Origin: a bacterium
Lineage (GTDB): Bacteria > Hinthialibacterota > Hinthialibacteria > OLB16
DNA: 64,000 bases
NCBI GenBank assembly: GCA_022072055.1
Contig: JAJVIK010000007.1
Span: 513,442 to 577,441 of the forward strand
Reading direction: 5' to 3'
In this document: positions 1 to 64,000 of the stretch, piece by piece
How the letters are laid out: each line of letters starts with the position of its first letter
Position numbering within the stretch: position 1 is the first letter of the stretch
Notes under the pieces: generated by a model
Told to the model about the DNA's origin: nothing
Seen by the model: only the letters and a program-made list of their open reading frames with translations
Databases searched by the model: none
Made by a program: the position numbers and the translations under genes

Positions 1-1
1 G

Positions 2-679
2 GCGGCCTTTCAGAATGCGCATTACACCTTTGGGCCTTACCTCTCCCCCTTTTATTCCCCCGAAATCTTCGGGGATTCGCACCACGCCCTGTTTGGACCC
101 AAGCCGGGGTGGTGGCCGGGGTGGCTGCCGTTTTCGCCGGCCTTTCTGATCCTGTGGGCCCCAGCGGGTTTCCGCTTCACCTGCTATTACTATCGCGGGG
201 CCTATTACAAGGCCTTTTGGGCCGATCCGCCCAACTGCGCGGTGGGCGAACCGCGCAAATCCTATTGGGGCGAGAACTCCTTCCCGCTCATCATGCAGAA
301 CATTCACCGATACTTCTTCTATCTCGCCTTCGCGTTCATCGTGATTCTGGCTTATGACGCTTGGAAGGGGATGTGGTTCGAGGATCCCGCCACCGGGGCC
401 ACTTCCTTTGGGATCGGGATCGGCACTCTGGTCTTGATCGTGAATGTCCTGCTCCTGGGGAGCTACACACTGGGGTGCCACTCGCTGCGGCATTTGGTTG
501 GCGGTCGGTTTGATCATCTTTCGGCGCGGCCCGGGCGCATGAAGGCTTACCACTGTGTGAGCTGCCTTAACCGCAAGCACATGCTGTGGGCTTGGTTGAG
601 CCTTTTCTGGGTCGGGTTCACCGATGTCTATGTCCGGCTCTGTTCGATGGGGATCTGGACCGATTGGAGGATTCTCTGA
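2..679 (+). CDS. sdhC: Succinate dehydrogenase/fumarate reductase cytochrome b membrane subunit, 5'-partial (continues upstream of window)
   Basis: Frame open from window start to TGA at 677-679; hydrophobic helices with conserved His (HSLRHL); stop overlaps sdhA ATG (TGATG); ORF-track 242..679 is the same frame. Confidence 0.6.
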   Translation, partial: AAFQNAHYTFGPYLSPFYSPEIFGDSHHALFGPKPGWWPGWLPFSPAFLILWAPAGFRFTCYYYRGAYYKAFWADPPNCAVGEPRKSYWGENSFPLIMQNIHRYFFYLAFAFIVILAYDAWKGMWFEDPATGATSFGIGIGTLVLIVNVLLLGSYTLGCHSLRHLVGGRFDHLSARPGRMKAYHCVSCLNRKHMLWAWLSLFWVGFTDVYVRLCSMGIWTDWRIL

Positions 680-2502
680 TGGCCATCGACTATCAGACTC
701 ACGAATATGATGTGCTGGTGGTGGGCGCGGGCGGAGCGGGGTTGCGCGCGGCGATTGAAGCGGCGAACGCCGGGGTTCGGGTGGGTGTGATCTGCAAGTC
801 GCTGCTCGGCAAAGCGCACACGGTGATGGCGGAGGGGGGAGTCGCGGCGGCCATGGCCAATGTGGACGAACGCGACAACTGGCGGGTGCACTTCTCCGAC
901 ACCATGCGCGGCGGTCAATATTTGAACAATCCGCGCATGGCGGAGCTTCACGCCAAGGAGGCTCCGGATCGAGTCCGGGAGTTGGAGGCCTGGGGCGCGG
1001 TGTTCGACCGGACCGAGGATGGACGCATCCTCCAAAGGAATTTCGGGGGTCACCGCTATCCGCGCCTGGCGCATGTGGGCGACCGCACCGGCCTGGAGAT
1101 GATCCGCGTGCTTCAGGATCACGCCGTGCACCTTGGGATGACTTTTCACATGGAGTGCACGGTGGTGGATCTCCTCAAGGATGGGGACCGGGTCGCCGGG
1201 GCATTCGCCTATGACCGCGAGCGCGGGCGATTCATGGTGCTCAAGGCCAAGGCGGTGGTGCTCGCCACCGGCGGCATCGGGCGCGGGTTCAAGATCACCA
1301 GTAACAGTTGGGAATACACCGCCGACGGGCAGGCGTTGGCTTACCGCGCCGGGGCGGAGCTGATGGACATGGAGTTTGTCCAGTTTCACCCGACCGGGAT
1401 GGTCTGGCCCCCCAGCGTGCGCGGAATTCTGGTGACCGAAGGGGTGCGCGGGGAGGGCGGAGTCCTCAAGAACAGCAAGGGGGAGCGTTTCATGTTCAAC
1501 GACATCCCCGACCTGTACAAGAACCAGACCGCCGACAACGAGGAAGAGGGTTGGCGGTATGTGCTCGGCGACCGCAACGCGCGCCGTCCGCCCGAGCTCC
1601 TGACCCGCGACCATGTGGCGCGCTGCATCATGCGCGAAATCAAGGAAGGCCGCGGCAGCCCGCATGGCGGGGTGTTTTTGGACATCGCCTGGATCAAGAG
1701 TCGGGTCTCGGGAGGCGCGGAGCACATCAAAAGGAAGCTCCCGAGCATGTATCACCAGTTCAAGGAGCTTGCCGGCATCGACATCACCGAGGAGCCGATG
1801 GAAATCGGTCCAACCACCCACTATATGATGGGCGGCATTCGGGTGGACGCGGACACCCAGATGGCCCGGGTTCCGGGCTTGTTCGCCGCCGGGGAGTGCG
1901 CCGCCGGGTTGCATGGGGCGAACCGATTGGGTGGAAACTCCCTTTCCGATTTGCTCGTGTTTGGGAAGCGCGCCGGCGAATTCGCCGCAATTTTCGCCAG
2001 GGAGCGCGGCGACGCCAAGGTTCATGAATCCCAGGTCGAGGAGGCGGCCCGGCGCGCCTTGGCCCCCTTGGAGCGTCAAGCCGCCACGGGCTCGGAGGGA
2101 CCTTTCCAGGTTCAGCAATCGCTCCAAGACACCATGCAGAGCCTGGTCGGGATTGTCCGCACCGAGGCCGAGATGGCCCATGCGGTCGAGGAGATCGGAA
2201 AGTTGCGCGAACGGGCCGCGAAAGTTGCCGCCTATGGAAACCGGGAGTACAACGCGGGCTGGCACACCGCGCTGGACCTGGAGAACCTGCTCACCATATC
2301 GGAGGCCATCGCCCGCTCCGCGCTGGACCGCAAAGAGAGCCGTGGAGCGCATTTTCGCGAGGACTATCCCAACAAGGACCCGGAATTCGGTAAACTGAAC
2401 ACAATCCTCGAACGGGGCGCGGATGGGTCCATGAAGCTCCGTCGGGAACAGCTCCCCCCAATGGCCGAGGAGCTGGCGAAGGTGATTGAGGAGATGAAGT
2501 AG
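679..2502 (+). CDS. sdhA: Succinate dehydrogenase/fumarate reductase flavoprotein subunit
   Basis: N-terminal FAD fold VLVVGAGGAGLRAA, covalent-FAD His region, HPTG and RLGGNSL motifs, length about 607 aa; start MAIDYQ at 679. Confidence 0.9.
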   Translation: MAIDYQTHEYDVLVVGAGGAGLRAAIEAANAGVRVGVICKSLLGKAHTVMAEGGVAAAMANVDERDNWRVHFSDTMRGGQYLNNPRMAELHAKEAPDRVRELEAWGAVFDRTEDGRILQRNFGGHRYPRLAHVGDRTGLEMIRVLQDHAVHLGMTFHMECTVVDLLKDGDRVAGAFAYDRERGRFMVLKAKAVVLATGGIGRGFKITSNSWEYTADGQALAYRAGAELMDMEFVQFHPTGMVWPPSVRGILVTEGVRGEGGVLKNSKGERFMFNDIPDLYKNQTADNEEEGWRYVLGDRNARRPPELLTRDHVARCIMREIKEGRGSPHGGVFLDIAWIKSRVSGGAEHIKRKLPSMYHQFKELAGIDITEEPMEIGPTTHYMMGGIRVDADTQMARVPGLFAAGECAAGLHGANRLGGNSLSDLLVFGKRAGEFAAIFARERGDAKVHESQVEEAARRALAPLERQAATGSEGPFQVQQSLQDTMQSLVGIVRTEAEMAHAVEEIGKLRERAAKVAAYGNREYNAGWHTALDLENLLTISEAIARSALDRKESRGAHFREDYPNKDPEFGKLNTILERGADGSMKLRREQLPPMAEELAKVIEEMK

Positions 2503-2504
2503 CT

Positions 2505-2717
2505 ATGGCCAGCATACTTGTTAGGACTCGCGTGGAATCGGACACGCTCAGAATCCCCGAGCTATCGTCATTCATCGGCAAGAATGTCGATGTTTATGTG
2601 ACCGAAGCTCGGGCTGAGGAAATCGATCCCGCATGGAGGAATTTTTTCGACAACGCGGCTGAGGATACGATCGACCTCAACGCCGTGATCGAACTTCGCC
2701 AGGCCAGCATGACATGA
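2505..2717 (+). CDS. Putative antitoxin (AbrB/SpoVT-like VapB candidate)
   Basis: 70-aa ORF starting 2 nt after sdhA stop, stop overlaps the downstream PIN gene start (ATGA); lower GC than flanks. Confidence 0.45.
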   Translation: MASILVRTRVESDTLRIPELSSFIGKNVDVYVTEARAEEIDPAWRNFFDNAAEDTIDLNAVIELRQASMT

Positions 2718-3109
2718 CCGTTCTCCTGGACACGAACGTTCTCGTGGACCTCTGGCGGCAACCGTTCGAGAGCGCGCTGGACCGCCTTCCCATGGGGAGA
2801 GCTGCAATTTGTGGCGTGACACGGGCTGAGCTCCTCCAAGGGGCTCGTTCCGCGACGGACAAGGAAACCATCAATCGACGGTTGCGAATGTTCATCCAGA
2901 TTCCGATCACGGAGGACTTGTGGGGTGAGCTCGGCGATATCTTGGCCTGTCTTCGTAGGCAAGGGATTTCCGTCCCATTTCCTGATGCCCTCATTTCCAC
3001 GGTGGCATTGCATGAAGGGATCGCGCTCTGGACCAACGATTCTCATTTCGGGTTGATTCAGCGGGCCTTTCCCAATTTGGATTTATACATCCCCACGAGG
3101 AGCGAATAG
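2714..3109 (+). CDS. vapC: PIN-domain ribonuclease toxin VapC
   Basis: MTVLLDTNVLVD N-terminus with acidic residues typical of PIN; 131 aa; translationally coupled to the upstream small ORF. Confidence 0.75.
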   Translation: MTVLLDTNVLVDLWRQPFESALDRLPMGRAAICGVTRAELLQGARSATDKETINRRLRMFIQIPITEDLWGELGDILACLRRQGISVPFPDALISTVALHEGIALWTNDSHFGLIQRAFPNLDLYIPTRSE

Positions 3110-3111
3110 CA

Positions 3112-3852
3112 ATGCCCCCTGTAACCTTCAACATCTGGCGCGGCGGCGCCGAAGGCGGAGAATTCAAGGAGTATCGGACCGAGGTCACCGAGGGCATGGT
3201 GGTCCTGGATGCCGTGCACCAGATTCAGGCCGAGTCCGCCAATGACCTCGCGGTGCGCTGGAACTGCAAGGCCGGAAAGTGCGGCTCCTGCTCCGCCGAG
3301 ATCAACGGCAAACCGCGCCTGATGTGCATGACCCGCATGAGCGACCTCCCGGTCAATCAGCCCGTGCGCATCGAACCGATGCAGGCCTTTCCCTCAATCA
3401 AGGACCTGGTCACGGATGTCTCCTGGAACTTCGAGGTCAAGAAACGCCTTAAGAGGTTCAAGCCGCGCAAGCCGGACGCGCCGGATGGGTCTTGGCGCTT
3501 CGCGCAGGCCGACACCGACCGGGTCCAGGAGTTCCGCAAGTGCATCGAGTGCTTTCTGTGCCAGGATGTCTGCCATGTGTTGCGCGACCACCACAAGCAC
3601 GAGGAGTTCATCGGGCCTCGCTTCTTCGTTTACTCCGCCGCGCTGGAGATGCACCCGCTGGATGAAGAGGATCGCCTGGAGGACCTCAAGCGCGCGAACG
3701 GCATCGGCTACTGCAACATCACCAAGTGTTGCACCAAGGTCTGCCCCGAGCACATCACCATCACCGACAACGCGATCATCCCGCTCAAGGAGCGCGTGGT
3801 GGACCGCTTCTATGATCCCGTGCGGATGCTGCTCCGGGTGATTGGGGGATAA
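3112..3852 (+). CDS. sdhB: Succinate dehydrogenase/fumarate reductase iron-sulfur subunit
   Basis: Cys clusters CKAGKCGSCS, CIECFLCQDVC, CTKVCPE for 2Fe-2S/4Fe-4S/3Fe-4S centres. Confidence 0.9.
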   Translation: MPPVTFNIWRGGAEGGEFKEYRTEVTEGMVVLDAVHQIQAESANDLAVRWNCKAGKCGSCSAEINGKPRLMCMTRMSDLPVNQPVRIEPMQAFPSIKDLVTDVSWNFEVKKRLKRFKPRKPDAPDGSWRFAQADTDRVQEFRKCIECFLCQDVCHVLRDHHKHEEFIGPRFFVYSAALEMHPLDEEDRLEDLKRANGIGYCNITKCCTKVCPEHITITDNAIIPLKERVVDRFYDPVRMLLRVIGG

Positions 3853-3866
3853 CGGGAAACCCGAGA

Positions 3867-4898
3867 CTATTGCGCCTTCTTGATCTTCGCAGTGGCGAAG
3901 ATCTTGCGGTGGAGGGTCACGAAGTTGGCGGCGTAGGATTTCGGGTTCACCACGATTCTCAGTTCCGGATCGGAGCTGAAGGTGGTTCCCTCGTCGCTGG
4001 TTCGCATCGAGCCTTCAATCAGCAGGAAGCGGTCATAGGGGTGTTGCGGAGACATCATCCGCTGGATGTAATCCCGCGCCGCGCTGCTGGACACCGGGAT
4101 GCTTTTGAACTGGGAGTCGCTCGCGGTGATGATCTTCTCCTGGAGCTTGGGCTTGCGCTCCTTGTATTCCTTGGAGGTGGGAAGCAGGGACTCAAAAATG
4201 CCCCCGCCCGGAAGCCCCAGGATGGCGTCCAACCCCACCTTGTCCTCTTCCCCCTTGCGCGGAGTGGCCACCAGCTCGTTCAAGGTGACGTCGAGAATCG
4301 GAATGGCCGGTCGCTCGGCGCGATCCCTGCCGCGCCCCATGTTGGGGTAGTGGCGCTCCAGCCGCGAGACCTGATAGTTGGCGAGGAAAACCTCAACTCC
4401 CAAGAATGGGTCATAAAGGTAAGCGAGATCATCCTGGGCGGTCTCCATGTACTTCTTGAATTCCGGGGTGACAATCCAGGCGTATTCGGGAACAAGCAGC
4501 TCCGCGAAGGGGATGGTGTCGATGGCCTTGGCGGCCTCGCCCGGTTGGCGACCAAGCGCGAGGATCAGGGCCTGGCGGGCCTTCTGATGCGCCCAATACC
4601 AGTAGTCGGCGTTCTCTCCGCGGTTCTCATTCATGAATTTCTTGTCGCCCTCCGGATCACGCTGGAGGATTTCGGCCTTGTTCTTGGCGATGGTCCGGAC
4701 CGACTTACGGGTCATGAGGGTCACAAAAGCGTCGTTTTCCTCCAGGATCGCGGCTTCCTGTTCGCTAAGCTCCTTGGGAACATCGGCTTGGCGGACCTTG
4801 GAAAGGGCGGCGCCCTCTTGGGGTGTCGCCATCAGGACACAGGCGAACGCGGCAAGGATCGTGGGAAAGAAGTGGGGGAGAAGTCGGTGCGCTTCCAT
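3867..4898 (-). CDS. Hypothetical secreted protein (N-terminal signal-like hydrophobic segment)
   Basis: 343-aa ORF, non-repetitive composition, hydrophobic N-terminus; no recognisable catalytic motif. Confidence 0.5.
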   Translation of the reverse strand: MEAHRLLPHFFPTILAAFACVLMATPQEGAALSKVRQADVPKELSEQEAAILEENDAFVTLMTRKSVRTIAKNKAEILQRDPEGDKKFMNENRGENADYWYWAHQKARQALILALGRQPGEAAKAIDTIPFAELLVPEYAWIVTPEFKKYMETAQDDLAYLYDPFLGVEVFLANYQVSRLERHYPNMGRGRDRAERPAIPILDVTLNELVATPRKGEEDKVGLDAILGLPGGGIFESLLPTSKEYKERKPKLQEKIITASDSQFKSIPVSSSAARDYIQRMMSPQHPYDRFLLIEGSMRTSDEGTTFSSDPELRIVVNPKSYAANFVTLHRKIFATAKIKKAQ

Positions 4899-4969
4899 CG
4901 GGGATCAGATTTCCTCCAGGCAGAGCTATGGTGCCACTCCCGAGCGTCGCTTGGCAAGGCGGTCAGCGT

Positions 4970-5335
4970 TCAGGCGCTGTCCCGGTGGACTGTGGCGGGC
5001 GAAAAGGCCGGGACACACACCGCGATGTATTCCGCCCCCTCTTCGACTGGGGTGCTGTATTGGACCCATTCCCCGGCGTGGGCGATGACCGCCTGACCCG
5101 CGCTCACATCCAGGCTGCCTTCCTTGTGGGTTACTCGAAGCAGACCCTTGAGGACCACGGTGAACTCATCAAATTCGGGCGTTTGACCGGGTTCGACCCA
5201 GCCTGCGGGGCTGCGCATGTGGGCCACGCTCGCGGCTTCGATCCGGCTGTTCACCCGGCCAATGTACTCCTCGATAATCTTGGGTTTGTTCCCGGCGGCT
5301 TCGATCCGAGTCGGGGCGGCGATCAGGGTCGGCAT
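4970..5335 (-). CDS. Cupin-domain protein
   Basis: 121 aa; small beta-barrel-like pattern with conserved His/Glu positions. Confidence 0.5.
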   Translation of the reverse strand: MPTLIAAPTRIEAAGNKPKIIEEYIGRVNSRIEAASVAHMRSPAGWVEPGQTPEFDEFTVVLKGLLRVTHKEGSLDVSAGQAVIAHAGEWVQYSTPVEEGAEYIAVCVPAFSPATVHRDSA

Positions 5336-5449
5336 GGGGGTTCTCCTTCGCGGATTCGCGGGCGGATTGTCACCCGCGTTTCTCTCCCGGATACTACCAA
5401 TCCGAGTCGCGCTTGTCGCGTCCCCATTGCTTCATCAAAGGAAGCGTCC

Positions 5450-6124
5450 ATGCCTCGCCTTTTCTTCATTTCGATTGCCTTTGTGTGCCTGTGCGCGCTT
5501 TGCGGTTCGGGAAGGGCCGAGGCCCCCGACGGCGTCGAGTGGCCGGTGGTGTTCAAGGAGGATTTCTCCGCTCCCACCTCGGTGGAGCGTTGGGAATTCG
5601 CCGATCCTTCCGCCTGGAGGCTCGCGAGCGGGGAGGGTTTTCCGTTTCTCTCCACCTTCAAGGACAGCGCCCACAAGCCTCCGGTTCGCTCCCCCGAGAA
5701 CATTGCCTGGATCAAAGACCTCGAGGTGGGGAGTTTTGTGTTGGATGCCACCGCGCGGTCCACGGAGCGGGAGTATGGCCACCGGGATGTTTGCGTGCTA
5801 TTCGGAAGGCAGGACCCCGCTCACTTCTATTATGTCCATCTGGCCACCAAGGCCGATGAGCACGCGCACTCCATCTTTCTGGTGAATGGCGAGCCGCGCG
5901 TGTCCATCGCCCAAGCTCGGACGGATGGGGTTGCCTGGAACGAGAGCTGGCATCACATCCGGGTTGTGCGCAATGTTCAAGCGGGGGATATCGTGGTGTT
6001 TTTCGACAATATGGACACCCCGATCATGCGCGCGGTGGACACCCACTTCGCCAAGGGGCGCGTGGGCTTCGGCTCCTTCGACGACACGGTCGATCTGCGG
6101 GAGATCGTGATCCGTGGGGAGTAG
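5450..6124 (+). CDS. DUF1080 (3-keto-disaccharide hydrolase-like) secreted protein
   Basis: ATG at 5450 followed by signal peptide MPRLFFISIAFVCLCALCG; DUF1080-like C-terminal motif GRVGFGSFDDTVDLREIVIRG; long upstream extension in the ORF track rejected. Confidence 0.7.
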   Translation: MPRLFFISIAFVCLCALCGSGRAEAPDGVEWPVVFKEDFSAPTSVERWEFADPSAWRLASGEGFPFLSTFKDSAHKPPVRSPENIAWIKDLEVGSFVLDATARSTEREYGHRDVCVLFGRQDPAHFYYVHLATKADEHAHSIFLVNGEPRVSIAQARTDGVAWNESWHHIRVVRNVQAGDIVVFFDNMDTPIMRAVDTHFAKGRVGFGSFDDTVDLREIVIRGE

Positions 6125-6166
6125 GGCGCGTTTCGTTCAGCCTATTGCGCAAGCGCGAGGTGAGAC

Positions 6167-6961
6167 TTACAACTCCTCGAAGGTTTTCACGGTCACCTCG
6201 GCAATCTTCACTCGGTGAGTCCCGGCGCCAAGACCATGTGCGATGAGGATGAGTTCCAGACTGTTCATCTGCGTCCGCGTCCAAGCTCCCCCATACTCAC
6301 CGGCCCACTCGCCATACTCAAAAGTTAAAACCTGGGGACTTGTCAGTGGCGGAAAAGTCAGAGGGAGCGCAACGAAATAGGGTTCAGCGAAGGCCTGTCC
6401 CGCAATTCTCACGTTGACTTCGAGATCATCAATACTGCCATCGCGTTCAGCGACTAGTCGGACTTCGAGCTTCTTGATTCCCCAATCCTGATTTGGATTA
6501 TCGAAACCATAGATCTGAGGAACATCATTGTCCTCAGAACTCACACGCGCCTCAATATAGGTGCCAAGGCTATTGTCTCTCAGAAGGGCGTGGTCACTAA
6601 CATGCCATTCCTGTGTAACGCTGGCATTTGGACTGAGGGGATAGTTTGCGGCAGTCGTCGTAGAAATCGAATTCTGACTTTGATGGGTATTAAGATCACT
6701 CATCAGCTCCACGACTTTTATCCAATACTGGGTGTTCTCATTCAGTCCGGAAACAGTGCATGAGCCAGTCGTCTGACCTTGTACATACAGGGCATCAGCC
6801 CCTGGTTCCCATGGCCCGCTCGCGGAAGTTTGTGAGATGTAAACTGTCGCGCTTAGTGGGGAGATGCCCCCGGCTGGAGGTGTCCAATCCCACTGCACGG
6901 TCAGCGTGCCTGGCGTACGTTTCGTCACGGCCTCATTCGATAGCCATACACCCATTGTCAT
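6167..6961 (-). CDS. Hypothetical protein with fibronectin type III-like N-terminal region; lower-GC orphan gene
   Basis: 264-aa ORF; FN3-like pattern (TVQWDW...GLNENTQYWIKVV); visibly lower GC than the flanking atp genes. Confidence 0.5.
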   Translation of the reverse strand: MTMGVWLSNEAVTKRTPGTLTVQWDWTPPAGGISPLSATVYISQTSASGPWEPGADALYVQGQTTGSCTVSGLNENTQYWIKVVELMSDLNTHQSQNSISTTTAANYPLSPNASVTQEWHVSDHALLRDNSLGTYIEARVSSEDNDVPQIYGFDNPNQDWGIKKLEVRLVAERDGSIDDLEVNVRIAGQAFAEPYFVALPLTFPPLTSPQVLTFEYGEWAGEYGGAWTRTQMNSLELILIAHGLGAGTHRVKIAEVTVKTFEEL

Positions 6962-7084
6962 ACCCAGAGCTTCTCCTTCTCATTCCATAGCTGTGACGGA
7001 AAGTTCTTCCGTTGCCACGGAATTGTCAAGGGAAAAATTTGCCGTTACCCACTGCAATGAGGAAAGTCGGTGGAGCTGTCCGCC

Positions 7085-10124
<3,040 letters not shown>

Positions 10125-10140
10125 GATTGTGTTCGTGCTC

Positions 10141-10719
10141 CTACGAATTGGAGGTCGCGGCCAAGGCCCCGGCGGGGTCCGTCAGGGTCTCGCGCAACCG
10201 CTCCAGTTTGGTCTTGACGCTCGCGTCCAGGATGGAGTTCCCCATGCGAATCCGCACGCCCCCGATGATCGAGGGATCGAGAGTGAACTCCAGTTCGGGC
10301 TTCTTTCCGGTGATCTTGGCGACCACCTCGGCGATCTTTGCCTTGGCCGCTTCGTCCGCCGGCGCGGGCACGGTCACCTCGGCCTGAATCACTCCCGCCT
10401 CTCGTCGCCCGAGCTCATCGAAGGCCGCCACCATCTGCTCCAGGTGGGCGATGCGGCGTTTGCGGATCACCAGGCGCAGGAAGTTGTGGGTTATTTCGGA
10501 GAGGCCGAGCTTGGCGCGGAGGTCGCCGAGGAGTTCCAGACGGGTCTTGTTGTCATAGGCCGGGTCGAGCATGACCTCGCGCAGACGGCTCCCCTCGCCA
10601 AAGAGATCGAGAAAGGTGTGCAGATCGCGGGCAACCACCGGGAGTTGGTCGGTGCCGCGAACCACCCGCAGGAGCCCATCCGCGTAACGTTGCGCCAAGA
10701 CACTGGTGTAGGCCATCAA
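10141..10719 (-). CDS. atpH: F1 ATP synthase delta (OSCP) subunit
   Basis: 192-aa ORF immediately upstream of atpA with OSCP-like C-terminus ([18 protein letters not shown]). Confidence 0.8.
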
Positions 10720-10728
10720 TCTCTTCCG

Positions 10729-11022
10729 TTATTCCGAGGCGTTTTTCAAACACACGGATTCATTTTTGTATCGCAGCCCGATCAGCAGCAGGGAGAGCAG
10801 GTGTCCCGCCGCGAAGGCAACCACCGCCGAGTCCATCCGAATTCCCGGGATCAGCGCGCCCGCCGCAAGCAAGGCCCCCACGGCGAGGATTCGGATGAGC
10901 GAATCCAGGCGGAGTCTTGTGGAACCTCCCACGGTTCCGCGCTCGCGCGCTCCCAAGGCCCGCACAAGCAGGCCCGTGTGCAGGGCCGCCGCAACAAGCC
11001 CCCACAGCGCGCCCACGAGCAT
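10729..11022 (-). CDS. Small membrane protein (three hydrophobic segments; possibly AtpI/AtpZ-like)
   Basis: About 97 aa from internal Met MLVGALWG; sits where an Fo b-subunit gene would be expected but lacks the b-subunit coiled coil. Confidence 0.35.
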   Translation of the reverse strand: MLVGALWGLVAAALHTGLLVRALGARERGTVGGSTRLRLDSLIRILAVGALLAAGALIPGIRMDSAVVAFAAGHLLSLLLIGLRYKNESVCLKNASE

Positions 11023-11200
11023 TGAGAGAAACACCGAAACCCTCTTGCTGTATCGTCCGGGTTGCCAGTGGGCAAAGAGAAGCGACCGACCACCGGAAGG
11101 AATCGGGCCAAGCGCCGAAGGGGAGCGGAAAACCTCCCTCCGGCTGCACCGGGCGGATTGTGCGGTCCCCGGCGTTCCTGTCAAGTCCCCAGGAGGGGAC

Positions 11201-12946
11201 TTACCCGTTCACCCACTCGCTCTCCAGGTCCACTAGGCTCTTCCGGTAGGCGGTGGAAAAGGCATCTTCGATGCTCTCCCCGTCGCCAATCGCCTCAATC
11301 AACCGTCGCGCCTTGGGCCAGCCCCCTTTGTCCTCGATCAGGAAGCGGACGAATAGGAAGGATTCCAGGTATACCTGAGCGGCGATGGCGGAGTCGGAGA
11401 TCCCCGCAAACTCCCCCACCAGTTTGCTGGGCATCGGCAACCTCCCGGAGGCCAGCGAGTCCATCACTTGGCGGCGGAGCAGCGGGTTGTCCGGATTCTG
11501 GCCCGCCGCCATCTGCGCCAAGCCCTCATGCAGCCACACCGGAATCTTCGCGGGCGCGGTCCGGTTGTGCAGCAAGGCGTGGGTGTACTCATGGAAGACC
11601 AGCTCGGCCAGATACTGCCCGCCCGAAATCAGGTCGGATTCGCTGAGGTCCGAGAGCGGGAGGCGGATCTTCCCGTCATAGGCCCCGCCCGCCCAACTGT
11701 GGAGTCCGGTGATCTTGGAAAACTGGCCGCCACTGTAAATCACCACTGGGATGGTTCCCTTGGGGCGCAGGCCGAACTTGCGCCCGACCTCGCGCGCCGC
11801 CTGCTCCAGGAGCTTGCGGGTTTCCTTGGCCACATGCGCCACCTCGCGCCCCTCGAACGAAATCCGGAAGAAGCCCCGGTCTTGGGTCACAAAATCGCCC
11901 GCCTCGTCGATCTCCAAGCGGACCTTCTCGATCAGTTCGCCGAGCTCGGCCTGCGGGGCGCCCTCGTAGGCGCGCTCGAAGTAGTCCAGCGCGGTGTCGA
12001 GATCGTATTCCTGATAGGCCAACTGTCCGATCTGAAAAAGCGCGCCGGGATGATTGGGGTCATGCTCCAGCGCCTTCTTGAAGAGCATCTCGCGGCGACG
12101 GGTCTCGGTGGAGGGAAAACCGAGGGCCTGGTCCACATACAGCGAGGCGAGCGCGGAGCGCACCTGCGGCTCCAAATGCGTGTCGCCGCTTCCGGCAAGG
12201 AGCGAGAGGGCTTCCAGAAGTTTCCGTTCCCCGACCCCATAGTTCCCGGAGAGACGGAGCTCATTGCCGTTGCCCGCCACCGCGAAGGCCAGGTTCAGGC
12301 GAACCGCGGATTGCTCCGGCAGGTTCTGGTAGGCCTTTCGCAGAACCTGTTCGGCCTCCTCGAATTGGCGCGCCTCCGCCGCGCGGACCCCTTTTTCGTT
12401 ATAGAGGAAACCGAGGAGTTGAATGCGTTCCGTGGCGGAGAGGGATTGACCCTGCGGACTCTCCAGCACCAGGCGGATTTTCTCATCCACCGAGAGCTTC
12501 TCGAAGGCCGGCCCGAAGGGGTTGCGGATCAAGGCCACCCCGGCGGAATGCGGTTCAAAGGAGAGGCTCTCCTCGACGGGTTCGGGAAGCGGGGGCGCGG
12601 GGGCAGCGAACTCCCCGGAGAGGAGGACCTGGGTCACCTTCCCCGCCTCGAGGGTCAGGATCCCGCGCGAGTGTTCCAGTCCGGCGGCGAGCTTGTACTG
12701 ATAGATCCCGGGTTTGGGAACCTTGAACGAGGCAGTGGCGCTTTCCACCAGCTTCGAGGTGCGGATGAAACCCTTTCCGAGCACTGAGAAGTTGACCTCG
12801 CCGGGAACCTCGGAGCGGATGAGCACGGTGGGACGGGCGCTCGCGCTTTCAATCTGATGGAGGTGAACCTCCACTTCGGCGGAGGACCGTTGAGCGACGG
12901 CTAGCGCGACGAGGGTTGTAAGAAGGGCGAGCCGAGGCGCGCGCAT
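11201..12946 (-). CDS. Secreted TPR-repeat protein with HExxH zinc-metallopeptidase motif
   Basis: Signal peptide MRAPRLALLTTLVALAVAQ; TPR-like helical repeats; HEYTHALLH motif near C-terminus. Confidence 0.7.
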   Translation of the reverse strand: MRAPRLALLTTLVALAVAQRSSAEVEVHLHQIESASARPTVLIRSEVPGEVNFSVLGKGFIRTSKLVESATASFKVPKPGIYQYKLAAGLEHSRGILTLEAGKVTQVLLSGEFAAPAPPLPEPVEESLSFEPHSAGVALIRNPFGPAFEKLSVDEKIRLVLESPQGQSLSATERIQLLGFLYNEKGVRAAEARQFEEAEQVLRKAYQNLPEQSAVRLNLAFAVAGNGNELRLSGNYGVGERKLLEALSLLAGSGDTHLEPQVRSALASLYVDQALGFPSTETRRREMLFKKALEHDPNHPGALFQIGQLAYQEYDLDTALDYFERAYEGAPQAELGELIEKVRLEIDEAGDFVTQDRGFFRISFEGREVAHVAKETRKLLEQAAREVGRKFGLRPKGTIPVVIYSGGQFSKITGLHSWAGGAYDGKIRLPLSDLSESDLISGGQYLAELVFHEYTHALLHNRTAPAKIPVWLHEGLAQMAAGQNPDNPLLRRQVMDSLASGRLPMPSKLVGEFAGISDSAIAAQVYLESFLFVRFLIEDKGGWPKARRLIEAIGDGESIEDAFSTAYRKSLVDLESEWVNG

Positions 12947-12950
12947 CGGG

Positions 12951-13319
12951 CTAATCCTTCCTCGCGCGGCTGAGCGGCTCGGTGTCTTCGAGCTCGCCCC
13001 AGGTGACTCCGGGCTCCTCGACCCAATCGGGCCTTCGCTTGGGGTCGAACCGGTCGAGCTGGACTTCGAGGGGGGAGCGTTGGGGGCGCGGTCTCCCGGC
13101 GTTGCGCCACTTCTCGCGGTGCCACGCGCGGATGCGTCTCCGCGAGTTGTCGTAAACCGCGACACAGACCATGGCCAGGATCGAGACTCCAAACCCCAGC
13201 GCCCAATAGAGAGGCTCCACCGGACTCAGTCCCCCTTCGCCCTTTGGGGGAGTATATCGGAAGGGCGGGGGCGGGGGGAATAGAAGGGGGGAATCGGAAA
13301 CGCCTTCGCTTTCCGACAA
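12951..13319 (-). CDS. Small hypothetical single-pass membrane protein
   Basis: 122-aa ORF with Pro-rich N-terminus and one hydrophobic helix; abuts the downstream metalloprotease gene. Confidence 0.3.
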   Translation of the reverse strand: MSESEGVSDSPLLFPPPPPFRYTPPKGEGGLSPVEPLYWALGFGVSILAMVCVAVYDNSRRRIRAWHREKWRNAGRPRPQRSPLEVQLDRFDPKRRPDWVEEPGVTWGELEDTEPLSRARKD

Positions 13320-13324
13320 CCGGT

Positions 13325-13723
13325 TCAGCGCCTTGCCCAGTTCTCCAGTCGCAGATCCGGGATCCTTCCGAAGCGCTTCACATTGTTTGTGACCAAGCAG
13401 TAATCGAGCATGAGGGCGCTTGCGGCGATGATCAAGTCAAAGTCGTCGAGAACCTGGCCCTTCCGCGAAAGGTCTGCTTTCAGTGACGCGTAGGTTTCCA
13501 TCACGCCTCGAGTTATCCCGATCACCGGGAAAACTTCGATGAGTTGGCGAACATTTGCCGTGTTTTGGCGAGGGTTTTCCGATTTCTCCGCCCCATGCAG
13601 GAGCTCTCCGTAGCTGATCATCGAGATCGCTTTCGGGAAAGGTTCTTTCTCTTTGAGGGTCGCGAGAACAGACCTATTCCCTCGCAGGATGAAGACGAGG
13701 ATGTCGGTATCAATCAAAAACAC
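13325..13723 (-). CDS. vapC: PIN-domain toxin VapC (probable GTG start)
   Basis: VFLIDTDILV PIN N-terminus; no in-frame ATG, GTG at 13723 overlaps the antitoxin stop. Confidence 0.7.
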   Translation of the reverse strand: MFLIDTDILVFILRGNRSVLATLKEKEPFPKAISMISYGELLHGAEKSENPRQNTANVRQLIEVFPVIGITRGVMETYASLKADLSRKGQVLDDFDLIIAASALMLDYCLVTNNVKRFGRIPDLRLENWARR

Positions 13724-14024
13724 GAAGCATTTTCTCCCGCCGGGATGAAAACCGCCGGGCTTTCCGGATCGAATCCGCAATCTCCTCGGCCGACCTTGAA
13801 TCCTTCCAGGTCCCGGCCAGCTTCAAGAGCTCTCGCGTGGCCTTCGCTGGGTCCTCCTCCGGTCGCGAGAGGCCCTCCTGGATGAGTGTGACCACCTCCT
13901 GGCTGATGGACCGGTTGTTCCTTTTCGCCCTTGCCCCCAGGGCGCGATACAAGTTGTCGTCCATTCCCTTGACTTGCAGATTCGCCACGATGGTCTCCCA
14001 TTCCAATCCTGACCCCTCAATCAT
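13710..14024 (-). CDS. vapB: Ribbon-helix-helix antitoxin (VapB/FitA-like)
   Basis: N-terminal beta-strand then helices (ANLQVKGMDDNLYRALGARAKRNNRSISQEV), RHH-like; overlaps the PIN gene. Confidence 0.6.
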   Translation of the reverse strand: MIEGSGLEWETIVANLQVKGMDDNLYRALGARAKRNNRSISQEVVTLIQEGLSRPEEDPAKATRELLKLAGTWKDSRSAEEIADSIRKARRFSSRREKMLRVFD

Positions 14025-14210
14025 CCTATCGGGTCTTTCATGAGAAGGCAACCGAATTTCATGAAAGGGCATCCGAACCGCTCTGGAATCCTTCGTGGTT
14101 AAGGTTCACCAGGGTTCTTCGACACCGGCAAACTCGATATACTCTACCCTCACTTCCGCCGACCTCTCCAAGCCGCGAGGGACGCGGTGGTGGTGGCGGG
14201 CTAACCGAGG

Positions 14211-17051
14211 ATGGGCCAACCGATGCACGCAAAGACCCGCCGGATCCTTTTCAGCGCTGTGGTGACACTTCTCTCAACCCTCGGAGTCACGATGCGGGCC
14301 GAGTCCATGACACCCACCCATCTCCGCTGTGAATACCTGGTGAACCCGATCGGAATCGATACGGCCGTCCCACGCCTGAGCTGGCGACTCGCTTCCAGCG
14401 CGCGCGGCGCGCGGCAGAGCGCCTACCGGATTCTGGTGGCCTCCTCCACAGCCGAGCTGAGCAACGACCAAGGCGACCTGTGGGACTCCGGGAAGATCGA
14501 GTCCTCCGAGACCACGCAGATTGTCTATTCCGGAAAGACGCTTTCACACGGTCTTGAATGCCATTGGAAGGTCCGCGCCTGGGACAGCGCGGGGACCCCT
14601 TCCGGATGGAGCGAGGTCGCGCGCTGGTCAATGGGTCCGATGGAGAGCTCGGATTGGACCGCGAAGTGGATCGGCAACGAGGCGCCCTCCCCGCCCACCC
14701 AAGACCCGCTTCCGGCCCAGATGCTTCGCAAGGAATTCGCCCTTGCTTCCTCGCTCCGTCGCGCGGTGGTGCATGTTTCCGCCCTGGGCCTCTATGAGCT
14801 GCGCCTCAACGGCGCGCGCGTGGGGAACCAACTCCTCGCGCCCGAATGGACCGACTATCCCACCCGGGTTCAATATCAGACATACGAAGTGACTGGCTTG
14901 CTTCGCGCCGGAGAAAACGCGGTTGCGGCGCATCTCGGCGATGGGTGGTATTCGGGGCGGATCGGTCTTTCCAACATCGTTCCCGATGGACCGTTGCGCG
15001 GCATTTATGGTCCAAGACCCCGGTTGCTCGTTCAGCTGGAGATCGAATTCGAGGATGGACTTAAGGAGCGGGTGGTCAGCGATGGGAGTTGGCGGCTGAC
15101 CGATGAAGGCCCGATTCGCTCGGCGGACATCCTGGATGGGGAGGTGTATGACGCCCGCCGGGAAAAGCCCGGATGGGACCAGCCCGGTTTTGAGGATTCC
15201 GATTGGAAACCGGTCCAAGTTGAAGAGGATTTCCAGGGCAAGCTGGTGGCCCAGAGGAACGAACCGATCCGAGTGGTCGAGGAGCTGAAACCGATCGCGA
15301 TCACCGAACCGGCGTCCGGCGTGTACATCTTCGATCTCGGGCAGAACATGGTGGGCTGGTGCCGCGCGCGCCTCAGGGGCGAGGCTGGGCGCGCCATCCG
15401 GCTGCGTCACAGCGAGGCGCTGAAGCCGGATGGAACCCTCTATCGAGACAATCTGCGCATGCCGAGTGATGGAGGTCCCTTGGGAGCGCGTCAGGAGGAT
15501 CTCTACATCTGCCGCGGCGAAGGGCCGGAGTGGTTCGAGCCGCATTTCACCTACCATGGTTTCCGCTATGTCGAGGTGACCGGACTTGCGGAGCGACCCA
15601 ACCTCGATTCGCTTGTGGGGCGGGTGTTCTGCTCCTCCGCGCCGGAGACCGCGACCTTTGAGTGCTCCGAGCCGATGCTGAACCGGCTCATGAAGAACAT
15701 CCTCTGGACCCAGCGCGGCAATCTGATGAGTGTTCCGACCGACTGCCCGCAGCGGGATGAGCGTCTAGGTTGGATGGGGGATGCCGGAATCTTCTCTCCG
15801 GCGGCGTGCTTCAACATGGACATGGCCGCATTTTTCACCAAGTGGCTCCAGGATGTTCGGGATTCCCAGGCCGCGGATGGCCGCTTTCCGGATTTCGCGC
15901 CGCATCCGTTCGGTCCGAACGAACGTTTCTCCGGGGTTCCGGCTTGGGGGGATGCCGGGGTGATTGTCCCGTGGGTGGTTTATCGCTGGTATGGGGACAG
16001 TCGGCTGATCGAGACCCATTTCCAGGCCGCCGCGCGCTGGGTGGACCGGATCGCGGAGAAGAACCCGGATCGGATCTGGCGGAACTCTCGCGGCAACGAC
16101 TATGGCGATTGGCTGAATGGCGACACGCTGATCCGGGAGGGGTGGACGCGCGCTGGGGCGGCGATCCCGAAAGAGATCTTCGCGACCCTCCTGTTCGCCA
16201 ACTCGGCAACCCTGGTGGCCAAAATGGCGGCCGTGATCGGCAAGGAGCGGGAGGCCGAGAAGTACAGCGAACTGGCGAGGACCATCCGCGCCGCGTTTGT
16301 CCGGGAGTTTGTGGACAGCGAAGGGCGCATCCAGGGGGACACCCAGGCGGGGTATGCCCTCGCGCTCTCCTTCGAAATGCTCCCAGCGGAGCTCGAGGCG
16401 AAGGCGTTTACACACATGGTGGAGGCTATCGAGAAATATAACCAGCATCTCTCAACCGGGATTATCAGCACCCTTCACCTGATGAACGAGCTGGCGAATC
16501 GCGGCCAGGTCGAGCTGGCCTACCGTCTCCTTACTCAGCGGACCTTCCCTTCCTGGGGGTATGCCATCGAGCAGGGCGCCACCACGATCTGGGAGCGTTG
16601 GGATGGGTATGTGGAGGGCCGGGGATTTCAGGACCCCGGGATGAACTCCTTCAACCACTATGCCCTGGGGGCGGTGGGCGAGTTCATCCATCGAAACATC
16701 CTCGGGATCAACCCGGACACGGACCATCCGGGGTTTGCGCATGCGCGGATTCACCCTCGTCCCGGCGGGGGTTTGACCTGGGCGCGTGGAGCCTATGACT
16801 CGATCCGCGGTCCGATCCGGGTGAGCTGGAGAATCAACGACGCCGGTGGGTTCCGGTTGGAGGTGGAGCTCCCCGCGAACACGAGTGGGACTGTTTACCT
16901 CCCCGCGCGGGAAGCCGCCCAAGTGAGTGAAAGCGGCAAGTCGCTCCGGGAGGCGGAAGGGATTCTCGCGAGCAGGGCCGAGGGAGAGGTCACCGCCGTG
17001 GAGGTGGGTTCGGGGGCGTATGCCTTCGAGGTTTCTCACGCGCCAAGGTAA
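14211..17051 (+). CDS. Alpha-L-rhamnosidase (glycoside hydrolase family 78)
   Basis: 946 aa with signal peptide; GH78 blocks (DCPQRDERLGWMGDAG, six-hairpin region, C-terminal beta-sandwich). Confidence 0.85.
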   Translation: MGQPMHAKTRRILFSAVVTLLSTLGVTMRAESMTPTHLRCEYLVNPIGIDTAVPRLSWRLASSARGARQSAYRILVASSTAELSNDQGDLWDSGKIESSETTQIVYSGKTLSHGLECHWKVRAWDSAGTPSGWSEVARWSMGPMESSDWTAKWIGNEAPSPPTQDPLPAQMLRKEFALASSLRRAVVHVSALGLYELRLNGARVGNQLLAPEWTDYPTRVQYQTYEVTGLLRAGENAVAAHLGDGWYSGRIGLSNIVPDGPLRGIYGPRPRLLVQLEIEFEDGLKERVVSDGSWRLTDEGPIRSADILDGEVYDARREKPGWDQPGFEDSDWKPVQVEEDFQGKLVAQRNEPIRVVEELKPIAITEPASGVYIFDLGQNMVGWCRARLRGEAGRAIRLRHSEALKPDGTLYRDNLRMPSDGGPLGARQEDLYICRGEGPEWFEPHFTYHGFRYVEVTGLAERPNLDSLVGRVFCSSAPETATFECSEPMLNRLMKNILWTQRGNLMSVPTDCPQRDERLGWMGDAGIFSPAACFNMDMAAFFTKWLQDVRDSQAADGRFPDFAPHPFGPNERFSGVPAWGDAGVIVPWVVYRWYGDSRLIETHFQAAARWVDRIAEKNPDRIWRNSRGNDYGDWLNGDTLIREGWTRAGAAIPKEIFATLLFANSATLVAKMAAVIGKEREAEKYSELARTIRAAFVREFVDSEGRIQGDTQAGYALALSFEMLPAELEAKAFTHMVEAIEKYNQHLSTGIISTLHLMNELANRGQVELAYRLLTQRTFPSWGYAIEQGATTIWERWDGYVEGRGFQDPGMNSFNHYALGAVGEFIHRNILGINPDTDHPGFAHARIHPRPGGGLTWARGAYDSIRGPIRVSWRINDAGGFRLEVELPANTSGTVYLPAREAAQVSESGKSLREAEGILASRAEGEVTAVEVGSGAYAFEVSHAPR

Positions 17052-17060
17052 GGTTCATGG

Positions 17061-17228
17061 GCGGAGTCCAACTCCGCGGTCCGGTTCCGCCCAGGAGTCC
17101 AACTCCTGGGCGAGCGGAGGGTTAGAGCATTTCTCACTCGGATGTCGTGTTGGAGGGGCGCGGTCCCTCGCGTCCGGACACGACAGAGCTACGGGGGCGT
17201 CCGGACACGACAGAGCGTGTCCCTCCTG
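17061..17228. repeat. Mosaic GC-rich palindromic repeat, copy B1 (two TCCAA-loop hairpins, TTAGAGC module, GGACACG hairpins)
   Basis: Fills the convergent gap between rhamnosidase and rhaT; homologous to segments at 40720-40772, 53925-54020 (inverted) and 60552-60637. Confidence 0.6.
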
Positions 17229-17229
17229 G

Positions 17230-18285
17230 CTACGGGGTCGCGTCCTTCAGGTAATTCCCCACTCCAATGATGAGGGTGGAGAGGATCAACACCGCGATGC
17301 CGCCTTGGAGCAGCCCCTTGGCCTTCGGGCTGGTTCCGCTCCATTCACGCAGCCAGAGACCCCACAGATTGCTGAACACGATGATGAAGGCCATGTGGAG
17401 GGTCCAACTGGAGAAATCATACTCGCCCATGCGCGTGGTCCCCATCCCATAGAAGAAGAATTGCAAGTACCAGGTGACCCCGGCCAACGCGGAAAAGATG
17501 TAGTTCCGCGTCATCCCCGGCTTGGTGGTGTCGAGATATTCCCCGACCGTGCCGTTGGAATAGTGCAGCAGGGCGCACCAGATCAGGTTGGTCGTGAATC
17601 CGCCCAATAGAACCACCACGAGCACCGGGGTGTTTTGCCAGATGTCCGGCGTGCCCATCTCAATCGCCAGACCGGCGATGGGCTTGCCGGCCTGAAAGGC
17701 GAAGGCCATGCAGGCGCTCATGATCCCGCAGAAGACCGCCACCCAGACCCCCTTGGTGAACTGGTATTCGGCCACCGCGTTGGCCTTTTCGGCCACCGAG
17801 AGCTCCCGCTCCTTAAGGACCCCAGCCCAACCGCTGACCCCGATTCCCGCGATGCACACGCACACCCCGAGAAGAATGGCCCATCCGGAAGCTTGGGTGA
17901 GAAGAACTCCCAAGGTTCCCTCGAAGAGCGGCGGGAGAAGGGTCCCGAAGGTGGCGCAAAGTCCGAGCGCCAAGGCATACCCCAGCGAAAGCCCCAGATA
18001 GCGCATGGTCAACCCGAAGGTGAGTCCGCCCACGCCCCACAGAACCCCGAAGAGGTAAGTGTTGAAGAGCGCCGCCGCGGGGGCGCTGGAGAGGATCTCA
18101 AACAGACGCGGATTGAGCAGACTGGCCGCCACCAGCGGCGCGATGATCCAGGAGAACACCCCGCCCACCGCCCAGTAGGTCTCCCAGGACCAGCCCCGAA
18201 CCTTCTTGAACGGGAGGTAAAAGCTCCCCGCGGCCAGCCCCCCGACCGCGTGCAAAAACACACCCAGCATCGGATTCGCTTCCAT
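17230..18285 (-). CDS. rhaT: L-rhamnose-proton symporter
   Basis: About 351 aa, 10 TM helices, RhaT-like N-terminus MEANPMLGVFLHAVGGLAAGSFYLPFKKV; upstream extension in the ORF track rejected. Confidence 0.85.
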   Translation of the reverse strand: MEANPMLGVFLHAVGGLAAGSFYLPFKKVRGWSWETYWAVGGVFSWIIAPLVAASLLNPRLFEILSSAPAAALFNTYLFGVLWGVGGLTFGLTMRYLGLSLGYALALGLCATFGTLLPPLFEGTLGVLLTQASGWAILLGVCVCIAGIGVSGWAGVLKERELSVAEKANAVAEYQFTKGVWVAVFCGIMSACMAFAFQAGKPIAGLAIEMGTPDIWQNTPVLVVVLLGGFTTNLIWCALLHYSNGTVGEYLDTTKPGMTRNYIFSALAGVTWYLQFFFYGMGTTRMGEYDFSSWTLHMAFIIVFSNLWGLWLREWSGTSPKAKGLLQGGIAVLILSTLIIGVGNYLKDATP

Positions 18286-18311
18286 GTGTCCCTCGCTCGC
18301 TCGAAATTGTC

Positions 18312-19814
18312 TCAGCAGACACTTGCGAAGTCCCAATCCATCAATGCGGCCACCTTCCGGAATTGGGAACTGTTGTGGCCCACCGACATGGCCACATGGT
18401 GAGTGGGCCCCAGGGCGAACCACTCGTTCATGAACTGGGTCGGACCCTTGGGGAAGCGCACGGGGGTCATGGTGTTGCCGATGCGCAGAATCTCTCCATC
18501 CGTGGCCATCCCTTGATTGGAAATGGCGAGGAGTTTGCCCGCGCGGGTTTGGGTGATCCCCAAGTTGGTGATCGGTCCGGTTCGGACCTTGGCCTCCACC
18601 GAGACCCCGCTGCCCCACTTGCCATGGTAAAGCCCCATTCCCCGGAGGATCGGCTTACGGTCCGAGATGCCCACATGGAAGGGGCCATCATGCCCCATCA
18701 GGATGGTCTGATCGACAAAATCGGTGGCCACAATCTCGCTGTAGCTCCCCCCCACCCCCAAGGTGTCGCAGACCTTCATCGCCACCGCGGTCTTCATGTC
18801 CCCCTCCCCGGAACAGGGGATGCCGCTTCCGGTGAGGAGCGAATGGCCGAGGATGAAAGCCTCTTGCAGACGTTCGTATTCGTTGCCCTCGGCCCCACGG
18901 TAGTAATAGGTGAGCGCATCCAGGTCGAACTCGCGGACAAGCTTTTCCTGCGCCACCGCGACCGTGCAGGACCAATCGAGCTGCTCGGGAGTGGGCTTCT
19001 TGGCGAGGGGGTCGGCGGGAGAATCCTCGCTGATGATGAAGAAATCCTCCACCTCGCGGAGCTTGGTTTTCTTTTCCGCCTCGGTGACAGTCGGCAGGAG
19101 CTTCATCAGGTCGCACATTTCCAGGATTTCCACATGCAGCCCGGTCTTGGCCTGGATTAGGGTGAAGTCGCTGTACATGTCGAGCATGCCGGGGTAGGTG
19201 TGGCCGAGAAAACCCATCCGTCCATATTGAAGGGTGCGAGCCACCCCCGCCGCGCGGGCCCACTCTTCGATCTCCTTCCAGGCCGAAACGGCATCGGGAT
19301 GGGAGCGGGTGGCTTCGTTGGCCACCGAGATCGCGGGGGTGCTCTCCAGACCGAGCAACCCGCTCACCACATGGAACGGAATGCCGGAACGTTCAAAGGC
19401 GTTGGAGATCTCCGGCACACAGCAGGCGACGCAATGAGCCAGCCATTCGCCGGTGGCGGTCTTGGCGTAATTCATCCGTTCCGCGGGTTGGAGATTGAGG
19501 ACCACCACCGGGCGCCTGCAAATCTGGGAAACCGGGAGATGCGAGGCGCTCATGGCGTAGGTGGAGACATGGCAGAGGATCAGGTCCACATTGCGCTCGT
19601 TGAACCACTCCCCGGCCTTATGCGCCTTGGACTCCTCATCCACCATCCCGAAGTTGTGCACCTCGGCCCACTCGGAGAGACGTCCCTCCACAAACTTGCC
19701 ATACCCCGCCAAGCGGTCGAGCAGTCCCGGGAATTGAACCCAGTAATGGGGATGGCCGATTGAATAGAGTCCGATGCGACCTTTGAGGGGGGGCTTGATC
19801 CGTTGAAAAGTCAT
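18312..19814 (-). CDS. L-arabinose isomerase family sugar isomerase
   Basis: About 500 aa; blocks matching AraA (GEGDMKTA, HHVAMSVGHN). Confidence 0.7.
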   Translation of the reverse strand: MTFQRIKPPLKGRIGLYSIGHPHYWVQFPGLLDRLAGYGKFVEGRLSEWAEVHNFGMVDEESKAHKAGEWFNERNVDLILCHVSTYAMSASHLPVSQICRRPVVVLNLQPAERMNYAKTATGEWLAHCVACCVPEISNAFERSGIPFHVVSGLLGLESTPAISVANEATRSHPDAVSAWKEIEEWARAAGVARTLQYGRMGFLGHTYPGMLDMYSDFTLIQAKTGLHVEILEMCDLMKLLPTVTEAEKKTKLREVEDFFIISEDSPADPLAKKPTPEQLDWSCTVAVAQEKLVREFDLDALTYYYRGAEGNEYERLQEAFILGHSLLTGSGIPCSGEGDMKTAVAMKVCDTLGVGGSYSEIVATDFVDQTILMGHDGPFHVGISDRKPILRGMGLYHGKWGSGVSVEAKVRTGPITNLGITQTRAGKLLAISNQGMATDGEILRIGNTMTPVRFPKGPTQFMNEWFALGPTHHVAMSVGHNSSQFRKVAALMDWDFASVC

Positions 19815-19918
19815 GGGCCTTCTCCAGCTCTTGGGGGCGGCCAAGAAAGTGCGATTCCGCGGGGATGCGCTCCGCGAACGATTGAAGTCGGTATGCTACC
19901 GCCGGAGGTTTCGAGACT

Positions 19919-22135
19919 CTAGAGCTCGGCGGAGAGCATCAGCAGGAAGAAGGCGTTGTGAGGGAGCCAAGGCTCGCAGGTCTCCGCGCCGGGGAGGGAG
20001 CCGATCTTGTCACGGAAGTCAAACCAAGGTCGGTCCGAGTTGCCCGGCTCTCGCGCGATGCCGTTGGGAATCGCGCCCGGAACCGCGCCGCGCGGGTGGT
20101 CCGGCGACTCGGCCAAGAGGTGATGGTAGTGGATTCGAGCGGAGCTCCCGACACCTTCGAGCATGCACAGGTCCAGCGGATTCAGGCCCAGAACCCAGTG
20201 CACCTGGCTCGCGGCGTGCTCGCGGAGCAGTCCGGCGAAGGCGGGCTCATCCTCGAAGGTTCTTGCTGAGAGATAGGCGGCCCAGGCGGTGGAGAGATAG
20301 GCGCTGTTCGCGCCCCCGAACCAACTCGCCCGGCTGGGGAAAAACTGGGGCTCTCCACCCGCAAGATGGCGGATGAGACCGAACGGGTTGTCGGCCATCC
20401 GGAGACTCCATTCAAAATACAGTCGGAGCGCGGAGCGGATCCGGTCCCGGTGGATCGATTCGGGGTGGTGAAGCAGAACAAAAGCCAGCGCCGCCGGGGT
20501 CACCCCCTCATCCACCAGCTTGAATTCCGGCCCGGCGCCCGGAGTCCTCGCGAACCAGCCCTCTTTGTGTTGCAGTTCGAGGACTCGTGGAGCGAGGATG
20601 TCCGCGGCCGCGGCAAACTCCTCGCGCCGGGTTGTGCGATAGAGCTCCAACGCGGCGAACAGGGACCGAGGGTCGCGGCCCTCCAGCATCCTTTCGCGAT
20701 AGACCCGCCACAGGCTCTCCGCGCTCGTGAGGTAGCTCGACTCCGGGTGCTGACGCGCGAGGGCCGCCCACGAGGCGATCACCCAGGCCCCCAGATCGGC
20801 GGGGTCTCCGACCCCAATCACACGGTCATCGGCGGTTCCCGGGATGCCGTCGGTTTCCTGCTCCGGCAGACCATAGTATTCGATGTCGTTGGTGACATTG
20901 GCCCAGAGATGTCCGCTTTGAGGATCGACCATCTTCAGAAACCAGTCCGCGCCCCAGGCCGCCTCATCCAGCAGGTCCGCGCGCCCGTTTCCATCTCGGT
21001 CGAGGGTATCGAAGAAACCGGGCGCGCGCTCATGGGCGGAGACCATCCCATAGACCGAGATCGGCGCGTTGTCCCCCATGTGTTTGTGGGAGTCCCCCGC
21101 GCTGTGGAACCCGCCGCTCACATCCACATGCGTTCCATCCGGGAGCGCGCCATCATCCACATGGCAGGCCTCATGCCAGCCCTCCACCGCGCACCCGCAA
21201 CGCTGGACCGAGTAAAACCGGTAGGCGAGCTCCCCGGTGGTCCTCAGGCGCTGCGAGGGCCCGACCCGGATCCCCCCGCGCTCGGTTGAGGCGTTGTCGA
21301 TAAACGCCGCGAGATGGTAGGTCCCCGGACCCGGATCGGGGACAAGACCCTCGAAGAAATATCCACCCCAGTCCGTTTCGTGTTGACCGAGGGTTTTTCC
21401 GAGGGGAACCAGGTCGCCTCGATAGCGGAGTCCACCGGCGTCCGACACCTCAAAACGAGCTTGGCCTTCAACCGGAAGGAGGCTTGAGCGGACCAGGAAC
21501 CGGAGCGGTCCGGAGGCGTTATACCCACCCTGGTCGACCAGGATGCGGAGGTCGTGCCTTGGTGGACGGAGGCTCAAGAGCCCCACGGACCGAACTCGAT
21601 AGATTCCGGCCTCCGAGGGAAAAGAAAGGAACAGGCGCGCCTGCTTGGCATTCGGATCGAGAGGAATCGGGGGGGAGGTGATCTTTCTCTCCCGGCCTTC
21701 CATCACGACTTGATCGAAGCGCTCCTCCTTGAGCAGGCCCGTGCGCCCAAGCTGTTGGAGGAGGATTGTGGGAGACGGTCCGGTCATGTCGGTCAGTATC
21801 GCCTCGGCCACAAGCGGGCTGGAGGTGGAGCCCGGAACCACGGGCGCGGCGGACAGGACAAACTCCCCGACCGTTTTTTCGACTTCAAGAAAGCTCTGTC
21901 GTTGGACCTTCCGGACACGGAAGTCCGCTTCCGCCTCACTCCTCCGGTTGGCGCTGAAGTAGGCTCTCCGCCAGTCCCTCGGAATCTGTTCGACCGCGCC
22001 GCCGGACAACCCGCCGGATTCGGTCTCCTTGAATTCACTGTTGAGCAGGAGGGAGTCCGATCCCACGCCCGCCTCCGCCAGGAATAGAACTGCCATCGCG
22101 AGTCCCGCGAGGAGCGCGCGGCTGAGTGAGGTCAT
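19919..22135 (-). CDS. Glycoside hydrolase family 9-like secreted protein
   Basis: Signal peptide MTSLSRALLAGLAMAVLFLA; GH9-like motifs (GGFHSAGDSHKH, HHLLAESPDHPRGAVPG). Confidence 0.7.
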   Translation of the reverse strand: MTSLSRALLAGLAMAVLFLAEAGVGSDSLLLNSEFKETESGGLSGGAVEQIPRDWRRAYFSANRRSEAEADFRVRKVQRQSFLEVEKTVGEFVLSAAPVVPGSTSSPLVAEAILTDMTGPSPTILLQQLGRTGLLKEERFDQVVMEGRERKITSPPIPLDPNAKQARLFLSFPSEAGIYRVRSVGLLSLRPPRHDLRILVDQGGYNASGPLRFLVRSSLLPVEGQARFEVSDAGGLRYRGDLVPLGKTLGQHETDWGGYFFEGLVPDPGPGTYHLAAFIDNASTERGGIRVGPSQRLRTTGELAYRFYSVQRCGCAVEGWHEACHVDDGALPDGTHVDVSGGFHSAGDSHKHMGDNAPISVYGMVSAHERAPGFFDTLDRDGNGRADLLDEAAWGADWFLKMVDPQSGHLWANVTNDIEYYGLPEQETDGIPGTADDRVIGVGDPADLGAWVIASWAALARQHPESSYLTSAESLWRVYRERMLEGRDPRSLFAALELYRTTRREEFAAAADILAPRVLELQHKEGWFARTPGAGPEFKLVDEGVTPAALAFVLLHHPESIHRDRIRSALRLYFEWSLRMADNPFGLIRHLAGGEPQFFPSRASWFGGANSAYLSTAWAAYLSARTFEDEPAFAGLLREHAASQVHWVLGLNPLDLCMLEGVGSSARIHYHHLLAESPDHPRGAVPGAIPNGIAREPGNSDRPWFDFRDKIGSLPGAETCEPWLPHNAFFLLMLSAEL

Positions 22136-23385
22136 GGCGTCTCCTCGATGGCAAGATTTCCGGTTTGCCAAGGGTCGTGACGTCTTGTCGGCCAGGGGAA
22201 ACGGGAACGGTTCCAGGCGCCTCCGAGCGACAAGCAGTGCAGGACCCCATTGTGGTCGGCGATCAGGATTTCGGTCTCCCCATCGCCGTCCGTGTCCGCC
22301 AAGGTGGGGGTGGCGGAGATGCGTTTTCCGGTGGCGTAGCTCCACTCCAGGTCACCTTCCGCGGAGAGGCAGTAGGCGTGGCCATCCGCCGACGCGCAAA
22401 CCACCTCGAACGCCCCATCTCCATCCACATCTCCGACCGTGGGGGCGCTTTCGATCCAATCCCCGGCCTTGAACCACCAGAGTTCCACACCACGCGAGTC
22501 GAGACAGTACAGGTTCCCAAAATAATCGCCGTACAGGACCTCGGGGGTTTCATCGCCGGTAAGGTCGGCGACAGCGAGGGTGGTGTCGATCCGGCAGGGG
22601 GTGGTGCGGTGGTTCCAGATCGGTTCTCCCGATCTTCCATCCAGGCAAAAGAGCGCCCCATCCCCGGAGGCGATCAGAACCTCGAGGGCCATGTCTCCCG
22701 TGAGGTTGGCGAGCACGGCCCCGCAGTCGAAGGCGGCGTTCCCCATGAAGCGCCATTCCACGCTTCCATCGTGGTTGACACACACCACCGCGCCGTTCCC
22801 GCTTCCGCTCACCACCTCCGCAAGGCCATCCCCATCCGTATCCCCCAATGCCGGCGGCCCCATCGGTCCCTTGGCGCCCAAATCCAAGCTCCAGCGCGGG
22901 CCTCCGTCAGGGTTGCGGCATTCCAGGAGGCCCGCGAGAGAAACCCAGTAGATCTCCTTTCCGCCATCGTTGTCGGCATCCGCAACCACGGGGTTCCCCC
23001 AAGGGATGTCCTGCCCCTCGGAAGCCCTCCAAAGCAGCTGCCCCTCGGTGGAGAGGCATGCGATTCCCTGCTTCCGCGTGGCGATCAGGATTTCGGGTCC
23101 GCCATCGGAGTCCAGGTCGGCGAGCGTGGGGGTGGAGGTCACCCGGAGGGTGAAATCATCCTGGGTCCAGCGGACCTTTCGCTCGGAGTTCAGGCACAGA
23201 ATCTTCCTTTCGGCGCTGGAGACCAACACCATCTCCGGACCGGGATCGGGGAGCAGGTCGGCCACCACCGGGGCTGAGTAGACCCGGCTCCCGCAGGAAA
23301 AGGTCCATTCCAACCGCGGCTCCGCGCCCGCCACTTGGAGCGACGCGATGAGGAGGGTCAGGATCACGCCGACCATCCGGTTCAC
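22132..23385 (-). CDS. FG-GAP/VCBS repeat beta-propeller protein, secreted
   Basis: Repeated DxDxDGxxE motifs (DLDSDGGPEIL, DTDGDGLAEVV, DVDGDGAFEVV); signal peptide; 4-nt overlap with the GH9 gene start. Confidence 0.7.
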   Translation of the reverse strand: MNRMVGVILTLLIASLQVAGAEPRLEWTFSCGSRVYSAPVVADLLPDPGPEMVLVSSAERKILCLNSERKVRWTQDDFTLRVTSTPTLADLDSDGGPEILIATRKQGIACLSTEGQLLWRASEGQDIPWGNPVVADADNDGGKEIYWVSLAGLLECRNPDGGPRWSLDLGAKGPMGPPALGDTDGDGLAEVVSGSGNGAVVCVNHDGSVEWRFMGNAAFDCGAVLANLTGDMALEVLIASGDGALFCLDGRSGEPIWNHRTTPCRIDTTLAVADLTGDETPEVLYGDYFGNLYCLDSRGVELWWFKAGDWIESAPTVGDVDGDGAFEVVCASADGHAYCLSAEGDLEWSYATGKRISATPTLADTDGDGETEILIADHNGVLHCLSLGGAWNRSRFPWPTRRHDPWQTGNLAIEETP

Positions 23386-25004
23386 TTGGGGACCACCGCG
23401 CCCTTGCCGCTCGCGCTTTTTTCAGCCGCCTCGATCACCGCGATGGCTCGGCGCGCCTCCTCGGCCTTGACCGCGAGCTCCTCGCCCATCGTGAGATGGT
23501 CGGCGATGTTCCGGTAGTAGGCGTCCCAATCCCCCTTCTGGAAGGGAACCTTGCCGCTGATCGGAGCGCCGCCGGAGTGGCTGGTCAGGGTCCAGCCCGT
23601 GTCGGAGTAGTCTTTCATCGTGGCCGCGCCCAAGGTCCCGAGCACGCGCCAGCGATCCTTGGGGGCGGCGGCGAGGGAGCTGATCTCGGCGGTGGCCAGC
23701 GCGCCATTCTCGAATCGAATCATCGCCACGGTGTGATCCTCGTTGGTGACCCCATGCCAGACCCTCTTCTGAAACGACCCGGTGACACTCGCCGCCGGGG
23801 AGGGGATCAGATTCAGAATCCAGTCGATGAAATGCGCGCCCCAATCATAAAGGCAGCCGCCGGAAATCGCCTTGTCCGAGCGCCACCACCAGCCCGGATG
23901 GCCGTAATTTCCTCCAAAAAGCTCCACCTGGAACACCTCTCCAATGAGTCCGTCGGCGATGAGCTTGCGGAGCGCCAAGTAGTCTCCATCCCAGCGGCGG
24001 TTATGGAACACGCTGAGCAAGACGCCGCTCTTGCGCGCGGCGGCGATCATCGCATCCGCCTCGCGGGTGTTGAGGCACATCGGCTTCTCGGTGATGACAT
24101 GCTTCCCGGCCCGCGAGGCCCGGACCGAGAGCGCTGCGTGGGTGTTGTGGGGAGTCACCAGGACCACCAGATCAAGGTCTTTTTTCCTGAGCAGACGGCT
24201 CACGTCATTGAAAGTCTCAACATGGGGGAAATCGGCCTGGGCGGCGGCTGTTCGGGCGGGATCGAGATCGCAGACCGCGGTCAGCTCCAGCCCCTCGATC
24301 CGGGTGATGGCGTCCGCGTGGGTCTTGCCCATGTTGAAGGCCCCGCCATAACCGATCACGCCGCAACGAACCGGCGGTTTCTCTTGGTCGCCCGTGGCCC
24401 AGCGAAGGGAACGAGCCACCAGTTTTCGGAAATCGGGGTGGTTGAACGCCGCGATCCCATGCCCAAGGGCGAGATACACAATCCGCCCCCGGCCCTCCTC
24501 GCGGACATACGCCATCGGCTGGAGCGCGCCCCTCCAGGGGGAGGTCATCAACGTGGTCCGGCGCGAGGCATCCCCGTCCAGGAGATACAGCTCATCCTCG
24601 ACCGTGAAGGGGCTCATGCGTCGCGTGATGAAGTGGGGTGGGCCCGTTGCCGAGACCTCGAAGGGATGCACCGGACCGTGCCCCACAAACTCCCCGCCGA
24701 GGAGAAAGACCCACTCCCGATGGTTCCGGAACGAATCCGAGGCGCAGTGCAGGCCCACCAGCGCGCCTCCCGCGCGAGTCCAGGCCTCAAGCTCCGCCAC
24801 CTGTTTGCGGCTGAGCCCATCCCCTTGAGTGTAGACCAAGAGGGCATCGTGTTTGTCGAGGAAGTCTCTTCGGATACAGCCGCGGTCCTCGACGCGCGTG
24901 ACCTTGAAACCCAGTTCGGAAAGGAATCCATCGAGGATTCGCCCGCAGGTCTCGAAGTCGTGGTAGCCGCCGCCGGTGAGTAGGAGAACTTTCTTGGGTG
25001 TCAT
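23382..25004 (-). CDS. Fusion protein: ThuA-like domain plus Gfo/Idh/MocA oxidoreductase
   Basis: N-terminal ThuA-like region; C-terminal Rossmann VRCGVIGYGGAFNMG and EKPM motif. Confidence 0.75.
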   Translation of the reverse strand: MTPKKVLLLTGGGYHDFETCGRILDGFLSELGFKVTRVEDRGCIRRDFLDKHDALLVYTQGDGLSRKQVAELEAWTRAGGALVGLHCASDSFRNHREWVFLLGGEFVGHGPVHPFEVSATGPPHFITRRMSPFTVEDELYLLDGDASRRTTLMTSPWRGALQPMAYVREEGRGRIVYLALGHGIAAFNHPDFRKLVARSLRWATGDQEKPPVRCGVIGYGGAFNMGKTHADAITRIEGLELTAVCDLDPARTAAAQADFPHVETFNDVSRLLRKKDLDLVVLVTPHNTHAALSVRASRAGKHVITEKPMCLNTREADAMIAAARKSGVLLSVFHNRRWDGDYLALRKLIADGLIGEVFQVELFGGNYGHPGWWWRSDKAISGGCLYDWGAHFIDWILNLIPSPAASVTGSFQKRVWHGVTNEDHTVAMIRFENGALATAEISSLAAAPKDRWRVLGTLGAATMKDYSDTGWTLTSHSGGAPISGKVPFQKGDWDAYYRNIADHLTMGEELAVKAEEARRAIAVIEAAEKSASGKGAVVPK

Positions 25005-25143
25005 CGCGTGTCGCCCCTTGGTGGGAATCAGGATGGGGGGAATTGTCTCACCTGGGGGAGGCTCGATAAAGGAGAGAGGGAAACCCTCCCAAACCGCCTC
25101 TACAGCGTCATCGAAAGGGGGCGGAGCTCTTGATTCATCGGAT

Positions 25144-25449
25144 TCAGAACCCGTTCCATGGCCTCAAGGGCTTTCGCGCCGAGCAGGTTCCCGGCACTCC
25201 ACAAATCACCGGGGCGGCCCCGCCCGCGCCGCGATATTCGAAATAAGCGTCACTCAGCTCGCGCGTAATTTCCTCGCCATTGGCAAGAGAAGCGGTTCGC
25301 TTTCGGTACGGTCGAATCCCCAGTCCCTCAAGCAAGTCCCTTGGCGCCACCGAGTACACCGCGCCTGAAGCGACCAGAAAGGCAACCCTCTTCCCCGGTT
25401 TTGTGCCATGCCTCTTCTTGATCAACACGTGCACTTTGATCAGTCCCAT
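25144..25449 (-). CDS. Retropepsin-like (clan AA aspartic protease fold) protein lacking the catalytic Asp (DTGA replaced by ASGA)
   Basis: 101 aa; pattern GKRVAFLVASGAVYSVAPRDLLEGLGI matches the bacterial retropepsin-like core except at the catalytic residue; starts 12 nt after lepB stop. Confidence 0.4.
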   Translation of the reverse strand: MGLIKVHVLIKKRHGTKPGKRVAFLVASGAVYSVAPRDLLEGLGIRPYRKRTASLANGEEITRELSDAYFEYRGAGGAAPVICGVPGTCSARKPLRPWNGF

Positions 25450-25460
25450 GATCAACTTCG

Positions 25461-26225
25461 CTACCCCTGAAGCGCGCGCTCCCCGAGATTGGAGATGACC
25501 CGCGGGGTTGAAGGCTCCGGCGGGATCGGGTTGACGCTCTCCCCGTGGATCGGTCCCAAACGCGAAAGCGGCCAGAAACGCACAAACGCCTTTCCGATAA
25601 TGGCATCCTCCGGGATCGGCCCCCAGTAGCGCCCATCATAGCTGTTCCCGGAGTTGTCTCCAAACACCAGCACATGCCCTTCGGGAACCACCATCTCATG
25701 GAAGACCTGGCCGTTCTGGAGACGGTCGTAATATGGGTTCCTGCGGAAGAACGGGGGGTCGGAGACCTTCCTGCCGTTGACCACCAGGTGGTTGTCCACA
25801 ATTGCCACACGGTCCCCGGAGACTCCGACAATCCGCTTGATCCAGATCGGTTTCGCCGGATCGTAGTCTGGGATGGTCTTGGGAACCTTAAACACCACGA
25901 TGTCCCCCACGCTCGGCTCCTCAAACAGGTACGCGAGCCGGAACACAAACACCCGGTCGTTGATTTTGAGGGTGTCGAGCATCGAGGGGCTGGGGATGTA
26001 GAAGGCGGTCACCACCGTGCTGCGCAGGAGGATCACCAGGGCGATGGTAAGGGTAAGCGACCAGGCCTGGCTGTAAAAACCAAGCCGCTGGACCACGTGT
26101 TCGACTACCCGCTTCCCGCGAGGGGATTTCTCCAAACGGAGGGCGAGCCACCCAAAAAACACCGCGGAAAGGGTCCTCCGTGGCGGTTTGGCTTCGGGTG
26201 ATTCGACTGTCTTCTCTTCGGGCAT
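25461..26225 (-). CDS. lepB: Signal peptidase I
   Basis: Catalytic boxes SPSM, KRIVGVSGD, GDNSGNSYDGRYWG; N-terminal TM anchor. Confidence 0.85.
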   Translation of the reverse strand: MPEEKTVESPEAKPPRRTLSAVFFGWLALRLEKSPRGKRVVEHVVQRLGFYSQAWSLTLTIALVILLRSTVVTAFYIPSPSMLDTLKINDRVFVFRLAYLFEEPSVGDIVVFKVPKTIPDYDPAKPIWIKRIVGVSGDRVAIVDNHLVVNGRKVSDPPFFRRNPYYDRLQNGQVFHEMVVPEGHVLVFGDNSGNSYDGRYWGPIPEDAIIGKAFVRFWPLSRLGPIHGESVNPIPPEPSTPRVISNLGERALQG

Positions 26226-26474
26226 GAACTCGGAAAACCTCCCTGGAAGGTGCGCTTCGGCGCTTGGATCATTATATGTGGAACGTTTGGAATGTCACCG
26301 GGTGATTCCGCGCGCCTTCGGCCCAAGTCCCGGAGCGATGGTCGGTTGGGCTGTAAGCTTGACGGGTCCCGGGATCATTTCTAGCATGAAGTCCAACGGG
26401 CTGGCGCTAGGCCGATGGGGGAGCGCCCCGCGGCGGCTAGGCCGGATTCGAGCGCGGGTATAGGCGGCGATCTC

Positions 26475-28115
26475 ATGGCCCATGTGGCTTTTGTATCCCT
26501 TTTTGATGAGTGGTGCCTGGGTGTCCGGAGCATGTCCTCGATCTTGAGGAGCAAGGGGCACCGGGTTTCCATCACCTATTTCCGCGACATGGCCGCCCTC
26601 AACGACACCGAGGGGGAGTCGGACCCGGAGGGGTACCACAATCCCCCAGGCAGCGTGAGCGGCCGGGATGTCGCCGCGCTCCTTGGTCATGTTCGCACCC
26701 TCGAACCCACATTGATCGGGTTCACCTTCATGTCCAACTTCCACGGTCTGGCCAAGTTCCTGACCGAGCGTCTCAAGAAGGAATTTCCGAATACTCCGAT
26801 CATTTGGGGTGGGTCCGACTCCACGGTCAACCCGGATTTGGGCGCGCGCATCGCGGACTACCTCTGCCAAGGCGAGGGGGAAGAGGCGATTGTGGAACTG
26901 GTCGACGCGCTTGACCGGGCAGGCGACACGCGCGCCATTCCCAACATCTGGGTCAAGACCGGCGAGGGATTCATCAGCAATTCTCCACGATCCTCGGAGA
27001 AGGACCTGGACCAGTACCCATTCACCGATTTTGAGCAGAGAGACAAGTACTATCTGCGTTCCGGCAATGTCGAGCGGGGTGTCTATCCCCCCGCCAGCCA
27101 TCTGCACACCAACTACCCGACTCTGACCTCGCGCGGCTGCCCATACAATTGCAGCTTCTGCTGCAACTCGAACTATCGCGATCTGTATGGCCCGGCCCAC
27201 TATGTCCGCCGGCACAGCGTGGATTATGTGATCCGCGAGCTCAAACGCCGCAAGGAGACCTTTCCCGGATTGCGATTCATTGAGTTTCATGATGATGTGT
27301 TTACTTTCAAGTCGCAGTGGCTCCAGGAGTTTTCCGTTCGCTACAAGGAGGAAATCGATCTCCCGTTTTTTGCCTACACCCACCCCTCGATGTGCAAGAA
27401 CGAGGACCTGGAGGCCCTTCGGCGCGCGGGCTGGGCCACCACCGTGATGGGTGTGCAATCCGGCAGCGAGGAGATCCTCAAGATGTACGACCGCAAAACG
27501 GCGCGCCGGCGAATGATCGACACAGCGCACCTCTTGCAGCGCATCGGGGTCCAGCTGGTGATTGACCTGATCGGAAACAACCCCATGGAATCCGAGGACA
27601 ACATGCGGGAGACCTTTGAGATGCTGCTGGAGTTTCCGCGCGACTTCACCATGCACGAGGTCAACCCGCTCGCCATGTACAGGAATTTCGAGATTGCGCG
27701 CATCGCCAATGAGCGCGGGATACTCGGAACCTTCTTGGAGGGGCGCAACGCCGCCCTCGCGCCGGTCATTCCGGCCTACCGTTTCTGGAACGCGATGTGG
27801 ACCATGACCCAGGTGGGGCAGATTCCCCGGGAGACCCTTCGCGCCATGGCCGATGATCCCTATCTTCACGATCACCCGGAGGTGGTGGAAGGGTTAGCCC
27901 AAGCTTTCCTCAGCACTTCTTATGTCCCGGGAACCATGGTCAAAAAGGACCGCCGTCTCCAGGAACTGGAGGAAGAGCGCGGTCGCCTGGTGGGCAGTCG
28001 CGCCTACCGCTGGGCGAACAAACTGCGAAAAGCTCACACTTTTGTCATCTCACACCTTGCCATCAAGAACGGCAACACCAACCAGCCTCCCGCCCGGACC
28101 ACCCAAACGGTCTGA
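26475..28115 (+). CDS. B12-binding domain radical SAM protein
   Basis: N-terminal B12-binding-like domain then CxxxCxxC (RGCPYNCSFCC); ATG at 26475. Confidence 0.8.
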   Translation: MAHVAFVSLFDEWCLGVRSMSSILRSKGHRVSITYFRDMAALNDTEGESDPEGYHNPPGSVSGRDVAALLGHVRTLEPTLIGFTFMSNFHGLAKFLTERLKKEFPNTPIIWGGSDSTVNPDLGARIADYLCQGEGEEAIVELVDALDRAGDTRAIPNIWVKTGEGFISNSPRSSEKDLDQYPFTDFEQRDKYYLRSGNVERGVYPPASHLHTNYPTLTSRGCPYNCSFCCNSNYRDLYGPAHYVRRHSVDYVIRELKRRKETFPGLRFIEFHDDVFTFKSQWLQEFSVRYKEEIDLPFFAYTHPSMCKNEDLEALRRAGWATTVMGVQSGSEEILKMYDRKTARRRMIDTAHLLQRIGVQLVIDLIGNNPMESEDNMRETFEMLLEFPRDFTMHEVNPLAMYRNFEIARIANERGILGTFLEGRNAALAPVIPAYRFWNAMWTMTQVGQIPRETLRAMADDPYLHDHPEVVEGLAQAFLSTSYVPGTMVKKDRRLQELEEERGRLVGSRAYRWANKLRKAHTFVISHLAIKNGNTNQPPARTTQTV

Positions 28116-28180
28116 TTGGTCCCACCTTAGGTCCAAAAAGTCCCAATTCTCGTCGTTGGTCCGTCCCAATGGAATCGGAC

Positions 28181-28210
28181 TTGACTAATCATATAAAAAT
28201 GATTTATGAT
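28181..28210 (+). promoter_or_regulatory. Candidate sigma70-type promoter (TTGACT-N18-TATGAT) upstream of the two-component operon
   Basis: Hexamers in a locally AT-rich stretch about 40 nt upstream of the kinase start; sequence match only. Confidence 0.25.
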
Positions 28211-28251
28211 GATTCGGGGCTGGAGAATCACATCGAGGGAGATGGCGGAGA

Positions 28252-29697
28252 GTGGCTCAAAAGAACACGGAAAGCGCCCGTCAGCGGACTTTTGTGCTTC
28301 CCTTGATGGTGGCTCTGCCGGTTTTCTTCCTGATCTTTGCCCTCACCGAGGGCTGGTACCTGGTCAGTCTGATTGAGCATGGTTGGGATAGCGGACACGG
28401 CAATGTCTGGCAGACCCTGCGATCGGTGGACAAGGTTGTGTGGGTGTTTGGGGGGGTTGCGGCGCTGGCCGGGTGTATCTGGGCCTGGGTGATTCTCCTC
28501 CCGATCAAGCGCTACAAGGCCTTCCTGGATCGTCTCGCGGAGGAAGGCGCCGGGGAACCGCCGGAATTGGATCAATCCTCGGAGCTCGCGGCGGTCGCGG
28601 CTTCCTTCAACCGGGTCCTGCAGGAAATGGCCGCGCCGCTTCCGAAACGCGCGCGGGCGGTCCTGGACACGATTTCGAGCGGAGTCCTGCTCTTGGATGG
28701 GTCCGGGAATGTCGAATGGATGAATCCGACCGCCTCGCGTTTGCTGGAGGCTCCGGGCGAGCGATTGAAGGGAACCCCTTACGGCGAAGTCTTCGCCCGT
28801 TGCCCGGCGATGGTCGATGTGATCCGTCGCGCGCTGGAGAGCGGTTCGGACTTCCCCGAGGAGTCGGTCGAACTCATCGACCGCTTCGACGAGAAGCGCG
28901 CGGTGGGGACCCGCGCGGCCTGGGTCCGGGATTCGGATGGGAAGCCGTTGGCGCTGGCGCTCACATTGGTGGATGTCACGCGCCTCGAATCCTTCGCCTC
29001 CGGAATCCGCACCGCCGGGCGGCTCTCTTCCCTTGGGAAGGTCGCCGCGGGGATCGCCCACGAGGTCCGCAATCCGCTGGCTTCCATCCGCGGCTTGGCG
29101 CAGCTCCTGGAATCCGCCGAGAGCATCCAGGAAGACAAAGTCCGCGCGTACACCAAGGTCATGATTTCCGAGGTGGACCGGGTCAATCGAGTGGTGGACC
29201 GCCTATCGCTCCTGGTCTCGATGGCCGAGGAGCAGCCCGCGCTCACTTCGATCAAGTCCCTCTTTGACTCGGTGGTGGAGATGGCGGGCCACTTGGCCCG
29301 GCGGCGGAATGTGCGCCTCGAAACCGCGCTGGAGGATGCGGACCTTGCCGTGGAGCTGCGCCCCCAACACATGACCCAGGCGGTCTTGAACATGGTGATC
29401 AACGGGGTCGAGGCGGCGCCCGCGGGGGCCTGGGTGCGTCTCGGGGCGAGGCGCAACAGCGAAAGGGGGGAAGATGTCGCCATTGAGGTTGAGAACGAGG
29501 GACCGTCGATTCCGCCCAGCGAGCTCGATGACCTGTTCCAACCGTTCCACACCACCAAGCAGCACGGCACCGGGCTGGGGCTCGCCATCACCGAATCGAT
29601 TGTCCGCGAGCATGGCGGCGAGGTTTCCGTGCGCAGCGGCGGCAACCGGACCCTGTTCACCGTGCTGCTGCCGGCGTCCGGCGGAACGAAAGCGTGA
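28252..29697 (+). CDS. Sensor histidine kinase (PAS-containing, NtrB/AtoS-like)
   Basis: TM helices, PAS-like region, H-box AAGIAHEVRNPLASIRG, HATPase G-boxes (TGLGLAI). Confidence 0.8.
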   Translation: MAQKNTESARQRTFVLPLMVALPVFFLIFALTEGWYLVSLIEHGWDSGHGNVWQTLRSVDKVVWVFGGVAALAGCIWAWVILLPIKRYKAFLDRLAEEGAGEPPELDQSSELAAVAASFNRVLQEMAAPLPKRARAVLDTISSGVLLLDGSGNVEWMNPTASRLLEAPGERLKGTPYGEVFARCPAMVDVIRRALESGSDFPEESVELIDRFDEKRAVGTRAAWVRDSDGKPLALALTLVDVTRLESFASGIRTAGRLSSLGKVAAGIAHEVRNPLASIRGLAQLLESAESIQEDKVRAYTKVMISEVDRVNRVVDRLSLLVSMAEEQPALTSIKSLFDSVVEMAGHLARRRNVRLETALEDADLAVELRPQHMTQAVLNMVINGVEAAPAGAWVRLGARRNSERGEDVAIEVENEGPSIPPSELDDLFQPFHTTKQHGTGLGLAITESIVREHGGEVSVRSGGNRTLFTVLLPASGGTKA

Positions 29698-29717
29698 CAA
29701 GGGAGAACTGGGGATCG

Positions 29718-31202
29718 ATGGAAGACAACGGCCGGCATGTTCAGGTGTTGCTCGCGGATGATGAGGAGAATGTCCGCTTCGCGATGAAGGAGACTCTCGC
29801 GCCGATGGGCTGCGACTGCCGCGAGGCCGCCAACGGGCGCGAGGCGGTGGAGATGTTCGCGGCGGGGAGCTACGACCTGGTCGTCCTGGATTATCGCATG
29901 CCGGAACTGGATGGGATCGAGGCCCTTAAGGAGATCCACCGGGTGAACCCGGACGTGCCGGTTCTGTTTGTGACCGCCTACGGGACCAAGGAGCTCGCGC
30001 TGGAGGCGATGCGCGAGGGGGCCTATGACTATTTCACGAAGCCCTTCGATGTGGAGGAGATGCGGGTGGTGGTGCGACGCGCGCTGGAGCGCCGACTGCT
30101 CCGCCGCAGGCTGCAAATCCTCTCGCGCCAGATGGACTCCTCGCTCGGGTTCGACCAGATCATCGGCTCCACCGCCGAGATGCGCGAGATCTTCCGCCTG
30201 ATCCAGAAGATCGCGGGTCAGGATGTGACCGTGCTGATCCTCGGCGAGTCGGGCACCGGCAAGGAGCTGGTCGCCTCGGCGATCCACCGCCATAGCAAAC
30301 GTCGCAACGGCCCCTTTGTGGCGATCAACTGCGCGGCGATTCCGGCGACCCTGCTTGAGAGCGAGCTGTTCGGGCATGAGCGCGGGGCCTTCACCGGGGC
30401 CTTCGCCCAGAAGGTGGGCAAGTTCGAGCACGCCCATGGCGGTACTATCTTCCTGGATGAGATCGGGGACATGGACGCCCTGCTGCAGGCCAAGATGCTC
30501 CGCATCCTCCAAGAGCGTCAATTCCAGCGCGTGGGCGGCAACAAGAATGTCCAGGTGGATGTGCGGATCATCGCCGCCACGAACAAGGACCTGGCCCAGG
30601 AGGTCGCCAAGGGGAATTTCCGCGAGGACCTCTATTTCCGCCTTAACGTGATCCCGATCTTCCTCCCTCCGCTCCGCAATCGGAAGGCCGATGTTCCCTT
30701 GCTCATCGAGCATTTTGTGCGCAAGGCCAACGCCCAATACGGAAAGGCCATCTCCGGAATCTCGCGGGAGGTCATGGAGCGCTTTCTCGCGCACCCCTGG
30801 CCGGGGAATGTCCGCGAGCTGGAAAATGTGATTTCCCGCGCGGTCATCCTGTCGCATGGGGCCCAGATCACCTCAACCGATCTCCCACTGGGGTTCAGCG
30901 ACCTCCAATCCGGGGCGGTGGAAGATCGAGCGGGGGGCGCGGAGTCCGTGCGCGCGACCATCGAGCTCGCTCCGGAAGGGGGCGGAGACCCTCGCCAAGG
31001 CTTGATCGCCTCGGTGATGAAACAAATCGAAGCCGGAAAATCCCTCCAGGATGCCGTGGAGGAGGAGATTCAGCGAGTGGAGAAGGATGTCATTCTGGCC
31101 TCGCTGGAGCGCAACCGCTGGCGTCGCGGGCTGACCGCCACCTTCCTCGGAATCAGCCGGAGGAACCTGCTGCGTAAGATGCAGAAACTGGGGATCGAAT
31201 AA
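29718..31202 (+). CDS. Sigma-54-dependent response regulator (NtrC family)
   Basis: Receiver domain, AAA+ sigma54 activator domain (GESGTGKE, GAFTGA), C-terminal HTH. Confidence 0.9.
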   Translation: MEDNGRHVQVLLADDEENVRFAMKETLAPMGCDCREAANGREAVEMFAAGSYDLVVLDYRMPELDGIEALKEIHRVNPDVPVLFVTAYGTKELALEAMREGAYDYFTKPFDVEEMRVVVRRALERRLLRRRLQILSRQMDSSLGFDQIIGSTAEMREIFRLIQKIAGQDVTVLILGESGTGKELVASAIHRHSKRRNGPFVAINCAAIPATLLESELFGHERGAFTGAFAQKVGKFEHAHGGTIFLDEIGDMDALLQAKMLRILQERQFQRVGGNKNVQVDVRIIAATNKDLAQEVAKGNFREDLYFRLNVIPIFLPPLRNRKADVPLLIEHFVRKANAQYGKAISGISREVMERFLAHPWPGNVRELENVISRAVILSHGAQITSTDLPLGFSDLQSGAVEDRAGGAESVRATIELAPEGGGDPRQGLIASVMKQIEAGKSLQDAVEEEIQRVEKDVILASLERNRWRRGLTATFLGISRRNLLRKMQKLGIE

Positions 31203-31211
31203 GACCAACGC

Positions 31212-32183
31212 ATGAACCGAAACGACTCCGAACCTCGACCGCGAGTCCTTTTCTGTGGAACCCCGGATTTCGCGGTTCCTTCGCTGCGAGCCTTGCTGGA
31301 TTCGCCCTATTGTCCCATTCTGGTGGTGACCCAGCCGGATCGCCCACGCGGGCGAGGTCAGCGGGTCTCCCCTTCCCCGGTGAAGCAGGCGGCCCTGGAA
31401 GCCGGCTTGCCGGTCCTCCAGCCCGAACGATTCAACTCGGAGGAGACCCTCGCGCGCATCCGGGAGGCTCGCCCGGACCTCGCGGTGGTTGTGGCTTATT
31501 CAGCCAAGATCGGAAAGCGAGCCCTTGAAATGGTCCCGGAGGGGTGGCTGAACCTGCACCCCTCGCTCCTTCCGGCCTATCGAGGCGCCGCCCCGCTTCA
31601 GTGGGCGCTCATTCGCGGAGAGACCCGGACCGGAGTCAGCACGTTTTTCCTCAACGAGGCCTGGGATGCCGGTCCCATCTGTCTTCAGGAGGAGCTCGCG
31701 ATCCGGCCGGAGGAGGATTACGGGACTCTCTCGGCCCGCGCGGCTGAAGTGGGAGCGGCATTAATCCTGCGTTCGGTTGAGGCGGTGGCGGAGGGGGTCG
31801 CCCCGAGAGGGCCTCAAGACGATTCCCGGGCGACTTTCGCCCCCTTGCTCAAGCCGGAAGACTCGCGCCTGGCTTGGGAAAGCTCAGCTTCGGACATCCA
31901 CAATCGCGCGCGCGGTCTGTCTCCCCAGCCGGGCCTCTTCGCCCGTTGGGGGGGTAAGCTATTGCGGGTTGAAAAGACCGGCCTCCTCGCGGAGCAGGGG
32001 ACCGGCGCGGCTCCAGGTCAAGTGCTTCGCGCCGACAAAGGCGGTTTGGTGGTTCAGACGGGCCACGGGGCGATTGAGCTCCTGCGGGTCCGTCCGGAAA
32101 GCAAAGGCTCCATGTCCGGGCGTGACTTTGTGAACGGCGCGCGGCTCAAGCCTGGCGACTTTCTCGAAAACGGCCCACCCTGA
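31212..32183 (+). CDS. fmt: Methionyl-tRNA formyltransferase
   Basis: Formyltransferase motifs (HPSLLPAYRGAAPLQWAL) plus C-terminal domain. Confidence 0.9.
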   Translation: MNRNDSEPRPRVLFCGTPDFAVPSLRALLDSPYCPILVVTQPDRPRGRGQRVSPSPVKQAALEAGLPVLQPERFNSEETLARIREARPDLAVVVAYSAKIGKRALEMVPEGWLNLHPSLLPAYRGAAPLQWALIRGETRTGVSTFFLNEAWDAGPICLQEELAIRPEEDYGTLSARAAEVGAALILRSVEAVAEGVAPRGPQDDSRATFAPLLKPEDSRLAWESSASDIHNRARGLSPQPGLFARWGGKLLRVEKTGLLAEQGTGAAPGQVLRADKGGLVVQTGHGAIELLRVRPESKGSMSGRDFVNGARLKPGDFLENGPP

Positions 32184-32263
32184 CCGATTTCCGGTTGGCG
32201 CGCCCGCCAGGCAGCCGTAACATGCGCCAGGGATGACGCAAAACGGGAACGAGGGACCCAGCC

Positions 32264-34348
32264 ATGCAAGAAAAGGTTCCACCAGCCACGGACCGAAGCA
32301 TCCTGAAGCGAATCCTGTTTCGGGCCTCCTTGATCGCGTGTGGGCTCCCGCTCCTGATCGCCGCCGCGCTCCTCGCGCTCCCCTCCGCAACCAGGGGGCA
32401 GCTGGGTTGGCCCACGGTCCTGACCCTCTCGGTCACCGCGACCTGCTCGGTCTTGGGGTTGTACCTCTTGATTGAAATCCTCTTTCGGTTCTTCCCCTTG
32501 TCGAAGGGGCTTAAACGCCTGCTCGAGTCGACCGATGACGGGGCGGAGCACCCCTCCCGGATGACTGAGGTGTCGAAGAAGATCGACACGCTCGGAATGA
32601 TCACCGAGGACTTCCGGCAAAGCGCGCTGGAGCTCCACGGATTAATCCGCCAACTGGCCACCCTGGGGGAGGTTACCGAACTCACCTCGCGCATCCCGGA
32701 CCTTAAGGGTCTCCTCGGCGTGGTGCTTCGCAAGGCGCTGATGGCCACCCGGGCGACCAAGGGAACGATCCTGGTTCAGGAGGAGGAAGGGGGGGGATTG
32801 CATGTCCTGGCCGCCGAGGGGTGGTCCCCCAACATCGTCGGTCCGATCGATCCCGCGGACACGCTGGCGAGCAAGGTGATCGCGACCGGCAAACCGCTCT
32901 TGGCCCTCGATGAGGAGGGGGTCTTGGCCGCGGGCGGGGCCAACGATCCTCATCGCTACGCCTCCTCCTCGTTCCTGATCATGCCGCTCAGCACAACCCG
33001 CGGGACCATCGGCGCGCTGTGCCTTTCCGAGCGGGTGGGAGGGGCCTCGTTCACCGACCACGACCAACAGTTCCTCGCCGCGCTTCTCGCGCAAGTCGGG
33101 TTCGCCATGGAAAACGCCCGAATGATCCAGCAGATGCGCGAGGCCATGAACCACCTTGAGGAGACCGTCCACCGTCAGGAAACCCTGCTGCGGGATGCGC
33201 GCCGCAAGGTGCTTCACGCCAACCGTCTCTCCGAACTCGGACAACTCATCGCCGGAGTGGCTCATGAACTCAACAACCCGCTCACCTCGGTGCAGGGATA
33301 CGCGCAGCTCCTGCTCGAGCGGGATGAGGCGGCCCGGGACAACCGTTGGCTGAGGACTGTGTTCGATGAATCCACGCGCGCCACCGCGATTGTCCGGAAT
33401 CTCCTCAATTTCGCCCATGAGAGCAGCCCCGGAACCTCCCCCGCCGATCTCAATGAGGTTGTGGAGACCGTGGTCCGACTCCGCCGCTATGACCTGCGCA
33501 TGCGCAACATCGACATCTCCACCGATCTCGATCCCAGCCTTCCGGCGGTCATGGGGGAGCCGGCTCGCTTCCAGCAGGTCCTCCTCAACCTCATCAACAA
33601 TTCGGTTCAGGCGATGCCGCCGGAGGGGGCGCGGAAGATCCGCCTGGGGACCACTCACTCAGACCAGGAGGTTTCCATCTGGATCGCGGACACCGGACGC
33701 GGCATCCCCGAGGATATCCGCGACAAGGTGTTTGAGCCATTCTTCACCACGCGGACCGACCTTGCCCATACGGGTCTCGGACTGACCATCTCTCGCGCGA
33801 TCATCGAGGACCTCGGCGGGGCGCTCGACATCCTGAGCGTGGAGGGGCAGGGAACACGGGTCACCATCCGTCTCCCGCTGGTCGAGGCCCCCGAGGCCAC
33901 GGCCGAGGTTCGCTCGCTCCTCGCCCCACTCCCCCTCCGATTCGACCACCTCTTCGCGCTCTCGGTGGATGACGAGCCGGCCAACGCCGAGCTGGTTGCC
34001 TCGATCCTCCAGGAAATCGGTTTCCGGGTGGAAATCGCCACCAGCGGGAATGACGCCAAGACTCGCCTGTTGCACGAATCCTTCGACCTGGTGGTGTGCG
34101 ACCTGCGCATGCCGCAAATGGATGGGCGACTGCTCTTTCGGGACCTCAAGCGAACTCGCCCGAGTTCGATCAAGCGGATTCTCTTCACCACCGGGGATGT
34201 GTTTGATCCGGAGGCGCGTCTCTTCGCCCAGAACAACCAGCTACGGCTGGTGGCCAAACCCTTCGTGAAGGAGGATCTCCTGGCCGCGGTCCGTGAGGTC
34301 TTCGCGCGGGAACCCGCTATCCTTCGCCATGTGGCGGGACGCCGATAG
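32264..34348 (+). CDS. Hybrid sensor histidine kinase with GAF domain and C-terminal receiver
   Basis: N-terminal TM, GAF-like region, H-box GVAHELNNPLT, HATPase, receiver (DDEP...DLVVCDLRMP). Confidence 0.8.
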   Translation: MQEKVPPATDRSILKRILFRASLIACGLPLLIAAALLALPSATRGQLGWPTVLTLSVTATCSVLGLYLLIEILFRFFPLSKGLKRLLESTDDGAEHPSRMTEVSKKIDTLGMITEDFRQSALELHGLIRQLATLGEVTELTSRIPDLKGLLGVVLRKALMATRATKGTILVQEEEGGGLHVLAAEGWSPNIVGPIDPADTLASKVIATGKPLLALDEEGVLAAGGANDPHRYASSSFLIMPLSTTRGTIGALCLSERVGGASFTDHDQQFLAALLAQVGFAMENARMIQQMREAMNHLEETVHRQETLLRDARRKVLHANRLSELGQLIAGVAHELNNPLTSVQGYAQLLLERDEAARDNRWLRTVFDESTRATAIVRNLLNFAHESSPGTSPADLNEVVETVVRLRRYDLRMRNIDISTDLDPSLPAVMGEPARFQQVLLNLINNSVQAMPPEGARKIRLGTTHSDQEVSIWIADTGRGIPEDIRDKVFEPFFTTRTDLAHTGLGLTISRAIIEDLGGALDILSVEGQGTRVTIRLPLVEAPEATAEVRSLLAPLPLRFDHLFALSVDDEPANAELVASILQEIGFRVEIATSGNDAKTRLLHESFDLVVCDLRMPQMDGRLLFRDLKRTRPSSIKRILFTTGDVFDPEARLFAQNNQLRLVAKPFVKEDLLAAVREVFAREPAILRHVAGRR

Positions 34349-34527
34349 ACATGGGTCCACCGAGGGGAACCTGGCTGTCCCGCTCCGGCGGAGGCGGGTG
34401 TCTTTCACCACAAGCCGATCATCCCCCTCCGTGTCTTCCCCACGACCAAGGGATTTCGGCGGGTCCCCGGGAAAGACCGATTGGCCCCGCGCTTGACTCA
34501 AGGGCGCTCTCCGGATAAGCGTACCGC

Positions 34528-35232
34528 ATGAAAAGAACCCGTGGACCCCAGTTTCGCGAATTTGCCCAGCCGCTTTTCACCCTGTGGCTTCTGACGGGCT
34601 TGATGATTGCTCCCGCGGCCGCCGAGGACCCCACGCCGAGCGCCTTGGAGGCGGACCCCTCGGGTTGGGAGGATCTGTTGCCGTCGGCGGACCTCAAAGG
34701 CTGGTCGCGGGTCCCGGTCCCACCCGGGGATCCGTTGGGCCGGCCTCAATGGACCATCGAGGAGTCCGACAAGGTCCTGGTGTGTAGCGGCGAGGGAGGG
34801 CATGACATGCTCCTGTGCGACCGGGAATTCGGGGATGCGATTTTCCACGTGGAGTTCCGGTACGCCAAGGTCGAGGGGAAGACAGGCTACAACAGCGGAA
34901 TCTACGCGCGAAACTCGAATGACGGAGCGCTTTGGCATCAGGCCCAGATCGGCGATGGAAACGGCGGCTATCTGTTCGGAGAGACCCCAACCCCTGAAGG
35001 GAAAAAGAAGTTCTTCACCACCATGAACGAGGTTGGGAATGGCCGGGTCAAGCCGGCGGGGGAATGGAACACCCTCGAAATCACCGCCCTGGGGAAGACC
35101 TTGTCATTGTGGGTCAACGGGGCGGTCACCTGCCGCTTCGGCGAGTGCGGAAGCCCCAAGGGCCTGGTGGGCGTTGAGGGCGAGGGATATCGGATTGAGT
35201 TCCGCAACCTCAAGATCAAGGAGCTGAAGTAA
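34528..35232 (+). CDS. DUF1080 (3-keto-disaccharide hydrolase-like) secreted protein, second paralog
   Basis: Signal peptide; beta-sandwich motifs resembling the 5450-6124 ORF (GEGYRIEFRNLKIKEL). Confidence 0.7.
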   Translation: MKRTRGPQFREFAQPLFTLWLLTGLMIAPAAAEDPTPSALEADPSGWEDLLPSADLKGWSRVPVPPGDPLGRPQWTIEESDKVLVCSGEGGHDMLLCDREFGDAIFHVEFRYAKVEGKTGYNSGIYARNSNDGALWHQAQIGDGNGGYLFGETPTPEGKKKFFTTMNEVGNGRVKPAGEWNTLEITALGKTLSLWVNGAVTCRFGECGSPKGLVGVEGEGYRIEFRNLKIKELK

Positions 35233-35303
35233 CCCCTCCTTGTCGTCGAGGCCGAGGCTCCTCCGCAACCCGGAAACATCCGACCTCAGGGAGTGAGGCA
35301 CGC

Positions 35304-37004
35304 TCATTCGGCGGGGTTCCAGAGGGACTCCCGGAGCCTTTCGATCACCCATCGGGTGTCCTCCAGGCGGCTCTTCATCTCCTCCTCGCCGAAGGCCGCC
35401 ACGAACCATTTCCGGATTTCGCTGTTTTGGGGCGCGGCCAGGGTGGTGTAGGCCAGGGATACATTCTTCCGGTCGCCGATATTCGGGAAATAGTCGGGCA
35501 TTCTTGTGCCTGGGGCCAACTCCTGCGGCTCGATCAGCCAGTCCCTCAGCCAGTCATGCCGCAAGCGGGACCGAACCAGGGACAAGGGCGGGGCCAGGTT
35601 CAGCTTATCCGGCATGACGTGGAGTTCGGATTCGTGGGTCGGGTGGCAGGAGGCGCACTGAAACGCCTCCGCCAATTTCCGCCCGGCCTCAAGGTCCAGG
35701 TCTTGAACAGGCCCCGGAGCGGGCGGGGTGTCCTCCGAAGTCACTCCCTCCAGCGCGCGGAAGTAGCGGACAAGCGCCTCGGTTTCTCCCTCCGCGAAGG
35801 CGTAGGTCGGCATCCGAACCTTGAGCCAGAGACGGATCGCAGAAGGCTCCTTCAGGTAAGTCGCAAGCCATGCCGCTTGCACCTTGCGGCCCTCTCCAAC
35901 GAGTGTGGGCGGGTGGTGGCCGGGGTCCTCGATCCGCGCGCGCAAGTCCCCTCCCCAAGCGCCTTGTTCCGCCATCCGCTCCACCGTGTGGCAGCCGATG
36001 CAGTTCAACCGTCGCACCGACAGGCGACCCGCAGCCACTTCCGCATCCGCTCCCTCTTTGGGAGCGGGCTTATTCGCGGCCGCCACAAGGGCCTCCACTT
36101 CACTTTCCGGAAGGTTGAACTGGGGGACCAGGAGGTCTTCGGTCTCCCCGGTCTGATGGATGCCCATAAAATCTTCCCCAGTCCAATCCGAGATCGCGGA
36201 GCCGATCCGCTCAGCCTCCTCAAATCCGGGAATGCCGTGGCACCCGAAGCATCCCTTTTCCTCGATGAGCTGCTTCCCCTCCTCAATCCGATCCTGGTCG
36301 GAAGTCGCCTCCGATATCTCGGTCGGGATACTACCCTTGAGGGTGAGCAGATACGCGGTGATGTCGAGCGCCTCTTGGTCCGAGAGCCGCAAGCTCGGCA
36401 TGGGGGTTTCCGGGTCCCAATCCGCCGGATTCTTCAGCCAATGAAACAGCCACGCGGGGGATGTCTTGGACCCGAGGGCGGAGAGATTCGGACCCGCGAC
36501 CGCGGGCGGCGCGGCCTCACCGGTTTCGAGCGAATGGCAAGCCAGGCAGCCGATCTCCGCCACCAACGCCTGGCCGTTTTCGGCGCGGCCTTTGGCGGGG
36601 TCCACTGTTTCAAACGATGTCGGGGTGGATGAGTGGAGGAGGTAAGCGGCGATGGCCTGGCTCTGTTCCGCGCTCAGCCCGAAATCCGGCATGAGGCGGT
36701 GAGCGGATAACTCGGGAGAACCATTGAGCCATCGGATCAGCCAAGACATGCTGACCTTCGAGGCGACCCTTGAAAGCGGCGGGCCGTTCTTTTTCCAGGT
36801 GGTTCCGGGGATATCATGGCACCCCACGCATCCGTGCTGATGGAGAAGGTGTCCGCCAAGCTCCTCCGGCGACCCGATGGCGGGCGCGGAGTCCGCCGGG
36901 CGGATGGATGCGAGTTCCGCGGCCATGAAAACGACCGCGGCGAGAAGCAGCGAAGCGGGAGTCGGATGGCGCGACTCAAGGGGCGGTCTTCTCGGAGATC
37001 CCAT
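35304..37004 (-). CDS. Multihaem c-type cytochrome (five CxxCH motifs)
   Basis: CVGCH, CLACH, CFGCH, CIGCH, CASCH; N-terminal signal sequence; start could alternatively be 37022. Confidence 0.75.
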   Translation of the reverse strand: MGSPRRPPLESRHPTPASLLLAAVVFMAAELASIRPADSAPAIGSPEELGGHLLHQHGCVGCHDIPGTTWKKNGPPLSRVASKVSMSWLIRWLNGSPELSAHRLMPDFGLSAEQSQAIAAYLLHSSTPTSFETVDPAKGRAENGQALVAEIGCLACHSLETGEAAPPAVAGPNLSALGSKTSPAWLFHWLKNPADWDPETPMPSLRLSDQEALDITAYLLTLKGSIPTEISEATSDQDRIEEGKQLIEEKGCFGCHGIPGFEEAERIGSAISDWTGEDFMGIHQTGETEDLLVPQFNLPESEVEALVAAANKPAPKEGADAEVAAGRLSVRRLNCIGCHTVERMAEQGAWGGDLRARIEDPGHHPPTLVGEGRKVQAAWLATYLKEPSAIRLWLKVRMPTYAFAEGETEALVRYFRALEGVTSEDTPPAPGPVQDLDLEAGRKLAEAFQCASCHPTHESELHVMPDKLNLAPPLSLVRSRLRHDWLRDWLIEPQELAPGTRMPDYFPNIGDRKNVSLAYTTLAAPQNSEIRKWFVAAFGEEEMKSRLEDTRWVIERLRESLWNPAE

Positions 37005-37012
37005 GTCCAGTC

Positions 37013-38002
37013 CTAATCCCACCCGCCGGGGCGTATGCCCTCCACTTTGGTCCGAACCTGGTAGACCGAGGTTTTCGCGGTGATAAACAGGGTCTTTCCA
37101 TCCTCACCCCCAAAGGCGCAGTTGGCCGGTTGCTCGGGGGTCTTTAAGAGCCCCACCCAGTTCCCCTCACGGTCCCAAATCCAAACCCCCTCCGGCCCGG
37201 TGACATACACATTCCCCTCCTTGTCCACCTTCATCCCATCCGCGCCGGGACCATCGAGGCGACTGAACACAATCGGCTCCCCGAAAGTCCCATCCGGGCT
37301 GACCGGGAAGGCGTTGACCAGCATCGCCACGGTGTCGGCCACATACAGGATGGTTTCATCGGGGGAAAGGGCGAGTCCGTTGGGGCGGTTCATGGCGCGA
37401 GAGCCAAGATGGAGCTCGCCGTCGGGAGTGACACAGAACACCCCCTGGAAGTCGAGTTCGCGCTCGGAGTCGGACGAGAGTCCATAGGGGGGATCGGTGA
37501 AATACACTCGACCATCGGAGGCCACGACCACATCATTGGGGCTGTTGAGACGCTTTCCCATGAAGGTTTCGGCCACCACTTCCACGGTTCCATCGGAAAG
37601 GGTCCGTGAAACCCGCCGCGCGGAATGCTCACAGGCGATCAGGCTCCCGCGACGATCGAAGGTGAGGCCGTTGGAGTTCCGGCTCGGCTCGCGGAAGACG
37701 CTCGCCTCCTTGCCCGGCTCCCAGCGGAGAATACGGCTCCCGGGAATATCGGAAAAGAGCAGATAGCCCGAGGGATGCCAGAGGGGACCCTCGGTGAACT
37801 GGTGGCCAGTTGAGATTCTCTCAAGCGTCTCGACCTCGACCAGTTTTTCCGGTTGGCCGGGTGGCTGCGCCAGAGTTCCGGGGGGATTTCCCATGAGCCC
37901 CAATGGCCCCACTAGGGTCAGAATCCTGAACCAACCCCTGAGCTTGTCCCTCGACCCCTGTTCCACCCGGTCCGCCACACACCGCATTGTTGACCCTCCC
38001 AC
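37013..38002 (-). CDS. SMP-30/gluconolactonase/LRE family protein
   Basis: Six-bladed propeller motifs (EGPLWHP, NGLTFD, NDVVVASDG, NGLALSPD). Confidence 0.8.
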   Translation of the reverse strand: MGGSTMRCVADRVEQGSRDKLRGWFRILTLVGPLGLMGNPPGTLAQPPGQPEKLVEVETLERISTGHQFTEGPLWHPSGYLLFSDIPGSRILRWEPGKEASVFREPSRNSNGLTFDRRGSLIACEHSARRVSRTLSDGTVEVVAETFMGKRLNSPNDVVVASDGRVYFTDPPYGLSSDSERELDFQGVFCVTPDGELHLGSRAMNRPNGLALSPDETILYVADTVAMLVNAFPVSPDGTFGEPIVFSRLDGPGADGMKVDKEGNVYVTGPEGVWIWDREGNWVGLLKTPEQPANCAFGGEDGKTLFITAKTSVYQVRTKVEGIRPGGWD

Positions 38003-38110
38003 CCAAACGCACTAGCCTAAACAAGAGTTCATGGGGGCCATACTTTCCTCTGGAATCCGGGCGGCGTCCAGTCTCAGCCGCGCGAGGAACTTGAAGGAGG
38101 AGTCCACGCC

Positions 38111-39658
38111 ATGCGGGAAGTCATCCGTCCTGTTCGAGCGGCGAAGCATCGCCTGTGGGTCGGCGCGTTCCTCGCGGGAACTGTCCAGGGGCTACTGGTT
38201 CTTGCCGCCTTGGTGATCCTCCCCGCGGCCGCCATCCGCCTGTGGGAGTTTCCCTGGAACCCGTTTGCGCTCCTTTCGGCCTTGTTGCTGGCTCCGGCAT
38301 GGGGTCTGTATCGTTTGTGGCGCGCGCGGATCAATGACGCCGCCGCGTCGGTCGAGGTGGACCGCCGTTTTCGCCTCGCGGAGCGTCTCTCCAGCGCCTA
38401 TCTCCTCCGTGAGCGACACGACCCGATGGTGGAGCTCTTGAAGGAGGACGCCTCCCGTCACGCCGCCACGCTCCAGGTCCCGAGCCGTTTCCCCATCGAG
38501 CCGCCCAAGCGAACCCCCATCGTGGCCGCGGAGCTGGCCGCTTTCTGCGCGGTGGCGCTCTGGCTTCCGCCCTTTCCCAAGGAGGCCGAAGAACCTGTCC
38601 GTGTCGTTCGCGAGCAGCCTCTTTCGGAGAAGAAGGAAGAGGAGCTCGCCAAGCTTCTGAAGAAGCGCGAGGAGAATCTTCGCAAGCATGAAATCCCCGA
38701 GGCGGCCACGGGGGGACTGGAGCTCAAGGACCCGCTCTCGCTACTGGCCGAACAACTCAAGAAGGAGAAGCTCTCCCAGAAGGAGGCCATGACCCTGCTC
38801 TCCGAGGGGGAACGGGAGCTGCGCGAGAAGAAGGAGAAGCTCGACCGGATCGAGCAGGCCCGGAACCGGATTGCGCGCAACCTGGAGGACCAGCGGTTTA
38901 CCAAGGATGTTCGCGAGTCCCTCTCCGCCGGGGACTATGAAAAGGCCGCCGAGGCGCTGAAGGAGCTTTCCAGTCAACTGGCTTCGTCCGAGCTCTCTCC
39001 GGAGGACATGAGCAAGCTGACCCGTGAGCTGGAGAACTTGGCCAACGATCTGGAGGGAAACCCGGAAATCGCCCAGGCGATCCGTGATGCCCTCAAGGGT
39101 CTGAAGGAGTCCAGCTCCGGCCAGGGTTCTCCCAAGCTTTCCGGCGAAAACCTCGCCAAGGCGCTCTCGGGTCTTTCCAAGGCGGGCGCGAGCCTCTCGG
39201 AGCTCAAGCGCTTGGCCGAACGGAGCGGCGATTTGAACCGTCTGCTCCAGGACGCCGAGCTGGCGAAGCTCGCGCTTGGGGACGCCAGCAAGCAATGCAA
39301 GGCCTGCGGGAAGATCTGTTCCGGCACGATGTGCGCGAAGTGCGCCGGGGGCTGTAATTCGGGCATGGGCGGACCGGGACAAGGGCGCGGCAACACCGCC
39401 AATCCCTATGAGAATCCAAATGCCGGCTTCCAGGATGAAAAGGTCTCCAGCGCCTGGCATCCGGGGCGGATTCTCGGCGTGGTGGAGACCGAAGCGGAAA
39501 ACAGCCCGGCGGTTTCGACCCTGGGGACCGGAGTCGTGTTTGTCGAGGCGGGCGCCCGTGAGCAGGCGGTTGTCCAGGAGGAGATCCCGCCCGGATATGA
39601 AGAAATTGTGCGCGGGTATTTCGACCGAGAGACTCAGCCGCCCGCGACCTCGCCTTGA
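38111..39658 (+). CDS. Membrane-anchored coiled-coil protein with C-terminal Cys-rich (C-x2-C...C-x2-C) motif
   Basis: Two N-terminal TM helices, long K/E-rich coiled coil, CKACGKICSGTMCAKCAGGC. Confidence 0.55.
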   Translation: MREVIRPVRAAKHRLWVGAFLAGTVQGLLVLAALVILPAAAIRLWEFPWNPFALLSALLLAPAWGLYRLWRARINDAAASVEVDRRFRLAERLSSAYLLRERHDPMVELLKEDASRHAATLQVPSRFPIEPPKRTPIVAAELAAFCAVALWLPPFPKEAEEPVRVVREQPLSEKKEEELAKLLKKREENLRKHEIPEAATGGLELKDPLSLLAEQLKKEKLSQKEAMTLLSEGERELREKKEKLDRIEQARNRIARNLEDQRFTKDVRESLSAGDYEKAAEALKELSSQLASSELSPEDMSKLTRELENLANDLEGNPEIAQAIRDALKGLKESSSGQGSPKLSGENLAKALSGLSKAGASLSELKRLAERSGDLNRLLQDAELAKLALGDASKQCKACGKICSGTMCAKCAGGCNSGMGGPGQGRGNTANPYENPNAGFQDEKVSSAWHPGRILGVVETEAENSPAVSTLGTGVVFVEAGAREQAVVQEEIPPGYEEIVRGYFDRETQPPATSP

Positions 39659-40485
39659 GCCTCGCCCGTTTGGTTCTCCTTGTGGTGGTCTGTTTCCTCC
39701 TGTCGGGAGGGGTGCATCTCCTTTCGAGACGTTTCGGGTGGACACGTCCCCGGCGTCTGGGAAGAAACAAATCCCTCGATCCTCCCACCTCCGAGGGGGG
39801 GGTGGCGTTCCTGCTCGCGTTCTTGGTTTGCCTCGCGGCCTCGGTTCCCTATCTGGAGAGTGACCTGCTGCTTTCCCCGGAGGAGATGCGCGCCCATCAC
39901 CTCGGCCTCGGGGCCGCTTTGGTTTGCCTCTTTGCGGTTGGCCGCTGGGGGGATGGCAAGTCTCACTCCCATTGGATCCATTTGTGCGCCCTATTGGTTG
40001 CGGGACTGATCCTGGCGCTCTCGGGGTTTGCGATCGAGACCCTGCGCGTGGGTTCCACGGTCCATGCGCTGGGGGTGCTGTCGGTTCCGGCCACCATTCT
40101 GTGGCTGATTGTGATCTCCGAGTTCTTCCGTCTTTTTGATGGACTCGATGGGCTGTTGGTGAGCTTGGTGTTGGGGGTGATCGCGCTTCAACTTGGATTT
40201 GTGCTTGAGGCGGAGGAGGGGTATGCGCGGGCGCTGTGTCTGGCCGCGGTCCCCGCGCTGCTCGGATTGCTCCCCTGGCGGATTTACCCGGCGAGGATTG
40301 AGCTCCGAGGTATCGGGGCGTTTCTCCCGGGGTTTGTGGTGGGGGCGATCTCGATGGCTGGGCGCGAGAAGGCCTTCACCACCAAGGCGGTGGTGGCCCC
40401 CACCATCGCCGCCATCGCGGTGTTCTCATTGTTCTGTCTGTGGCTGCTGGAGCAGCATTTGTTTTTGCCGAAGAGGAAGGGTTAG
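39655..40485 (+). CDS. MraY/WecA-like polyprenyl-phosphate sugar-phosphate transferase family membrane protein, apparently C-terminally short
   Basis: Multiple TM helices; FDGLDGL matches the NxxNxxDGxDGL motif; TTG start; ends where the repeat-disrupted region begins. Confidence 0.55.
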   Translation: MSLARLVLLVVVCFLLSGGVHLLSRRFGWTRPRRLGRNKSLDPPTSEGGVAFLLAFLVCLAASVPYLESDLLLSPEEMRAHHLGLGAALVCLFAVGRWGDGKSHSHWIHLCALLVAGLILALSGFAIETLRVGSTVHALGVLSVPATILWLIVISEFFRLFDGLDGLLVSLVLGVIALQLGFVLEAEEGYARALCLAAVPALLGLLPWRIYPARIELRGIGAFLPGFVVGAISMAGREKAFTTKAVVAPTIAAIAVFSLFCLWLLEQHLFLPKRKG

Positions 40486-40722
40486 AATTTCCGGCAAGAG
40501 GCCACGATCATACGGGAACTTGAGATTAGGAAAAACGAGATCGAGAAGCTGTGCACGAAGCATTCTGTCCGACGCCTGGAAGTATTTGGCTCCTCGGTGG
40601 AAGGCCGGTTTGACCCCGAGGCCAGTGACCTAGTAGTCTTGGATTCCCGCTTTCGCGGGAATGACGAATATCAGGGACTCCTTCAAGAGCTCGCGCGTCT
40701 TCTGCAGTCATCTTCGCCGTAG
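40486..40722 (+). pseudogene. Remnant of an MNT-type nucleotidyltransferase (HepT/MNT antitoxin family), no start codon, C-terminus replaced by repeats
   Basis: Open frame encoding IRKNEIEKLCTKHSVRRLEVFGSSVEGRFDPEASDLVVLD, then the repeat-encoded DSRFRGNDE; absent from the ORF track. Confidence 0.55.
40641..40669. repeat. Short palindromic element, family A copy 1 (GGATTCCCGCTTTCGCGGGAATGACGAAT)
   Basis: Perfect 7-bp-stem hairpin; identical 29-mer at 59506-59534. Confidence 0.6.
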
Positions 40723-40772
40723 AGCATCTCTCAACCCGAATGTAGCGTCGGAGGGACGCGCTCCGTCGCGTC
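40720..40772. repeat. Mosaic GC-rich palindromic repeat, copy B2 (TAGAGC module plus GGAGGGACGCG hairpin)
   Basis: Aligns with 17122-17175 and with the reverse complement of 53960-54020. Confidence 0.5.
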
Positions 40773-40849
40773 ATGTTGCCCCGGAAGACCCACCACGATT
40801 GGGCGTGGCCCTCCGAGGATTTGCAGGATATCATTAACCGCTCAAGTGA

Positions 40850-41818
40850 TCACACATAGTCTGGGGACCTCCGGAGGCCCCCCTTTTTGAACCTCAGCAG
40901 TAGCGACCTCCCGCCCAGCAGCATCCCTAGCCGTTGGGTCCAGCGCATGTCATAACGGTCCACGGTCCCCTGGTGGGCCACTCTGGAAGCGATCCAGACA
41001 AAGAGCGCGAGCGGCAATAGGAACCATTGCTTGCGACGCGGCATGAGCGAATCCATCTCAACCAGCTCCAGCCCGGCATAATCCCCCGCGAGCTTCCAGT
41101 GGGAGGCTGAGAACACTGAAAGATGAGGGGGACTCGCAAGCTTGTCCGCTCCACGGTCCTTGTTCGCCGGTGGCCGCGCGGCGGAGCCTTTGAGGAGATA
41201 CCCCACCCGGCGCTCGATGCTCGAGTAATTCGGGGTGCAGACCACCAGCTCCCCGCCCTTCTTCAGAACCCGCGCAAACTCCCGAAAAGCAAGCCAAGGG
41301 TTCTCCAGATGCTCCACCCCCTCGGCGGAAACAACCACATCAAAGCTCTCATCCGGGAGCGGGAAGGGCTGGTTCATGTCCACTCGGACCGCGGACGCGC
41401 CCCGGCCCTGATAGTGCTCAGGAAAGAGGTCGGCGGCGGTCACCTCAAAACCCTTTCCGCGAAGCTCATGGGTCAGCCACCCCGGGCCGCACGGGAGATC
41501 GAGGATGTGACCGCCGGGGGGAAAAGGAATCCGCGCAAGGAGTTCATCCAGGATCCCCGCCCGCGAGGACCGCTTGGGGGCATGCCCCGCCTCATTCAAT
41601 CGTTCCTCGAACCAACGAGACACCTGGGGCGGCGGTGCGAGCTCTCCCGCCTCAATCCGGCCCAAGTCCGAGTCCGAAATCCGAAGCATCCGAGCCAACA
41701 CCGGCCGCAGGGCATGCTCACCCGGTTGACGTTTCCGCATGAAGCGGAGTTGACGCCCGAATTCGGGTTGGGACAGGGCCCCGGAATCCTCTGTTTGGGG
41801 TGAATCGGTCGCGGTCAT
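40850..41818 (-). CDS. XRE-type HTH domain fused to class I SAM-dependent methyltransferase
   Basis: N-terminal HTH-like segment (LARMLRISDSDLGRIEAGE); SAM-binding motif ILDLPCGPGWLT. Confidence 0.7.
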   Translation of the reverse strand: MTATDSPQTEDSGALSQPEFGRQLRFMRKRQPGEHALRPVLARMLRISDSDLGRIEAGELAPPPQVSRWFEERLNEAGHAPKRSSRAGILDELLARIPFPPGGHILDLPCGPGWLTHELRGKGFEVTAADLFPEHYQGRGASAVRVDMNQPFPLPDESFDVVVSAEGVEHLENPWLAFREFARVLKKGGELVVCTPNYSSIERRVGYLLKGSAARPPANKDRGADKLASPPHLSVFSASHWKLAGDYAGLELVEMDSLMPRRKQWFLLPLALFVWIASRVAHQGTVDRYDMRWTQRLGMLLGGRSLLLRFKKGGLRRSPDYV

Positions 41819-41885
41819 CGACGAGGGGCTTTCGTTTTCCTATGCTCCCGGCAAGTCTCCCATTCTAAACCAGTTTCGGCGGATC

Positions 41886-43046
41886 ATGCACGGACTCAAG
41901 CCGGAAACACCCCTCAGGATCGCCTTGCTGATGGGGAACCGTCTCAACAAATGGCACACCCGCATCTACCTGGAGGCCAGAAACCACGGCGTGGACATCC
42001 GCGCCTTCACCTACCGCCCCTTTCGCTATCCCCTGGATGAAGTCGACCTTCCCCACGAGGTGGTCCCCACCGAGGCTGAGCTTCGTGGCCTGCCGCGAAG
42101 GATTCTCGAAGGGGTGGAAAACCGTCTTTTCGGCGCCGAGATCAGCGAACGCCCCAGCGGGTTGGTGGAGCGCCTCGAGGCTTTCGACCTGATCCACTCA
42201 TGGGAGCTGTTCACCTCGGACACCGAGGATGCCCTTGAAGCGCGCGCCCGGTGGGGGACCCCGGTGTTGGTGACTGTCTGGGACAACATCCCCTTTCACC
42301 GCGAGGAGGACCCAATCTTCGCCGCCCGCAAGGCGCGCGCTCGGGAGGAGGCGGCCGGCTTTCTGGTTTACACGCGCGAGAGCGCCAGGACCTTGATCGC
42401 CGAAGGGATCGAGGAAACGCGCATCCACCAGGTCTTCCCCGGCATCGACCTTGAGACTTTCAAACCGGCTCTTTCCACGCCGAACCCACCCTGCATCTTG
42501 GGAATCGGCCGGATGGTCGAGGAAAAAGGGTTCGAGGACCTCCTCCAAGCCGCCGCGCTGCTTGCCAGACAGCAGCCCCAGTTGGATTTCACCCTCCGCC
42601 TTGTGGGGGAGGGTCCGCTTGGTTCGAGACTGGATCAGCTGGCGAGAGCGGCGGGGCTCGGACAGCGCTACCGACGAATCCCCTCGGCCCCGCACCGCGA
42701 CCTTCCCGATATCCACCGCGCCGCCTCCATCCTGGCGCTCCCCTCGCGTCCCACCTCCGACTGGAAGGAGCAGTTCGGAATGGTCCTTTTGGAGGCGATG
42801 GCCTCGGGGGTCCCGGTGGTGGCATCACGCTCGGGGGGGATTCCTGAAATCGTGGGAGAGGCCGGTCTGCTCTTCGACCCCGGAGACTTTGTGGGATTGG
42901 CGGATTCCCTCGAACGCCTCCTGCTCTCACAAGCACGGTGGCAAAAATTTCGCCAAGCCGGATTGGAGCGCTGTCGGGCACGTTTTGATGTCCGAACAAA
43001 CGCGAAGGAACTAGTAACCATCTACAAAAAGTTCCGCTCGACCTGA
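41886..43046 (+). CDS. Glycosyltransferase family 4 (GT-B, RfaG-like)
   Basis: C-terminal GT1/GT4 signature (EQFGMVLLEAMASGVPVVASRSGGIPEIV). Confidence 0.8.
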   Translation: MHGLKPETPLRIALLMGNRLNKWHTRIYLEARNHGVDIRAFTYRPFRYPLDEVDLPHEVVPTEAELRGLPRRILEGVENRLFGAEISERPSGLVERLEAFDLIHSWELFTSDTEDALEARARWGTPVLVTVWDNIPFHREEDPIFAARKARAREEAAGFLVYTRESARTLIAEGIEETRIHQVFPGIDLETFKPALSTPNPPCILGIGRMVEEKGFEDLLQAAALLARQQPQLDFTLRLVGEGPLGSRLDQLARAAGLGQRYRRIPSAPHRDLPDIHRAASILALPSRPTSDWKEQFGMVLLEAMASGVPVVASRSGGIPEIVGEAGLLFDPGDFVGLADSLERLLLSQARWQKFRQAGLERCRARFDVRTNAKELVTIYKKFRST

Positions 43047-43082
43047 CCCCTCAATTGGGCTACTCTGTCCTTCAGGTTCACT

Positions 43083-46000
43083 ATGAGAATCCGCCCATTC
43101 TCGCTCTTGGCGTTTCCTCCGTTGCTTTTTTGCCTCCTTGTGCCTGGGGCGCGAGCCGCCACGTTCACGGTCACCAACACGAACAACAGTGGGGCGGGAT
43201 CCCTGCGTCAGGCGATCCTGGAGGCCAACAGCGTGCTGCCTCCAGAAGCGGTGTTTATTCATTTTAACATTATCGGAATGTTCGTGTTCCCGATTATCAA
43301 TCCCTCTTCTCCGCTTCCCAACATCCTTCGTCCGGTCACCATCGATGGAACCACTCAGCCGACTTCCAACAACCGCGTGGCCATCCAAGGCATTAACGCG
43401 GGGGCCAACGCGGATGGTCTCCATTTCGGTCCCAACTCCGATGGCAGCGTGGTCCGCGGTCTGGTTATCAACAGTTGGAGCGATGACGGCATCGAGCTTG
43501 AGCAGAGCGATGGCACGGTGGTGGCCAGGAATTGGATCGGAGTCGATTTCGCCTTGGGGATGGTCGATCTGGGTAACGGCGCGGCTGGAGTTCATGTCAA
43601 TAATTCGTCCCACACAAGTATTGGTGGACTCACCGCCGCGGACCGAAACGTGATTTCAGGAAACAACGGAAACGGTGTATGGATCATTAATGGCTCCACT
43701 GGGACTCATGTGATCGGAAACTACATCGGAATTGGCGCTGATGGAGCCACCGCCGTCCGCAACACGAACACGGGGGTCCTTATTGCGGCCTGCTCCGACA
43801 ATTATGTCGGTGGTCCGACAGTCGGGGAAAGAAACATCATTTCCGGCAACGGAAACGGAGTGACTGTGCTGGGGGCCAACGCCAGGAACAATGTGATCCA
43901 AGGAAACTGGATTGGAACCAGCGCGAATGGTTCTGCCGACTTGGGGAATGTGGTGGATGGCGTTCGGATCGAATCGGCGCAAAACACGCTGATCGGAGGG
44001 GATGCATCGTTTGAAGGCAACCCGCCGGGGAATGTCATTTCGGGAAACGACATGGCGGGAGTCCACATTCTGGGGGCAAGCCGCACCTTCATCCAGGGAA
44101 ACGCCATCGGGAAGGATGGCAGCGTGGTGGTCGCGATCCCCAACGGAGGGGATGGAGTTCTCGTTGAAGCCGAGACGCTGGGAGCATGGCCCCGACACAC
44201 GGTCATCGGCGGCAGGGGAGGACTCGGCAACGACATCTCACACAATCAGCTGAGCGGGATCGCGATCGAGGATGGAACCGGTGTGCTGATCCAAGGAAAC
44301 AGCCTCTCCGGGAACGGCCAATATGGCGTACGCCTTCGTAGCGACGACAATGTCGTGGGCGGCCCCAGCCCCGAGGACGGCAACGTGATCGCCTTCAACG
44401 GCCGAAGCGGAGTCTATGTAAACGCATCGAGTGGAAATTTGATCGGCGGGGCCACCGAGGAAAGCGGGACCTTCATCTTTGGGAATCAGGAACATGGCGT
44501 CCTGATCAGCGGTCTCACTGGAGAGAACAATCGGATCGAGGGGTGCAATATCGGACGCACCGTGGGGGGGGGCGCATCGGGAAACCTCCGAAACGGCGTC
44601 CGAATCAGCATGTCAAGCAACAACATCGTGGGGGGAACGGAGCCCCACAAGGCCAACGTCATTGTCGCCAACCAGGAGGGGGGCGTGGCGATTCTCAGTG
44701 AGCTCACCCACGGCAACCGAGTTCAAGGAAACGGGATCGGGGTCAGCCTCGAGATTGTAAACAAAGGGACCTACTCCAACTCTGTTGGGGTGTTGATCGA
44801 TGGCGCCAAGAACAACCTGATCGGCGGAACCGAGCCGGGCGCGAGGAATCTGATCTCAGGTAATGACGGGGATGGCATCCTTCTTCGCAACTCCGCCTCA
44901 AACAACCGCATTCAAGGCAACCTGATCGGCCTCGCGGGGGATGGAGTCTTCGGTGTCGGCAATGGCGCAGCGGGGATCGAAATCCTGAATTCCCCCAACA
45001 ACCTCATCGGCGGCACCATGCCCGGCGCGCGCAATGTGATCGCGGACAACAGCGACGGCATCTTTATCCTCGGAGGAGCCCTCTCCGCGAACAATGTCAT
45101 CCGGGGGAATTACATTGGGACCGATGTCTCCGGCGCGCTGGCTCGAGGGAATCATGTTAACGGGGTCTTCGCCCAAGCGGCGGAATTTGTGGTCGGCGGG
45201 ACCGAACCGGGCGCCGGAAATCTGATTTCCGCGAACAGGCTGCGAGGAGTGTTTCTCTCCAGCTTCGATTCCACTCACTGCCGGGTCCAAGGCAATCGGA
45301 TCGGAACCGACGCCTCCGGCATGGCCGCGCTGGGGAATGGAGGCGACGGGGCCCTCCTGGAGAGCACGATCCAGTGCGCCATCGGCGGAACCGCGCCGGG
45401 CGCGGGCAACCTCATCTCCGGGAATGGCGGGAATGGTGTCTGGCTGGTCACCGGAGCAAGCGGAAATGTTGTCGCGGGCAACTTCATCGGCACGAATATC
45501 ACTGGGGACACAAGTCTCGGGAACGGCCAGAGCGCGGTCCTTATCGAGGACGCCCAATTGAACCGGATCGGGGGAAACCAGCCCGGCGCCGCCAACATCC
45601 TCTCCGGCACCAACCAATATGGGGTCCACATCAATCATCCGCTGGCCAAGGAGAATCGCATCGAGGGCAACTTCATCGGGACCGACATCACGGGCTCATT
45701 GCCCCTCGGCAACAGGTTCGGCGGAGTGTTGATTGTGGACGCCTCGGACAACTATATCGGCGGGACAACACCCGGCGCGGGGAACTTGATCTCCGGAAAC
45801 GGAGGCTCCGGCATCCGCCTGTTCAAGACCATGAACACCCCCGGAAGAACCTTCATTCAGGGCAATCGGATCGGAACCGACGTCACCGGAGTGTTGCCGC
45901 TGGGGAACATGAGTCGAGGCGTCGACCTTTCCGCGACAGTCGGAGTGGAGATCGGAGGGATCACCGAGGGCGCGCGAAACCTGATCTCCGGGAACGGGTT

Positions 46001-47342
46001 CTCCGGAATTCTGTTCCACGATGAGGCGCGCGAAACCCTGGTCCAGGGGAATTTCATCGGGACCGACATCACCGGGCTTCTGCCGGTTCCGAATGGTCTT
46101 GATGGGGTCTTCATCGAAAACGCCCCAAGCAATCTGGTCGGAGGCGCCACTCCCGGCGCGGGAAACCTGATCTCCGGGAACGCCCGCTATGGCGTCTATC
46201 TCCTCGATAGCAAGGCGGTCGGGAACCGTGTCCAGGGGAATCGCATCGGCACGGATCTCACCGGTTCCTCGGATATCGGCAACGCCTCGGCGGGGATGTA
46301 CATCAAAGCCGCGACCGGCAATGCTCTAGGCGGAACCGGAGCGGGCGAGGGGAATCAAATCGCCTTTAACCTCGCCGGGGTGACCATCCTTTCCGGCTCG
46401 ATGAACCCCATCCTCTCCAACTCGATCTTCTCCAATGATGGCCTTGGAATCGATCTTGGCGAGGACGGAGTCACCGCCAACGACGAGATCGACTCCGACA
46501 CCGGCGCGAACGATTTCCAAAACTATCCGATCCTCACCGACGCTCGAATCGCCGAGGCCCAACCGGACAACATCCTGTCGATCACAGGAACCCTGCACAG
46601 CGCCACAGCCACGGAGTTCCTGCTTCAGTTCTTCGCAAGCGAGATCTGCGATGCTTCCGGTTTCGGTGAAGGAAGGGTCTTCATCGGTTCGGCCACTGTT
46701 GTGACCAACGCCTCCGGAGACGTCACATTCACATTCGATTTTCCCATCCAACTTACTGGAGCTCTCCAGCTCACCTCAACCGCCACGGACCCCATCGGCA
46801 ACAGCTCGGAGTTCTCCCAGTGCCTGGAGGTGGTCGGCATTCCGACCCCCACTCCGACCGCGAGCGCCACGCTCACCCCCACCTCGACCCCATCGCCGAG
46901 CGCCTCGCCCACGGAGACCGCGACAGACACGCCAAGCGCCTCTCCGACTCAATCGTCCTCTCCCTCGGCGACCTTCACCGGGCAACCGACCGTCACCGCG
47001 AGCGCAACCCCCTCGGCGACCGCCACGGGACAGCCAACATCCACGCCGACCGCGACCTCCTCATCCGCTCCGAGCGCAACTCCCACTCCCACAACCACGG
47101 GTAGCCTACCGGCGACGTCAACTCCCACTCCCACCACGACCGGCAGCCAAGCGGCCACCCCCACGGCCACTTCCACCTGCGCGCCGGACTACAACCTGGA
47201 TGGGCTGGGGGCGATCGACGCGCGGGACCTTCTGCAGCTCCTCGCCGCGATCCGCTCAGGCGACCCCCAAGCGGACTTCAATTGCGATGGCGCGGTGGAT
47301 GGGGATGATCTGCTCGAGTTCAGTGGGAGGTGGAAGGAATAG
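43083..47342 (+). CDS. Giant secreted right-handed parallel beta-helix repeat protein with Pro/Thr-rich linker and C-terminal dockerin-like domain
   Basis: Signal peptide; tens of PbH1-like repeats (NxIxGNxIGxxxxG); dockerin-like Ca-binding loops DYNLDGLGAIDARDL and DFNCDGAVDGDDL. Confidence 0.8.
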   Translation: MRIRPFSLLAFPPLLFCLLVPGARAATFTVTNTNNSGAGSLRQAILEANSVLPPEAVFIHFNIIGMFVFPIINPSSPLPNILRPVTIDGTTQPTSNNRVAIQGINAGANADGLHFGPNSDGSVVRGLVINSWSDDGIELEQSDGTVVARNWIGVDFALGMVDLGNGAAGVHVNNSSHTSIGGLTAADRNVISGNNGNGVWIINGSTGTHVIGNYIGIGADGATAVRNTNTGVLIAACSDNYVGGPTVGERNIISGNGNGVTVLGANARNNVIQGNWIGTSANGSADLGNVVDGVRIESAQNTLIGGDASFEGNPPGNVISGNDMAGVHILGASRTFIQGNAIGKDGSVVVAIPNGGDGVLVEAETLGAWPRHTVIGGRGGLGNDISHNQLSGIAIEDGTGVLIQGNSLSGNGQYGVRLRSDDNVVGGPSPEDGNVIAFNGRSGVYVNASSGNLIGGATEESGTFIFGNQEHGVLISGLTGENNRIEGCNIGRTVGGGASGNLRNGVRISMSSNNIVGGTEPHKANVIVANQEGGVAILSELTHGNRVQGNGIGVSLEIVNKGTYSNSVGVLIDGAKNNLIGGTEPGARNLISGNDGDGILLRNSASNNRIQGNLIGLAGDGVFGVGNGAAGIEILNSPNNLIGGTMPGARNVIADNSDGIFILGGALSANNVIRGNYIGTDVSGALARGNHVNGVFAQAAEFVVGGTEPGAGNLISANRLRGVFLSSFDSTHCRVQGNRIGTDASGMAALGNGGDGALLESTIQCAIGGTAPGAGNLISGNGGNGVWLVTGASGNVVAGNFIGTNITGDTSLGNGQSAVLIEDAQLNRIGGNQPGAANILSGTNQYGVHINHPLAKENRIEGNFIGTDITGSLPLGNRFGGVLIVDASDNYIGGTTPGAGNLISGNGGSGIRLFKTMNTPGRTFIQGNRIGTDVTGVLPLGNMSRGVDLSATVGVEIGGITEGARNLISGNGFSGILFHDEARETLVQGNFIGTDITGLLPVPNGLDGVFIENAPSNLVGGATPGAGNLISGNARYGVYLLDSKAVGNRVQGNRIGTDLTGSSDIGNASAGMYIKAATGNALGGTGAGEGNQIAFNLAGVTILSGSMNPILSNSIFSNDGLGIDLGEDGVTANDEIDSDTGANDFQNYPILTDARIAEAQPDNILSITGTLHSATATEFLLQFFASEICDASGFGEGRVFIGSATVVTNASGDVTFTFDFPIQLTGALQLTSTATDPIGNSSEFSQCLEVVGIPTPTPTASATLTPTSTPSPSASPTETATDTPSASPTQSSSPSATFTGQPTVTASATPSATATGQPTSTPTATSSSAPSATPTPTTTGSLPATSTPTPTTTGSQAATPTATSTCAPDYNLDGLGAIDARDLLQLLAAIRSGDPQADFNCDGAVDGDDLLEFSGRWKE
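46839..47177 (+). repeat. Low-complexity Pro/Thr/Ser-rich linker-coding repeat inside the beta-helix gene
   Basis: About 113 codons of T/P/S/A with a reiterated TPTPTTTGS unit. Confidence 0.6.
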
Positions 47343-47373
47343 GGGAGTCTCCAGACGGTGGATATCGAAAATC

Positions 47374-47628
47374 TCAATAGTGGTACCTGCAGGCAATAAT
47401 GGTCAGTGTTTCACCCTCCACTTCATAAACGAGGCGGTGTTCACGGTCGATTCGCCTTGACCAACAATTCCTCAGCTGCCAACGAAGAGGCTCAGGTTTT
47501 CCGATTCCCTGGAATGGGTTTCGCTGGGTGTCTTTGATGAGCTCATTGACTCGCTTGAGCATCGCTTTGTCGGTCCGTTGCCAGTGGAGATAATCCTCCC
47601 AAGCCGCCTCCGTGAAGAGGATTCTCAA
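47374..47628 (-). CDS. yoeB: YoeB toxin (Txe/YoeB family mRNA interferase)
   Basis: Near-consensus YoeB sequence (WEDYLHWQRTDK...WSRRIDREHRLVYEVEGETLTIIACRYHY). Confidence 0.9.
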   Translation of the reverse strand: MRILFTEAAWEDYLHWQRTDKAMLKRVNELIKDTQRNPFQGIGKPEPLRWQLRNCWSRRIDREHRLVYEVEGETLTIIACRYHY

Positions 47629-47631
47629 ACT

Positions 47632-47889
47632 CTACTCCTCCTCCGCAAGTTGCCGCTCCTCAGCCTTTCCCGAGCGAGCATCGGCCAACGACTTCATCAA
47701 CCTCTCCTCATTCCTTGGACACCGCAACAGGTACGCCGTCTCCTCCATTGACTCGTAATCCGAAAGAGAAAGGAGTACGGCTGGCGGATGGCCTGAACGC
47801 GAAATGATCACCGGCTCGCAGTCCGCCTCGATACGATCCAGGACGGTCGTGAGGTTCTTCTCGAACTCCGCAAGAGATACAGTTTCCAT
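47632..47889 (-). CDS. yefM: YefM antitoxin (Phd/YefM family)
   Basis: 85-aa ORF 3 nt upstream of yoeB with Phd/YefM-like N-terminus (PVIISRSGHPPAVLLSLSDYESMEET). Confidence 0.85.
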   Translation of the reverse strand: METVSLAEFEKNLTTVLDRIEADCEPVIISRSGHPPAVLLSLSDYESMEETAYLLRCPRNEERLMKSLADARSGKAEERQLAEEE

Positions 47890-48175
47890 TCCGCTCTCCC
47901 ATCGTCTTTCGCCATTCGGTTGTCAAACCAAATCGCGCATCCCCCTGGATACCGGCACCCTCCGGTATGACGGGTGAGGCGCATGACGAGAACAGGGTTT
48001 GTGGCGCATCCGACCACCGGGATGACCGCCTCATTTCCATCCTAAAGCCAGTCTGGCCGGATGCAAAGGCCCCGTGTGTGAGGGACTGGGTGATTGCTCT
48101 CGGGACTTAAGTTGACAGTCGTTCTCTCGCCCACCATTCTGATTACGTAAGGCGACATCCACCCCCTACAAAACC

Positions 48176-48628
48176 ATGCCCGCCCTCACCATCCGCCCTT
48201 ACCAAGACCCCGAAGAAGCCTCGGTGGTCGCGCTCTGGGGCGAGCTGCTTGACGATGGCTCCCCGCACAACGATCCCCTCACCTCCCTTCGCCGTAAACT
48301 GGCGCTGAGTCGGGAATTACTTTTCGTCGCGCTTCTGGATGACCTTGTGGTTGGAACCGCGATGGGCCGATACGATGGGCGCCGGGGATGGATCCATTCG
48401 GTCGCGGTCAAGCCGGAATTCCAGCGCCACGGGATCGGGACCGCCCTCATCCGGAGGGTCGAGGAGGATCTCAAGTCCTTGGGTTGCCCCAAAGTCAACC
48501 TTCAAATCCGCGCCTCGAACAGCGGAGTCGCGGGTTTTTACCAACGCCTTGGTTACACGGTGGAGGAACGGATCAGCATGGGAAAACGCCTCCATGACCG
48601 AGCAGTTCCCCCTCCCTCCACGCCTTGA
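48176..48628 (+). CDS. GNAT family N-acetyltransferase
   Basis: Acetyl-CoA binding motif region (RRGWIHSVAVKPEFQRHGIGTALI). Confidence 0.75.
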   Translation: MPALTIRPYQDPEEASVVALWGELLDDGSPHNDPLTSLRRKLALSRELLFVALLDDLVVGTAMGRYDGRRGWIHSVAVKPEFQRHGIGTALIRRVEEDLKSLGCPKVNLQIRASNSGVAGFYQRLGYTVEERISMGKRLHDRAVPPPSTP

Positions 48629-48691
48629 CCCCTGGGCGCGCCGCCGGTAGCCTCAAACCCACCAATCCCAAGCGCGGCGGAGGTGTTTTCC

Positions 48692-49171
48692 ATGAAAGGC
48701 CATCCCGAGGTCATCGAGGTCCTCAACGAGGCGCTCTGCGCCGAACTCACCGCCATCAACCAGTTCATGATCCACTCCAAAATGTGCCAGAACTGGGGCT
48801 ACCGGAGGCTCTTCAAGAAGTACTACCACGAGTCCATCGAGGAGATGAAACACGCCGAAACGGTGATCGACCGGATCCTCTTCCTCGAAGGCGTTCCCAA
48901 CATGCAGAAGTACCACAAGATCTGTGTCGGGGCCTCCCCCAAGGAACAGTTTGAAAACGACCTCCAGCTCGAGCTCGACGCCGTGGCGCTATACAACCGA
49001 GGGGTCCAGGTCGCCGCCAAGGTCGGCGACAACGGCAGCCGCGATCTGCTGGAAACCCTGCTCCGCGACGAGGAAGAGCATGTGGATTGGATCGAAACCC
49101 AACTTCACATGATCGAGGAGCTCGGCATCCAGCATTTCCTCGCCCAGCAGATGCACGCGGAGGCGGAATAG
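48692..49171 (+). CDS. bfr: Bacterioferritin
   Basis: MKGHPEVIEVLNEAL start, ferroxidase-centre Glu/His pattern, about 159 aa; GGAGG RBS upstream. Confidence 0.9.
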   Translation: MKGHPEVIEVLNEALCAELTAINQFMIHSKMCQNWGYRRLFKKYYHESIEEMKHAETVIDRILFLEGVPNMQKYHKICVGASPKEQFENDLQLELDAVALYNRGVQVAAKVGDNGSRDLLETLLRDEEEHVDWIETQLHMIEELGIQHFLAQQMHAEAE

Positions 49172-49202
49172 GCGTGAGAGCAAGCGCACCCGTGGAGCCT
49201 CC

Positions 49203-50270
49203 ATGAAGAAAGACCAACTCGAATTTCTGAAAACACTCCTCGCCGCGCATGGCCCCTCAGGCTATGAGGAAACCATCCGCGCGGCGTGGCGCAAGCGCGT
49301 GGAGAAGTTCGCAGACACGGTGACCACCGATGTCATGGGGAACTGCATCGCCACCCTCAATCCCAACGGCTCCCCCAAGGTCCTGCTCGCCGGTCACTGC
49401 GATGAGATCGGGTTTCAAGTCTCCCACATCGACGACAAGGGGTTCCTGTTCTTCCGTCAGATCGGCGGGCACGACCTATCCATCGTTCCGGGCAGACGAG
49501 TGCTGATCCACACTCACAAGGGACCGCTCGCCGGGGTGACCGGCAAGAAAGCCATCCACCTGATGTCTCCGGAGGATCGCAAAAAGGTCCCCGAGGTCCA
49601 TGAGCTCTGGATCGACATCGGCGCCAAGGACAAGGATGAAGCCGCCTCGCTCGTCGAGCTCGGGGACAGTGTGACTCACGACCTCGGTTATCAGGAACTG
49701 CGCAACAACCTGGTGGCCTCGCGCGCGCTGGACAACCGCACCGGGGCGTTTGTCGCGGCGGAGACACTGGTCACTCTCGCGCGTGGGAAGGGCAAGCTCG
49801 CGGCATGCGTGGTGGCGGTGGCCACAGTCCATGAAGAGATCGGTCTGCGCGGCGCGATCACCGCCGCTTACGGAACGAACCCGGACATCGGAATCTGCAT
49901 CGATGTGACCCACGCCACGGACAGCCCCGGACTGGATCCTAAGAAGGATGGCGTGGTCAAGCTCGGCGCGGGGCCGACTCTCACCAGGGGAGCGGCGGTG
50001 AACGCGAAGCTCACGCGCCATCTGATCGAGCTGGCGAAGAATGAGAAGATTCCTTACCAGATCGAGGCCAACCCGGGACGGGTCGGGAATGACACCTGGA
50101 GCATTCAGGTCGCCCGCGCGGGTGTGACCACCGCCGACATCGGGATCCCGTTGCGCTACATGCACACCCCCAGCGAGGTCGGATCGCTCGAGGACCTGGC
50201 CGCGGCGGTGAAGCTCCTGAGCGCCTTCTGCGGCGGACTCAAGAAGGGCGCGCGATTCGGAGTGGAGTGA
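49203..50270 (+). CDS. M42 family metallopeptidase (FrvX/CelM-like aminopeptidase)
   Basis: Conserved M42 blocks (LAGHCDEIGF, metal-binding His/Asp/Glu pattern), about 355 aa. Confidence 0.85.
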   Translation: MKKDQLEFLKTLLAAHGPSGYEETIRAAWRKRVEKFADTVTTDVMGNCIATLNPNGSPKVLLAGHCDEIGFQVSHIDDKGFLFFRQIGGHDLSIVPGRRVLIHTHKGPLAGVTGKKAIHLMSPEDRKKVPEVHELWIDIGAKDKDEAASLVELGDSVTHDLGYQELRNNLVASRALDNRTGAFVAAETLVTLARGKGKLAACVVAVATVHEEIGLRGAITAAYGTNPDIGICIDVTHATDSPGLDPKKDGVVKLGAGPTLTRGAAVNAKLTRHLIELAKNEKIPYQIEANPGRVGNDTWSIQVARAGVTTADIGIPLRYMHTPSEVGSLEDLAAAVKLLSAFCGGLKKGARFGVE

Positions 50271-50285
50271 GGGCGCGATGCCTGC

Positions 50286-51839
50286 ATGGAAGAGATTCCG
50301 CCTCTCCGGTATCCTCCCCACATGCGCGAGCACCTGCGCCGCTACCGTTTACCGCTGGCTTTTCTAACCGCCGCGCTTGCCCTGGCGCTTCCTCCCAGCG
50401 ACCGGGAGTGGCTCACCAAGATGTATTACCCGATCCTCTTCGGAAGGTATTCGACCGCCCGTGTCGCCTGGATTCTTTCCCTCCTCTTGATGTCACTCAC
50501 CGCGCTCCTCCGCGCGGAAAGCCTCTTGCATTCGCTTCCGCGGGAACAGAGGTGGGCGCGGTTCCGGGTAAACCTGCTGATCCCCGCCTACACCCTCGCG
50601 GCGGCGTTCGGGATGGTGGAGTTCTACTTTCAGCACAACCCCTCCAGGGTTTCCGGTCGCCATGATGAAACCTGGGTGGAGTCCATCGTTTTCCAGAGAA
50701 TGGCGGAGCGGCCCAAGGATGAGGAATTGGGAATTCTCGGGACTCCCAACATGGAGAAGGACAATAGCGAACTCCTGGAGTATTCGGTCCCGCTGCTCTA
50801 CGCCCCCGCCGAATGGAACCGACTCCCCTTCCCGCGCGTCCGCTACAGGTCGGACTCGGACGGCTTCCGCAACGACACTCAAGTGAACCAGGCCGACCTG
50901 GTCGTGATCGGGGACTCCTTCACTCACGCTCCCATGATTGAGCGCTCCGAAATCTGGTCCTCGGTGCTGGCGAGCCGATTGGGAATCTCGGAACTCAACC
51001 TCGGAATCTGCGGGTATGGCCCGCAACAAGAGGCCCGGGCCCTGTGGCGATATGGAATCAAACGCGGGCCGAAGCTGGTCGTGATGCAGGTCTTCCTCGG
51101 AAATGATGTTCAAGACTCGCTTGTGTTCAAACGATGGAAGACCTCCGGAATGGGATATGTGGAATTCCAGCGCGAACAACATGGGGTCCGACCGATCGTG
51201 CCGACCTGGGTGTTCCTGGCCAACCTGGCGCGACAAGTCCTTCCGGCGCCCGGGAAAGAGAAATGGGACAAGACCCCCGGCTGGTTTCGTCCCGTGGAGC
51301 TCCAATTGCGGGACAGGAGAATCCCCGTGGGATTCGACCCCGACCTAAGGCGCCTCCTCCGCTCCGAGAGAGAGTGGTCCCGAAGCGAGGGGCTGGACAC
51401 CCTCATCCTGTCGATCATGGAGGCGCGCGCCATCACCACCCGCGCGCGAGCGAAATTCGCGGTGATGCTCATCCCCACGAAAACCAGGGTCCTGTACGAC
51501 TTCATCGCGGACCAGGAAAACCGCTCGCGTTTCTACACGCAACAGGCCACCTTCCTGTCCGACTTCGATCCGGACGAACTGGAGCGCCTCCACCTGGAAA
51601 ACAGGGACTCGCAGGCGACTGTCCTCGGCGAATTCCTGGATCGCCAGCGAGTCGCGCGCTTTGATTTCACCCAACCCTTTGTGGATCGAACTCGAACGGA
51701 CGGGGAACTGCTTTACTACGCGCTGGATGCCCATTGGACCCCCGAGGGGCATCGGTTCGCGGGTGAGACTCTCGCTCAGTGGGTCCGGGATCGAGGGCTT
51801 CTTCCCGCCGAGGGGACCCCGTTTGCCGGACCCCACTGA
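50286..51839 (+). CDS. Membrane-anchored SGNH-like DHHW-motif protein (AlgJ/AlgX-like putative O-acetylation protein)
   Basis: N-terminal TM segments; GDSFTH and DAHW motifs. Confidence 0.6.
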   Translation: MEEIPPLRYPPHMREHLRRYRLPLAFLTAALALALPPSDREWLTKMYYPILFGRYSTARVAWILSLLLMSLTALLRAESLLHSLPREQRWARFRVNLLIPAYTLAAAFGMVEFYFQHNPSRVSGRHDETWVESIVFQRMAERPKDEELGILGTPNMEKDNSELLEYSVPLLYAPAEWNRLPFPRVRYRSDSDGFRNDTQVNQADLVVIGDSFTHAPMIERSEIWSSVLASRLGISELNLGICGYGPQQEARALWRYGIKRGPKLVVMQVFLGNDVQDSLVFKRWKTSGMGYVEFQREQHGVRPIVPTWVFLANLARQVLPAPGKEKWDKTPGWFRPVELQLRDRRIPVGFDPDLRRLLRSEREWSRSEGLDTLILSIMEARAITTRARAKFAVMLIPTKTRVLYDFIADQENRSRFYTQQATFLSDFDPDELERLHLENRDSQATVLGEFLDRQRVARFDFTQPFVDRTRTDGELLYYALDAHWTPEGHRFAGETLAQWVRDRGLLPAEGTPFAGPH

Positions 51840-51907
51840 CCCTGTACACTCGCGTTCGCGTCCTTGGGCGCATCCATTCAGTCATAAGGAGGGAGTTCAC
51901 ACTCCCC

Positions 51908-53899
51908 ATGAAAGCAAAGAGTTCCATGACAAAGCGACCGGCTCGTTTGATCACGGACCTGGTCGCGCTTTCCCGCAAGTATGGAAACGATCCGAGCCAC
52001 ATCATCGCCGGCGGCGGAAACACCTCGGTGAAGCTCGGCGAGCGGATGTGGATCAAGGCCAGCGGCCACTCCCTTGCCACCATCGGTCCCGAGGGGTTCC
52101 TCGAACTGCGGATGCCCGAGGTTCTCGGCATCCTGGCGCGAAAGGACTGGAGCGCCGACCGCGACGAGCGCGAGGCGCAGATTGTCCGGGTGTTGCTCAA
52201 TGCCCGCGTGAACCCGCCTTCACCGAATGTGCGCCCCTCGGTCGAGTCGACCCTGCACGCCCTCATGCCGCAGGCGTTCGTGCTGCACACGCATGGGGAA
52301 CTCGCCAACGGTGTCACCTGCTCGCGGAAAGGCGAGGCGGCCTTCAGACGTCTTCCCTTGCCGCGCAAGGTCCGAGCGGTGTGGATTCCCTATGTCGATC
52401 CCGGCATGCCCCTGGCCCAAGCGCTCGCGAAGGCGCTTAAGGGATACCAAGCCAAGCATGGGGTCCCGGCCAACACGGTGTTCATGGGCAAGCACGGTAT
52501 CCTGGTCGCCGCCGATGAGGCCGCCGAGGCGGACTCCCTCATGCAGGCGTGCGATGAGACCATCCGCGGGGAATTGCGGCGCGGCGCGAGGAAGCGCCGA
52601 ACCGAGATTCAAGTGGTGGATCGCGACCTGGAGGCGGCGGTGGTTCCGGCGCTCCGCTCACTCCTACCGGACCCGACCTGGCTCGTCCGAAGAATCGAGG
52701 AGCCCGCGCTCGATGCCCTGCTCTCGAAAGACCTTGCGAGCCGCGCGGCGCTGCTGCCCGACCAGGTGGTCTATTGCGGGACCTTTCCGCTCTGGGTTCC
52801 GCGCCCGCGGTCCCTTGAACCCGAAGTGGTCCGAGCCGCCGCTGGAGAGGCGCTACAGAGGTTTGTCGAGAAGCACGCGCGCGCGCCGCAAGTCTATCTG
52901 ATCGAAAACCTCGGGGCCTACGCGGGCGGGGCGACTGAGAAGGACTTGCGTAACACCTCCGAGATGTTCGCCTCGGCGATGCGCATGACGGTCAACACCC
53001 GCCCCTTTGGCGGACCCAACCCGCTCACGAAGCGCGAGTACGCTTTCATCGACACCTGGAATGTCGAACAGTACCGTCGCGGCCTGGCCGCCGGAAAATC
53101 CGCCACGGGACGGGCCCAAGGGAAGGTCGCGCTGATCACCGGGGCCGGCCAGGGGGTCGGCAAGGAGATCGCCGAAGGGCTTGCCGAAGAGGGCGCGCGC
53201 CTGGTGCTCGTGGACCTGAATTCGGCGACCTTGAACGAGACTGTTCGGGAGATCAACGCGCGTCACGGCGCGGGCCGCGCGGTCGCAGTCCAGGCCAATG
53301 TCGCCATGGAGGAAGACCAACGCGCCGCGGCGCGTCTTGCGGTGCGAACCTTCGGCGGCTTGGACATCGCCATCGCCAACGCGGGCATTCTCAAGGCCTA
53401 CAAGGTGACTCAGTTTCCCGCCGAGGCGTGGCGCTCCATCATCGATGTGAACCTGGTGGGGGCTTTCCTGTTGGCCAAGGTCGCGGCGGAGGTGATGCAA
53501 TACCAGCGCTCCGGCGACATCATCCAGATCAACTCCAAGTCCGGAAAGTCCGGCAGCAAGTACAATTCCGCCTACGCCGCCTCCAAGTTCGGGGGCATCG
53601 GCCTGGTTCAGAGCTTGGCGCTCGATCTGATCGAGGATGGCATCCGGGTCAACGCGATCTGTCCGGGGAATTTTCTCGATCTGCCGCTCTGGTCCGCGCC
53701 GGGCGGGCTGTTCGACCAATATCGCGCCAAGTACGACAATGCAACGCGCGAGGAGGTCCGCCGGATCTACGAAAGCAAGGTGCCGATGGGACGCGGGTGC
53801 CGTGTTTCCGATGTGGTCCGGGCGATCCTGTACATCTTGGAACAAGACTATGAGACCGGCCAGGCCTACAATGTCACCGGCGGCCAGGAGATGCGCTAG
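51908..53899 (+). CDS. Bifunctional rhamnulose-1-phosphate aldolase / short-chain dehydrogenase
   Basis: N-terminal class II aldolase-like domain; C-terminal SDR (GAGQGVG, YNSAYAASK); ATG at 51908. Confidence 0.85.
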   Translation: MKAKSSMTKRPARLITDLVALSRKYGNDPSHIIAGGGNTSVKLGERMWIKASGHSLATIGPEGFLELRMPEVLGILARKDWSADRDEREAQIVRVLLNARVNPPSPNVRPSVESTLHALMPQAFVLHTHGELANGVTCSRKGEAAFRRLPLPRKVRAVWIPYVDPGMPLAQALAKALKGYQAKHGVPANTVFMGKHGILVAADEAAEADSLMQACDETIRGELRRGARKRRTEIQVVDRDLEAAVVPALRSLLPDPTWLVRRIEEPALDALLSKDLASRAALLPDQVVYCGTFPLWVPRPRSLEPEVVRAAAGEALQRFVEKHARAPQVYLIENLGAYAGGATEKDLRNTSEMFASAMRMTVNTRPFGGPNPLTKREYAFIDTWNVEQYRRGLAAGKSATGRAQGKVALITGAGQGVGKEIAEGLAEEGARLVLVDLNSATLNETVREINARHGAGRAVAVQANVAMEEDQRAAARLAVRTFGGLDIAIANAGILKAYKVTQFPAEAWRSIIDVNLVGAFLLAKVAAEVMQYQRSGDIIQINSKSGKSGSKYNSAYAASKFGGIGLVQSLALDLIEDGIRVNAICPGNFLDLPLWSAPGGLFDQYRAKYDNATREEVRRIYESKVPMGRGCRVSDVVRAILYILEQDYETGQAYNVTGGQEMR

Positions 53900-53924
53900 A
53901 GCGGGTAACGTCAGCGTGTGGCAC

Positions 53925-54020
53925 CTGGAGGGACACGCTCCGTCGTGTCCGGGCGCGAGGGGCCAAGGGACGCGACGGAGCGCGTCCCTCCAACGCAACA
54001 TCCGAGTGAGATAGGCTCTA
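53925..54020. repeat. Mosaic GC-rich palindromic repeat, copy B3 (inverted orientation; long imperfect hairpin)
   Basis: Reverse complement aligns with 17122-17225; about 24-bp stem pairing GGAGGGACACGCTCCGTCGTGTCC with GGGACGCGACGGAGCGCGTCCCTCC. Confidence 0.6.
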
Positions 54021-54030
54021 AGTTGGGGTG

Positions 54031-55311
54031 TCAGTTCCCGACCGGATCGAGCAGAAACGCGCGGTATTTCCCGTTAATCGTTCCCTCTCCCACAATCTGG
54101 CCCTTGTTGTTGATGTCCTTCGCGATCAAAAGGACCCAGCCTTTCCCATCCACAAGCTGGTTGGTCAGATCATAGAGCGCTCCATCTTTCCACAGGACCG
54201 CGGAGCTTTTCGCGCCGATCCGGTCACTGATCTGGTTCCAGAGTTGACGGACCCAGCGGAACTGCTTGAATCTGTTGTAGAACTTTTGCGCGAGGGGAAT
54301 GTCGATTCCGTCCCCGACAATTTCACCTCGATCATTGAGGGCGAGCGGCCGACAACTCTCGAAAGACTTCATCGCAAGGAAAGCATGGGTTCCGTTGTCC
54401 CAGAGGAAAGGTTCGTATTCGTCAAAATCTCCACCGGTGGGGAAAGCCCCCGCCACTTGACCGCGCTGGTTTAAGGCCGCCGCCGAGCTGCCCTTCATGC
54501 CGCTTAGATGAATGTCCCGCATCCCTTTGTCCGGAGTCCAAACAAAGGCGTGCTGCTCGCCGCTTGCGGTGGAGCCGTATCCGGCGATCCAGCCGGAGGA
54601 GTTTACCGCGGCAGGGTGGACAACGGGGCCTCCGAGATCACCCAAGTCCTCAAAACCACATTCCGAGGTCCATCGGAAGAGGCGTCGATAGGGCCGAGGG
54701 GGCGCCCTTTTCGGACCCTCCATGTCCTGCGCGGCCACCACGAAGGCTCCTCCCGATCCGAAAAGAACGTCCTCGATGGAGGTGAATCCCGTGATGGAAA
54801 GAACAACCTCCTCGGCTGAGGCAGACCGGATGAGGTGAATTCTCTTTGGCTGTCTCAGCGGCGCGCCCGCGCCATACACTCCGAAGGCGCCGCCATAGAC
54901 CGAAGGACCACCCGGCGTGAACTCCTCCACAGTTTCCACAACGAGGATTCTCCCGAGGGGGTCGATTTCGACCGCTGTTCCCGTGGTCCCCTGGGAGAGG
55001 CCCAGGTCTTTCATTCCCGATTCTCTTGTCCACAGAAAGGGATGGGTGACGAAGGGTGGAACAAACTGTTGCATGTTGCCGGGAGACGAATCTTTGGGGC
55101 GCGGAACCGCGGCGCTCCCGACCACCTCGCCTCGATCATTGATGGCCACGGCACGCACTTGCGCGTGCTTGGAGAGAACCCCCAGATCGGTGATGCGATA
55201 ACGAGGTCCCGAGGGCCAGGCCAACAACCACCACAAGAAAAGCGCCCCGAATGCAAAGACCGCCGCCTGGAGGAACGTCTTACGCTGGGTTATTGATTTC
55301 CCCTCAGCCAT
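54031..55311 (-). CDS. HAF-repeat family extracellular/anchored protein, paralog 1
   Basis: N-terminal hydrophobic anchor, PSGPRYRITDLG, HAF-like repeats (INDRGEVVG, QHAFVWTP), C-terminal GKYRAFLLDPV. Confidence 0.7.
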   Translation of the reverse strand: MAEGKSITQRKTFLQAAVFAFGALFLWWLLAWPSGPRYRITDLGVLSKHAQVRAVAINDRGEVVGSAAVPRPKDSSPGNMQQFVPPFVTHPFLWTRESGMKDLGLSQGTTGTAVEIDPLGRILVVETVEEFTPGGPSVYGGAFGVYGAGAPLRQPKRIHLIRSASAEEVVLSITGFTSIEDVLFGSGGAFVVAAQDMEGPKRAPPRPYRRLFRWTSECGFEDLGDLGGPVVHPAAVNSSGWIAGYGSTASGEQHAFVWTPDKGMRDIHLSGMKGSSAAALNQRGQVAGAFPTGGDFDEYEPFLWDNGTHAFLAMKSFESCRPLALNDRGEIVGDGIDIPLAQKFYNRFKQFRWVRQLWNQISDRIGAKSSAVLWKDGALYDLTNQLVDGKGWVLLIAKDINNKGQIVGEGTINGKYRAFLLDPVGN

Positions 55312-55347
55312 GATCCAAGGCCCTGTATTTCGGGATAAACGGTTCCT

Positions 55348-55740
55348 CTATATCACTTGAACACACGGTCCTGAATCGAGCCGCGACGCTCTCCTGGCGA
55401 ACCCTCGGTCGAAGGTGGCGAACGCCTCGGAACACGAGCTGCTTCCCCAGTGAAGCGCGTCGGCAAAATCAATCCCCCGTTCATAGGCCTCCAGCGCGGA
55501 CACGACCGCGATGGGGTCTTCCAGCACAACCTGAGAAAGCCCGCAGAGCCTTCTGAACGATTCGAGGATCACCGTTCTCGGCAGCTCGTAAGTGTATCGG
55601 AGCACCCATTCGCACTCGAGGAGGACTGTCTTCGGGATGTGGATGGAATTGGCTTCAAAGAGCTCAGTCGCTCGGCGCGCCTGCGCGGGATCATCCCGTG
55701 TCAGGAGGCGAACCAGAATGTTGGTATCGACCGAGATCAT
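55348..55740 (-). CDS. vapC: PIN-domain toxin VapC
   Basis: MISVDTNILVRLL start; 4-nt overlap with the upstream antitoxin gene. Confidence 0.75.
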   Translation of the reverse strand: MISVDTNILVRLLTRDDPAQARRATELFEANSIHIPKTVLLECEWVLRYTYELPRTVILESFRRLCGLSQVVLEDPIAVVSALEAYERGIDFADALHWGSSSCSEAFATFDRGFARRASRLDSGPCVQVI

Positions 55741-55988
55741 CTTTGTCTCGACACACCCTTGCGGATCGCGCCCTCCATTTCGGCGAGCGACTTGCGCGCT
55801 CCGGTGTAGCCCGTGCAGCCGATCACTTCGCGGAGCGTGGTGGCGGGGAAAGGTTGGGTGGGGCGAAGCAGGACCCCCCCGGAGTGCTCCTCCACCAGGA
55901 ATTCGACCCCCGGGCCCCATCCGTGACTTACCCGGATGGCCTTGGGGATGATGATCTGCCCCTTGCTGGAGAGTCGCGTGGTTTCCAT
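55737..55988 (-). CDS. vapB: AbrB/MazE/SpoVT-type antitoxin VapB
   Basis: SpoVT/AbrB swapped-hairpin signature (SSKGQIIIPKAIRVSHG). Confidence 0.75.
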   Translation of the reverse strand: METTRLSSKGQIIIPKAIRVSHGWGPGVEFLVEEHSGGVLLRPTQPFPATTLREVIGCTGYTGARKSLAEMEGAIRKGVSRQR

Positions 55989-56062
55989 GTTCCCCCTCCT
56001 TGGTAAGATTACGGTAAGATGATCCTACCGGCGGCGGACAGTTCGGTCAATGCGAAGAGAAG

Positions 56063-57316
56063 TCACTCCACCGGGTCAAGCAGGAACGAGCGCGTGTTTC
56101 CCTGGAAGGTCCCCTCGCCCACAATCTGTCCCTTGTTGTTGATGTGCCTGGCGGACCAAAGGACCCAGTCGTCCCCGTCCACAAGCTGGTTGTTCAGATC
56201 ATATAACTCCCCATCCTTCCACAGGAGCGCGGAAGCCCTCTCCTCGAGCCAGTTCTCGCCCCAGTCTTCGAGCCAAGGGACAGCCCAGGCGGCCCAAGGT
56301 CGCTGCATGAGCGCTGTCAAAATCCTCTGGGTGGCGGGACGGTACGATCCGCCCCCGACTATCTCTCCAGGATCGTTGATATCTTGGGCCTCGCAACGTT
56401 CGAAATGCTCCACGGGGAGCGGGGTGTAGGTTTCCTTCTCCCAGAGGAAGGGTTTCGACCCACCCCACCCGCCGCGTGACCAGGAAAATCCCACGACCTG
56501 ACCTCGGTTGTTCAACCCCTGTGCGTGGCTGATCCGCTCGTCGGTCGGATGGATGTCCCGCATCCCTTGAACCGGAGTCCAGATAAACGCGTGCTGTTCC
56601 CTGCTCGCCGTGAGGGCATATCCGGCAATCCAACCGTTTTCGTTCGCCGATTCTGGAATGACTTGGTTGCCCCCCAAGTTCCCGAGACTTTCATATCCCT
56701 TCTCCGCGCTCCACCGAAGAAGGTCTTCAGACTGGGTCCCCACCGTGGTCAGGCCGCTCGCCGGCATCAGCAGGGTCTCATTCGGTCCGAGGGCGACCTG
56801 ACCCAAGGAGATGGCGCGAGTTTCGGTCAGGATGATGTGCGCGCCGGTGGCCGAATGGATCACATAGGTGCGCTTTATGGGTTGTGGTCGGGGAGTCCCA
56901 TAACCTCCCGGCCCACCGTAAGGTTGCACGGCGGATGGGGAGAGGTCTTGATGGTGCTCAACGACCAGAATCCGGCCGCGTTCGTCAATGTCCCGGGCGG
57001 AGCCGGAATTGCCCTCCAAGAGGCCGAGGTCCCTTATCCCCGACTCGCGGGTCCAGAGAAAGGGGTGTGTGACATAACTCCGGCGTCGTCCCCCCTCGGA
57101 AGGGGTGGCGGATTCAACCGGAAGGGGAACCGCCATGCCGCCAACCACCTCGCCACGCTCATTGAGGTCGGCCACTTGATCCGCCACCCTGCTCGCCCCG
57201 ATTTGGAGGTCGGTGATGCGATAGCGGGGACCGGAGGGCGGAGATGAAAGGAGCAGGAGGGCAAGCGCGCCGAGGGCGACAATGGCTGAAAGGAGGAACG
57301 CGATTCGCTTCGGCAT
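56063..57316 (-). CDS. HAF-repeat family extracellular/anchored protein, paralog 2
   Basis: Same architecture as 54031-55311 (PSGPRYRITDL, HPFLWTRESGIRDLG, QHAFIWTP, C-terminal RSFLLDPVE). Confidence 0.7.
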   Translation of the reverse strand: MPKRIAFLLSAIVALGALALLLLSSPPSGPRYRITDLQIGASRVADQVADLNERGEVVGGMAVPLPVESATPSEGGRRRSYVTHPFLWTRESGIRDLGLLEGNSGSARDIDERGRILVVEHHQDLSPSAVQPYGGPGGYGTPRPQPIKRTYVIHSATGAHIILTETRAISLGQVALGPNETLLMPASGLTTVGTQSEDLLRWSAEKGYESLGNLGGNQVIPESANENGWIAGYALTASREQHAFIWTPVQGMRDIHPTDERISHAQGLNNRGQVVGFSWSRGGWGGSKPFLWEKETYTPLPVEHFERCEAQDINDPGEIVGGGSYRPATQRILTALMQRPWAAWAVPWLEDWGENWLEERASALLWKDGELYDLNNQLVDGDDWVLWSARHINNKGQIVGEGTFQGNTRSFLLDPVE

Positions 57317-57356
57317 TCGAGCAGCTCACGCTCCAGCAAAACGAATGAAGGCGATG

Positions 57357-57545
57357 TTAGTCCTTGGTCGCCATGGGGGCGCCGGGGTGAACAATCCGCT
57401 CGGGATGTTCACGCTCCGCCTCGCGGAGTTTCTCGCAGAATGTGTGCAGATCAGACCCGGCCTCCCTGAAAAGGTCCGCCCCGGCCCGGCGAGTCTCCTC
57501 CACAATAGGGTCATCCCACGTGTAAACCTCATCGTTGGGCATCAT
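57357..57545 (-). CDS. Small acidic hypothetical ORF downstream of the disrupted PIN gene
   Basis: About 62 aa (MMPNDEVYTWDDPIVEETRRAGADLFREAGSDLHTFCEKLREAEREHPERIV); start uncertain. Confidence 0.25.
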   Translation of the reverse strand: MMPNDEVYTWDDPIVEETRRAGADLFREAGSDLHTFCEKLREAEREHPERIVHPGAPMATKD

Positions 57546-58033
57546 CAAGCAGTTCCTCCGGTGTACAGATCGTCGGTGTTGAGAATCCTTCTCTTTGGTT
57601 AATTTGCCGCACTCGACGGCGAATATGACCGTTGGCGATATGCCTGCAGTTCCATGTTGCCAGAAACATCGTGCCCCAAACAGAGGCAGGGGCAATGTGA
57701 AGGGCATCACGCGCGGCATCCGTGGGCAGGTCAGATTTCCTCGAGATAGACACTGGCCAGCCGCTCCACTTCGGCGGACACATGGAGTTCTGAAAACCCG
57801 CGCAGCGAGGCCAGTCGCTTTCTCGCCGCATCCTGGTCACCGCGTGACGCCTCGGCCAGGACTACCTCGGATATGAAGACCTCGTACCCCGGAAGCGCCT
57901 CCTTCCACCACCGACGAGTGATCTCTTGGTGGGCCAGAACAAGGATGTCCCTCGACGAGCGGGCTTCGAGATAGCCGACAACTGAAGTTTCGAGGTACAG
58001 GCGTGGCTTATCAGCCATTATCGATGGTTCCAC
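57529..58033 (-). pseudogene. PIN-like nuclease gene split by an apparent frameshift near 57731-57745
   Basis: N-terminal part (RLYLETSVV...YEVFISEVV) ends at stop 57731; C-terminal part (DALHIAPA...FLATWNCRHIANG) continues in another frame. Confidence 0.5.
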
Positions 58034-58059
58034 CTTTCATCTGCGTCATACTTGGAGGA

Positions 58060-58437
58060 TCACTCGACCGGGTCAAGAATGAACCCCGCGTCTTTCCCCT
58101 TGTACTTTCCCACGCCGATGATCTGGCCGTTGTCGTTAATGTCGTTCACACCCTTCGCGTTTCCCTCTTGGCCCACCGCAAAACCGAGATTCTTCATTCC
58201 GCTTTCGTGAGTCCACAGGAAGGGGTGAGTAATCTCATCCGTGCCGGACTCGACCCCGTAGTGGCCGACCACAACCCCATCGCTATTGATGCTGGTCGGC
58301 CAGATCTCGCCATCCCCCAATTGCTCCAGCTCCGTGATCCGATACCTCGGCCCTTCCGGCGCCCGCCGAAGGTAATAGAACGAGGCAAGGGCGGCGGACA
58401 GGAGAACAAGGATGAGGAGGAGATTTCGCTTGGGCAT
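58060..58437 (-). CDS. HAF-repeat family protein, short paralog 3
   Basis: About 125 aa from MPKRNLLLILVLLSAALA; keeps the N-terminal PEGPRYRITEL, one repeat and C-terminal GFILDPVE. Confidence 0.6.
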   Translation of the reverse strand: MPKRNLLLILVLLSAALASFYYLRRAPEGPRYRITELEQLGDGEIWPTSINSDGVVVGHYGVESGTDEITHPFLWTHESGMKNLGFAVGQEGNAKGVNDINDNGQIIGVGKYKGKDAGFILDPVE

Positions 58438-58459
58438 CGGAATTCCTCGTTGCACAACC

Positions 58460-60241
58460 TCAATTCGCCGCTTCTCCCAGCCCGGACCGCCCCTGTCCCT
58501 GCTCCAGGACCCAATCGCGGATGAACTGCGGTGGGAGCTGGTGCAGCGAGAAAAGCCGCTCCCCGCGATAGGCCACTGTGGCCAGCGCCGGGAGCTCCGC
58601 CAAGACCTTCCGCGCCGCCGGATGAAGGTCGCTATAGCGGCTCCCGATGCACGCGAAGACCTGAAGGCCGGGATTGGCGAGCTCCGCCGAGAGCTCGAAC
58701 CGAAACACTTGCAGCCCCTCCGGAATCGCGGGCCAGCCCTCCGGGCCCTCGCGATAGACCGCAGCCGCTCCGCCCTCCAGCAGCAGCACATCCCCCGGAC
58801 GCGCGAGTTCCTGCAGTTTCGGATTGAGCCGATGCATCGAAACCCCCAGGTAATCCAGATCAAACCCCAAGTGTTTCGCCCCGGAGGGCCCGCCGATCAA
58901 GGGCGTGTAGTAGATCAAGTTGTGCGGGTAAACGCGCAGAGATGGAAACAACACAGCCGTCCCCAATGCGGCGAACAGGCTCCACCGAATCGGGCCGGAG
59001 AAACCGGGGTTCCACCGCGACAAGGCCCAACGCCAACCCTCGCGCAGCTCCATCGCGGCGAGCGCACACATCGGGCCATAGGCCGGCAGCAGCAAGCGGA
59101 CCCCATCGAACTTGGGCACGCTCGGAATCGAACTGATCGCGAGCGGCAAGGCGAACGCCACCCACAGCAAACCTTCCTCGCTTCCCCAACCGATCTCGCG
59201 TGTTCGGAACAGGCGCGCGAGTTTCCGAAGCGCGCGCACCGCCACGGGAACCACCAGAAGTGGCGGGAGCGCGAGGGCCGTGAACACCCACGGGTAATGC
59301 CAGGGGGCAAGATTCCAGTGGTTGTAAACGACTCCGAAATAATAGACCGGGATCTTCAGGTGGTTTCCGATGAAGTCGGCGTACTCCTTTATCCCCTTGG
59401 GGAAATCCAGCCACAACGCGGGCCAGAGCAGAAAGGCCGCGAGCAGCGCAAGGAGAGAGAGGAGAAGCGCCATGAGCGCTTCCCTGAGGCTCCGTCGGAG
59501 CGGCTCGCCGCTCCTGGATTCCCGCTTTCGCGGGAATGACGAATCTTCAAGGGGCAGGGATTCCTCATTGTTCCCGCCGCGCCCGTCATCCCCGCGAAAG
59601 CGGGGATCCACGCCCATCGCGGCAAGCTGTGTGGAGAGCACCCAGAACCCAAGGAGTGCGACCAGGTACATCCCCTGCACCTTGGTGAGCAGCGCGAGCA
59701 CAAACAGGACCAGCGCCACGACCTTCCACGCATGGCTTCTGTTCCAGCCCATGAGCGCGAGCGTGGCAAGGCCATACAGCGCGCCAATCAGCCCATCGAT
59801 TCCGAATCGAACCCCATGCAGCACAAAGCGCGGGCTGCCCAGGAACAGCAGCGCCGCAATCAATCCCGCCTTTCGGCCCATCCGCGACGCGAGAAAGGCA
59901 TACGAGGCCGCGCACCAGATTGAGGTGACCAAGGCCACAAACACACGACACGACCCAAGCTCGCCAAGGCTTCGTCGAAACAGGGCGTTGCAGAATCCGC
60001 CCCCGATTTCCATCAGCGGCGGGTGGCGGTGCGCGTCGGGGAAGTACGCGCGCGGCTCGAAAAGACTCGGGGCCGATTCAGCGGTCCACCAGGACTCCAG
60101 CCAGCGACTCCAAGGGACCGCGCGGTTGTAGAACAGCCAGGAATCCCAGTAGGGTCCGAACCCAGGACTGAGTAGGATGAGTCCCCAGAGGATGATGGCG
60201 CCAAGGAGAGTGGCCTCAAGGCCAAGCCGACTTCGGATCAT
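58460..60241 (-). CDS. Polytopic membrane glycosyltransferase, GT39/PMT-ArnT-like, carrying a repeat-encoded hydrophilic insertion
   Basis: 593 aa, many TM helices N-terminally and a soluble C-terminal domain; family assignment from architecture only. Confidence 0.55.
   Translation of the reverse strand: MIRSRLGLEATLLGAIILWGLILLSPGFGPYWDSWLFYNRAVPWSRWLESWWTAESAPSLFEPRAYFPDAHRHPPLMEIGGGFCNALFRRSLGELGSCRVFVALVTSIWCAASYAFLASRMGRKAGLIAALLFLGSPRFVLHGVRFGIDGLIGALYGLATLALMGWNRSHAWKVVALVLFVLALLTKVQGMYLVALLGFWVLSTQLAAMGVDPRFRGDDGRGGNNEESLPLEDSSFPRKRESRSGEPLRRSLREALMALLLSLLALLAAFLLWPALWLDFPKGIKEYADFIGNHLKIPVYYFGVVYNHWNLAPWHYPWVFTALALPPLLVVPVAVRALRKLARLFRTREIGWGSEEGLLWVAFALPLAISSIPSVPKFDGVRLLLPAYGPMCALAAMELREGWRWALSRWNPGFSGPIRWSLFAALGTAVLFPSLRVYPHNLIYYTPLIGGPSGAKHLGFDLDYLGVSMHRLNPKLQELARPGDVLLLEGGAAAVYREGPEGWPAIPEGLQVFRFELSAELANPGLQVFACIGSRYSDLHPAARKVLAELPALATVAYRGERLFSLHQLPPQFIRDWVLEQGQGRSGLGEAAN
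59506..59599. repeat. Family A composite palindromic element (29-mer plus inverted partner CGTCATCCCCGCGAAAGCGGGGATCC) inside the glycosyltransferase ORF
   Basis: Left arm identical to 40641-40669; right arm is its reverse complement with compensatory changes; translated in-frame as a loop. Confidence 0.6.
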
Positions 60242-60265
60242 GATGGGCGCGCCGGGTCCGCGCGG

Positions 60266-60523
60266 CTACTTGATCTCCCGCCAGACCGCATCCTCGGCAT
60301 CTCGACTGGGAGGGATCGGTTTAGCCGTCCAGTAGATCCGCCAAGCCAGACCCACCAAGGCGAACCCTCCCAGGAAGCAGAACGCCGCGACCGCCACCGC
60401 GAGGATCAGAGGGAACAAGAGGATCAGGAGACCCAGGGCAAGGAGAAACAGGCCGCCCGAGAGGAACTTCCATGCAACCGCCCGCGACAGCGCCTCGCTG
60501 GATGTGAGATGGACAAACCGCAT
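60266..60523 (-). CDS. Small hypothetical membrane protein (two hydrophobic helices)
   Basis: 85-aa ORF with ATG at 60523. Confidence 0.4.
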   Translation of the reverse strand: MRFVHLTSSEALSRAVAWKFLSGGLFLLALGLLILLFPLILAVAVAAFCFLGGFALVGLAWRIYWTAKPIPPSRDAEDAVWREIK

Positions 60524-60551
60524 GGGTTTCCCTCTCCTCGTACGGATCTGC

Positions 60552-60637
60552 GTGAGTGCAACTCACCTTACCGGCTCCGCCCCGGAGTGCAACTCCCGGG
60601 CGAGCGTGGGGCCGCGACGGAGCGCGGCCCTCCTCAC
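60552..60637. repeat. Mosaic GC-rich palindromic repeat, copy B4 (two TGCAA-loop hairpins plus GGCCGCG hairpin)
   Basis: Aligns with 17061-17121; stems differ by compensatory substitutions while loops are conserved. Confidence 0.55.
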
Positions 60638-61018
60638 TCAATCATGAACAATGCCGCGATAGGCCGTGGCATCCAGGAGCGTGTCGAGGTCCGCCGAATT
60701 GGCCGGAGCAATCCGGAACAGCCATCCTTTTTCATACGGGGATTGATTGATCCAATCGGGGTGTGTGGCCAGGTCGGCGTTGATCGCGGTCACCGTCCCT
60801 CCCACCGGGGCGTAGACATCCGAGGCCACCTTGGTCGATTCGACCACACAGCAAGCCTCCTTGGCCGCGACCGCGCGCCCGACCTCGGGGAGCTCCACGA
60901 ACACAATGTCGGTGAGTTCATGCTGGGCGAAGTCGGTGACCCCCACCACCACTTGGCCGTCTTCCAGGCGAGCCCATTCGTGAGTTTCGGAATATTTCAA
61001 GGTTTCCGGGACAATCAT
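60638..61018 (-). CDS. gcvH: Glycine cleavage system H protein
   Basis: Lipoyl-lysine region ESTKVASDVYAPVGGTV; 126 aa. Confidence 0.9.
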   Translation of the reverse strand: MIVPETLKYSETHEWARLEDGQVVVGVTDFAQHELTDIVFVELPEVGRAVAAKEACCVVESTKVASDVYAPVGGTVTAINADLATHPDWINQSPYEKGWLFRIAPANSADLDTLLDATAYRGIVHD

Positions 61019-61226
61019 CGTTTAATCAGCCTTTCCAGGAGTAAGCACTGGCGTCTCCAAGACCCCCTCAGCGCGGGATGGGACACTTGCGGACCGGAGA
61101 GTATTCTCATTCCCCCGGGGGGTCCGTCAAGGTGTCGGGATGCCACCGGACCCGAAAGGTCTTGGAGAATCGCGAAATCCTCTTCAGAATGAGAGATCAA
61201 TCGAAAGGACTCCCCTCGCCACTCCC

Positions 61227-62678
61227 ATGTTTTTTTCGCGCGTTGGGTTCAATCCCGCCAGAGTCGCTGTCTGTGGGGTTCTGTGCTTGAGCGTGGCGGT
61301 GTTCGGCCAGCCGGGTGGAGGACCGCCGCTGTTCAGCGTGCAGGTCACCCCGGCGATTGAGAAGGAGATCGCCGCGAGCTTGGAGTTCACCGGGTCGATC
61401 AATCCCTGGCGGGAGATCGCGCTTTCCTCCCAGGTCGGGGGTCTTGTGGAGCGAATCCCGATTGAGGCGGGGGATTTTCTTGAAGGCGGGCGGGAGGTTT
61501 GTTTTCTGAACACCGAGGCGGCGGAGATCGAAGTGCGCCGTCAACAGGCCCTGGTCGCCGCCGCCAGCGCGGAGTACTCCCGGCTCGCGGCGGGATTCCG
61601 TCGGGAGGAAATCGAGGAGACTCGCAAGAAGGTCGAGATGGACCGAGCCCGATTCAAGCGCGCGGAGGATGAATGGAACCGGCGCCGACCGCTTGTCGAG
61701 CAGGGGGTGATCACCCAGAGCGAGGGAATCACGCTCGAGATGGCCTTCATGGAACTGGAGGCGGCCCTGCACAGCTCCGAGGCGCGCCTGAGGCTGCTTG
61801 AGGCCGGGTACCGCAAGGAGGAGGTCGCGGCCGCGAAGGCCAAGCATGAGATGCAGCGGGCCGAGCTCGCCGAAGCCGAGCGCAAGCTGAAGGAGCATAC
61901 GATCTCCACGCCGATGCTCGCCGCCGTGGTGTCGCGATTGGTCGAGCCGGGGGAATGGGTCAAGGAGGGGGATTCGGTCGCGAGCTTGGTGGTCCTCGAT
62001 CCGCTTCGCGTCCGCATCGAGATCCCCCAGGTGTTTTTCTCCAAGGTGAGTCAGGGTCAGGAGGCGACCATCGAAGTGGATGGCCTGCCCGAGCGGCGCT
62101 TCACCGCCACGGTGGACCATGTGGTTCCGGGCGCGGGAGCCGGGACTCGCAATTTCCCCGTGCTCATGAAACTCGACAACACGGATGGGGCTTTGATGAG
62201 CGGGCTCTTCGCGCGCGTGCGCCTCAAACTCGGCGAGAAAGCTCCCGCCGTGCTGGTTCCGCGCCAAGCGGTGTTGGTGCGCGGGGAATCCACCGTGGTC
62301 CTGGTGGCCGAGCCGCTCAAGGCCGCGCCGCCCTCTCCGGCGCAATCCGACCGGTCGCCCTCCGACACAACGCAGACGAAACCCTCCGGGGGCGGCAATC
62401 CCGCCCAAGCGGGACCCCCGGGAGCGGGCGGACCGCCCGGCATGCCCGCGCCCATGCCGGACGCCACCATTCGGGAGGTGACTGTCCGAACCGGGGGCGA
62501 GGAGGGGGATTGGGTCGCGGTCGAGGTGATCGGCGCCGAACCGATTCGGGCGGGCGAGCTGATCGTTTCGCTGGGCGGGATCCGGCTGCAGAACGGCATG
62601 CCGGTTCGGATCCTCAACCGGGAGACCTCCACGGCCGAGGCGCCGGCGGCGAATCCCCCCGCTGAGTCCGTTCGATGA
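61227..62678 (+). CDS. Efflux RND transporter periplasmic adaptor subunit (HlyD family)
   Basis: Signal/anchor segment, coiled-coil hairpin, beta-barrel and MP domains; ATG at 61227; stop overlaps the next gene start (ATGA). Confidence 0.85.
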   Translation: MFFSRVGFNPARVAVCGVLCLSVAVFGQPGGGPPLFSVQVTPAIEKEIAASLEFTGSINPWREIALSSQVGGLVERIPIEAGDFLEGGREVCFLNTEAAEIEVRRQQALVAAASAEYSRLAAGFRREEIEETRKKVEMDRARFKRAEDEWNRRRPLVEQGVITQSEGITLEMAFMELEAALHSSEARLRLLEAGYRKEEVAAAKAKHEMQRAELAEAERKLKEHTISTPMLAAVVSRLVEPGEWVKEGDSVASLVVLDPLRVRIEIPQVFFSKVSQGQEATIEVDGLPERRFTATVDHVVPGAGAGTRNFPVLMKLDNTDGALMSGLFARVRLKLGEKAPAVLVPRQAVLVRGESTVVLVAEPLKAAPPSPAQSDRSPSDTTQTKPSGGGNPAQAGPPGAGGPPGMPAPMPDATIREVTVRTGGEEGDWVAVEVIGAEPIRAGELIVSLGGIRLQNGMPVRILNRETSTAEAPAANPPAESVR

Positions 62679-64000
62679 TTCTGATTTCCGCCTCGCTCAA
62701 GAACGGCACCGCGGTTGTCGTGGGGATCTTGCTGGTGATCCTGTCGGGGTACCTTGCGTTCACCCGAATTCCTATTCAGCTCAACCCGACCATCGATTCC
62801 CCGTTCATCACGGTCGAAACCCTCTACCCGGGGGCGTCCGCGCTGGAGGTCGAGCAGGAGATCACCAACCGGTTGGAGGAGAAGCTCGCGGCGGTGGAGA
62901 ACTTGCGCGAGATGCGCTCCAGCTCCCGCGAGGGGGTCTCCGAGGTCGTGCTCAAGTTCGATTGGGGGATCAACAAGGACCTCGCGCAACTCGATGTTCT
63001 CCAGAAGATCAACCTCGCGGAGGAGCTCCCCGAGGACGCCGAGGAGCCGCAGATTCTCACGGTCAACCGTCGCGAGCAGTCCACCGTGATGTGGCTGTTC
63101 CTTAAGACCAACTCCCTCGATGTCAACCAGCTTCGACGTCTCGCGGACGATGTCATCATCCCTCAGATCGAACGAGTGCCGGATGTCGAGACTGTGCGAC
63201 GGTTCGGGGGCGCCGAGCGCGAGATCCATGTGCTGGTGGACCTGGCCGCCATCGCCGCGCGCGACCTGGCGCTCAACGATGTCGCCCGCGCGCTCGCGCG
63301 CGAAAATCGCAATGTGCGCGGCGGCAATATCGACCGCGGCCCCTCGCGTCTGGTGGTCCGGACCCTGGGCCAATACGACCACCTCGAACAGATCCGGGAA
63401 ACCGCGGTCACCAACGGTCCGAACGGACCGGTCCGCATCCGCGACATCGGGGAGGTCAGGGACGCCAACGAGGATCTGGAGGTGTATGTCCGAGTCAACG
63501 GCCAGCCCACGATCTCGCTCGGAGTGGTGCAACGCATCGGCTCGAACACCCTCAAGATCGCGGAGGATGTGAAGAAGCTCCTTGAGCGGATGAACGAATC
63601 GCTCGCCTCGCGCGGGGTGGAGATCAAGGTCTCCTACGACTCCTCGGTGTACATCTGGGGGGCGATTGACCAATTGATCCGCAACCTCTTGGTGGGCGCG
63701 GCGCTCGCCACGATGATCCTGTGGTTCTTCCTGCGCTCGATGACCTCGACCCTGATCGTGGGACTGACCATTCCGATCTGCATGATGGCGACCTTTGTCT
63801 GCCTGATTGTGTTCGGGCGCTCGGTCAATGTGGTGTCGCTTGCGGGCTTGGCCTTCGCGGGCGGAATGATCGTGGACAACGGCATCGTGGTGGTGGAGAA
63901 CATCTATCGCCACCGCACCGAGCTGGGCAAGTCGATCCTGATCGCCGCGCGGGATGGAGCCCGCGAGGTCTGGGCGCCGATTGTGGCCTCGACTCTAACC
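62675..64000 (+). CDS. Efflux RND transporter permease subunit (AcrB/HAE1 family), 3'-partial at window end
   Basis: Open frame from ATG 62675 to window end; AcrB-like N-terminus (TM1, large periplasmic loop, GLAFAGGMIVDNGIVVVENI). Confidence 0.85.
   Translation, partial: MILISASLKNGTAVVVGILLVILSGYLAFTRIPIQLNPTIDSPFITVETLYPGASALEVEQEITNRLEEKLAAVENLREMRSSSREGVSEVVLKFDWGINKDLAQLDVLQKINLAEELPEDAEEPQILTVNRREQSTVMWLFLKTNSLDVNQLRRLADDVIIPQIERVPDVETVRRFGGAEREIHVLVDLAAIAARDLALNDVARALARENRNVRGGNIDRGPSRLVVRTLGQYDHLEQIRETAVTNGPNGPVRIRDIGEVRDANEDLEVYVRVNGQPTISLGVVQRIGSNTLKIAEDVKKLLERMNESLASRGVEIKVSYDSSVYIWGAIDQLIRNLLVGAALATMILWFFLRSMTSTLIVGLTIPICMMATFVCLIVFGRSVNVVSLAGLAFAGGMIVDNGIVVVENIYRHRTELGKSILIAARDGAREVWAPIVASTLT

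Follow-up and report, generated by a model that had tools for sequence, protein, structure and literature searches.

A predicted VapBC-type toxin-antitoxin pair between the sdhA and sdhB genes of a succinate dehydrogenase operon

The relBEF and mazEFG toxin-antitoxin (TA) modules of E. coli lie between core genes, have no terminator and are co-transcribed with the downstream gene (PMC5120126). In Listeria, mazEF adjoins the sigB operon (PMC5308263). SdhE/CptB (i.e. YgfY) has been labelled both as an antitoxin and as a Sdh flavinylation factor (PMC8621075). A search of the accessible literature found no paper that describes a TA pair within an sdh operon. To our knowledge, SdhE/CptB is the one known link of succinate dehydrogenase to a TA label. 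The locus described here carries a PIN-domain gene and a small ORF between the genes for two subunits of succinate dehydrogenase.

The sdh operon and the pair that it contains

A succinate dehydrogenase operon lies at the start of the window (i.e. the whole stretch of 64,000 nt that was analysed), with its genes on the + strand. The gene for an sdhC-type membrane subunit (positions 2-679) is cut at its 5' end by the window start, with a frame open from base 2, and aligned to the 290-aa SdhC of a Hydrogenedentota metagenome-assembled genome (MAG; i.e. L005) and to the SdhC in 80 related loci. The flavoprotein subunit gene sdhA (676-2502, stop TAG at 2500-2502) exhibited matches to Pfam FAD_binding_2 and Succ_DH_flav_C and to NCBIfam PRK07803 (993 bits, cut-off 819). 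A 70-aa ORF for a VapB-like antitoxin (2505-2717) has its ATG 2 nt past the sdhA stop and is followed by a 131-aa ORF for a PIN-domain VapC-type toxin (2714-3109, stop TAG at 3107-3109). The iron-sulfur subunit gene sdhB (3112-3852; NCBIfam PRK12386, 402 bits, cut-off 256) begins with an ATG 2 nt past the PIN stop and is the last gene of the operon, the gene downstream being in convergent orientation. Spacers from sdhC through sdhA, the 70-aa ORF and the PIN gene to sdhB were an ATGA overlap, 2 nt, a second ATGA overlap and 2 nt. A sequence-only reading of this DNA had placed a TA pair between sdhA and sdhB with spacing of 2 nt, ATGA and 2 nt, and both the ORF map and the raw sequence agreed with this placement to the base.

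Shine-Dalgarno-like motifs and base composition were examined across the two junctions. A GAGGAG motif (2488-2493, + strand) lies in the last sdhA codons, where it precedes the antitoxin ATG. The same GAGGAGATGAAGTAATG junction was found in insert-free relatives and, as read from the sequence, the GAGGAG at the sdhA end would there serve sdhB as ribosome-binding site. A second GAGGAG motif (3097-3102, + strand) is located in the final part of the PIN ORF, at a distance of 9 nt from the sdhB ATG; this motif upstream of sdhB is common, in a degenerate form, to the window and its nearest relative (i.e. L170). The pair exhibited lower GC (0.53 and 0.56 for the 70-aa ORF and PIN gene vs 0.64 and 0.62 for sdhA and sdhB) and lower GC3 (0.63 and 0.67 vs 0.81 and 0.86) than its neighbours, bearing out the earlier remark that it lies in a lower-GC stretch. 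The low GC3 could in part stem not from a foreign origin but from a codon bias weaker than that of the highly expressed sdh genes.

The 131-aa protein is a predicted VapC-type toxin by its sequence, its predicted fold and the presence of all four acidic residues. A match to Pfam PIN (PF01850) was obtained with 43.1 bits (cut-off 23.6) and, among PDB sequences, matches to VapC21 of M. tuberculosis (1e-5) and to the Klebsiella VapC 7by2 (1e-4). An AF2 model (pLDDT 88, pTM 0.83) matched FitB, VapC2, VapC15 and other toxins of TA complexes with TM values of 0.72-0.79. The PIN acidic tetrad (i.e. D6, E39, D91 and D109), whose lack would in the sequence-only reading have spoken against a VapC gene, was invariant in an alignment with the two nearest homologues and the distant PIN protein of L005. 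Pfam match, VapC/FitB-like predicted fold and retained acidic residues together uphold the naming of a PIN-domain VapC gene. NCBIfam VapC equivalog cut-offs were not reached (NF047959, 50.6 vs 80 bits; NF047863, 37.2 vs 140 bits), so that the name in the source record, 'tRNA(fMet)-specific endonuclease', is not supported at equivalog level. The final three codons of VapC, together with its stop (AGG AGC GAA TAG), fall in an sdhB leader of ~14 nt, GGAG[C/A]G[-/G]AA[T/A]AGCA-ATG, that is common to the window and L170, and the VapC C-terminus is two residues longer than in homologues because the end of the ORF runs into this leader.

For the 70-aa ORF, an exhaustive HMMER search of 1.84 billion protein cluster representatives gave 26 relatives at E<=1e-3, mostly of ~70 aa, and a word-indexed protein search gave nothing beyond the ORF itself. 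The family is marked by an N-terminal motif, ESDTLxIPELxxxIGKxVEIIVxE, and a C-terminal motif, AGxxxIDxDAxxxLRxAS. No match to the ORF was found in Pfam, NCBIfam or PDB, in searches that also included 28 family members, and an AF2 monomer model with a pLDDT of 78 had no fold match in Foldseek. An hhalign comparison with AbrB/SpoVT/MazE N-termini brought IP...V.I.V into register at a non-significant E=0.13, and hhalign against the AF2212-like antitoxin of L005 gave nothing usable. A homologous PIN gene followed the family ORF with a 4-nt overlap in 6/6 contexts examined. Besides the window, such pairs (i.e. an ORF of 70-79 aa plus PIN) lie between a ferredoxin gene and a membrane-protein gene (L001), downstream of panC (L002/L003 and L168), upstream of DUF58/BatA genes (L165, where the PIN ORF was uncalled yet passes Pfam) and beside another VapB/PIN pair (L169). 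Relatives of the window pair were never at sdh in the contexts examined. Because the PIN partner is constant amid changing neighbours, the 70-aa ORF is a predicted cognate antitoxin, of a family that is absent from Pfam and NCBIfam. The original description of a TA pair is thereby supported on both sides, by the PIN/VapC identity of one protein and by the conserved association of the other with homologous PIN genes.

The sdhA-sdhB junction in related operons

Junctions were compared for operons whose SdhA or SdhB was 68-80% identical to that of the window. This sample held 142 sdhA-sdhB junctions, of which 77 came from GTDB species representatives, where the best 80 out of at least 600 matches were read, and 65 from contigs of metagenomes. 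Of the GTDB representatives, the Hydrogenedentota MAG L005 had the best-matching SdhA, at 79%. Among these 142 sampled junctions, 77 had an sdhA-sdhB spacer of <=5 nt and none held a homologue of either pair protein. The commonest related junction was an sdhA stop overlapping the sdhB ATG, as TAATG or TGATG. For the six closest SdhB relatives in the protein database, sdhA and sdhB were abutting or overlapping in five. The relative L171 (SdhB 88%) has a TAATG overlap and the same convergent gene of 343 aa downstream, and is hence syntenic and insert-free; L172, P0036, L173/L174 and L175 (SdhB 82-84%) likewise have no insert. Comparison of related junctions had been put forward as a check, with the proviso that the pair might prove to be a conserved non-toxin accessory of sdh. 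The pair was missing from all of the junctions compared, five of the six closest relatives were insert-free and the sixth carried an unrelated pair. An sdh accessory subunit or assembly factor is rejected on this distribution in the operons compared and on the occurrence of homologues of the pair in unrelated contexts.

The sixth relative, L170 (SdhB 94% aa identity), contains a 74-aa ORF and a 153-aa PIN gene (Pfam PIN, 35 bits) between sdhA and sdhB. Two blocks of similarity were obtained with blastn, in which positions 1-1828 of L170 aligned to 674-2501 of the window with 86.1% nt identity and positions 2532-3742 aligned to 3099-4288 with 86.4%. No alignment was found between these two flank blocks by blastn, and BLASTP gave none for the two antitoxins or for the two PIN proteins. 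The loss of similarity to L170 bounds the inserted cassette of the window at 2503-3098 (+ strand). The PIN cassettes of the window, L170 and L005 are mutually unrelated. Flanking sequences that border the break are 92-93% identical between window and L170, which is above the gene averages. Import of the flanks together with the cassette was considered and is unsupported, the adjoining flanks being the best-conserved parts of the two loci.

Inserts of gene size (i.e. >300 nt) were detected at 9/142 sdhA-sdhB junctions (~6%) of this sample, and L094 and L123 provided two further inserts beyond this automatic count. Other PIN toxins were present in L005, with an AF2212-like antitoxin, and in L088, with a PIN_3/TIGR00305 toxin and a 93-aa ORF upstream. 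The inserts of L022 and L118 contained a weakly HEPN-like 165-aa ORF, below the Pfam threshold, and an ORF of 82-94 aa. Four-helix-bundle/23S-rRNA-IVS proteins (TIGR02436) were encoded in L092, L123 and L164, a GxxExxY (TIGR04256)/PD-(D/E)XK gene in L094, an IS110 transposase in L066, a cupin protein in L125 and a 174-aa ORF with no assignment in L116. Inserts occurred at the sdhC-sdhA junction in 3/115 loci, one of which (L023) held a weak RelE-like plus HTH pair and a DUF433 protein. A greater proneness to inserts of the sdhA-sdhB junction than of the sdhC-sdhA junction (9/142 vs 3/115) was not significant (Fisher p=0.24). The GC3 of every cassette checked was 0.15-0.2 under that of its sdh neighbours.

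Traces of insertion were sought at the cassette borders. In the window, the final 18 nt of sdhA are resembled by the 18 nt upstream of the sdhB ATG (GAGGAG...TAG). This resemblance was equalled by 10/573 internal 18-mers and 30/500 shuffles, and selection for a ribosome-binding site could account for it just as well. The insert of L088 is flanked by an exact 11-nt repeat of the end of sdhA, GAGATGAAGTA, with 0/1860 background 18-mers matching; this repeat fits a duplication of the ancestral overlapping junction upon insertion. A target-site duplication is thus clear in L088 and only suggestive in the window and L170, and six other insert-bearing loci had no repeat of this kind. Around the window cassette, terminal inverted repeats amounted to weak pairs at chance level, and no transposase or recombinase gene was found nearby. 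The cassettes of the window and L170 may be either independent gains or the result of replacement at a site opened in a common ancestor. TA pairs in this type of sdh operon are rare but recurrent. The position inside a core respiratory operon had been called unusual: this stands in that the window pair is unique among >140 related operons, and it is tempered by the other TA or selfish genes that occupy the junction in a few % of relatives, by the different PIN pair of the nearest relative, L170, and by the E. coli precedent (PMC5120126).

Transcription, persistence and alternative readings

A consensus scan of positions 1-4300 found no sigma-70-like promoter; the scan covers sigma-70-type sites, so that a promoter in the sdhA 3' end could exist. 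Terminator-like hairpins in the same region were no more numerous than the shuffled expectation, and a hairpin at 2573-2592 was discounted on these grounds. Two further type II pairs are present elsewhere in the window, namely a FitA-like RHH plus PIN pair (13325-14072) and a YefM-YoeB pair (47374-47889), and in a genome so rich in TA pairs an insertion at an awkward site is less surprising. PADLOC returned no defence-system match for either protein of the sdh pair, and no plasmid relatives were found.

The pair is probably a horizontally acquired cassette of VapBC type that is promoterless, co-transcribed with sdh and selfish, located at a junction of sdhA and sdhB that tolerates inserts. The cassette would have inserted precisely into this junction, where in most relatives the stop and start codons overlap and are translationally coupled. 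Because there is no room for a promoter of its own, it would be read from the sdh promoter, in a single sdhC-sdhA-vapB-vapC-sdhB transcript. Ribosomes would cross the gene borders by termination-reinitiation, aided by the GAGGAG motifs before vapB and sdhB. By analogy with solved VapBC complexes, the conserved C-terminal segment of the antitoxin would occlude the VapC active site, and depletion of the antitoxin would allow VapC to cleave tRNA or rRNA and so stop translation. The cassette most likely persists as a selfish addiction element, with removal doubly penalised: toxin would be released, and an imprecise loss would also damage sdhB expression. No benefit to respiration need be assumed for its persistence. 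The earlier proposal of a tie between toxin expression and sdh transcription is reasonable given the 2-nt spacers and the lack of space for a promoter; that repression of sdh might free the toxin is speculation.

Alternatively, the same VapBC cassette could be driven by its own autoregulated promoter in the last sdhA codons, with levels set mainly by the antitoxin and partly by sdh transcription. Classical type II modules do have a promoter/operator (PMC5120126), homologous cassettes elsewhere have an upstream spacer of 124-162 nt and the promoter scan was limited to the sigma-70 consensus. However, the antitoxin ATG follows just 2 nt after the sdhA stop, the scan of 1-4300 detected no sigma-70-like site and the 3' end of sdhA shares 92% identity with its counterpart in L170, a relative that holds a different cassette; because of this identity, the sdhA 3' end looks like ordinary sdhA and not like an imported promoter. 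An own promoter is accordingly judged unlikely. The pair might also be a neutral or decaying passenger, a former TA module without consequence for the cell, its toxin having lost activity or being hardly produced. Two intact ORFs with the lengths usual for their families, the retention of the four catalytic residues and the antitoxin motifs and the preserved ATGA overlap all speak against decay, whereas chromosomal TA copies often decay, the exact pair is represented by one sequence only and the toxin ORF extends three codons into the sdhB leader. Decay of this kind appears improbable.

Domestication as a part of sdh, with the PIN RNase or the small protein tuning sdh mRNA processing, subunit stoichiometry or assembly, would agree with the position inside the operon and with the ribosome-binding signals kept on both sides. 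It is nevertheless highly improbable in view of the occurrence of the pair in 0/142 related operons sampled, its absence from five of the six closest relatives, the unrelated pair in L170, the closest of them, and the unrelated contexts of its homologues. The source is a metagenome-assembled genome, and an assembly or binning artefact might have joined unrelated DNA; this is scarcely credible, as a 1321-nt Logan contig from an independent assembly (L004, run SRR10609164) is identical to window positions 2366-3686 with 0 mismatches, covering both junctions, and in both L170 and L171 the flanks are collinear with those of the window, the 343-aa gene downstream included.

A broader proposal is that the junction is a hot spot, at which a mechanism that recognises or duplicates the stop/start site swaps promoterless cassettes between sdhA and sdhB and at which the toxin, slaved to sdh, acts as a growth brake when sdh falls; we regard this as quite doubtful. 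The cassettes named for such a hot spot are several unrelated VapBC pairs, HEPN-like pairs, four-helix-bundle genes with long terminal inverted repeats and GxxExxY genes.

Significance and comparison with known systems

Taken alone, the window pair is one more VapBC module; what is new is an antitoxin family missing from curated libraries, the VapBC kind itself being already known. It is the turnover of mutually unrelated cassettes at a single operon junction, rather than the toxin, that merits further attention. Unrelated PIN cassettes occupy the same few bases in flanks that are 86% identical, the next relatives are insert-free and other selfish genes occur at this site across phyla. Small selfish genes may be exchanged at operon junctions that lie between very conserved genes. 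A TA pair with no promoter space in a core respiratory operon also offers a handy test of host-dictated TA transcription.

With described VapBC modules (i.e. FitAB of N. gonorrhoeae, VapBC2 of R. felis and VapBC15 of M. tuberculosis), the window pair shares a small antitoxin gene overlapping a downstream PIN toxin gene of ~130 aa, the four acidic residues and a predicted toxin fold with a TM of 0.72-0.79. It differs from them in an antitoxin that has no recognisable AbrB, RHH, HTH or Phd fold and falls outside the described families, in the absence of an upstream intergenic region for a promoter/operator and in a toxin that scores under the NCBIfam VapC equivalog cut-off. Like relBEF and mazEFG (PMC5120126), the window pair is probably a horizontally acquired TA pair lodged between conserved genes, with no terminator, and transcriptionally linked to them, a linkage that for the window is predicted from the gene layout. 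The E. coli modules bring their own promoter and head the shared transcript, whereas the window pair is internal to a respiratory operon, with a gap of 2 nt to the gene on each side. In Listeria (PMC5308263), mazEF is likewise physically linked to a housekeeping/stress operon, but it is situated upstream of that operon, whereas the window pair lies between two subunit genes of one complex.

Within succinate dehydrogenase itself, SdhE is a conserved assembly factor, whereas the window pair is a sporadic PIN cassette with no relation to it in sequence or architecture. The four-helix-bundle (TIGR02436) and GxxExxY (TIGR04256) genes share with the pair the sdhA/sdhB junction, in other organisms, but the proteins they encode are unrelated. 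Inverted repeats of ~43 nt, which form a long stem, border the four-helix-bundle cassettes, whereas the window cassette lies at the same junction without such repeats.

PIN pairs at the sdhA-sdhB junction

The closest relative of the window sdh operon (i.e. L170; NCBI GCA_964543835.1, CAZJCE010000150.1), whose flanks exhibited 86% nucleotide identity, also carried an insert between sdhA and sdhB (L170:1829-2531). This insert consisted of a 74-aa ORF and a 153-aa PIN gene, with spacers of 9, 4 and 15 nt across the junction. Both genes were unrelated to the window pair and were inserted at the same few bases. No Pfam match was obtained for the 74-aa protein.

In the window, an 18-nt tandem direct repeat (2711-2746), with copies GACATGACCGTTCTCCTG and GACACGAACGTTCTCGTG that were 83% identical, covered the antitoxin stop and the initial toxin codons. 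This repeat may be a mere reflection of the TVLLD/TNVLVD peptide repeat.

Further toxin-antitoxin pairs and a low-GC gene in the window

The 64-kb window contained three toxin-antitoxin pairs. A second VapBC-type pair was located on the minus strand (13325-14072) and comprised a FitA-like ribbon-helix-helix antitoxin (13710-14072) and its partner PIN toxin (13325-13780). As these ORFs overlap as listed, the PIN toxin probably begins at a codon downstream of the listed one. The third was a type II YefM/YoeB pair (47374-47889, minus strand; Phd_YefM, 84 bits; YoeB, 135 bits). A 100-aa ORF (57731-58033, minus strand) had an N-terminus, MADKPRLYLETSVVGYLEARSS, similar to that of PIN proteins. Pfam matches were observed for neither this ORF nor the adjoining 120-aa ORF, and the two may represent another degenerate toxin-antitoxin pair.

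Additionally, a low-GC patch (GC of 0.47-0.51) contained an ORF of 264 aa (6167-6961, minus strand) that matched fibronectin-III weakly and exhibited a GC3 of 0.53 as compared to ~0.8 in neighbouring genes. This ORF is probably another foreign gene.

Inserts with direct repeats and other operon positions

Direct repeats flanked the inserts of two related sdh loci. In L094, a GxxExxY / PD-(D/E)XK_3 gene (L094:1-508; TIGR04256, 137 bits), directly followed by sdhB, had the repeats GAACTGAAACCACTAA...CACACGAA on both sides. The L088 insert comprised an ORF of 93 aa, a PIN_3 toxin gene and an ORF of 251 aa, and the same 11 nt, GAGATGAAGTA, were present on both sides of it without mismatch (approximately L088:1449-1459 and 3343-3353). 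This direct repeat is a copy of the sdhA 3' end and looks like a target-site duplication of the ancestral overlapping junction.

Small genes were also observed at other positions. In a Fimbriimonadaceae MAG (i.e. L023), the sdhC-sdhA junction (L023:3761-4812) contained an opposite-strand pair of RelE-like (weak match) and HTH_3 genes together with a DUF433 protein gene; the 5 kb that follow sdhA in this locus yielded no sdhB. The syntenic relative L171 carried a Phd/YefM-type antitoxin gene (L171:914-1198) directly upstream of sdhC while its sdhA-sdhB junction lacked an insert, indicating that selfish small genes gather at the operon edge too.

Four-helix-bundle genes within inverted repeats

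In three loci (L123:1874-2466, L092:913-1318 and L164:262-789), a gene for a four-helix-bundle protein (TIGR02436 / 23S rRNA IVS protein) was lodged precisely at the sdhA-sdhB junction, after the stop of sdhA and before the ATG of sdhB. The ends of these inserts were terminal inverted repeats of ~43 nt in which octamers were repeated in tandem, (CGTTGAAG)n ... (CTTCAACG)n. In another locus, L045, the sdhA-sdhB spacer was 39 nt and looks like a remnant of such an insert repeat. As RNA, the paired ends of the four-helix-bundle insert formed one long stem enclosing the ORF (z = -5.2). This architecture is the same as that of rRNA intervening sequences, but the four-helix-bundle inserts are located within an mRNA operon.

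What the first reader, a model, noticed from the sequence alone, without database searches (positions are those of the whole stretch)
2505..58033. High density of toxin-antitoxin modules in one window
Five to six type II modules or remnants fall within 64 kb: vapBC-like (2505-3109), RHH-PIN (13325-14024), an MNT remnant (40486-40722), yefM-yoeB (47374-47889), AbrB-PIN vapBC (55348-55988) and a frameshifted PIN (57529-58033). Several sit in lower-GC pockets, consistent with repeated acquisition and decay.
Basis: partly seen in the sequence, partly recalled or inferred. Interest (0 to 1): 0.4.

Follow-up and report, generated by a model that had tools for sequence, protein, structure and literature searches.

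The report
Dense cluster of toxin-antitoxin cassettes
A 64-kb stretch of an uncultured bacterium's chromosome carries four intact and two decayed toxin-antitoxin gene pairs, several of them present or absent in a nearly identical relative, which is well-known behaviour for these selfish modules and not a new kind of system.

Summary
Profile searches confirm all six loci at the stated coordinates.

**Intact pairs (four)**
- A 70-aa partner with a PIN toxin, 2505-3109.
- RHH with VapC, 13325-13988.
- YefM with YoeB, 47374-47889.
- AbrB with PIN, 55348-55988.

**Decayed loci (two)**
- A frameshifted PIN-like toxin, 57529-58018.
- A weak, start-less MNT fragment, 40486-40722.

**Composition.** Four of the six lie in the lowest 1-3% of GC among same-sized stretches of the window.

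**Acquisition and decay.** Comparison with a 96-99% identical genome (GCA_013360775.1) supports this directly:
- Modules 2, 4 and 5 are shared and collinear.
- The relative lacks module 6.
- The relative has an extra vapBC that the window lacks.
- Between sdhA and sdhB the relative carries a TM2-domain gene where the window has vapBC. It sits inside a ~1.3-kb divergent recombination tract with ~100% identical flanks.

**Precedent.** TA-rich genomes, TA "islands" and TA modules inserted into housekeeping operons are all already described (Makarova 2009; Ramage 2009).

**Verdict.** These are real but ordinary new members of known kinds. The most interesting detail is the vapBC cassette wedged into the sdhCAB operon with 2-bp gaps.

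The parts
2505..2717 (+). M1 putative antitoxin (70 aa), from a small family not covered by Pfam
   Evidence: Overlaps the PIN gene by 4 nt. It is found with a homologous PIN gene in three unrelated contexts at 59%, 59% and 25% identity. 26 cluster representatives were found in 1.84 billion proteins. None matches Pfam. The fold was not resolved.
2714..3109 (+). M1 VapC-type PIN toxin (131 aa), lying between sdhA and sdhB
   Evidence: PF01850 scores 43.1 bits. NF047959 E 1.9e-13. PDB VapC21 5SV2 E 1e-5. D6, E39, D91 and D109 are present, read from the sequence.
2250..3560 (.). Divergent recombination tract covering the sdhA 3' end, the vapBC cargo and the sdhB 5' end
   Evidence: Against relative L097 the flanks are about 100% identical. 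The tract is 77-87% identical or unalignable. In the relative it carries an 87-aa TM2-domain gene instead of vapBC.
13325..13723 (-). M2 VapC toxin (132 aa, GTG start), of the tRNA(fMet)-endonuclease type
   Evidence: NF047863 scores 115 bits. Full-length alignment to Shigella VapC 3TND at E 5e-15. The position of the fourth acidic residue is Arg (NNVKRF).
13710..13988 (-). M2 ribbon-helix-helix antitoxin (92 aa, GTG start)
   Evidence: PF22513 FitA-like_RHH scores 29.3 bits against a cutoff of 27. It overlaps the toxin start by 14 nt. The relative's copy is annotated 'antitoxin'.
40486..40722 (+). M3 eroded MNT-like nucleotidyltransferase fragment (pseudogene)
   Evidence: NTP_transf_2 scores 20.8 bits against a cutoff of 21. 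1WOT E 0.048. There is no start codon, the D-x-D motif reads D-L-V, and the C-terminus is truncated.
40640..40666 (.). REP-like palindrome inside the MNT fragment
   Evidence: TGGATTCCCGCTTTCGCGGGAATGACG. Further copies lie at 59515-59541 and, inverted, at 59584-59610.
47374..47628 (-). M4 YoeB toxin (84 aa, TTG start)
   Evidence: PF06769 scores 134.7 bits. TIGR02116 scores 122 bits.
47632..47889 (-). M4 YefM antitoxin (85 aa)
   Evidence: PF02604 scores 84 bits. It lies 3 nt upstream of yoeB.
55348..55740 (-). M5 PIN toxin (130 aa)
   Evidence: PF01850 scores 40.7 bits. ATGA overlap with the antitoxin gene. D5, E42, D91 and D110 are present, read from the sequence.
55737..55988 (-). M5 AbrB/MazE-type antitoxin (83 aa)
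   Evidence: PF04014 scores 29 bits. TIGR01439 scores 36.8 bits.
56022..56050 (-). Promoter-like site upstream of M5, followed by the direct repeat ATCTTACC-GTA-ATCTTACC
   Evidence: TTGACC-17-TAGGAT. This is a consensus match only, and the number found is at chance level for the region.
57529..58018 (-). M6 PIN-like (VapC family) toxin gene, broken by a 1-nt frameshift near 57735-57745
   Evidence: The N-terminal part is 57731-58018 and the C-terminal part, in another frame, is 57529-57735. The repaired reading matches 1895 intact homologues. The family model (pLDDT 93.7) hits VapC structures. The frameshift is identical in L082.
57357..57545 (-). M6 conserved 62-aa downstream partner (putative antitoxin), intact
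   Evidence: It overlaps the toxin's 3' end. Homologous small genes follow the toxin gene in L083, L091, L092 and L094. It matches no family.
54031..55311 (-). HAF-repeat paralogue flanking M5
   Evidence: TIGR02913 scores 81.8 bits.
56063..57316 (-). HAF-repeat paralogue between M5 and M6
   Evidence: TIGR02913 scores 76.9 bits.
58060..58440 (-). Short HAF-repeat paralogue next to M6, shorter by about 780 bp than the relative's copy
   Evidence: TIGR02913 scores 29.9 bits. The relative's copy is 387 aa.

Best explanation
The window holds six independent type II toxin-antitoxin cassettes of different families, scattered among housekeeping genes of an uncultured bacterium. NCBI labels the source genome only 'bacterium'. 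Its near-identical relative is labelled Candidatus Omnitrophota.

Each intact cassette is a two-gene operon with overlapping or nearly touching reading frames. It encodes a small nuclease toxin (PIN/VapC or YoeB) and a small partner protein that presumably binds and neutralises it. Where a DNA-binding domain is recognisable (RHH, AbrB, YefM), the partner presumably also represses the operon.

The cassettes behave as selfish, horizontally moving modules:
- They have lower GC and GC3 than the host genes.
- They are gained, lost or swapped between strains that are otherwise 96-100% identical.
- They decay toxin-first once they are no longer maintained.

At least some of the exchange happens by homologous recombination through conserved flanking genes. 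These are the sdhA and sdhB ends and the conserved ends of HAF-repeat paralogues. No integrase or transposase was recognised in the window.

Shown here: family assignments, gene arrangement, composition, presence/absence polymorphism, the recombination tract and the frameshift.

Inferred: toxicity, neutralisation, autoregulation and co-transcription of M1 with sdhCAB.
For: **Family assignments.**

**Operon geometry.**
- M1 and M5 have 4-nt overlaps.
- M2 has a 14-nt overlap.
- M4 has a 3-nt gap.
- In M6 the partner's start overlaps the toxin's 3' end.

**Cassette conservation.**
- M1's unannotated partner travels with its PIN gene in three other contexts.
- M6's partner follows its PIN-like gene in four other contexts.

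**Composition.** GC of M1-M4 is 0.54-0.565 against 0.623 for the window (1-3 percentile). TA genes have GC3 of about 0.49-0.80, mostly 0.60-0.74, against 0.79 +/- 0.04 for 22 large genes.

**Comparison with GCA_013360775.1.**
- M2 and M4 are collinear at 97%, and M5 is shared.
- M6 is absent from the relative, and the break points lie in conserved HAF gene ends.
- A 79-aa + VapC cassette is present only in the relative, in an otherwise roughly 20-bp spacer.
- The sdhA proteins are identical over residues 1-539. Then comes a divergent tract of about 1.3 kb carrying vapBC in the window and a TM2 gene in the relative.

**No sign of a single mobile element.** There are no tRNA genes and no Rfam hits, and none of the ORFs I scanned in the window matched an integrase or transposase family.

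**Precedent.** TA islands and a TA module inserted in a lysine-biosynthesis operon of one Thermus strain but not another (PMC2701414). 88 TA loci in M. tuberculosis, many of them in islands (PMC2781298).
Against: - No activity was tested.
- M1's and M6's partners have no recognisable DNA-binding or antitoxin domain. The AF2 monomer model of M1's partner matched nothing.
- VapC-2 lacks the fourth conserved acidic residue, in both strains, so it may be attenuated.
- M5 and M6 are not compositionally distinct from their surroundings.
- The direction of each gain or loss cannot be polarised with only two genomes.
- The MNT assignment rests on two sub-threshold hits.
- The genome-wide TA density of this MAG is unknown, so 'dense' is judged only against published genomes.
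Confidence: 0.85

Rival explanations
1. The modules came in together as one genomic island or mobile element (a single 'TA island').
For: M5 and M6 are only 2 kb apart and sit in a slightly lower-GC stretch of HAF paralogues. TA islands are documented.
Against: - The six loci are spread over 55 kb with spacings of 2-27 kb.
- Core genes lie between them, including sdhCAB, the ATP synthase genes, fmt and gcvH.
- The modules belong to different families.
- There is no tRNA gene in the window, and I recognised no integrase or transposase.
- The relative shares some modules and not others, one locus at a time.
Confidence: 0.04
2. The modules, above all vapBC inside sdhCAB, are domesticated regulators of host physiology and not selfish passengers. 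One example would be a PIN RNase tuning sdh mRNA or translation in step with respiration.
For: - M1 has 2-bp gaps on both sides.
- No promoter-like or terminator-like site separates it from sdhA or sdhB.
- The vapC 3' end supplies a GAGGAG Shine-Dalgarno sequence 7 nt before the sdhB start codon, so co-transcription and coupling are likely.
- M2, M4 and M5 are retained in both strains.
Against: - The near-identical relative has a TM2-domain gene in this slot, not vapBC.
- 72 of 78 other genomes have less than about 210 bp between sdhA and sdhB.
- The same cassette type sits in unrelated contexts elsewhere.
- M1's GC is in the lowest 1.5% of the window.
Confidence: 0.08
3. The pattern is an assembly or binning artefact of a metagenome-assembled genome, with chimeric joins bringing in foreign low-GC pieces and a false frameshift.
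For: The source is a MAG. The relative's contigs break near repeats.
Against: - Independent per-run Logan assemblies reproduce the sdhA-vapB-vapC-sdhB joins (L001).
- They also reproduce the M6 frameshift with its neighbours at 100% identity (L082).
- M2, M4 and M5 are collinear in a separately assembled relative.
Confidence: 0.02
4. Some of the pairs are not toxin-antitoxin systems. They could be solo PIN RNases with an unrelated small neighbour (M1, M6), and the 'MNT remnant' could be a chance match.
For: The M1 and M6 partners match no known family. The MNT hits are below threshold. Solo toxin homologues are common (PMC2701414).
Against: - Both partners are conserved next to their PIN genes across unrelated contexts, with overlapping frames.
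- NCBI annotates M6 homologues as VapC-family TA toxins.
- Two independent libraries point to the same MNT family.
Confidence: 0.1

Closest known systems
VapBC type II toxin-antitoxin modules (PIN toxin with an RHH or AbrB antitoxin), e.g. Shigella/Salmonella VapBC and M. tuberculosis VapBC
   Same: - M1, M2 and M5 are antitoxin-first two-gene cassettes with overlapping frames and a PIN toxin of about 130 aa.
- M2 aligns over its full length to the tRNA(fMet)-specific VapC of Shigella.
- M2 and M5 have the classic RHH and AbrB antitoxins.
   Different: - M1's antitoxin belongs to a small family not covered by Pfam.
- M2's toxin has Arg at the position of the fourth acidic residue.
- M1 sits inside the sdhCAB operon with no recognisable promoter of its own.
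YefM-YoeB (Phd/YefM antitoxin with a YoeB ribosome-dependent mRNA interferase)
   Same: - Both genes match end to end at high score (134.7 and 84 bits).
- The order and spacing are as expected.
- The E46, R65, H83 and Y84 equivalents are present (my own reading against E. coli YoeB, recalled from memory).
   Different: Nothing notable. The toxin gene uses a TTG start.
Toxin-first PIN-like modules annotated 'VapC family toxin' with a small downstream partner
   Same: - M6 has the family's 160-aa PIN-fold toxin.
- All 20 family-invariant residues are present (compared by eye).
- The conserved downstream small gene is present.
   Different: - The toxin gene is frameshifted here.
- The gene order is the reverse of classic VapBC.
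- The partner's function is untested anywhere that I could find.
MNT-HEPN modules
   Same: The fragment carries the N-terminal helix and the G-S...D part of a minimal nucleotidyltransferase.
   Different: - It has no start codon and its C-terminus is missing.
- The second catalytic Asp is lost.
- It is interrupted by a REP-like palindrome.
- No HEPN partner is recognisable downstream.
TA-rich genomes and 'TAS islands' (Makarova et al. 2009, PMC2701414; Ramage et al. 2009, PMC2781298)
   Same: - Several unrelated TA families lie close together.
- There are insertion/deletion differences between close relatives.
- One module is inside a housekeeping operon, as with MNT-HEPN in the lysine operon of T. 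thermophilus HB8.
   Different: - The modules here are spaced 2-27 kb apart among core genes, not packed into one island.
- The local density (six per 64 kb) exceeds the genome averages of the published TA-rich genomes by about five-fold.

Membership tests
VapBC (M1, 2505-3109) | Toxin has a PIN domain with the conserved acidic residues | tested here: met
   PF01850 scores 43.1 bits against a cutoff of 23.6. D6, E39, D91 and D109 were read from the sequence.
VapBC (M1, 2505-3109) | Small upstream gene in the same operon, conserved as a pair | tested here: met
   4-nt overlap. The same 70-aa + PIN pair occurs in L087, L088 and L089.
VapBC (M1, 2505-3109) | Antitoxin with a recognisable DNA-binding fold (RHH, AbrB, HTH or Phd) | tested here: inconclusive
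   No Pfam, NCBIfam or PDB hit. hhalign against AbrB gave E 0.22. The AF2 monomer model has pLDDT 78 and pTM 0.37 and finds no Foldseek match.
VapBC (M2, 13325-13988) | PIN toxin homologous to characterised VapC, with an RHH antitoxin upstream | tested here: met
   3TND E 5e-15 over residues 2-130. PF22513 scores 29.3 bits against a cutoff of 27.
VapBC (M2, 13325-13988) | All four active-site acidic residues (D7, E42, D98, E119 in Shigella VapC; numbering from memory) | tested here: not met
   Three are present. The E119 position is Arg (NNVKRF against NNTREF) in the window and in the relative.
YefM-YoeB (M4) | YoeB toxin and Phd/YefM antitoxin above curated cutoffs, antitoxin first | tested here: met
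   PF06769 scores 134.7 (cutoff 27). TIGR02116 scores 122.1 (cutoff 51.8). PF02604 scores 84 (cutoff 29.8). The gap between the genes is 3 nt.
AbrB-PIN VapBC (M5) | AbrB/MazE-type antitoxin overlapping a PIN toxin | tested here: met
   PF04014 scores 29 (cutoff 24.7). TIGR01439 scores 36.8 (cutoff 28.3). PF01850 scores 40.7. ATGA overlap.
MNT-HEPN (M3) | Nucleotidyltransferase domain above threshold with an intact G-S...D-x-D motif | tested here: not met
   20.8 bits against a cutoff of 21. The motif reads GSS...SDLV, so the second Asp is missing. There is no start codon.
MNT-HEPN (M3) | Adjacent HEPN partner gene | tested here: not met
   The 128 bp downstream (40723-40850) are largely taken up by an intergenic repeat copy at 40734-40814. 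None of the three forward-frame translations contains a recognisable HEPN ORF.
PIN-like toxin with downstream partner (M6) | PIN fold of the toxin family | tested here: met
   The AF2 model of homologue P0002 with 50 sequences has pLDDT 93.7. The top 32 Foldseek hits are all VapC or other small PIN-domain proteins (6A7V E 7e-6, TM 0.68).
PIN-like toxin with downstream partner (M6) | Intact toxin reading frame | tested here: not met
   The reading frame stops at 57731-57733 and continues in another frame. The same is seen in L082.
PIN-like toxin with downstream partner (M6) | Conserved small downstream gene | tested here: met
   Homologous genes of 55-65 aa occur in L083, L091, L092 and L094, 27-53% identical.
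All modules | Toxin inhibits growth and the partner neutralises it | not testable with these tools
   This needs expression and rescue experiments.
TAS island (Makarova 2009 sense) | Significant excess of closely spaced TA pairs relative to the same genome's overall TA distribution | not testable with these tools
Only published genomes could be used as a yardstick.

The most novel reading that the evidence does not exclude
The junction between sdhA and sdhB, and the spacers between HAF-repeat paralogues, may act as recurrent 'cargo slots'. Small selfish genes would be exchanged there between strains by homologous recombination through the conserved flanking coding sequence, without any dedicated mobility enzyme.

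Cargo seen at the sdhA-sdhB junction:
- vapBC in the window.
- A TM2-domain gene in the near-identical relative.
- GxxExxY genes and an IS110 transposase in other phyla.

The vapBC cassette in the sdh slot would be transcribed and translated as part of the respiratory operon. That would tie the toxin-antitoxin balance to succinate dehydrogenase expression.
Probability: 0.2. Interest if true: 0.5.

Novelty: new member of a known kind. Interest (0 to 1): 0.25.

Why it matters
For TA biology in general this adds little. High TA loads, local clustering, toxin-first decay and strain-level gain and loss are textbook.

It has modest value in three ways:
- **Turnover.** It is a clean natural example of TA cassette turnover between genomes that are about 100% identical in the flanks. 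It includes a sharply bounded recombination tract of about 1.3 kb that swaps the cargo inside a core respiratory operon.
- **Unannotated partner families.** One is the 70-aa M1 family, with 26 cluster representatives. The other is the 55-65-aa partner of a PIN-like toxin family for which one search returned 1895 homologues. Both are candidates for new antitoxin families.
- **Annotation.** Most of these genes are 'hypothetical protein' in the deposited record.

Tried and rejected
- **Source organism.** I tried to place it through sdhB relatives. The 80 best loci are 72-79% identical and spread over many phyla, so this was not informative. Cluster look-ups later gave the source MAG and a near-identical 'Candidatus Omnitrophota' MAG.
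- **Metagenome scan for M6 relatives.** It returned only one locus, so contexts were gathered by exact-protein look-ups instead.
- **Fold of the M1 antitoxin.** No Pfam, NCBIfam or PDB sequence hit. hhalign against the AbrB antitoxin of M5 was not significant. The AF2 monomer model matched nothing. The fold is left open.
- **PADLOC.** No TA protein matches a catalogued defence system.
- **GNAT gene at 48176-48628, next to yefM-yoeB.** I considered it as a GNAT-type toxin and rejected that. It is YpeA-like (PRK03624, 156.6 bits) and has no RHH/DUF1778 partner.
- **Other gaps in a crude gene map.** I checked them for missed TA genes and found none. The only other small relic seen is a weak retropepsin-like ORF at 25144-25455.
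- **Rfam and tRNA scans.** Nothing found, so there is no tRNA-linked island and no known RNA antitoxin.
- **Promoter scans.** Only one consensus-like site lies upstream of a module (M5), and the count is at chance level.
- **Genome-wide TA density of the MAG.** This could not be obtained with the tools on hand.

Full report
**Observation**

I listed ORFs at each claimed locus and scanned them against Pfam and NCBIfam.

| Module | Coordinates | Content | Main evidence |
|---|---|---|---|
| M1 | 2505-3109 | 70-aa ORF overlapping a 131-aa PIN protein by 4 nt | PF01850 43.1 bits |
| M2 | 13325-13988 | VapC (13325-13723) + FitA-like RHH (13710-13988) | NF047863 115 bits; PF01850 36.4 bits; 3TND E 5e-15, full length; RHH 29.3 bits |
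| M3 | 40486-40722 | Nucleotidyltransferase fragment | 20.8 bits (cutoff 21); 1WOT E 0.048 |
| M4 | 47374-47889 | YoeB + YefM | 134.7 and 84 bits |
| M5 | 55348-55988 | AbrB/MazE antitoxin + PIN toxin, ATGA overlap | 29 and 40.7 bits |
| M6 | 57357-58018 | PIN-like gene split by a frameshift, plus a 62-aa partner | see below |

I read the GTG starts of both M2 genes from the sequence. The M3 fragment has no start codon, its D-x-D motif is degenerate, and its C-terminus is truncated. It carries a 27-nt REP-like palindrome that recurs at 59515 and 59584.

**Module 6 in detail**

I joined the two frames of M6 into a 163-aa reading.
- It matches 1895 proteins of about 157-166 aa at up to 64% identity. 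Many of them carry PF01850 or the NCBI name 'VapC family toxin'.
- An AlphaFold model of an intact homologue, built with 50 sequences, has pLDDT 93.7. Its top 32 Foldseek hits in the PDB are all VapC or other small PIN-domain proteins.
- The frameshift is identical in an independent single-run assembly (L082), so it is not an artefact of one assembly.
- All 20 family-invariant residues are still present in the window's two halves (compared by eye). That points to a recent break.
Homologous genes of 55-65 aa follow the toxin in four unrelated contexts. M6 is therefore a toxin-first two-gene cassette whose toxin is broken and whose partner is intact.

**Module 1 in detail**

The 70-aa partner matches nothing in Pfam, NCBIfam, PADLOC or the PDB. 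It nevertheless recurs, 4-nt overlap included, with a homologous PIN gene in three other contexts at 59%, 59% and 25% identity. An exhaustive search found 26 cluster representatives, nearly all 61-102 aa, and none has a Pfam hit. The fold stayed unresolved.

**Is it more than chance?**

- The individual assignments are far beyond chance, with E-values from 1e-9 to 1e-40 and paired geometry on top.
- The six loci occupy 5.2% of the window.
- Published TA-rich genomes give an expectation of 1.1-1.4 modules per 64 kb. The yardsticks were 88 loci in M. tuberculosis (PMC2781298) and 48 and 65 pairs in two genomes of Table 5 of PMC2701414.
- That gives P(>=6) of about 0.001-0.003 and P(>=4) of about 0.03-0.05.
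- These figures ignore the selection of the window for this very feature, and the MAG's own genome-wide density could not be obtained.
- A look through the remaining gaps of a crude gene map found no further TA genes.

**Composition**

M1-M4 have GC of 0.54-0.565 against 0.623 for the window, which puts them in the 1.0-3.2 percentile of same-length stretches. TA genes have GC3 mostly between 0.60 and 0.74, against 0.79 +/- 0.04 for 22 large genes. M5 and M6 are not distinct from their surroundings.

**Source and a close relative**

Exact-sequence look-ups place the window on a 646,555-bp contig of an NCBI MAG labelled only 'bacterium' (locus tags GHCLOJNM_017xx). There most of these genes are 'hypothetical protein'. 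A second MAG, GCA_013360775.1 ('Candidatus Omnitrophota bacterium'), is 96-99% identical over the four contigs I could fetch, which together cover about 20 kb of the window.

| Locus | State in the relative |
|---|---|
| M2, M4 | Present, collinear at 97% |
| M5 | Present |
| M6 | Absent. About 100 bp stand in place of the window's roughly 830 bp. The break points lie in the conserved ends of the flanking HAF-repeat genes (...ILDPVE-stop and GPRYRITDL). |
| Extra vapBC | Present only in the relative: 79 aa + a 134-aa VapC (NF047863 129 bits). It lies between the 593-aa membrane-protein gene and the next HAF gene, where the window has about 20 bp. |
| M1 slot | An 87-aa TM2-domain gene lies between sdhA and sdhB in place of vapBC. 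|

The sdh locus shows the sharpest pattern. The two sdhA proteins are identical over residues 1-539 and then differ at 30 of the last 69 positions. The sdhB proteins differ at 35 of the first 135 positions and are identical after that. At the nucleotide level the flanks are about 100% identical. A tract of about 1.3 kb (roughly 2250-3560) is 77-87% identical or unalignable. That is the signature of a homologous-recombination tract carrying a different cargo.

**Context of M1**

- The start of the window encodes the end of a conserved sdhC-like subunit, so the operon reads sdhC-sdhA-[vapB-vapC]-sdhB.
- M1 is separated from sdhA and from sdhB by 2 bp each.
- No promoter-like or terminator-like site lies between them. 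The vapC 3' end provides a GAGGAG 7 nt before the sdhB start codon.
- Co-transcription is therefore likely, but it is inferred, not shown.
- In 78 other genomes with both genes, 72 have less than about 210 bp between sdhA and sdhB.
- Four of the six wider gaps were inspected. They hold GxxExxY-type genes (L017, L048), an IS110-type transposase (L052) and a 429-aa membrane protein (L021).

**How it most likely works**

Each intact cassette encodes a nuclease toxin and a partner that binds it. The toxins are PIN/VapC RNases, with M2 closest to the initiator-tRNA-cleaving type, and the ribosome-dependent mRNA interferase YoeB. The RHH, AbrB and YefM partners presumably also repress their own operons. 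All of this follows from established knowledge of these families and was not tested here.

The cassettes spread horizontally, are swapped by recombination through conserved flanks, and decay toxin-first. M6 has a broken toxin and an intact partner. At M3 no toxin gene is recognisable and the antitoxin gene is eroded. VapC-2 carries Arg at the fourth acidic position in both strains, so it may be attenuated.

**Comparison with what is known**

All of this has precedent. Makarova et al. 2009 (PMC2701414) describe three of the features seen here:
- significant TA 'islands' made of unrelated families;
- recent insertions and deletions between close relatives;
- an MNT-HEPN module inside the lysine operon of one Thermus strain.

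Ramage et al. 2009 (PMC2781298) report 88 TA loci in M. tuberculosis, with 37% of the homology-identified systems in genomic islands.

**Verdict**

- Novelty: new members of known kinds.
- Interest is low to moderate.
- The two unannotated partner families and the sdh 'cargo slot' are the parts most worth a follow-up.

Noticed in passing
L017 3545-3937; L048 3485-3964; L052 about 2600-3900; L021 2614-3903; L097 2830-3093: The sdhA-sdhB junction is normally tight, but in several distant genomes it holds small foreign genes. These are GxxExxY-type proteins (two Acidobacteriota MAGs), an IS110-type transposase, a 429-aa membrane protein, and a TM2-domain gene in the window's close relative. It may be a recurrent insertion slot.
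   Followed up: partly
window 59515-59541 and 59584-59610 (inside the 593-aa gene 58460-60241); also 40640-40666: A REP-like palindrome (TGGATTCCCGCTTTCGCGGGAATGACG) occurs twice, in inverted orientation, in frame inside a PMT_2-type membrane-protein gene. There it encodes '...PRFRGDDG...SFPRKRESR...'. The relative's protein carries the same insert.
   Followed up: partly
window 17122-17229, 40734-40814, 53927-54021, 60609-60633: A second family of intergenic repeats (core GGGACGCGACGGAGCGCGTCCCTCC). One copy lies directly after the MNT remnant and one at the edge of the HAF/TA array.
   Followed up: no
window 54031-58440: Three HAF-repeat paralogues alternate with TA cassettes. Their conserved 5' and 3' ends are the break points of the differences from the relative. 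The third paralogue is about 780 bp shorter than the relative's 387-aa copy.
   Followed up: partly
window 25144-25455 (-): A 103-aa ORF with a weak retropepsin-like aspartyl-protease match (PF13650, 22 bits against a cutoff of 24.3). The usual D-T/S-G motif reads A-S-G, so it may be another small decayed selfish gene.
   Followed up: no
window 6001-7000; ORF 6167-6961 (-): This is the lowest-GC stretch of the window (0.54). It holds a 264-aa orphan protein with only a weak fibronectin type III match, so it may be foreign DNA unrelated to TA modules.
   Followed up: no
window 13325-13723; L098 1487-1879: VapC-2 has Arg where Shigella and Rickettsia VapC have the fourth active-site Glu (NNVKRF against NNTREF / NNIKEF). 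This holds in both strains, so the toxin may be attenuated.
   Followed up: partly
P0165 (2030 aa): A 2030-aa protein contains 11 stretches similar to residues 12-37 of the M1 antitoxin (the SDTL-IPEL-IGK-V motif). The antitoxin's N-terminal unit may therefore also exist as a repeat in a giant protein.
   Followed up: no
window 43083-47342 (+): A 1419-aa secreted beta-helix-type protein with 8-9 tandem units of 186-195 nt and a Thr/Pro/Ser-rich tail lies directly upstream of yoeB.
   Followed up: no

Follow-up and report, generated by a model that had tools for sequence, protein, structure and literature searches.

A lineage-restricted orphan gene behind atpD in an OLB16 bacterium carries an FN3 module and was probably acquired horizontally

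Bacterial ORFans and small acquired genomic islets, as described by Lawrence and Ochman and by Daubin and Ochman, comprise a single short gene that is richer in AT, lacks homologues, is patchily distributed, and sits at the end of an operon or at a breakpoint in synteny. The gene described here (hereafter the orphan) resembles them in all of these respects. It departs from those islets in that it has no mobility gene, tRNA, repeats, or phage link, and in that half of its product is a recognizable FN3 domain. Among described proteins, those closest to this half are bacterial extracellular fn3 proteins of the glycoside-hydrolase or adhesin type (e.g., P0002, with 18 fn3 domains and an F5/8-type-C domain, and P0014, with fn3 and CBM_2 domains), to which a whole repeat including its linker aligns at 31-40% identity. 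Unlike these proteins, the orphan product has a single repeat, no signal peptide, and no catalytic or known CBM domain; its C-terminal domain is unrelated to theirs, and its Pfam fn3 score is below the cut-off. By position, the orphan also recalls the epsilon subunit of the F-ATPase (atpC), which likewise follows atpD and, as is predicted for the orphan product, is rich in beta-sandwich structure. However, the orphan product is twice the size of epsilon, matches no epsilon profile, and is missing from relatives that have the same operon.

On account of its composition, its restriction to one lineage, and its lack of homologues, we favor the reading that the orphan is a horizontally acquired, lineage-specific accessory ORFan of foreign origin. 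This is the best-supported explanation, and we regard it as moderately probable. A sequence-only reading of the same DNA had proposed a candidate horizontally acquired gene, and the proposal is supported by the findings that the gene is a compositional outlier, is absent in relatives, and has no full-length homologue.

The orphan resides in a 64-kb stretch of DNA, all of which was analyzed and which is called the window below, from an organism that carries the NCBI label 'Candidatus Omnitrophica bacterium'. OLB16 is treated in the literature as a separate candidate phylum that was earlier misfiled under Omnitrophica (PMC10066038, PMC11484514). The atpD proteins of the nearest relatives are 83-89% identical and are encoded on contigs labelled OLB16 (L086, L097). 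These close relatives came from the protein database, and a scan of contigs with atpD yielded only matches of at most 75% identity from mixed phyla.

An F-type ATP synthase cluster occupies positions 7085-11184 of the window, where a small ORF without assignment precedes atpH (10141-10719), atpA (8574-10124), and atpD (7085-8512; Pfam ATP-synt_ab, E=7e-73), all three on the reverse strand. The last of these genes encodes F1 beta. The 264-aa ORF that had been noticed downstream of atpD is indeed found there, at 6167-6961 on the reverse strand, 123 nt past the atpD stop; it has 264 codons plus a stop and is the sole long ORF within 6125-7084. Its codon positions follow the order GC1>GC3>GC2, which is a coding-like pattern. 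A Shine-Dalgarno-like GAAGGAG, read directly from the sequence, is present at 6973-6979 (reverse strand), 11 nt before the ATG. Seven codons 5' of this ATG is an in-frame TGA, and therefore an N-terminal extension of the protein is impossible. The protein begins with MTMGVWLSNEAVTKRTPGTLTVQWDW, has no hydrophobic signal sequence at this end, and yielded no signal peptide. The 123 nt that separate the orphan ATG from the atpD stop (6962-7084) contain no consensus terminator or promoter. On the other side, a 42-nt spacer without a terminator-like hairpin (6125-6166) separates the end of the orphan from a convergent gene on the forward strand (~5450-6124), which encodes a secreted protein of unknown family.

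The orphan has a GC content of 52.3% (0.523) and a GC3 of 0.532, versus a GC content of 62.3% (0.623) for the window. The reference for all composition measures was the 64-kb window, from which a greedy set of 54 other ORFs was taken (mean GC 0.620, sd 0.028; GC3 ~0.73). The orphan deviates from these ORFs in GC (z=-3.5), in GC3 (z=-2.5), and in a synonymous-codon likelihood score (z=-2.3); well-supported resident genes have GC3 values of 0.72-0.86. The orphan locus is the lowest-GC stretch of 795 nt in the window, and the equally GC-poor stretches of this length, which make up 0.2% of all such stretches in the window, all overlap it. The dip in GC spans ~6150 to ~7050 and thus includes the upstream spacer. 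The GC had been described as visibly lower than that of the neighbors, and against the 64-kb reference this description is accurate (z=-3.5; GC3 of 0.53 versus 0.73). The same is true for codon usage, and the composition of the gene is atypical for the window rather than within its normal range. Low GC is also typical of native ORFans that evolve fast or under relaxed selection.

Other small accessory genes of the window, namely those of PIN and ribbon-helix-helix (RHH) pairs, are likewise low in GC (0.54-0.57). One VapBC-like pair (2505-3109; local GC 0.56) is located within a core operon, between sdhA (586-2502) and sdhB (3112-3852), and pairs a 70-aa ORF, which no Pfam family matches, with a PIN-domain ORF (2714-3109). 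Another TA-like pair (13325-14072; GC 0.54-0.57), formed by an RHH antitoxin (13710-14072) and a PIN toxin (13325-13780), adjoins a TPR/peptidase-MA gene that flanks the atp cluster. Two further small ORFs, 40526-40834 and 47708-48040 (-), have a GC3 of ~0.52 and no Pfam match; either they are not real genes, or they could represent further accessory genes of atypical composition.

In the cluster of the window, as in those of all the OLB16-type relatives, atpG is missing from between atpA and atpD, and no atpC follows atpD. We built HMMs from 43 atpG genes and 38 atpC genes of canonical loci, the latter genes being located downstream of atpD. These models matched neither the window nor the searched loci of relatives, which extend to 13 kb at most (L082, L085, L088, L090, L093, L094), and therefore the gamma and epsilon subunits must be encoded elsewhere. 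An identity of the orphan itself as epsilon or gamma was considered and rejected, as neither HMM matches it.

All OLB16-type relatives whose loci were examined (L082-L087, L088/L089, L090, L091, L093, L095, L096, and L097) keep the order small ORF-atpH-atpA-atpD. What follows atpD takes eight distinct arrangements, none of which includes the orphan. A gene convergent to atpD follows in some of them, encoding a Prok-JAB protein (L082-L087), a polyprenyl synthase (L091), or a GFO_IDH oxidoreductase (L090). In the others, the genes that follow are on the same strand as atpD and encode ParE and Phd (L088/L089; 7561-8099 in L088), HicA and HicB (L093; 7425-7891), a PBP-like protein (L095), a PMT-family protein (L096), or, in L097 (5514-6821), an unknown protein of 227 aa that is unrelated to the orphan, a DUF4258 protein, and a 73-aa protein. 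A presence/absence comparison had been suggested as a check on foreign origin, and its outcome is that the orphan is missing from every relative arrangement and shows no conserved synteny. This absence does not define a clean empty site, as the genomes differ by rearrangements on either side of the atp cluster. Nevertheless, as judged from these loci, the orphan is lineage-restricted, being known from two strains of one species, and its site is variable.

The toxin-antitoxin cargo of some relatives provides a further comparison. The ParE/Phd pair of L088, the HicAB pair of L093, and the DUF4258 cluster of L097 are, like the orphan, small same-strand inserts directly 3' of atpD. In contrast to them, the orphan is a single gene of 264 aa that matches no TA or defence family and has no similarity to those inserts. 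In this phylum, small accessory modules may have landed repeatedly in the atpD 3' flank.

The second strain is represented by assembly GCA_013360775.1 (contig JABWAZ010000196.1; locus L094), whose atpD protein is identical to that of the window. The two DNAs are ~99.6% identical across 5.5 kb, and the ~18 SNPs and 1 indel between them establish that this is a different strain as well as a different assembly. The contig spans atpA, atpD, the orphan, and the neighboring gene co-linearly, with the 264-codon frame intact and at the same distance from atpD. Within the orphan ORF there are 2 SNPs, one synonymous (6935) and one that changes Ile to Val (6205). Their density equals that of atpD and atpA, and for this reason the orphan must be older than the split of the two strains. 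Purifying selection on the gene cannot be shown, since the two strains provide only these 2 SNPs. In the public annotation of this contig (4798-5334), just the last 178 codons of the orphan are called, from Met87, and the FN3 module is omitted. Because FN3 homology covers the part that is dropped, we judge from these matches that the full 264-codon ORF with its FN3 module is the better gene model.

Window positions 5953-7036 are also covered, at 100% identity, by a Logan contig (L001), which confirms the junction between the orphan and the convergent gene. Both this contig and L094, which derive from different strains and assemblies, terminate exactly at window position 5953, which falls within the convergent gene. 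The window contains no repeat that would account for the shared end; it may reflect a repeat located in another part of the genome, or a junction that varies within the population.

The orphan protein can be divided into an N-terminal FN3 module with a linker (residues ~8-114; 6620-6940, reverse strand) and a C-terminal region of ~150 aa that is predicted to be beta-rich (residues ~115-264; 6170-6619, reverse strand). The module is detected by Pfam, phmmer, BLASTP, and a repeat profile. Pfam fn3 (PF00041) matches residues 11-98 with 20.8 bits (E=4.6e-4), which is below the gathering score of 25. When 1.84 billion cluster representatives were searched exhaustively with phmmer, 14 other proteins were recovered, all of which match only residues ~8-114 and are multi-FN3 proteins, and some of which also bear F5/8-type-C or CBM_2 domains. 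The best of these is P0002 (E=2e-18), whose own match to fn3 has E=2e-213. BLASTP aligns the orphan with P0002 repeats at 31% identity across 116 residues, and the start of the orphan coincides with a repeat/linker boundary of P0002, 7 residues before the FN3 A-strand. Furthermore, when a profile was built from 52 FN3 repeats of the phmmer matches without the orphan, residues 12-112 scored 53 bits against its positions 5-103 (of 105). Going by these alignments and the independent profile, residues ~8-114 are one complete, bona fide FN3 module. The earlier label 'FN3-like' was therefore apt, as shown by the phmmer and repeat-profile scores, with Pfam remaining below its gathering score.

The C-terminal region has no match among the 1.84 billion representative proteins or in Pfam, NCBIfam, PHROGs, PADLOC, or PDB sequences. 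One long BLASTP alignment hinted at a second, diverged FN3 domain in this half of the protein. We rejected this candidate on the basis of the 52-repeat profile, which scores ~0 bits on residues 101-264 with filters off. Thus, the homology and profile results describe an architecture of an FN3 module, a Thr/Pro-rich linker, and ~150 residues without detectable relatives. AlphaFold2 single-sequence models of the whole protein and of residues 104-264 are all-beta, with a pLDDT of 40.6 each, and 6 strands, compared with the seven of an fn3 beta-sandwich, are modelled within residues 10-86 at a pLDDT of only ~40-58.

For the protein as a whole, no PHROGs or PADLOC family matches at E<=1, and neither NCBIfam nor PDB sequences give a match. 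A word-index search of 5.8 billion proteins finds only the orphan's own entry (P0001, 'hypothetical protein GHCLOJNM_01723'). A full-length homologue is likewise absent from the 1.84-billion phmmer search, IMG/VR, JGI metagenome contigs, INPHARED phage, and plasmid records, and neither the window nor the loci of the relatives contain a paralogue or another FN3 domain of the same type. Homology searches and structure prediction, which had been proposed as checks, therefore lead to homology limited to the FN3 module and to models with a pLDDT of ~40. That the gene has no recognizable function was also claimed at the outset, and this agrees with the results from Pfam (beyond the sub-threshold fn3 match), PHROGs, PADLOC, NCBIfam, PDB sequences, and the protein searches.

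Upstream of the orphan, three motifs had been singled out as possible operator sites, and all three are present on the reverse strand. These are a TTGACA hexamer (7024-7029), the palindrome TTCCGTGGCAACGGAA (TTCCGT-N4-ACGGAA; 7007-7022), and GGTAACGGCAAAT (7037-7049). The hexamer has no acceptable -10 partner 16-18 nt downstream, and a promoter scan finds no sigma-70-type promoter there. An inverted repeat with 6-bp arms, such as that of the palindrome, arises in 24% of shuffles of the 123-nt spacer (P=0.24) and is thus at chance level. GGTAACGGCAAAT is a single copy, with no second copy nearby, and Rfam gives no match within 5900-7300 at E<=1. For these reasons, we consider operator sites to be unsupported. 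The palindrome and a third TTCCGT hexamer (6996-7001) form a compound hairpin (6982-7024, reverse strand) just 5' of the ribosome-binding site. The triple arrangement TTCCGT-N4-ACGGAA-N5-TTCCGT occurs in ~1% of spacer shuffles and in 15/520 (3%) equal-sized blocks of the window, and the RNA fold of the spacer has an energy of -47.7 kcal/mol (z=-2.5). The sole other copy of the spacer, in L094, is identical to that of the window. An integron cassette (attC) reading of the hairpin was set aside after inspection by eye found no GTTRRRY/RYYYAAC core sites.

No intrinsic terminator was detected in the stretch that separates atpD from the orphan, nor downstream of the latter. Because none separates the two genes, unlike in L082, where a strong terminator directly follows atpD, the orphan would be transcribed mainly by read-through from atpD. 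Translation would then begin from its own GAAGGAG. MAFFT had aligned the spacer segment GGGTAACGGCAA...TTGACAATT with GGGGTATGGCAA...TTTTTTATTT of L082. A decayed copy of the relatives' terminator was nonetheless rejected, as pairwise local alignments compared with shuffles gave P=0.26-0.78, and the spacer has no significant similarity to the relatives' post-atpD spacers.

No flanking direct repeats are found at the orphan apart from an internal 28-nt match to atpD. The last 9-10 codons of the orphan (EVTVKTFEE; 6173-6200, reverse strand) match 23/28 nt of an atpD segment in the same frame (EETVKGFKE; 7196-7223, reverse strand). This is the insert's best 28-nt match anywhere in the 64 kb on either strand. 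Other window blocks outside the locus, as well as 200 shuffles, reach at most 21/28, and the corresponding atpD segments of relatives match the orphan 3' end at just 13-19/28. A duplication of the atpD 3' end was considered and dropped, as the match cannot be lengthened, whether or not gaps are allowed; it is isolated and statistically unusual. It may be a trace of recombination or microhomology, or it may be coincidental (P roughly 0.01).

Several other explanations of the locus deserve consideration. Perhaps the ORF no longer functions and is a relic, left over from a larger gene for a multi-FN3 surface protein, whose frame is open by chance. We view this as a possibility, though a distinctly less probable one than acquisition of an accessory gene. 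It is compatible with foreign origin and denies only present function. The ORF begins at a repeat/linker boundary as in P0002, 7 residues before the FN3 A-strand, and an in-frame stop lies 7 codons before the ATG. The product also lacks a signal peptide, whereas its FN3 relatives are all large secreted-type repeat proteins, its C-terminal half is without homologues, and the annotation of L094 calls just 178 aa. Against a relic, the 264-codon frame is intact in two strains, chance alone would hardly keep so long a frame open at a GC of 52%, the ATG is preceded by a GAAGGAG ribosome-binding site, and the order GC1>GC3>GC2 is coding-like. The orphan might instead be a native gene that is fast-evolving or partly de novo in origin, with a low GC that reflects relaxed selection rather than transfer. 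Daubin and Ochman are said to have reported in 2004 that ORFans are generally AT-rich, which would suit a native gene. The failure of every search to reveal a donor also fits, as does a SNP density equal to that of the flanks, which indicates that the gene is not very recent. However, we find a native origin unlikely. The N-terminal half is a complete, bona fide FN3 module that is homologous to existing families, and this half therefore did not arise de novo. Moreover, no paralogue or like FN3 domain exists in the window or in the relatives' loci, and a GC3 deficit of at least 20 points is hard to reach by drift in a genome region of 62% GC.

It is also conceivable, but in our estimation rather improbable, that the orphan came from a phage as a moron, or that it is a new cargo of one gene, akin to defence or toxin genes, in a recurrent TA/defence slot. 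Phage structural proteins commonly contain FN3 modules and lack signal peptides. In addition, ParE/Phd (L088), HicAB (L093), and DUF4258 with small ORFs (L097) occupy the same position and strand, and two VapBC-like pairs are near core operons in the window. This explanation is opposed by the lack of any PHROGs, PADLOC, IMG/VR, or INPHARED match and by the lack of a partner gene or of phage genes nearby. Only slightly credible is the proposal that the 3' end of the atp cluster is a recurrent OLB16 cargo slot, where small accessory genes such as ParE/Phd, HicAB, DUF4258 modules, and the orphan are expressed by read-through because the housekeeping operon before them is highly transcribed, that the orphan is a new single-gene defence or stress module or the founder of a new beta-sandwich domain family, and that the 28-nt match is a recombination scar. 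We consider it very improbable that the orphan is an accessory subunit of the ATP synthase or a replacement for epsilon (atpC). It does lie directly 3' of atpD, which is the normal place of atpC, and is probably co-transcribed; the cluster lacks atpG and atpC, with the HMMs for both blank in the window; and a 28-nt in-frame match joins its 3' end to atpD. But distribution largely refutes such a role, given that all relatives share the cluster without atpG and atpC yet do not have the orphan. The epsilon HMM from 38 atpC genes also has no match at E<=10 among the six-frame ORFs of the window, and the composition of the orphan is foreign. Finally, the sharp compositional break, together with the end of the Logan contig 49 nt short of atpD, might suggest an assembly or binning chimera in a MAG. 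The chance of this is negligible, as it is already refuted by the independent L094 assembly from a different strain, which spans the region from atpA through the orphan to its neighbor, and the Logan contig crosses the other junction at 100% identity.

We therefore return to horizontal acquisition, for which the following scheme can be proposed. A short piece of DNA would have been acquired by illegitimate recombination and would now form an islet of ~0.96 kb (6125-7084), lodged between the last gene of the atp cluster and the convergent resident gene. Its probable source is a gene that encodes a multi-FN3 protein of the glycan-binding type, extracellular or at the cell surface, as suggested by the start of the ORF exactly at an FN3 repeat boundary. 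There is no integrase or transposase among the neighboring genes and no tRNA within positions 1-20000. No donor lineage was found in the protein, IMG/VR, JGI, phage, or plasmid searches, in which the best FN3 identity is ~31-40%. If the orphan is functional, its role would probably be that of a binding or scaffold module, not that of an enzyme.

The orphan thus adds to the AT-rich ORFans of uncultured lineages and is an example of a single gene carried as cargo behind a core operon. It would gain greater weight if its C-terminal domain proves to be a new fold or to have a new binding specificity, or if the atpD 3' flank is a true insertion hotspot in OLB16.

Follow-up and report, generated by a model that had tools for sequence, protein, structure and literature searches.

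The closest described counterparts of the repeats analysed here are the REP/BIME elements of E. coli, the REPINs of Pseudomonas and the REPs of Desulfomonile tiedjei. The mechanism of the E. coli REP-associated tyrosine transposase (RAYT) and of the IS200/IS605 transposases has been set out (PMC6006769). REPs are described as species-specific (PMC6006769), and the inheritance of REPIN–RAYT systems within a lineage is described as mostly vertical (10.1101/2022.05.22.493013). The published REP descriptor requires a GT[AG]G foot (Quentin 2018, PMC6006769), and GGAG is not among the degenerate GTAG forms that have been tabulated (Di Nocera 2013, PMC3733652). The REPs of Desulfomonile tiedjei are GTAGGGATCGGCGTCCCTGCCGGTC and GTGGTGGCCGGCCTCCGTGCCGGC (PMC6006769, Table S1). 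Another class, the CGTC-tagged REPs, reportedly has no transposase link (Di Nocera 2013, PMC3733652).

Here, we analysed a 64,000-nt stretch of bacterial DNA (the window; G+C content, 62%) in which short palindromic repeats recur at four intergenic loci. Our analysis argues strongly that the 24-nt hairpins at these loci are REP elements in BIME/REPIN-like mosaics, with a GGAG foot in place of GT[AG]G.

Repeat modules at four intergenic loci

The first-pass annotation had claimed that four intergenic loci share alignable modules, and this claim was borne out. Three module types common to the four loci (A–D) were found in the window at or near where that annotation had placed them, and pairwise BLAST alignments of the loci gave E values of 2e-9 to 4e-4. 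The four-way alignment revealed a mosaic arrangement (Table 1). The core unit, hereafter REP, is a 24-nt hairpin consisting of GGAG, a 7-bp stem (GG…CC) and a loop of CTCCGT, CTCTGT or GTCCCT. Searching the window for GGAGGGNCRCGCTCYGTCGYGNCC with up to three mismatches yielded six matches, a number reached in none of 100 shuffles (mean expectation, 0.03), and a seventh, degenerate copy lies in locus B. Module 2 is a 30-nt sequence, TTAGAGC…TCTCACTCGGATGT, that abuts the REP foot; its string TAGAGCNTNTCTCANYCGRATGT is present at 17123 (+) and 53998 (-), with 0.01 occurrences expected, and a third, degenerate copy was recognised by alignment in locus B. Module 1, found in loci A and D, is a pair of GAGTTGNACTC hairpins, the two copies being 31 nt apart. 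Its string GGAGTNCAACTCC occurs at 17063, 17094 and 60584 (0.36 expected), and a fourth, related hairpin, GTGAGTGCAACTCAC, at 60552.

Table 1. Positions of the repeat loci in the window and of the modules that compose them (arrowheads give REP orientation; rc, reverse complement).
Feature	Positions	Strand	Composition or remark
Locus A	17061-17229		hairpin pair + 30-nt module + REP> + half copy + <REP
Module 1 hairpin a, GCGGAGT-CCA-ACTCCGC	17061-17077	+	10 nt past rhamnosidase stop (17049-17051)
Module 1 hairpin b, CGCCCAGGAGT-CCA-ACTCCTGGGCG	17088-17112	+	perfect 11-bp stem; 31 nt after hairpin a
Module 2, TTAGAGCATTTCTCACTCGGATGTCGTGTT	17122-17151	+	adjoins GGAG foot of next REP
REP, GGAG foot, stem GGGCGCG/CGCGTCC, loop GTCCCT	17152-17175	+	pattern match
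Half REP, GGACACGACAGAGC	17176-17189	-	local duplicate of part of next REP
REP, GGAGGGACACGCTCTGTCGTGTCC on - strand	17203-17226	-	pattern match; foot 3 nt after RhaT stop (17230-17232)
Locus B	40720-40814		30-nt module + REP> + spacer + <REP
Module 2, degenerate, TAGAGCATCTCTCAACCCGAATGTAGCGTC	40720-40749	+	from alignment
REP, GGAGGGACGCGCTCCGTCGCGTCA	40750-40773	+	pattern match; last stem pair broken
Degenerate inverted REP, …CCACGATTGGGCGTGGCCCTCC	40790-40814	-	repeat match 81 nt, 75%
Locus C	53927-54021		inverted; (rc) 30-nt module + REP> + spacer + <REP
REP, GGAGGGACACGCTCCGTCGTGTCC	53927-53950	+	pattern match; 27 nt past aldolase/SDR gene stop
REP, GGAGGGACGCGCTCCGTCGCGTCC on - strand	53968-53991	-	pattern match; tail-to-tail doublet with 53927-53950
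Module 2, TTAGAGCCTATCTCACTCGGATGTTGCGTT on - strand	53992-54021	-	9 nt from stop of 54031-55311 (-) gene
Locus D	60552-60633		hairpin pair + <REP
Module 1 hairpin a', GTGAGT-GCA-ACTCAC	60552-60566	+	
Module 1 hairpin b', CGCCCCGGAGT-GCA-ACTCCCGGGCG	60578-60602	+	one C·C mismatch
REP, GGAGGGCCGCGCTCCGTCGCGGCC on - strand	60610-60633	-	pattern match; foot 4 nt after gcvH stop (60638-60640)

Loci A, B and C each contain an inverted REP doublet, and locus D has a single REP. A folding check suggested by the first-pass annotation gave long hairpins for two of the doublets: the locus C doublet folds as one long hairpin (z -5.4/-5.9), and in locus A the downstream REP (-) pairs with the upstream REP (+) to form a long REPIN-type hairpin (z -3.6). 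The two units of locus B are, on the evidence of the alignment, a decayed doublet homologous to that of locus C. In loci A, B and C, module 2 always abuts the GGAG foot of one REP per doublet. The 30-nt module probably travels with the doublet and, to judge from only three copies, might be an extension of the mobilised unit peculiar to this lineage.

According to Pfam assignments of the neighbouring genes, locus A is situated between the stops of an alpha-L-rhamnosidase gene (+) and the RhaT gene (-), locus B between a family-4 glycosyltransferase gene (+) and a methyltransferase gene (-), and locus C between the convergent stops of a rhamnulose-phosphate aldolase/short-chain dehydrogenase fusion gene (+) and a 426-aa gene (-). 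Locus D separates two minus-strand genes, with the gcvH stop on one side and the start of an 85-aa gene on the other. The earlier statement that each copy begins within 0-70 nt of a stop codon was roughly right: it applies to loci A, C and D (distances in Table 1), and locus B is 36 nt from the methyltransferase stop but 235 nt from the stop of the upstream gene; the 'tag' at 40720 ends no supported gene. On a crude gene map of the window, elements occupied three of the 6 convergent gaps, one of the 39 tandem gaps and none of the 6 divergent gaps. The 6-7 REP copies in the 64 kb are all intergenic and all 3' of genes, and in other genomes 42% of the REP copies fall in long open frames, compared with 79% of random positions.

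The window contains other repeats as well. A CGTC-tagged palindrome, CGTCATTCCCGCGAAAGCGGGAATCCA, occurs at 40640-40666 (-), 59515-59541 (-) and 59584-59610 (+), the latter two forming an inverted doublet that spans exactly 96 nt (59515-59610). This doublet sits in frame inside a 593-aa PMT_2-like membrane-protein ORF (58460-60241, -), where it encodes ...GVDPRFRGDDG...SSFPRKRESRS..., and the ORF called in the related strain is equally long. A 1419-aa ORF (43083-47342, +) consists in part of about nine tandem coding repeats of 186-195 nt with 61-84% DNA identity, and the neighbouring paralogous genes at 54031-55311 (-) and 56063-57316 (-) share stretches that are 71-79% identical. A contig of the related strain (L120) has only short patchy matches at about 57.3-58.45 kb (window about 57273-58455), beside PIN and MazE-like genes.

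The gcvH spacer was then compared with those of relatives. A strain with 99.3% identity has an identical locus D, REP copy included. In a related species whose GcvH is 87% identical, the spacer between gcvH and the 85-aa gene (L142:1436-1530, compared with window 60524-60637) and the double hairpin are kept (GAGTTGTACTC, twice) and REP is absent. This absence hints directly at a gain or loss of REP. At the REP site, L142 has 10 unrelated nt versus 29 nt in the window; the boundaries have diverged, leaving no clean insertion boundary. Thus, the double hairpin is conserved across two species at this spacer and, since it is present in a REP-less orthologous spacer, is older than and independent of REP at the gcvH locus. 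The modules therefore have separate histories, contrary to the earlier treatment of them as one family. The equivalent comparison at locus A was uninformative, the relative having a different gene after rhaT. Outside the lineage, the double hairpin was absent from 1.17 Mb of other loci. Metagenome scans for module 2 beside REP gave no match with a first pattern and four with a second, which we rejected as three chance matches and one unrelated Verrucomicrobia REP context. Modules 1 and 2 are additions known only in this lineage.

The core hairpin and its transposase in other genomes

A wider scan for the 24-nt REP pattern, with one genome per species, detected it at at least 119 loci in about 70 assemblies from many phyla, including assemblies labelled Verrucomicrobiota, Planctomycetota, Lentisphaerae, Kiritimatiellae, Desulfobacterales, Smithellaceae, Terriglobia, Brocadiaceae, Fermentibacteria and Fimbriimonadaceae, among others. 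Copies lay on either strand, some of them in tandem arrays and some within open reading frames. Among the matches listed, the sequences flanking REP copies were unrelated between genomes, and several other assemblies carried the motif on 4-7 separate contigs each. Inverted REP pairs often had differing stems (e.g., ACGCG with CCACG), and, among the matches listed, such pairings recurred in distant phyla. A scan of a viral collection gave only three matches for REP and none for module 1 or module 2, indicating that the elements are not phage-borne. A full-text literature search for the REP sequences retrieved the motif in no paper, figures and many journals being outside the search; the GGAG-foot motif may have been described before.

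The foot was GGAG in all window copies and in 154 of 154 matches elsewhere (among the matches listed). Matches with the CTCCGT loop had all seven stem pairs in 125 of 126 cases among those listed, two stem positions being free in the pattern. When the foot and the CTCCGT loop served as the only anchor and the stem was left free, 35 of 45 matches lying beyond the original pattern kept at least six of the seven stem pairs, with new stems at the formerly fixed positions (GGACGCA/TGCGTCC, GGCCATG/CATGGCC, GGTCGGG/CCCGACC and GGACGAC/GTCGTCC). The covariance check on the core hairpin that the first-pass annotation had called for also came out clearly: among 78 distinct sequences, the stem covariation score was 0.49, compared with 0.15 for shuffled sequences, was reached in none of 500 shuffles and did not exceed 0.17 in slid controls. 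Double-sided stem changes numbered 102, compared with 33 in shuffles. Since the stem pairs and covaries while the foot and loop stay fixed, the unit is GGAG followed by a 7-bp GG…CC stem and a 6-nt loop.

Clustering of all ORFs across the 119 motif-bearing loci revealed no protein family that was commonly adjacent. The sole relevant cluster comprised Y1 (HUH) transposase-like proteins at four of these loci. At one of them, the Lentisphaerae locus L038, the ORF matched the NCBIfam model NF047646, 'REP-associated tyrosine transposase', above its cutoff and was bracketed by an identical REP triplet on each side. This protein had 1402 homologues, the best 120 of which were 52-73% identical, the exact self-match aside; many of these 120 are named RayT by JGI. 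We found seven further independent RAYT loci (L123, Kiritimatiellae; L124, Planctomycetes; L125/126, Fimbriimonadaceae; L127/128, L133, L134 and L136, the other labels being an Alphaproteobacteria-labelled MAG, an ENA/NCBI contig and two JGI metagenome contigs). All seven genes have GGAG-GG hairpins of 4+7+6+7 geometry on both sides within about 100 nt, so that this RAYT subfamily is flanked on both sides by GGAG hairpins at eight of eight independent loci, all from other organisms. In three 20-kb RAYT loci, the flanking hairpins were the only GGAG hairpins of that geometry. In the Fimbriimonadaceae assembly JBASWW01, the stem of a dispersed REP (L066) is also the stem of the REPs beside RAYT on another contig (L126). 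Both a HuH motif (PDHIH) and a Tyr motif (YVRxNP) are retained in the subfamily, and the nearest solved structure is E. coli TnpA_REP (PDB 4ER8, E 1.2e-7). No RAYT gene is present within the 64-kb window, and the RAYT–REP link therefore rests on other organisms.

Two others of the four loci in this cluster were left out as support. That in a Verrucomicrobiia MAG (L043:7028-7600) is tied to a different, canonical GTAG REP: the gene is flanked by CTGTAGCCGCGCTTGCKAAGCGCGG, and a further GTAG REP copy interrupts the stretch of the gene that separates its HuH motif from its Tyr motif. The other, a RAYT-like ORF in a Verrucomicrobiota MAG (L012:5476-7620), is tied to another GGAG-foot hairpin with the loop GTCCC, and lies amid GGAG-CCGGCC-GTCCC-GGCCGG and GGAG-ACGGCG-GTCCC-CGCCGT hairpins; these suggest that the GGAG foot is common to several REP types.

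RAYT ORF calls often begin within the upstream REP cluster (L038:555-700 and L136:10001-10190). Database proteins consequently carry REP-encoded N-termini such as GGPRSVVAENGRDEARPS, which explain the weak tblastn matches to the window's REPs.

Origin of the hairpins and rival explanations

REPs would be non-autonomous DNA hairpins recognised in single-stranded DNA by a RAYT, an HUH/Y1 enzyme, and copied within the genome. If it acts like the E. coli enzyme and the IS200/IS605 transposases, the RAYT would bind the hairpin in single-stranded DNA, read the tetranucleotide 5' of the stem, cut nearby and so spread the hairpins; the tetranucleotide acting as foot or guide would then be GGAG. RAYT-type recognition predicts that foot and loop stay constant and that the stem covaries freely. 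A pair of inverted units would make up a REPIN/BIME-like doublet capable of folding into a single long hairpin, and copies would build up at sites where they are nearly harmless, directly downstream of stop codons and most of all in the gaps that separate convergent genes. The window copies were presumably made by a RAYT of the same subfamily that is, or formerly was, encoded elsewhere in this genome.

The features by which REP systems are recognised can be compared with these data. REPs are short GC-rich palindromes of 20-40 nt that form hairpins, and the present unit has 24 nt, a 7-bp stem and a 6-nt loop. The GT[AG]G foot expected within 2 nt of the stem (PMC6006769) was not found; the conserved foot at the right place is GGAG, and its presence in all copies indicates a variant rather than a canonical foot. 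Loci A, B and C have the inverted doublets and mosaics with linkers of REPINs and BIMEs, with two recurrent linker modules. The REPtron arrangement, a RAYT flanked by the same REPs, was found at the eight loci of other organisms and not within the window. The first-pass annotation had listed REP/BIME-like elements among its options, and this option is favoured by the foot, the GC-rich stem, the inverted doublets, the 3'-end placement and the RAYT flanking in other genomes.

That annotation had also considered RNA structures. Were the hairpins RNA 3'-end structures selected in place, such as terminators or exonuclease barriers, rather than mobile DNA, their position in 3' intergenic gaps, with REPs beginning 3-4 nt past the RhaT and gcvH stops, and their great stability would be readily understood, and E. 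coli REPs are reported to stabilise mRNA, terminate transcription and affect translation (PMC6006769). However, no terminator-like site (a stem and a T-run) was found on either strand of any of the four loci, units are found in either orientation, transposase genes of unrelated phyla have this 24-nt sequence at their flanks, and REP is absent from the relative's orthologous gcvH spacer although gene order is kept there. We therefore consider selection in place improbable. A secondary RNA effect is possible and compatible with REPs as mobile DNA: we infer that whatever the hairpins do at mRNA 3' ends is a side effect only, and, by analogy with E. coli REPs, such effects might extend to translation termination.

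The conserved, covarying structures, for which no known Rfam family accounts, could also be read as an uncharacterised family of small structured RNAs. The earlier statement that neither coding potential nor a known RNA family was evident is upheld, Rfam 15 covariance models giving no match at the four loci at the gathering score or at E values up to 5. Yet a DNA hairpin that a Y1 transposase recognises would be expected to covary just as much, the conserved unit measures no more than 24 nt, its flanks are unrelated between genomes, copies are present on either strand, as tandem arrays and within open reading frames, and no promoter-like sites were seen on either strand of the four loci. Nothing supported this option, which appears very improbable. 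The remaining candidate, a decayed MITE or insertion sequence of the conventional type, bounded by terminal inverted repeats and mobilised by a DDE transposase, would account for the MITE-like size of the inverted doublets (REP, spacer and REP, about 65-75 nt), but target-site duplications and conserved internal sequence were not seen, each arm is a hairpin complete in itself, found also alone (locus D) and in tandem (L017 and L125), and the associated protein is an HUH/Y1 enzyme; we regard it as the least probable of the explanations considered. A CRISPR array was ruled out, the copies being dispersed, in both orientations and with differing stems, and the tandem copies (L017) having identical spacers.

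REP elements with a variant foot thus explain the four odd intergenic regions of the window as ordinary selfish or domesticated repeat DNA. Recognising them as such also prevents mis-annotation, several database ORFs crossing the hairpins as 'EGRAPSRP/GHAPSWP'-type peptides. GGAG-foot REPs would be missed by REP finders that demand GTAG or GTGG, and they seem to be widespread in poorly studied phyla, beside one well-conserved RAYT subfamily. The pairing of hairpin and RAYT offers a simple test system for how a Y1 transposase reads foot and loop, and bears on the movement of REP–RAYT systems between phyla.

More tentatively, we put forward a two-part proposal whose parts are judged jointly and which we would not yet favour: that the GGAG hairpin and its RAYT form one REP–RAYT superfamily, in which foot, loop and geometry hardly vary among the PVC group, Armatimonadota, Acidobacteriota, Desulfobacterota and others, and, separately, that the double hairpin with its GAGTTGNACTC core could be a new regulatory or protein-binding element. 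A single superfamily, if real, would run against species-specific REPs and the vertical inheritance of REPIN–RAYT systems, and would mean either that transposase and hairpins have repeatedly been transferred together horizontally or that a very old and very tight protein–DNA co-constraint is at work. The cross-phylum conservation of the hairpin–transposase pair is the one point that perhaps deserves a wider look.

Comparison with known REP systems

Like the E. coli REP/BIME elements and their transposase TnpA_REP (4ER8), the elements described here are short GC-rich imperfect palindromes with a tetranucleotide foot 5' of the stem, form mosaics of alternating orientation with conserved linker motifs at gene 3' ends, and have a transposase gene flanked by its own REPs (a REPtron). 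In contrast to the E. coli elements, the foot is GGAG rather than GTAG, the hairpin is short (7 bp with a 6-nt loop) and has no bulge, and the linker modules are unrelated to the E. coli BIME linkers. The Pseudomonas REPINs (Bertels and Rainey, PMC3116915) likewise consist of two inverted REPs with a short spacer that form one long hairpin, as in locus C (z about -5.5), together with a single-copy transposase bracketed by REPs; the doublet here differs in being asymmetric, with a 30-nt extension on one foot only.

Whereas REPs have been regarded as species-specific, foot and loop are here common to many phyla, and near-identical units in about 70 assemblies from many phyla (at least 119 loci) contrast with the mostly vertical inheritance described for REPIN–RAYT systems (10.1101/2022.05.22.493013).

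The CGTC-tagged REPs (Di Nocera 2013, PMC3733652), a type also present in the window, differ from the GGAG motif in foot, stem and loop. Relative to the GTAG REPs of the PVC group (PMC3733652; PMC6006769), the second base of the foot is G instead of T. Nearest among published elements are the REPs that Desulfomonile tiedjei has with RAYT subclass 2.7, whose loops, GTCCCT and CTCCGT, are those found here and whose layout of foot and then GG is also the same (GTAGGG-ATCGGC-GTCCCT-GCCGGTC and GTGGTG-GCCGGC-CTCCGT-GCCGGC). The Tyr motif of that subclass, YI[LR][NQ]NP, resembles the YVRxNP of the present subfamily. Taken together, the GGAG family differs from published REPs in its foot, its short bulge-free stem and the conservation of foot and loop across phyla.

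Follow-up and report, generated by a model that had tools for sequence, protein, structure and literature searches.

A probable relic of a minimal nucleotidyltransferase cassette with an NTS hairpin and a REP doublet at its structural lesions

The 364-base spacer between the convergent genes for a GT4 glycosyl-1-phosphate transferase and a methyltransferase contains the remnant of a minimal nucleotidyltransferase (MNT) gene of the type VII antitoxin-like kind, together with one copy each of two palindromic repeat families, here called A and B (Table 1). We consider it likely that this spacer is the dead remnant of a horizontally acquired MNT, or MNT-HepT, cassette in which both structural lesions coincide with repeats, an NTS hairpin (family A) and a REP doublet (family B). 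What the locus offers is a pseudogene of the ordinary kind with repeats of known classes; it is no new system. Positions refer to the window, the whole stretch of 64,000 nucleotides that was analysed.

Table 1. Features of the spacer and of the genes on either side (window coordinates)
Feature	Position	Strand	Basis
GT4 (MraY/WecA-family) glycosyl-1-phosphate transferase, 276 aa, intact	39655..40485	+	Pfam PF00953, E 6e-14, profile 3-158 of 160
MNT (minimal nucleotidyltransferase, type VII antitoxin-like) pseudogene	40486..40722	+	family HMM 66 bits, family positions 2-73 of 102
Lineage-specific block (MNT relic, NTS, REP doublet), 348 nt	40499..40846	.	alignment to L012
Family start-Met position, ATC (Ile) here, ATG in L001	40507..40509	+	aligned to Met1 of homologs
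Family A, NTS/dRS3-type hairpin (Ssn-related motif)	40639..40666	-	1 mismatch to NTS consensus CGTCATTCCCGCGMAVGCGGGAATCYRG
Family B, REP doublet (BIME-like)	40720..40816	+	repeat matches in window, core family flanking RAYT genes elsewhere
Family B, left extension	40720..40743		
Family B, left core	40750..40773		
Family B, degenerate inverted right core	40793..40816		
Class I SAM methyltransferase, N-terminal HTH, 322 aa, convergent	40850..41818	-	Pfam Methyltransf_23/11/25

The nucleotidyltransferase remnant and its neighbours

The remnant is an open frame that begins directly after the stop codon of the GT4 gene (TAG, 40483-40485) and runs for 78 codons (NFRQEATIIRELEIRKNEIEKLCTKHSVRRLEVFGSSVEGRFDPEASDLVVLDSRFRGNDEYQGLLQELARLLQSSSP) to a TAG stop at 40720-40722. 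It had been read from the sequence alone as the N-terminus of an MNT-type nucleotidyltransferase without a start codon, and both parts of this claim hold: the first ATG, GTG or TTG in frame is a GTG at 40597, and Pfam, phmmer, a family HMM and BLASTP all point to the same family. Against Pfam NTP_transf_2 (PF01909) the frame scored 20.8 bits (E 5e-4), which does not reach the gathering cutoff of 21; the family HMM (66 bits) and BLASTP (E 1e-13) clearly show the homology all the same. More specifically, phmmer against 1.84 billion representatives returned 104 matches at E<=1e-3, the best single-stretch ones at ~44 bits and 46-59% identity, and the 15 matches retrieved were all minimal nucleotidyltransferases of ~90-130 aa belonging to one subfamily, with the pattern M..LIE..R.EL..LC....VRRLELFGSAA.G.FDP..SDLDFLVEF.(~10).D.YFGL.E.LE.LLGR.VDLV.....RNPYF..SI...R..LYAA. 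The profile built from 43 of the phmmer matches, which is circular for significance and informative for anatomy, aligns to frame residues 9-75 (Table 1). The BLASTP subject was a 102-aa MNT found independently through GT4 synteny in a relative (contig L013), to which the frame is 49% identical over 41 aa.

Closer counterparts were not recovered. A word-indexed protein search with the fragment gave no match, no protein in the 5.8-billion-sequence database sharing even three 5-mers with it; among genome contigs it matched two distant MNTs only, and a metagenome scan with an exact 24-nt piece returned nothing. Exact-product look-ups of the 41-aa ORF starting at the GTG and of an antisense 102-aa ORF gave no match, nor did Rfam, whether at gathering thresholds over the window or at E<=1 over 40300-41000. 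An intact ortholog of this particular MNT was not found, the nearest relatives being ~45-59% identical.

Alignment of the frame to MNT homologs served to map its lesions. The N-terminal helices, the GS motif and the first catalytic Asp are kept. The position of the family start codon is ATC where the near-identical contig L001 has ATG, and the start codon was thus lost in this strain. The catalytic motif G-S-x(9-11)-D-x-D is incomplete, as FGSSVEGRFDPEASDLV holds GS and the first Asp while the second Asp is Val, the family's SDLDFLVEF reading SDLVVLDSR. Further along, after LLQ, the family continues with GRPVDLV..., which carries the third carboxylate, and ~25 more residues, where the frame has only SSSP before its stop; alignment to the profile extends no further than position 73 of 102, and the third-carboxylate strand (VDLV), the C-terminal helix and the last ~29 residues are absent. 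The family HMM detected no C-terminal MNT remnant in any frame. One candidate for it, 'LQDIINRSSDHT*' on the 3' side of the REP doublet (40822-40859), was dropped, since the family HMM is blind to it and its last codons are flank DNA common to the sister-lineage contig L012. With two of the three catalytic carboxylates and the C-terminal third of the fold missing, the remaining ~70% of the gene could not, as judged from its sequence, encode an active nucleotidyltransferase.

A HepT-like partner is likewise absent, as had been claimed. Type VII pairs, exemplified by the MntA/HepT (HEPN-MNT) system of Shewanella oneidensis, are recognised by an adjacent HepT (HEPN, Rx4HxY) gene that usually overlaps the 3' end of the MNT gene, and there is none at this locus: the HepT of contig L004 found nothing below E 5 in the six frames of the window, and the ~130 nt between the stop of the MNT frame and the convergent methyltransferase, which bounds the space downstream, leave no room for a HepT gene. 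Overlapping downstream HepT genes (PF01934) do accompany relatives of the MNT subfamily in L004, L005 and an annotated Rubrobacter plasmid (NZ_CP045120). The 102-aa MNT of L013 is solo, without HepT, so that a partner need never have existed here. Compared with type VII MNT antitoxins, the relic shares the N-terminal helices, GS and the first Asp and matches the ~100-aa subfamily that ends in RNPYF...LYAA, whereas it differs in having neither the second and third carboxylates nor the C-terminal ~29 aa, nor, in this strain, a start codon, nor a HepT.

The upstream MraY/WecA-like gene had also been described as C-terminally short, which its orthologs contradict. Nine GT4 orthologs of 275-292 aa align at 55-90% identity and 100% coverage, and their C-termini do not vary up to residue 272 of 276. 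The orthologous group as a whole is ~45 aa shorter than canonical MraY-family proteins, a shortness that is a family trait and not decay, and probably what had been noticed. Small genes of toxin-antitoxin type recur around this GT4 gene: in L010/L011 the ortholog is flanked by small HicB-like and HTH_37/HTH_3 (HigA-like) genes (2272-2613, 5982-6287), and in L013 the solo MNT lies 2.3 kb downstream of it. The GT4 neighbourhood seems to have collected toxin-antitoxin-type genes repeatedly.

On the other side of the spacer, the exact methyltransferase protein is present on contigs L002 and L003. Its C-terminus is 8 residues (LRRSPDYV) longer than that of the sister-lineage ortholog (40850-40890 vs L012 1067-1100), and at the site of this extension lies an additional palindrome, GGGGACCTCCGGAGGCCCCC with T5 after it (40863-40888); as a hairpin this palindrome is no more stable than shuffled sequence and was rejected. 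A terminator scan found only weak hairpins, within the 3' end of the GT4 gene.

Two palindromic repeat families

The family A palindrome, ATTCCCGC-TTTC-GCGGGAAT at 40643-40662, had been placed at 40641-40669. The repeat is real, with an extent that we set at 40637-40669: this 33-nt stretch recurs at 59512-59544 with 32/33 identical bases and, inverted and with two compensating changes, at 59584-59610. Besides the copy in the spacer, the consensus CGTCATTCCCGCGMAVGCGGGAATCYRG is matched with 0 mismatches at 59514-59541 (-) and with 3 at 59584-59611 (+), two of which keep the stem. Under the published NTS definition, that is, at most 1 mismatch to CGTCATTCCCGCGMAVGCGGGAATCYRG together with ATTCCC-N8-GGGAAT (PMC11893778), both 40639-40666 and 59514-59541 qualify where shuffles lead to an expectation of 0; no family A-like matches arose in shuffled sequence. 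As a DNA hairpin, 40639-40666 folds at -9.4 kcal/mol (z -3.4 to -4.1). The sequence identifies family A as the known NTS (Neisseria Transformation Sequence) or dRS3 hairpin, on which the Ssn nucleases, single-strand enzymes of the GIY-YIG type, act. SsnA binds NTS and kindred motifs as ssDNA and cleaves them, and such motifs occur widely across phyla (PMC11893778). An ssnA-like (cd10448 GIY-YIG) gene, of the kind that the motif often flanks, was not seen in the 64-kb window with a YhbQ query and a motif regex, which make a weak test.

All three family A copies sit in reading frames, those of the MNT relic and of a GT39 gene. The sequence-only reading held that the MNT frame is interrupted by the palindrome after DLVVLD; the palindrome is indeed there, but the frame reads through it, and the EYQGLLQELARLLQ that follows still aligns to the YFGL..EL..LL helix of the family. 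Read in frame, the 33-nt element gives (V)LDSRFRGNDE(Y), of which LDSRFRGND is the hairpin part. Its 11 residues stand for ~17 in homologs, covering the MNT linker and a beta-strand, and the frame is thereby 5 residues shorter than the family at this point; family A stands in place of family sequence and is not a simple insertion.

The other two copies form an inverted pair (59512-59610) lying in frame within ORF 58460-60241 (-), which encodes a 593-aa GT39/PMT_2 glycosyltransferase. This pair folds at -33 kcal/mol (z -5.3) and lengthens a variable loop of the protein, which is conserved elsewhere, by ~33 residues (DPRFRGDDGRGGNNEESLPLEDSSFPRKRESRS). GT39 orthologs at <=50% identity do not have this DPRFRGDDGRGGNNEESLPLEDSSFPRKRESRS insert, with the exception of P0146, which carries 'LDSRLRGND' in the same loop, apparently independently. 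L013 (3364-3512) likewise carries NTS-like copies whose stems show compensatory changes.

Insertion in frame into coding genes is known from the Rickettsia palindromic elements (RPE). The GT39 pair and the copy in the MNT relic resemble these in both being in frame; they differ in belonging to another, much shorter sequence family, and in occupying only two coding loci, one of them a pseudogene. The likeness to the NTS/dRS3 repeats of Neisseria is closer in sequence, with 0, 1 and 3 mismatches at the three copies, a stem kept by compensatory change in the variant copy, and raised local sequence diversity beside the copy in the MNT relic; in Neisseria, genes adjacent to dRS3 show elevated diversity (PMC11893778). 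The differences are the host, a MAG labelled Candidatus Omnitrophica, and the position of the copies in reading frames.

Family B begins with the bases (T/G)TAGAGC, and the TAG in them ends the MNT frame, which confirms the earlier observation that the stop codon falls at the start of a family B copy (40720). Each core consists of GGAG, a 7-bp stem (GGNCNCG/CGNGNCC) and the loop CTCCGT. The window holds six cores at four loci, namely three inverted doublets, each between convergent genes (the spacer copy and full copies at 17122-17229 and, in inverted orientation, 53924-54021), and a solitary core at 60610-60633, not far from the start of ORF 60509-61192. Both other full copies also carry the 24-nt left extension, TTAGAGCATTTCTCACTCGGATGT, which is not conserved in the left flanks of metagenome copies. 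The copy in the spacer, whose right arm is degenerate, folds like shuffled sequence (z -0.8), as against z -4.9 for the copy at 53920-54025. The repeat scan also brought up a 1419-aa ORF at 43083-47342 (+), in which about nine tandem units of ~186-189 nt (62-63 aa), resembling right-handed beta-helix repeats, precede a linker rich in Thr, Pro and Ser.

Beyond the window, the degenerate core pattern was matched in at least 120 stretches of JGI metagenomes, with cores frequently paired in inverted orientation at a spacing of 15-40 nt, and 169 metagenome cores fall into four stem types, with the stem complementary in all but a few. RAYT genes lie within ~100 nt of identical B cores in four JGI contigs (L089 4035-4550, L108 546-2063, L111 3578-4093, L126 3072-3677). 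The four ~160-aa products have HUH and Y motifs and score 80-90 bits on NCBIfam NF047646 (REP-associated tyrosine transposase), whose cutoff is 80, and the best PDB match of the RAYT flanking family B is 4er8, E. coli TnpA-REP. We assign family B to the REP (RAYT-associated) elements; the RAYT genes are those of other genomes, none being found in the window. Classical REPs begin with the 5' motif GTAG and are typically extragenic. Family B shares with REP/BIME elements and their RAYTs a short GC-rich hairpin core, a conserved 5' tetranucleotide and inverted doublets 3' of convergent genes, and differs in having GGAG instead of GTAG, the conserved loop CTCCGT and, in this genome, the additional 24-nt left extension. 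The possibility that it is another Ssn-related motif was rejected, as it does not fit the published pattern for such motifs. Literature searches with peptide and DNA signatures of both families found only the Ssn paper, for family A (PMC11893778), and no paper naming a GGAG/CTCCGT REP family.

The block in near and more distant relatives

L012, a Logan contig from a sister lineage whose GT4 is 90% identical, delimits a lineage-specific block bounded by CAAG at 40495-40498 and 40843-40846. There the stops of the GT4 and methyltransferase genes are 26 nt apart, and the spacer contains no MNT relic, no family A and no family B. The block also stands out in composition, with 56% GC vs 62-63% in the flanks and a GC3 of 61% vs 73-76%. 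Because the genes downstream of GT4 differ in relatives at 55-70% identity, the indel relative to L012 cannot be polarised; we infer that the block arrived by insertion and was not deleted from the sister lineage.

The closest comparison is L001, a contig of the near-identical MAG GCA_013360775.1, labelled Candidatus Omnitrophica. Over 7183 nt it shows 11 mismatches to the window, 9 of which fall in the block (40498-40757 vs L001 6844-7103; Fisher p 5e-11), the block differing by ~2.6% and the sequences being otherwise 99.97% identical. In the MNT codons the two differ by 6 nonsynonymous and 0 synonymous changes, one of them F to L within the conserved FGS motif. Since synonymous sites in the flanks are also nearly invariant, this ~100-fold local excess goes beyond relaxed selection, and it may reflect recombination with a diverged allele, a second copy, or an assembly of mixed strains at the end of a contig. 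Families A and B are common to both strains and the loss of the ATG is not, which makes the repeat events older than the loss of the start codon.

L001 has ATG at the family start position, followed by a 71-codon truncated frame with the same repeats. An intact functional gene with a non-canonical start in a related genome had been named as the observation that would speak against decay; here the start is canonical, but the frame is equally truncated and repeat-bearing, so that the likeness is one of form only. The frame could still be functional in ATG-bearing strains, for example as a truncated MNT with a non-catalytic binding or regulatory role, and have been lost recently in the window strain. 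The placement of the L001 ATG exactly at the family start and the openness of the frame through the NTS speak for this explanation. It has to contend, however, with the missing carboxylates and C-terminal third of the fold, the purely nonsynonymous changes between strains, the lack of any visible Shine-Dalgarno-like sequence upstream of 40507, the absence of a gene call there in the L001 record and of a start codon in the window strain, and the absence from the 5.8-billion-sequence database of any protein sharing even three 5-mers with it, and we regard it as very improbable.

Other assemblies tend to end or branch at family B. L001 ends 21 nt past it, L003 starts within a B core, and L002 (Logan SRR10609163) contains the right part of B and the methyltransferase gene (1 mismatch in 1830 nt) next to a different left flank. 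The L002 left flank (1831-2424) holds the end of a gene that is NHL-repeat-like by eye, with the switch point inside the left part of the REP (window 40720-40734); the arrangement reflects a genuine rearrangement at the REP or else a k-mer chimera of the assembly. Such breaks, and the clustering of SNPs at the end of the L001 contig, are what one would expect if the repeats had caused a chimeric join or collapsed copies, making the juxtaposition of MNT, A, B and methyltransferase unreal. Yet the order GT4, MNT relic, A, B recurs independently in L001, the succession of B and the methyltransferase recurs independently in L002 and L003 at 99.9-100% identity, and the three contigs, from separate data sets, together tile the whole junction. 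An assembly artefact at this locus is thus hardly credible.

Proposed history and meaning

We posit the following history. An MNT/HepT-type (type VII) cassette would have been acquired horizontally and lodged between the convergent GT4 and methyltransferase genes, where an intact MNT-HepT pair would once have been present. An NTS hairpin would then have replaced the strand carrying the second catalytic Asp, and the third-carboxylate strand and C-terminal helix would have been lost, leaving a frame that ends in the first bases of the REP doublet. Point decay would have followed, with the loss of the Asp and, in this strain, the change of ATG to ATC. Families A and B would in this view be mobile or recombinogenic ssDNA-hairpin elements of known classes in the dispensable DNA at the 3' ends of convergent genes, B presumably mobilised by a RAYT (HUH/Y1) transposase. 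Alternatively B may have landed 3' of the cassette, with a deletion then removing the rest, which is possible because all three full B copies in the window lie between convergent genes.

The order of events bears on causality. The sequence-only reading attributed the gene decay to palindrome insertion; the repeats do coincide with both structural lesions, but that they drove the decay is not demonstrable. The cassette, or a fragment of it, may have been dead already, or have integrated as a fragment, with NTS and REP accumulating later in a dispensable spacer. This would be in keeping with the typically extragenic habit of REPs, with the location of both other full doublets between convergent genes, with the degenerate state of the B copy in the spacer, which suggests age, and with the rarity of NTS inside genes in Neisseria (2%; PMC11893778). 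Such an order of events would, however, leave to coincidence the exact match in position between the two repeats and the two structural lesions (the replaced DxD strand; the truncation with its stop), and the NTS in frame within the live GT39 gene indicates that insertion into coding DNA occurs. We accordingly hold the accumulation of repeats after death to be a serious though less favoured possibility, and infer, tentatively, that repeat events caused the lesions rather than following them.

The term 'hotspot', which had been applied to this spacer, is doubtful, as one A and one B copy in one spacer are not clearly more than chance (rough estimate ~0.15). We think it rather unlikely that NTS and/or REP hairpins, by way of their cognate ssDNA nuclease or transposase, give rise to a local hotspot of recombination or mutation in this Omnitrophica-labelled lineage. 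If true, such a reading would extend the hypervariability seen next to dRS3 in Neisseria to a distant phylum, and would also cover NTS embedded in reading frames in the manner of RPE, as in the GT39 loop.

Taken by itself the locus matters little, being a dead antitoxin gene in a spacer. For annotation, the frame at 40486-40722 belongs among the pseudogenes, and the neighbouring GT4 gene is to be recorded as intact. Family B points to a widespread and apparently unnamed REP family (GGAG, 7-bp stem, CTCCGT loop) with its own RAYT, which may explain many spurious ORFs of the 'EGRAPSRP/GHDGAWPS' type in environmental genomes. Family A, in turn, is a case of the NTS hairpin, reported from Neisseria in 2025, recurring with almost no change in a MAG labelled Candidatus Omnitrophica, where it lies in frame within genes.
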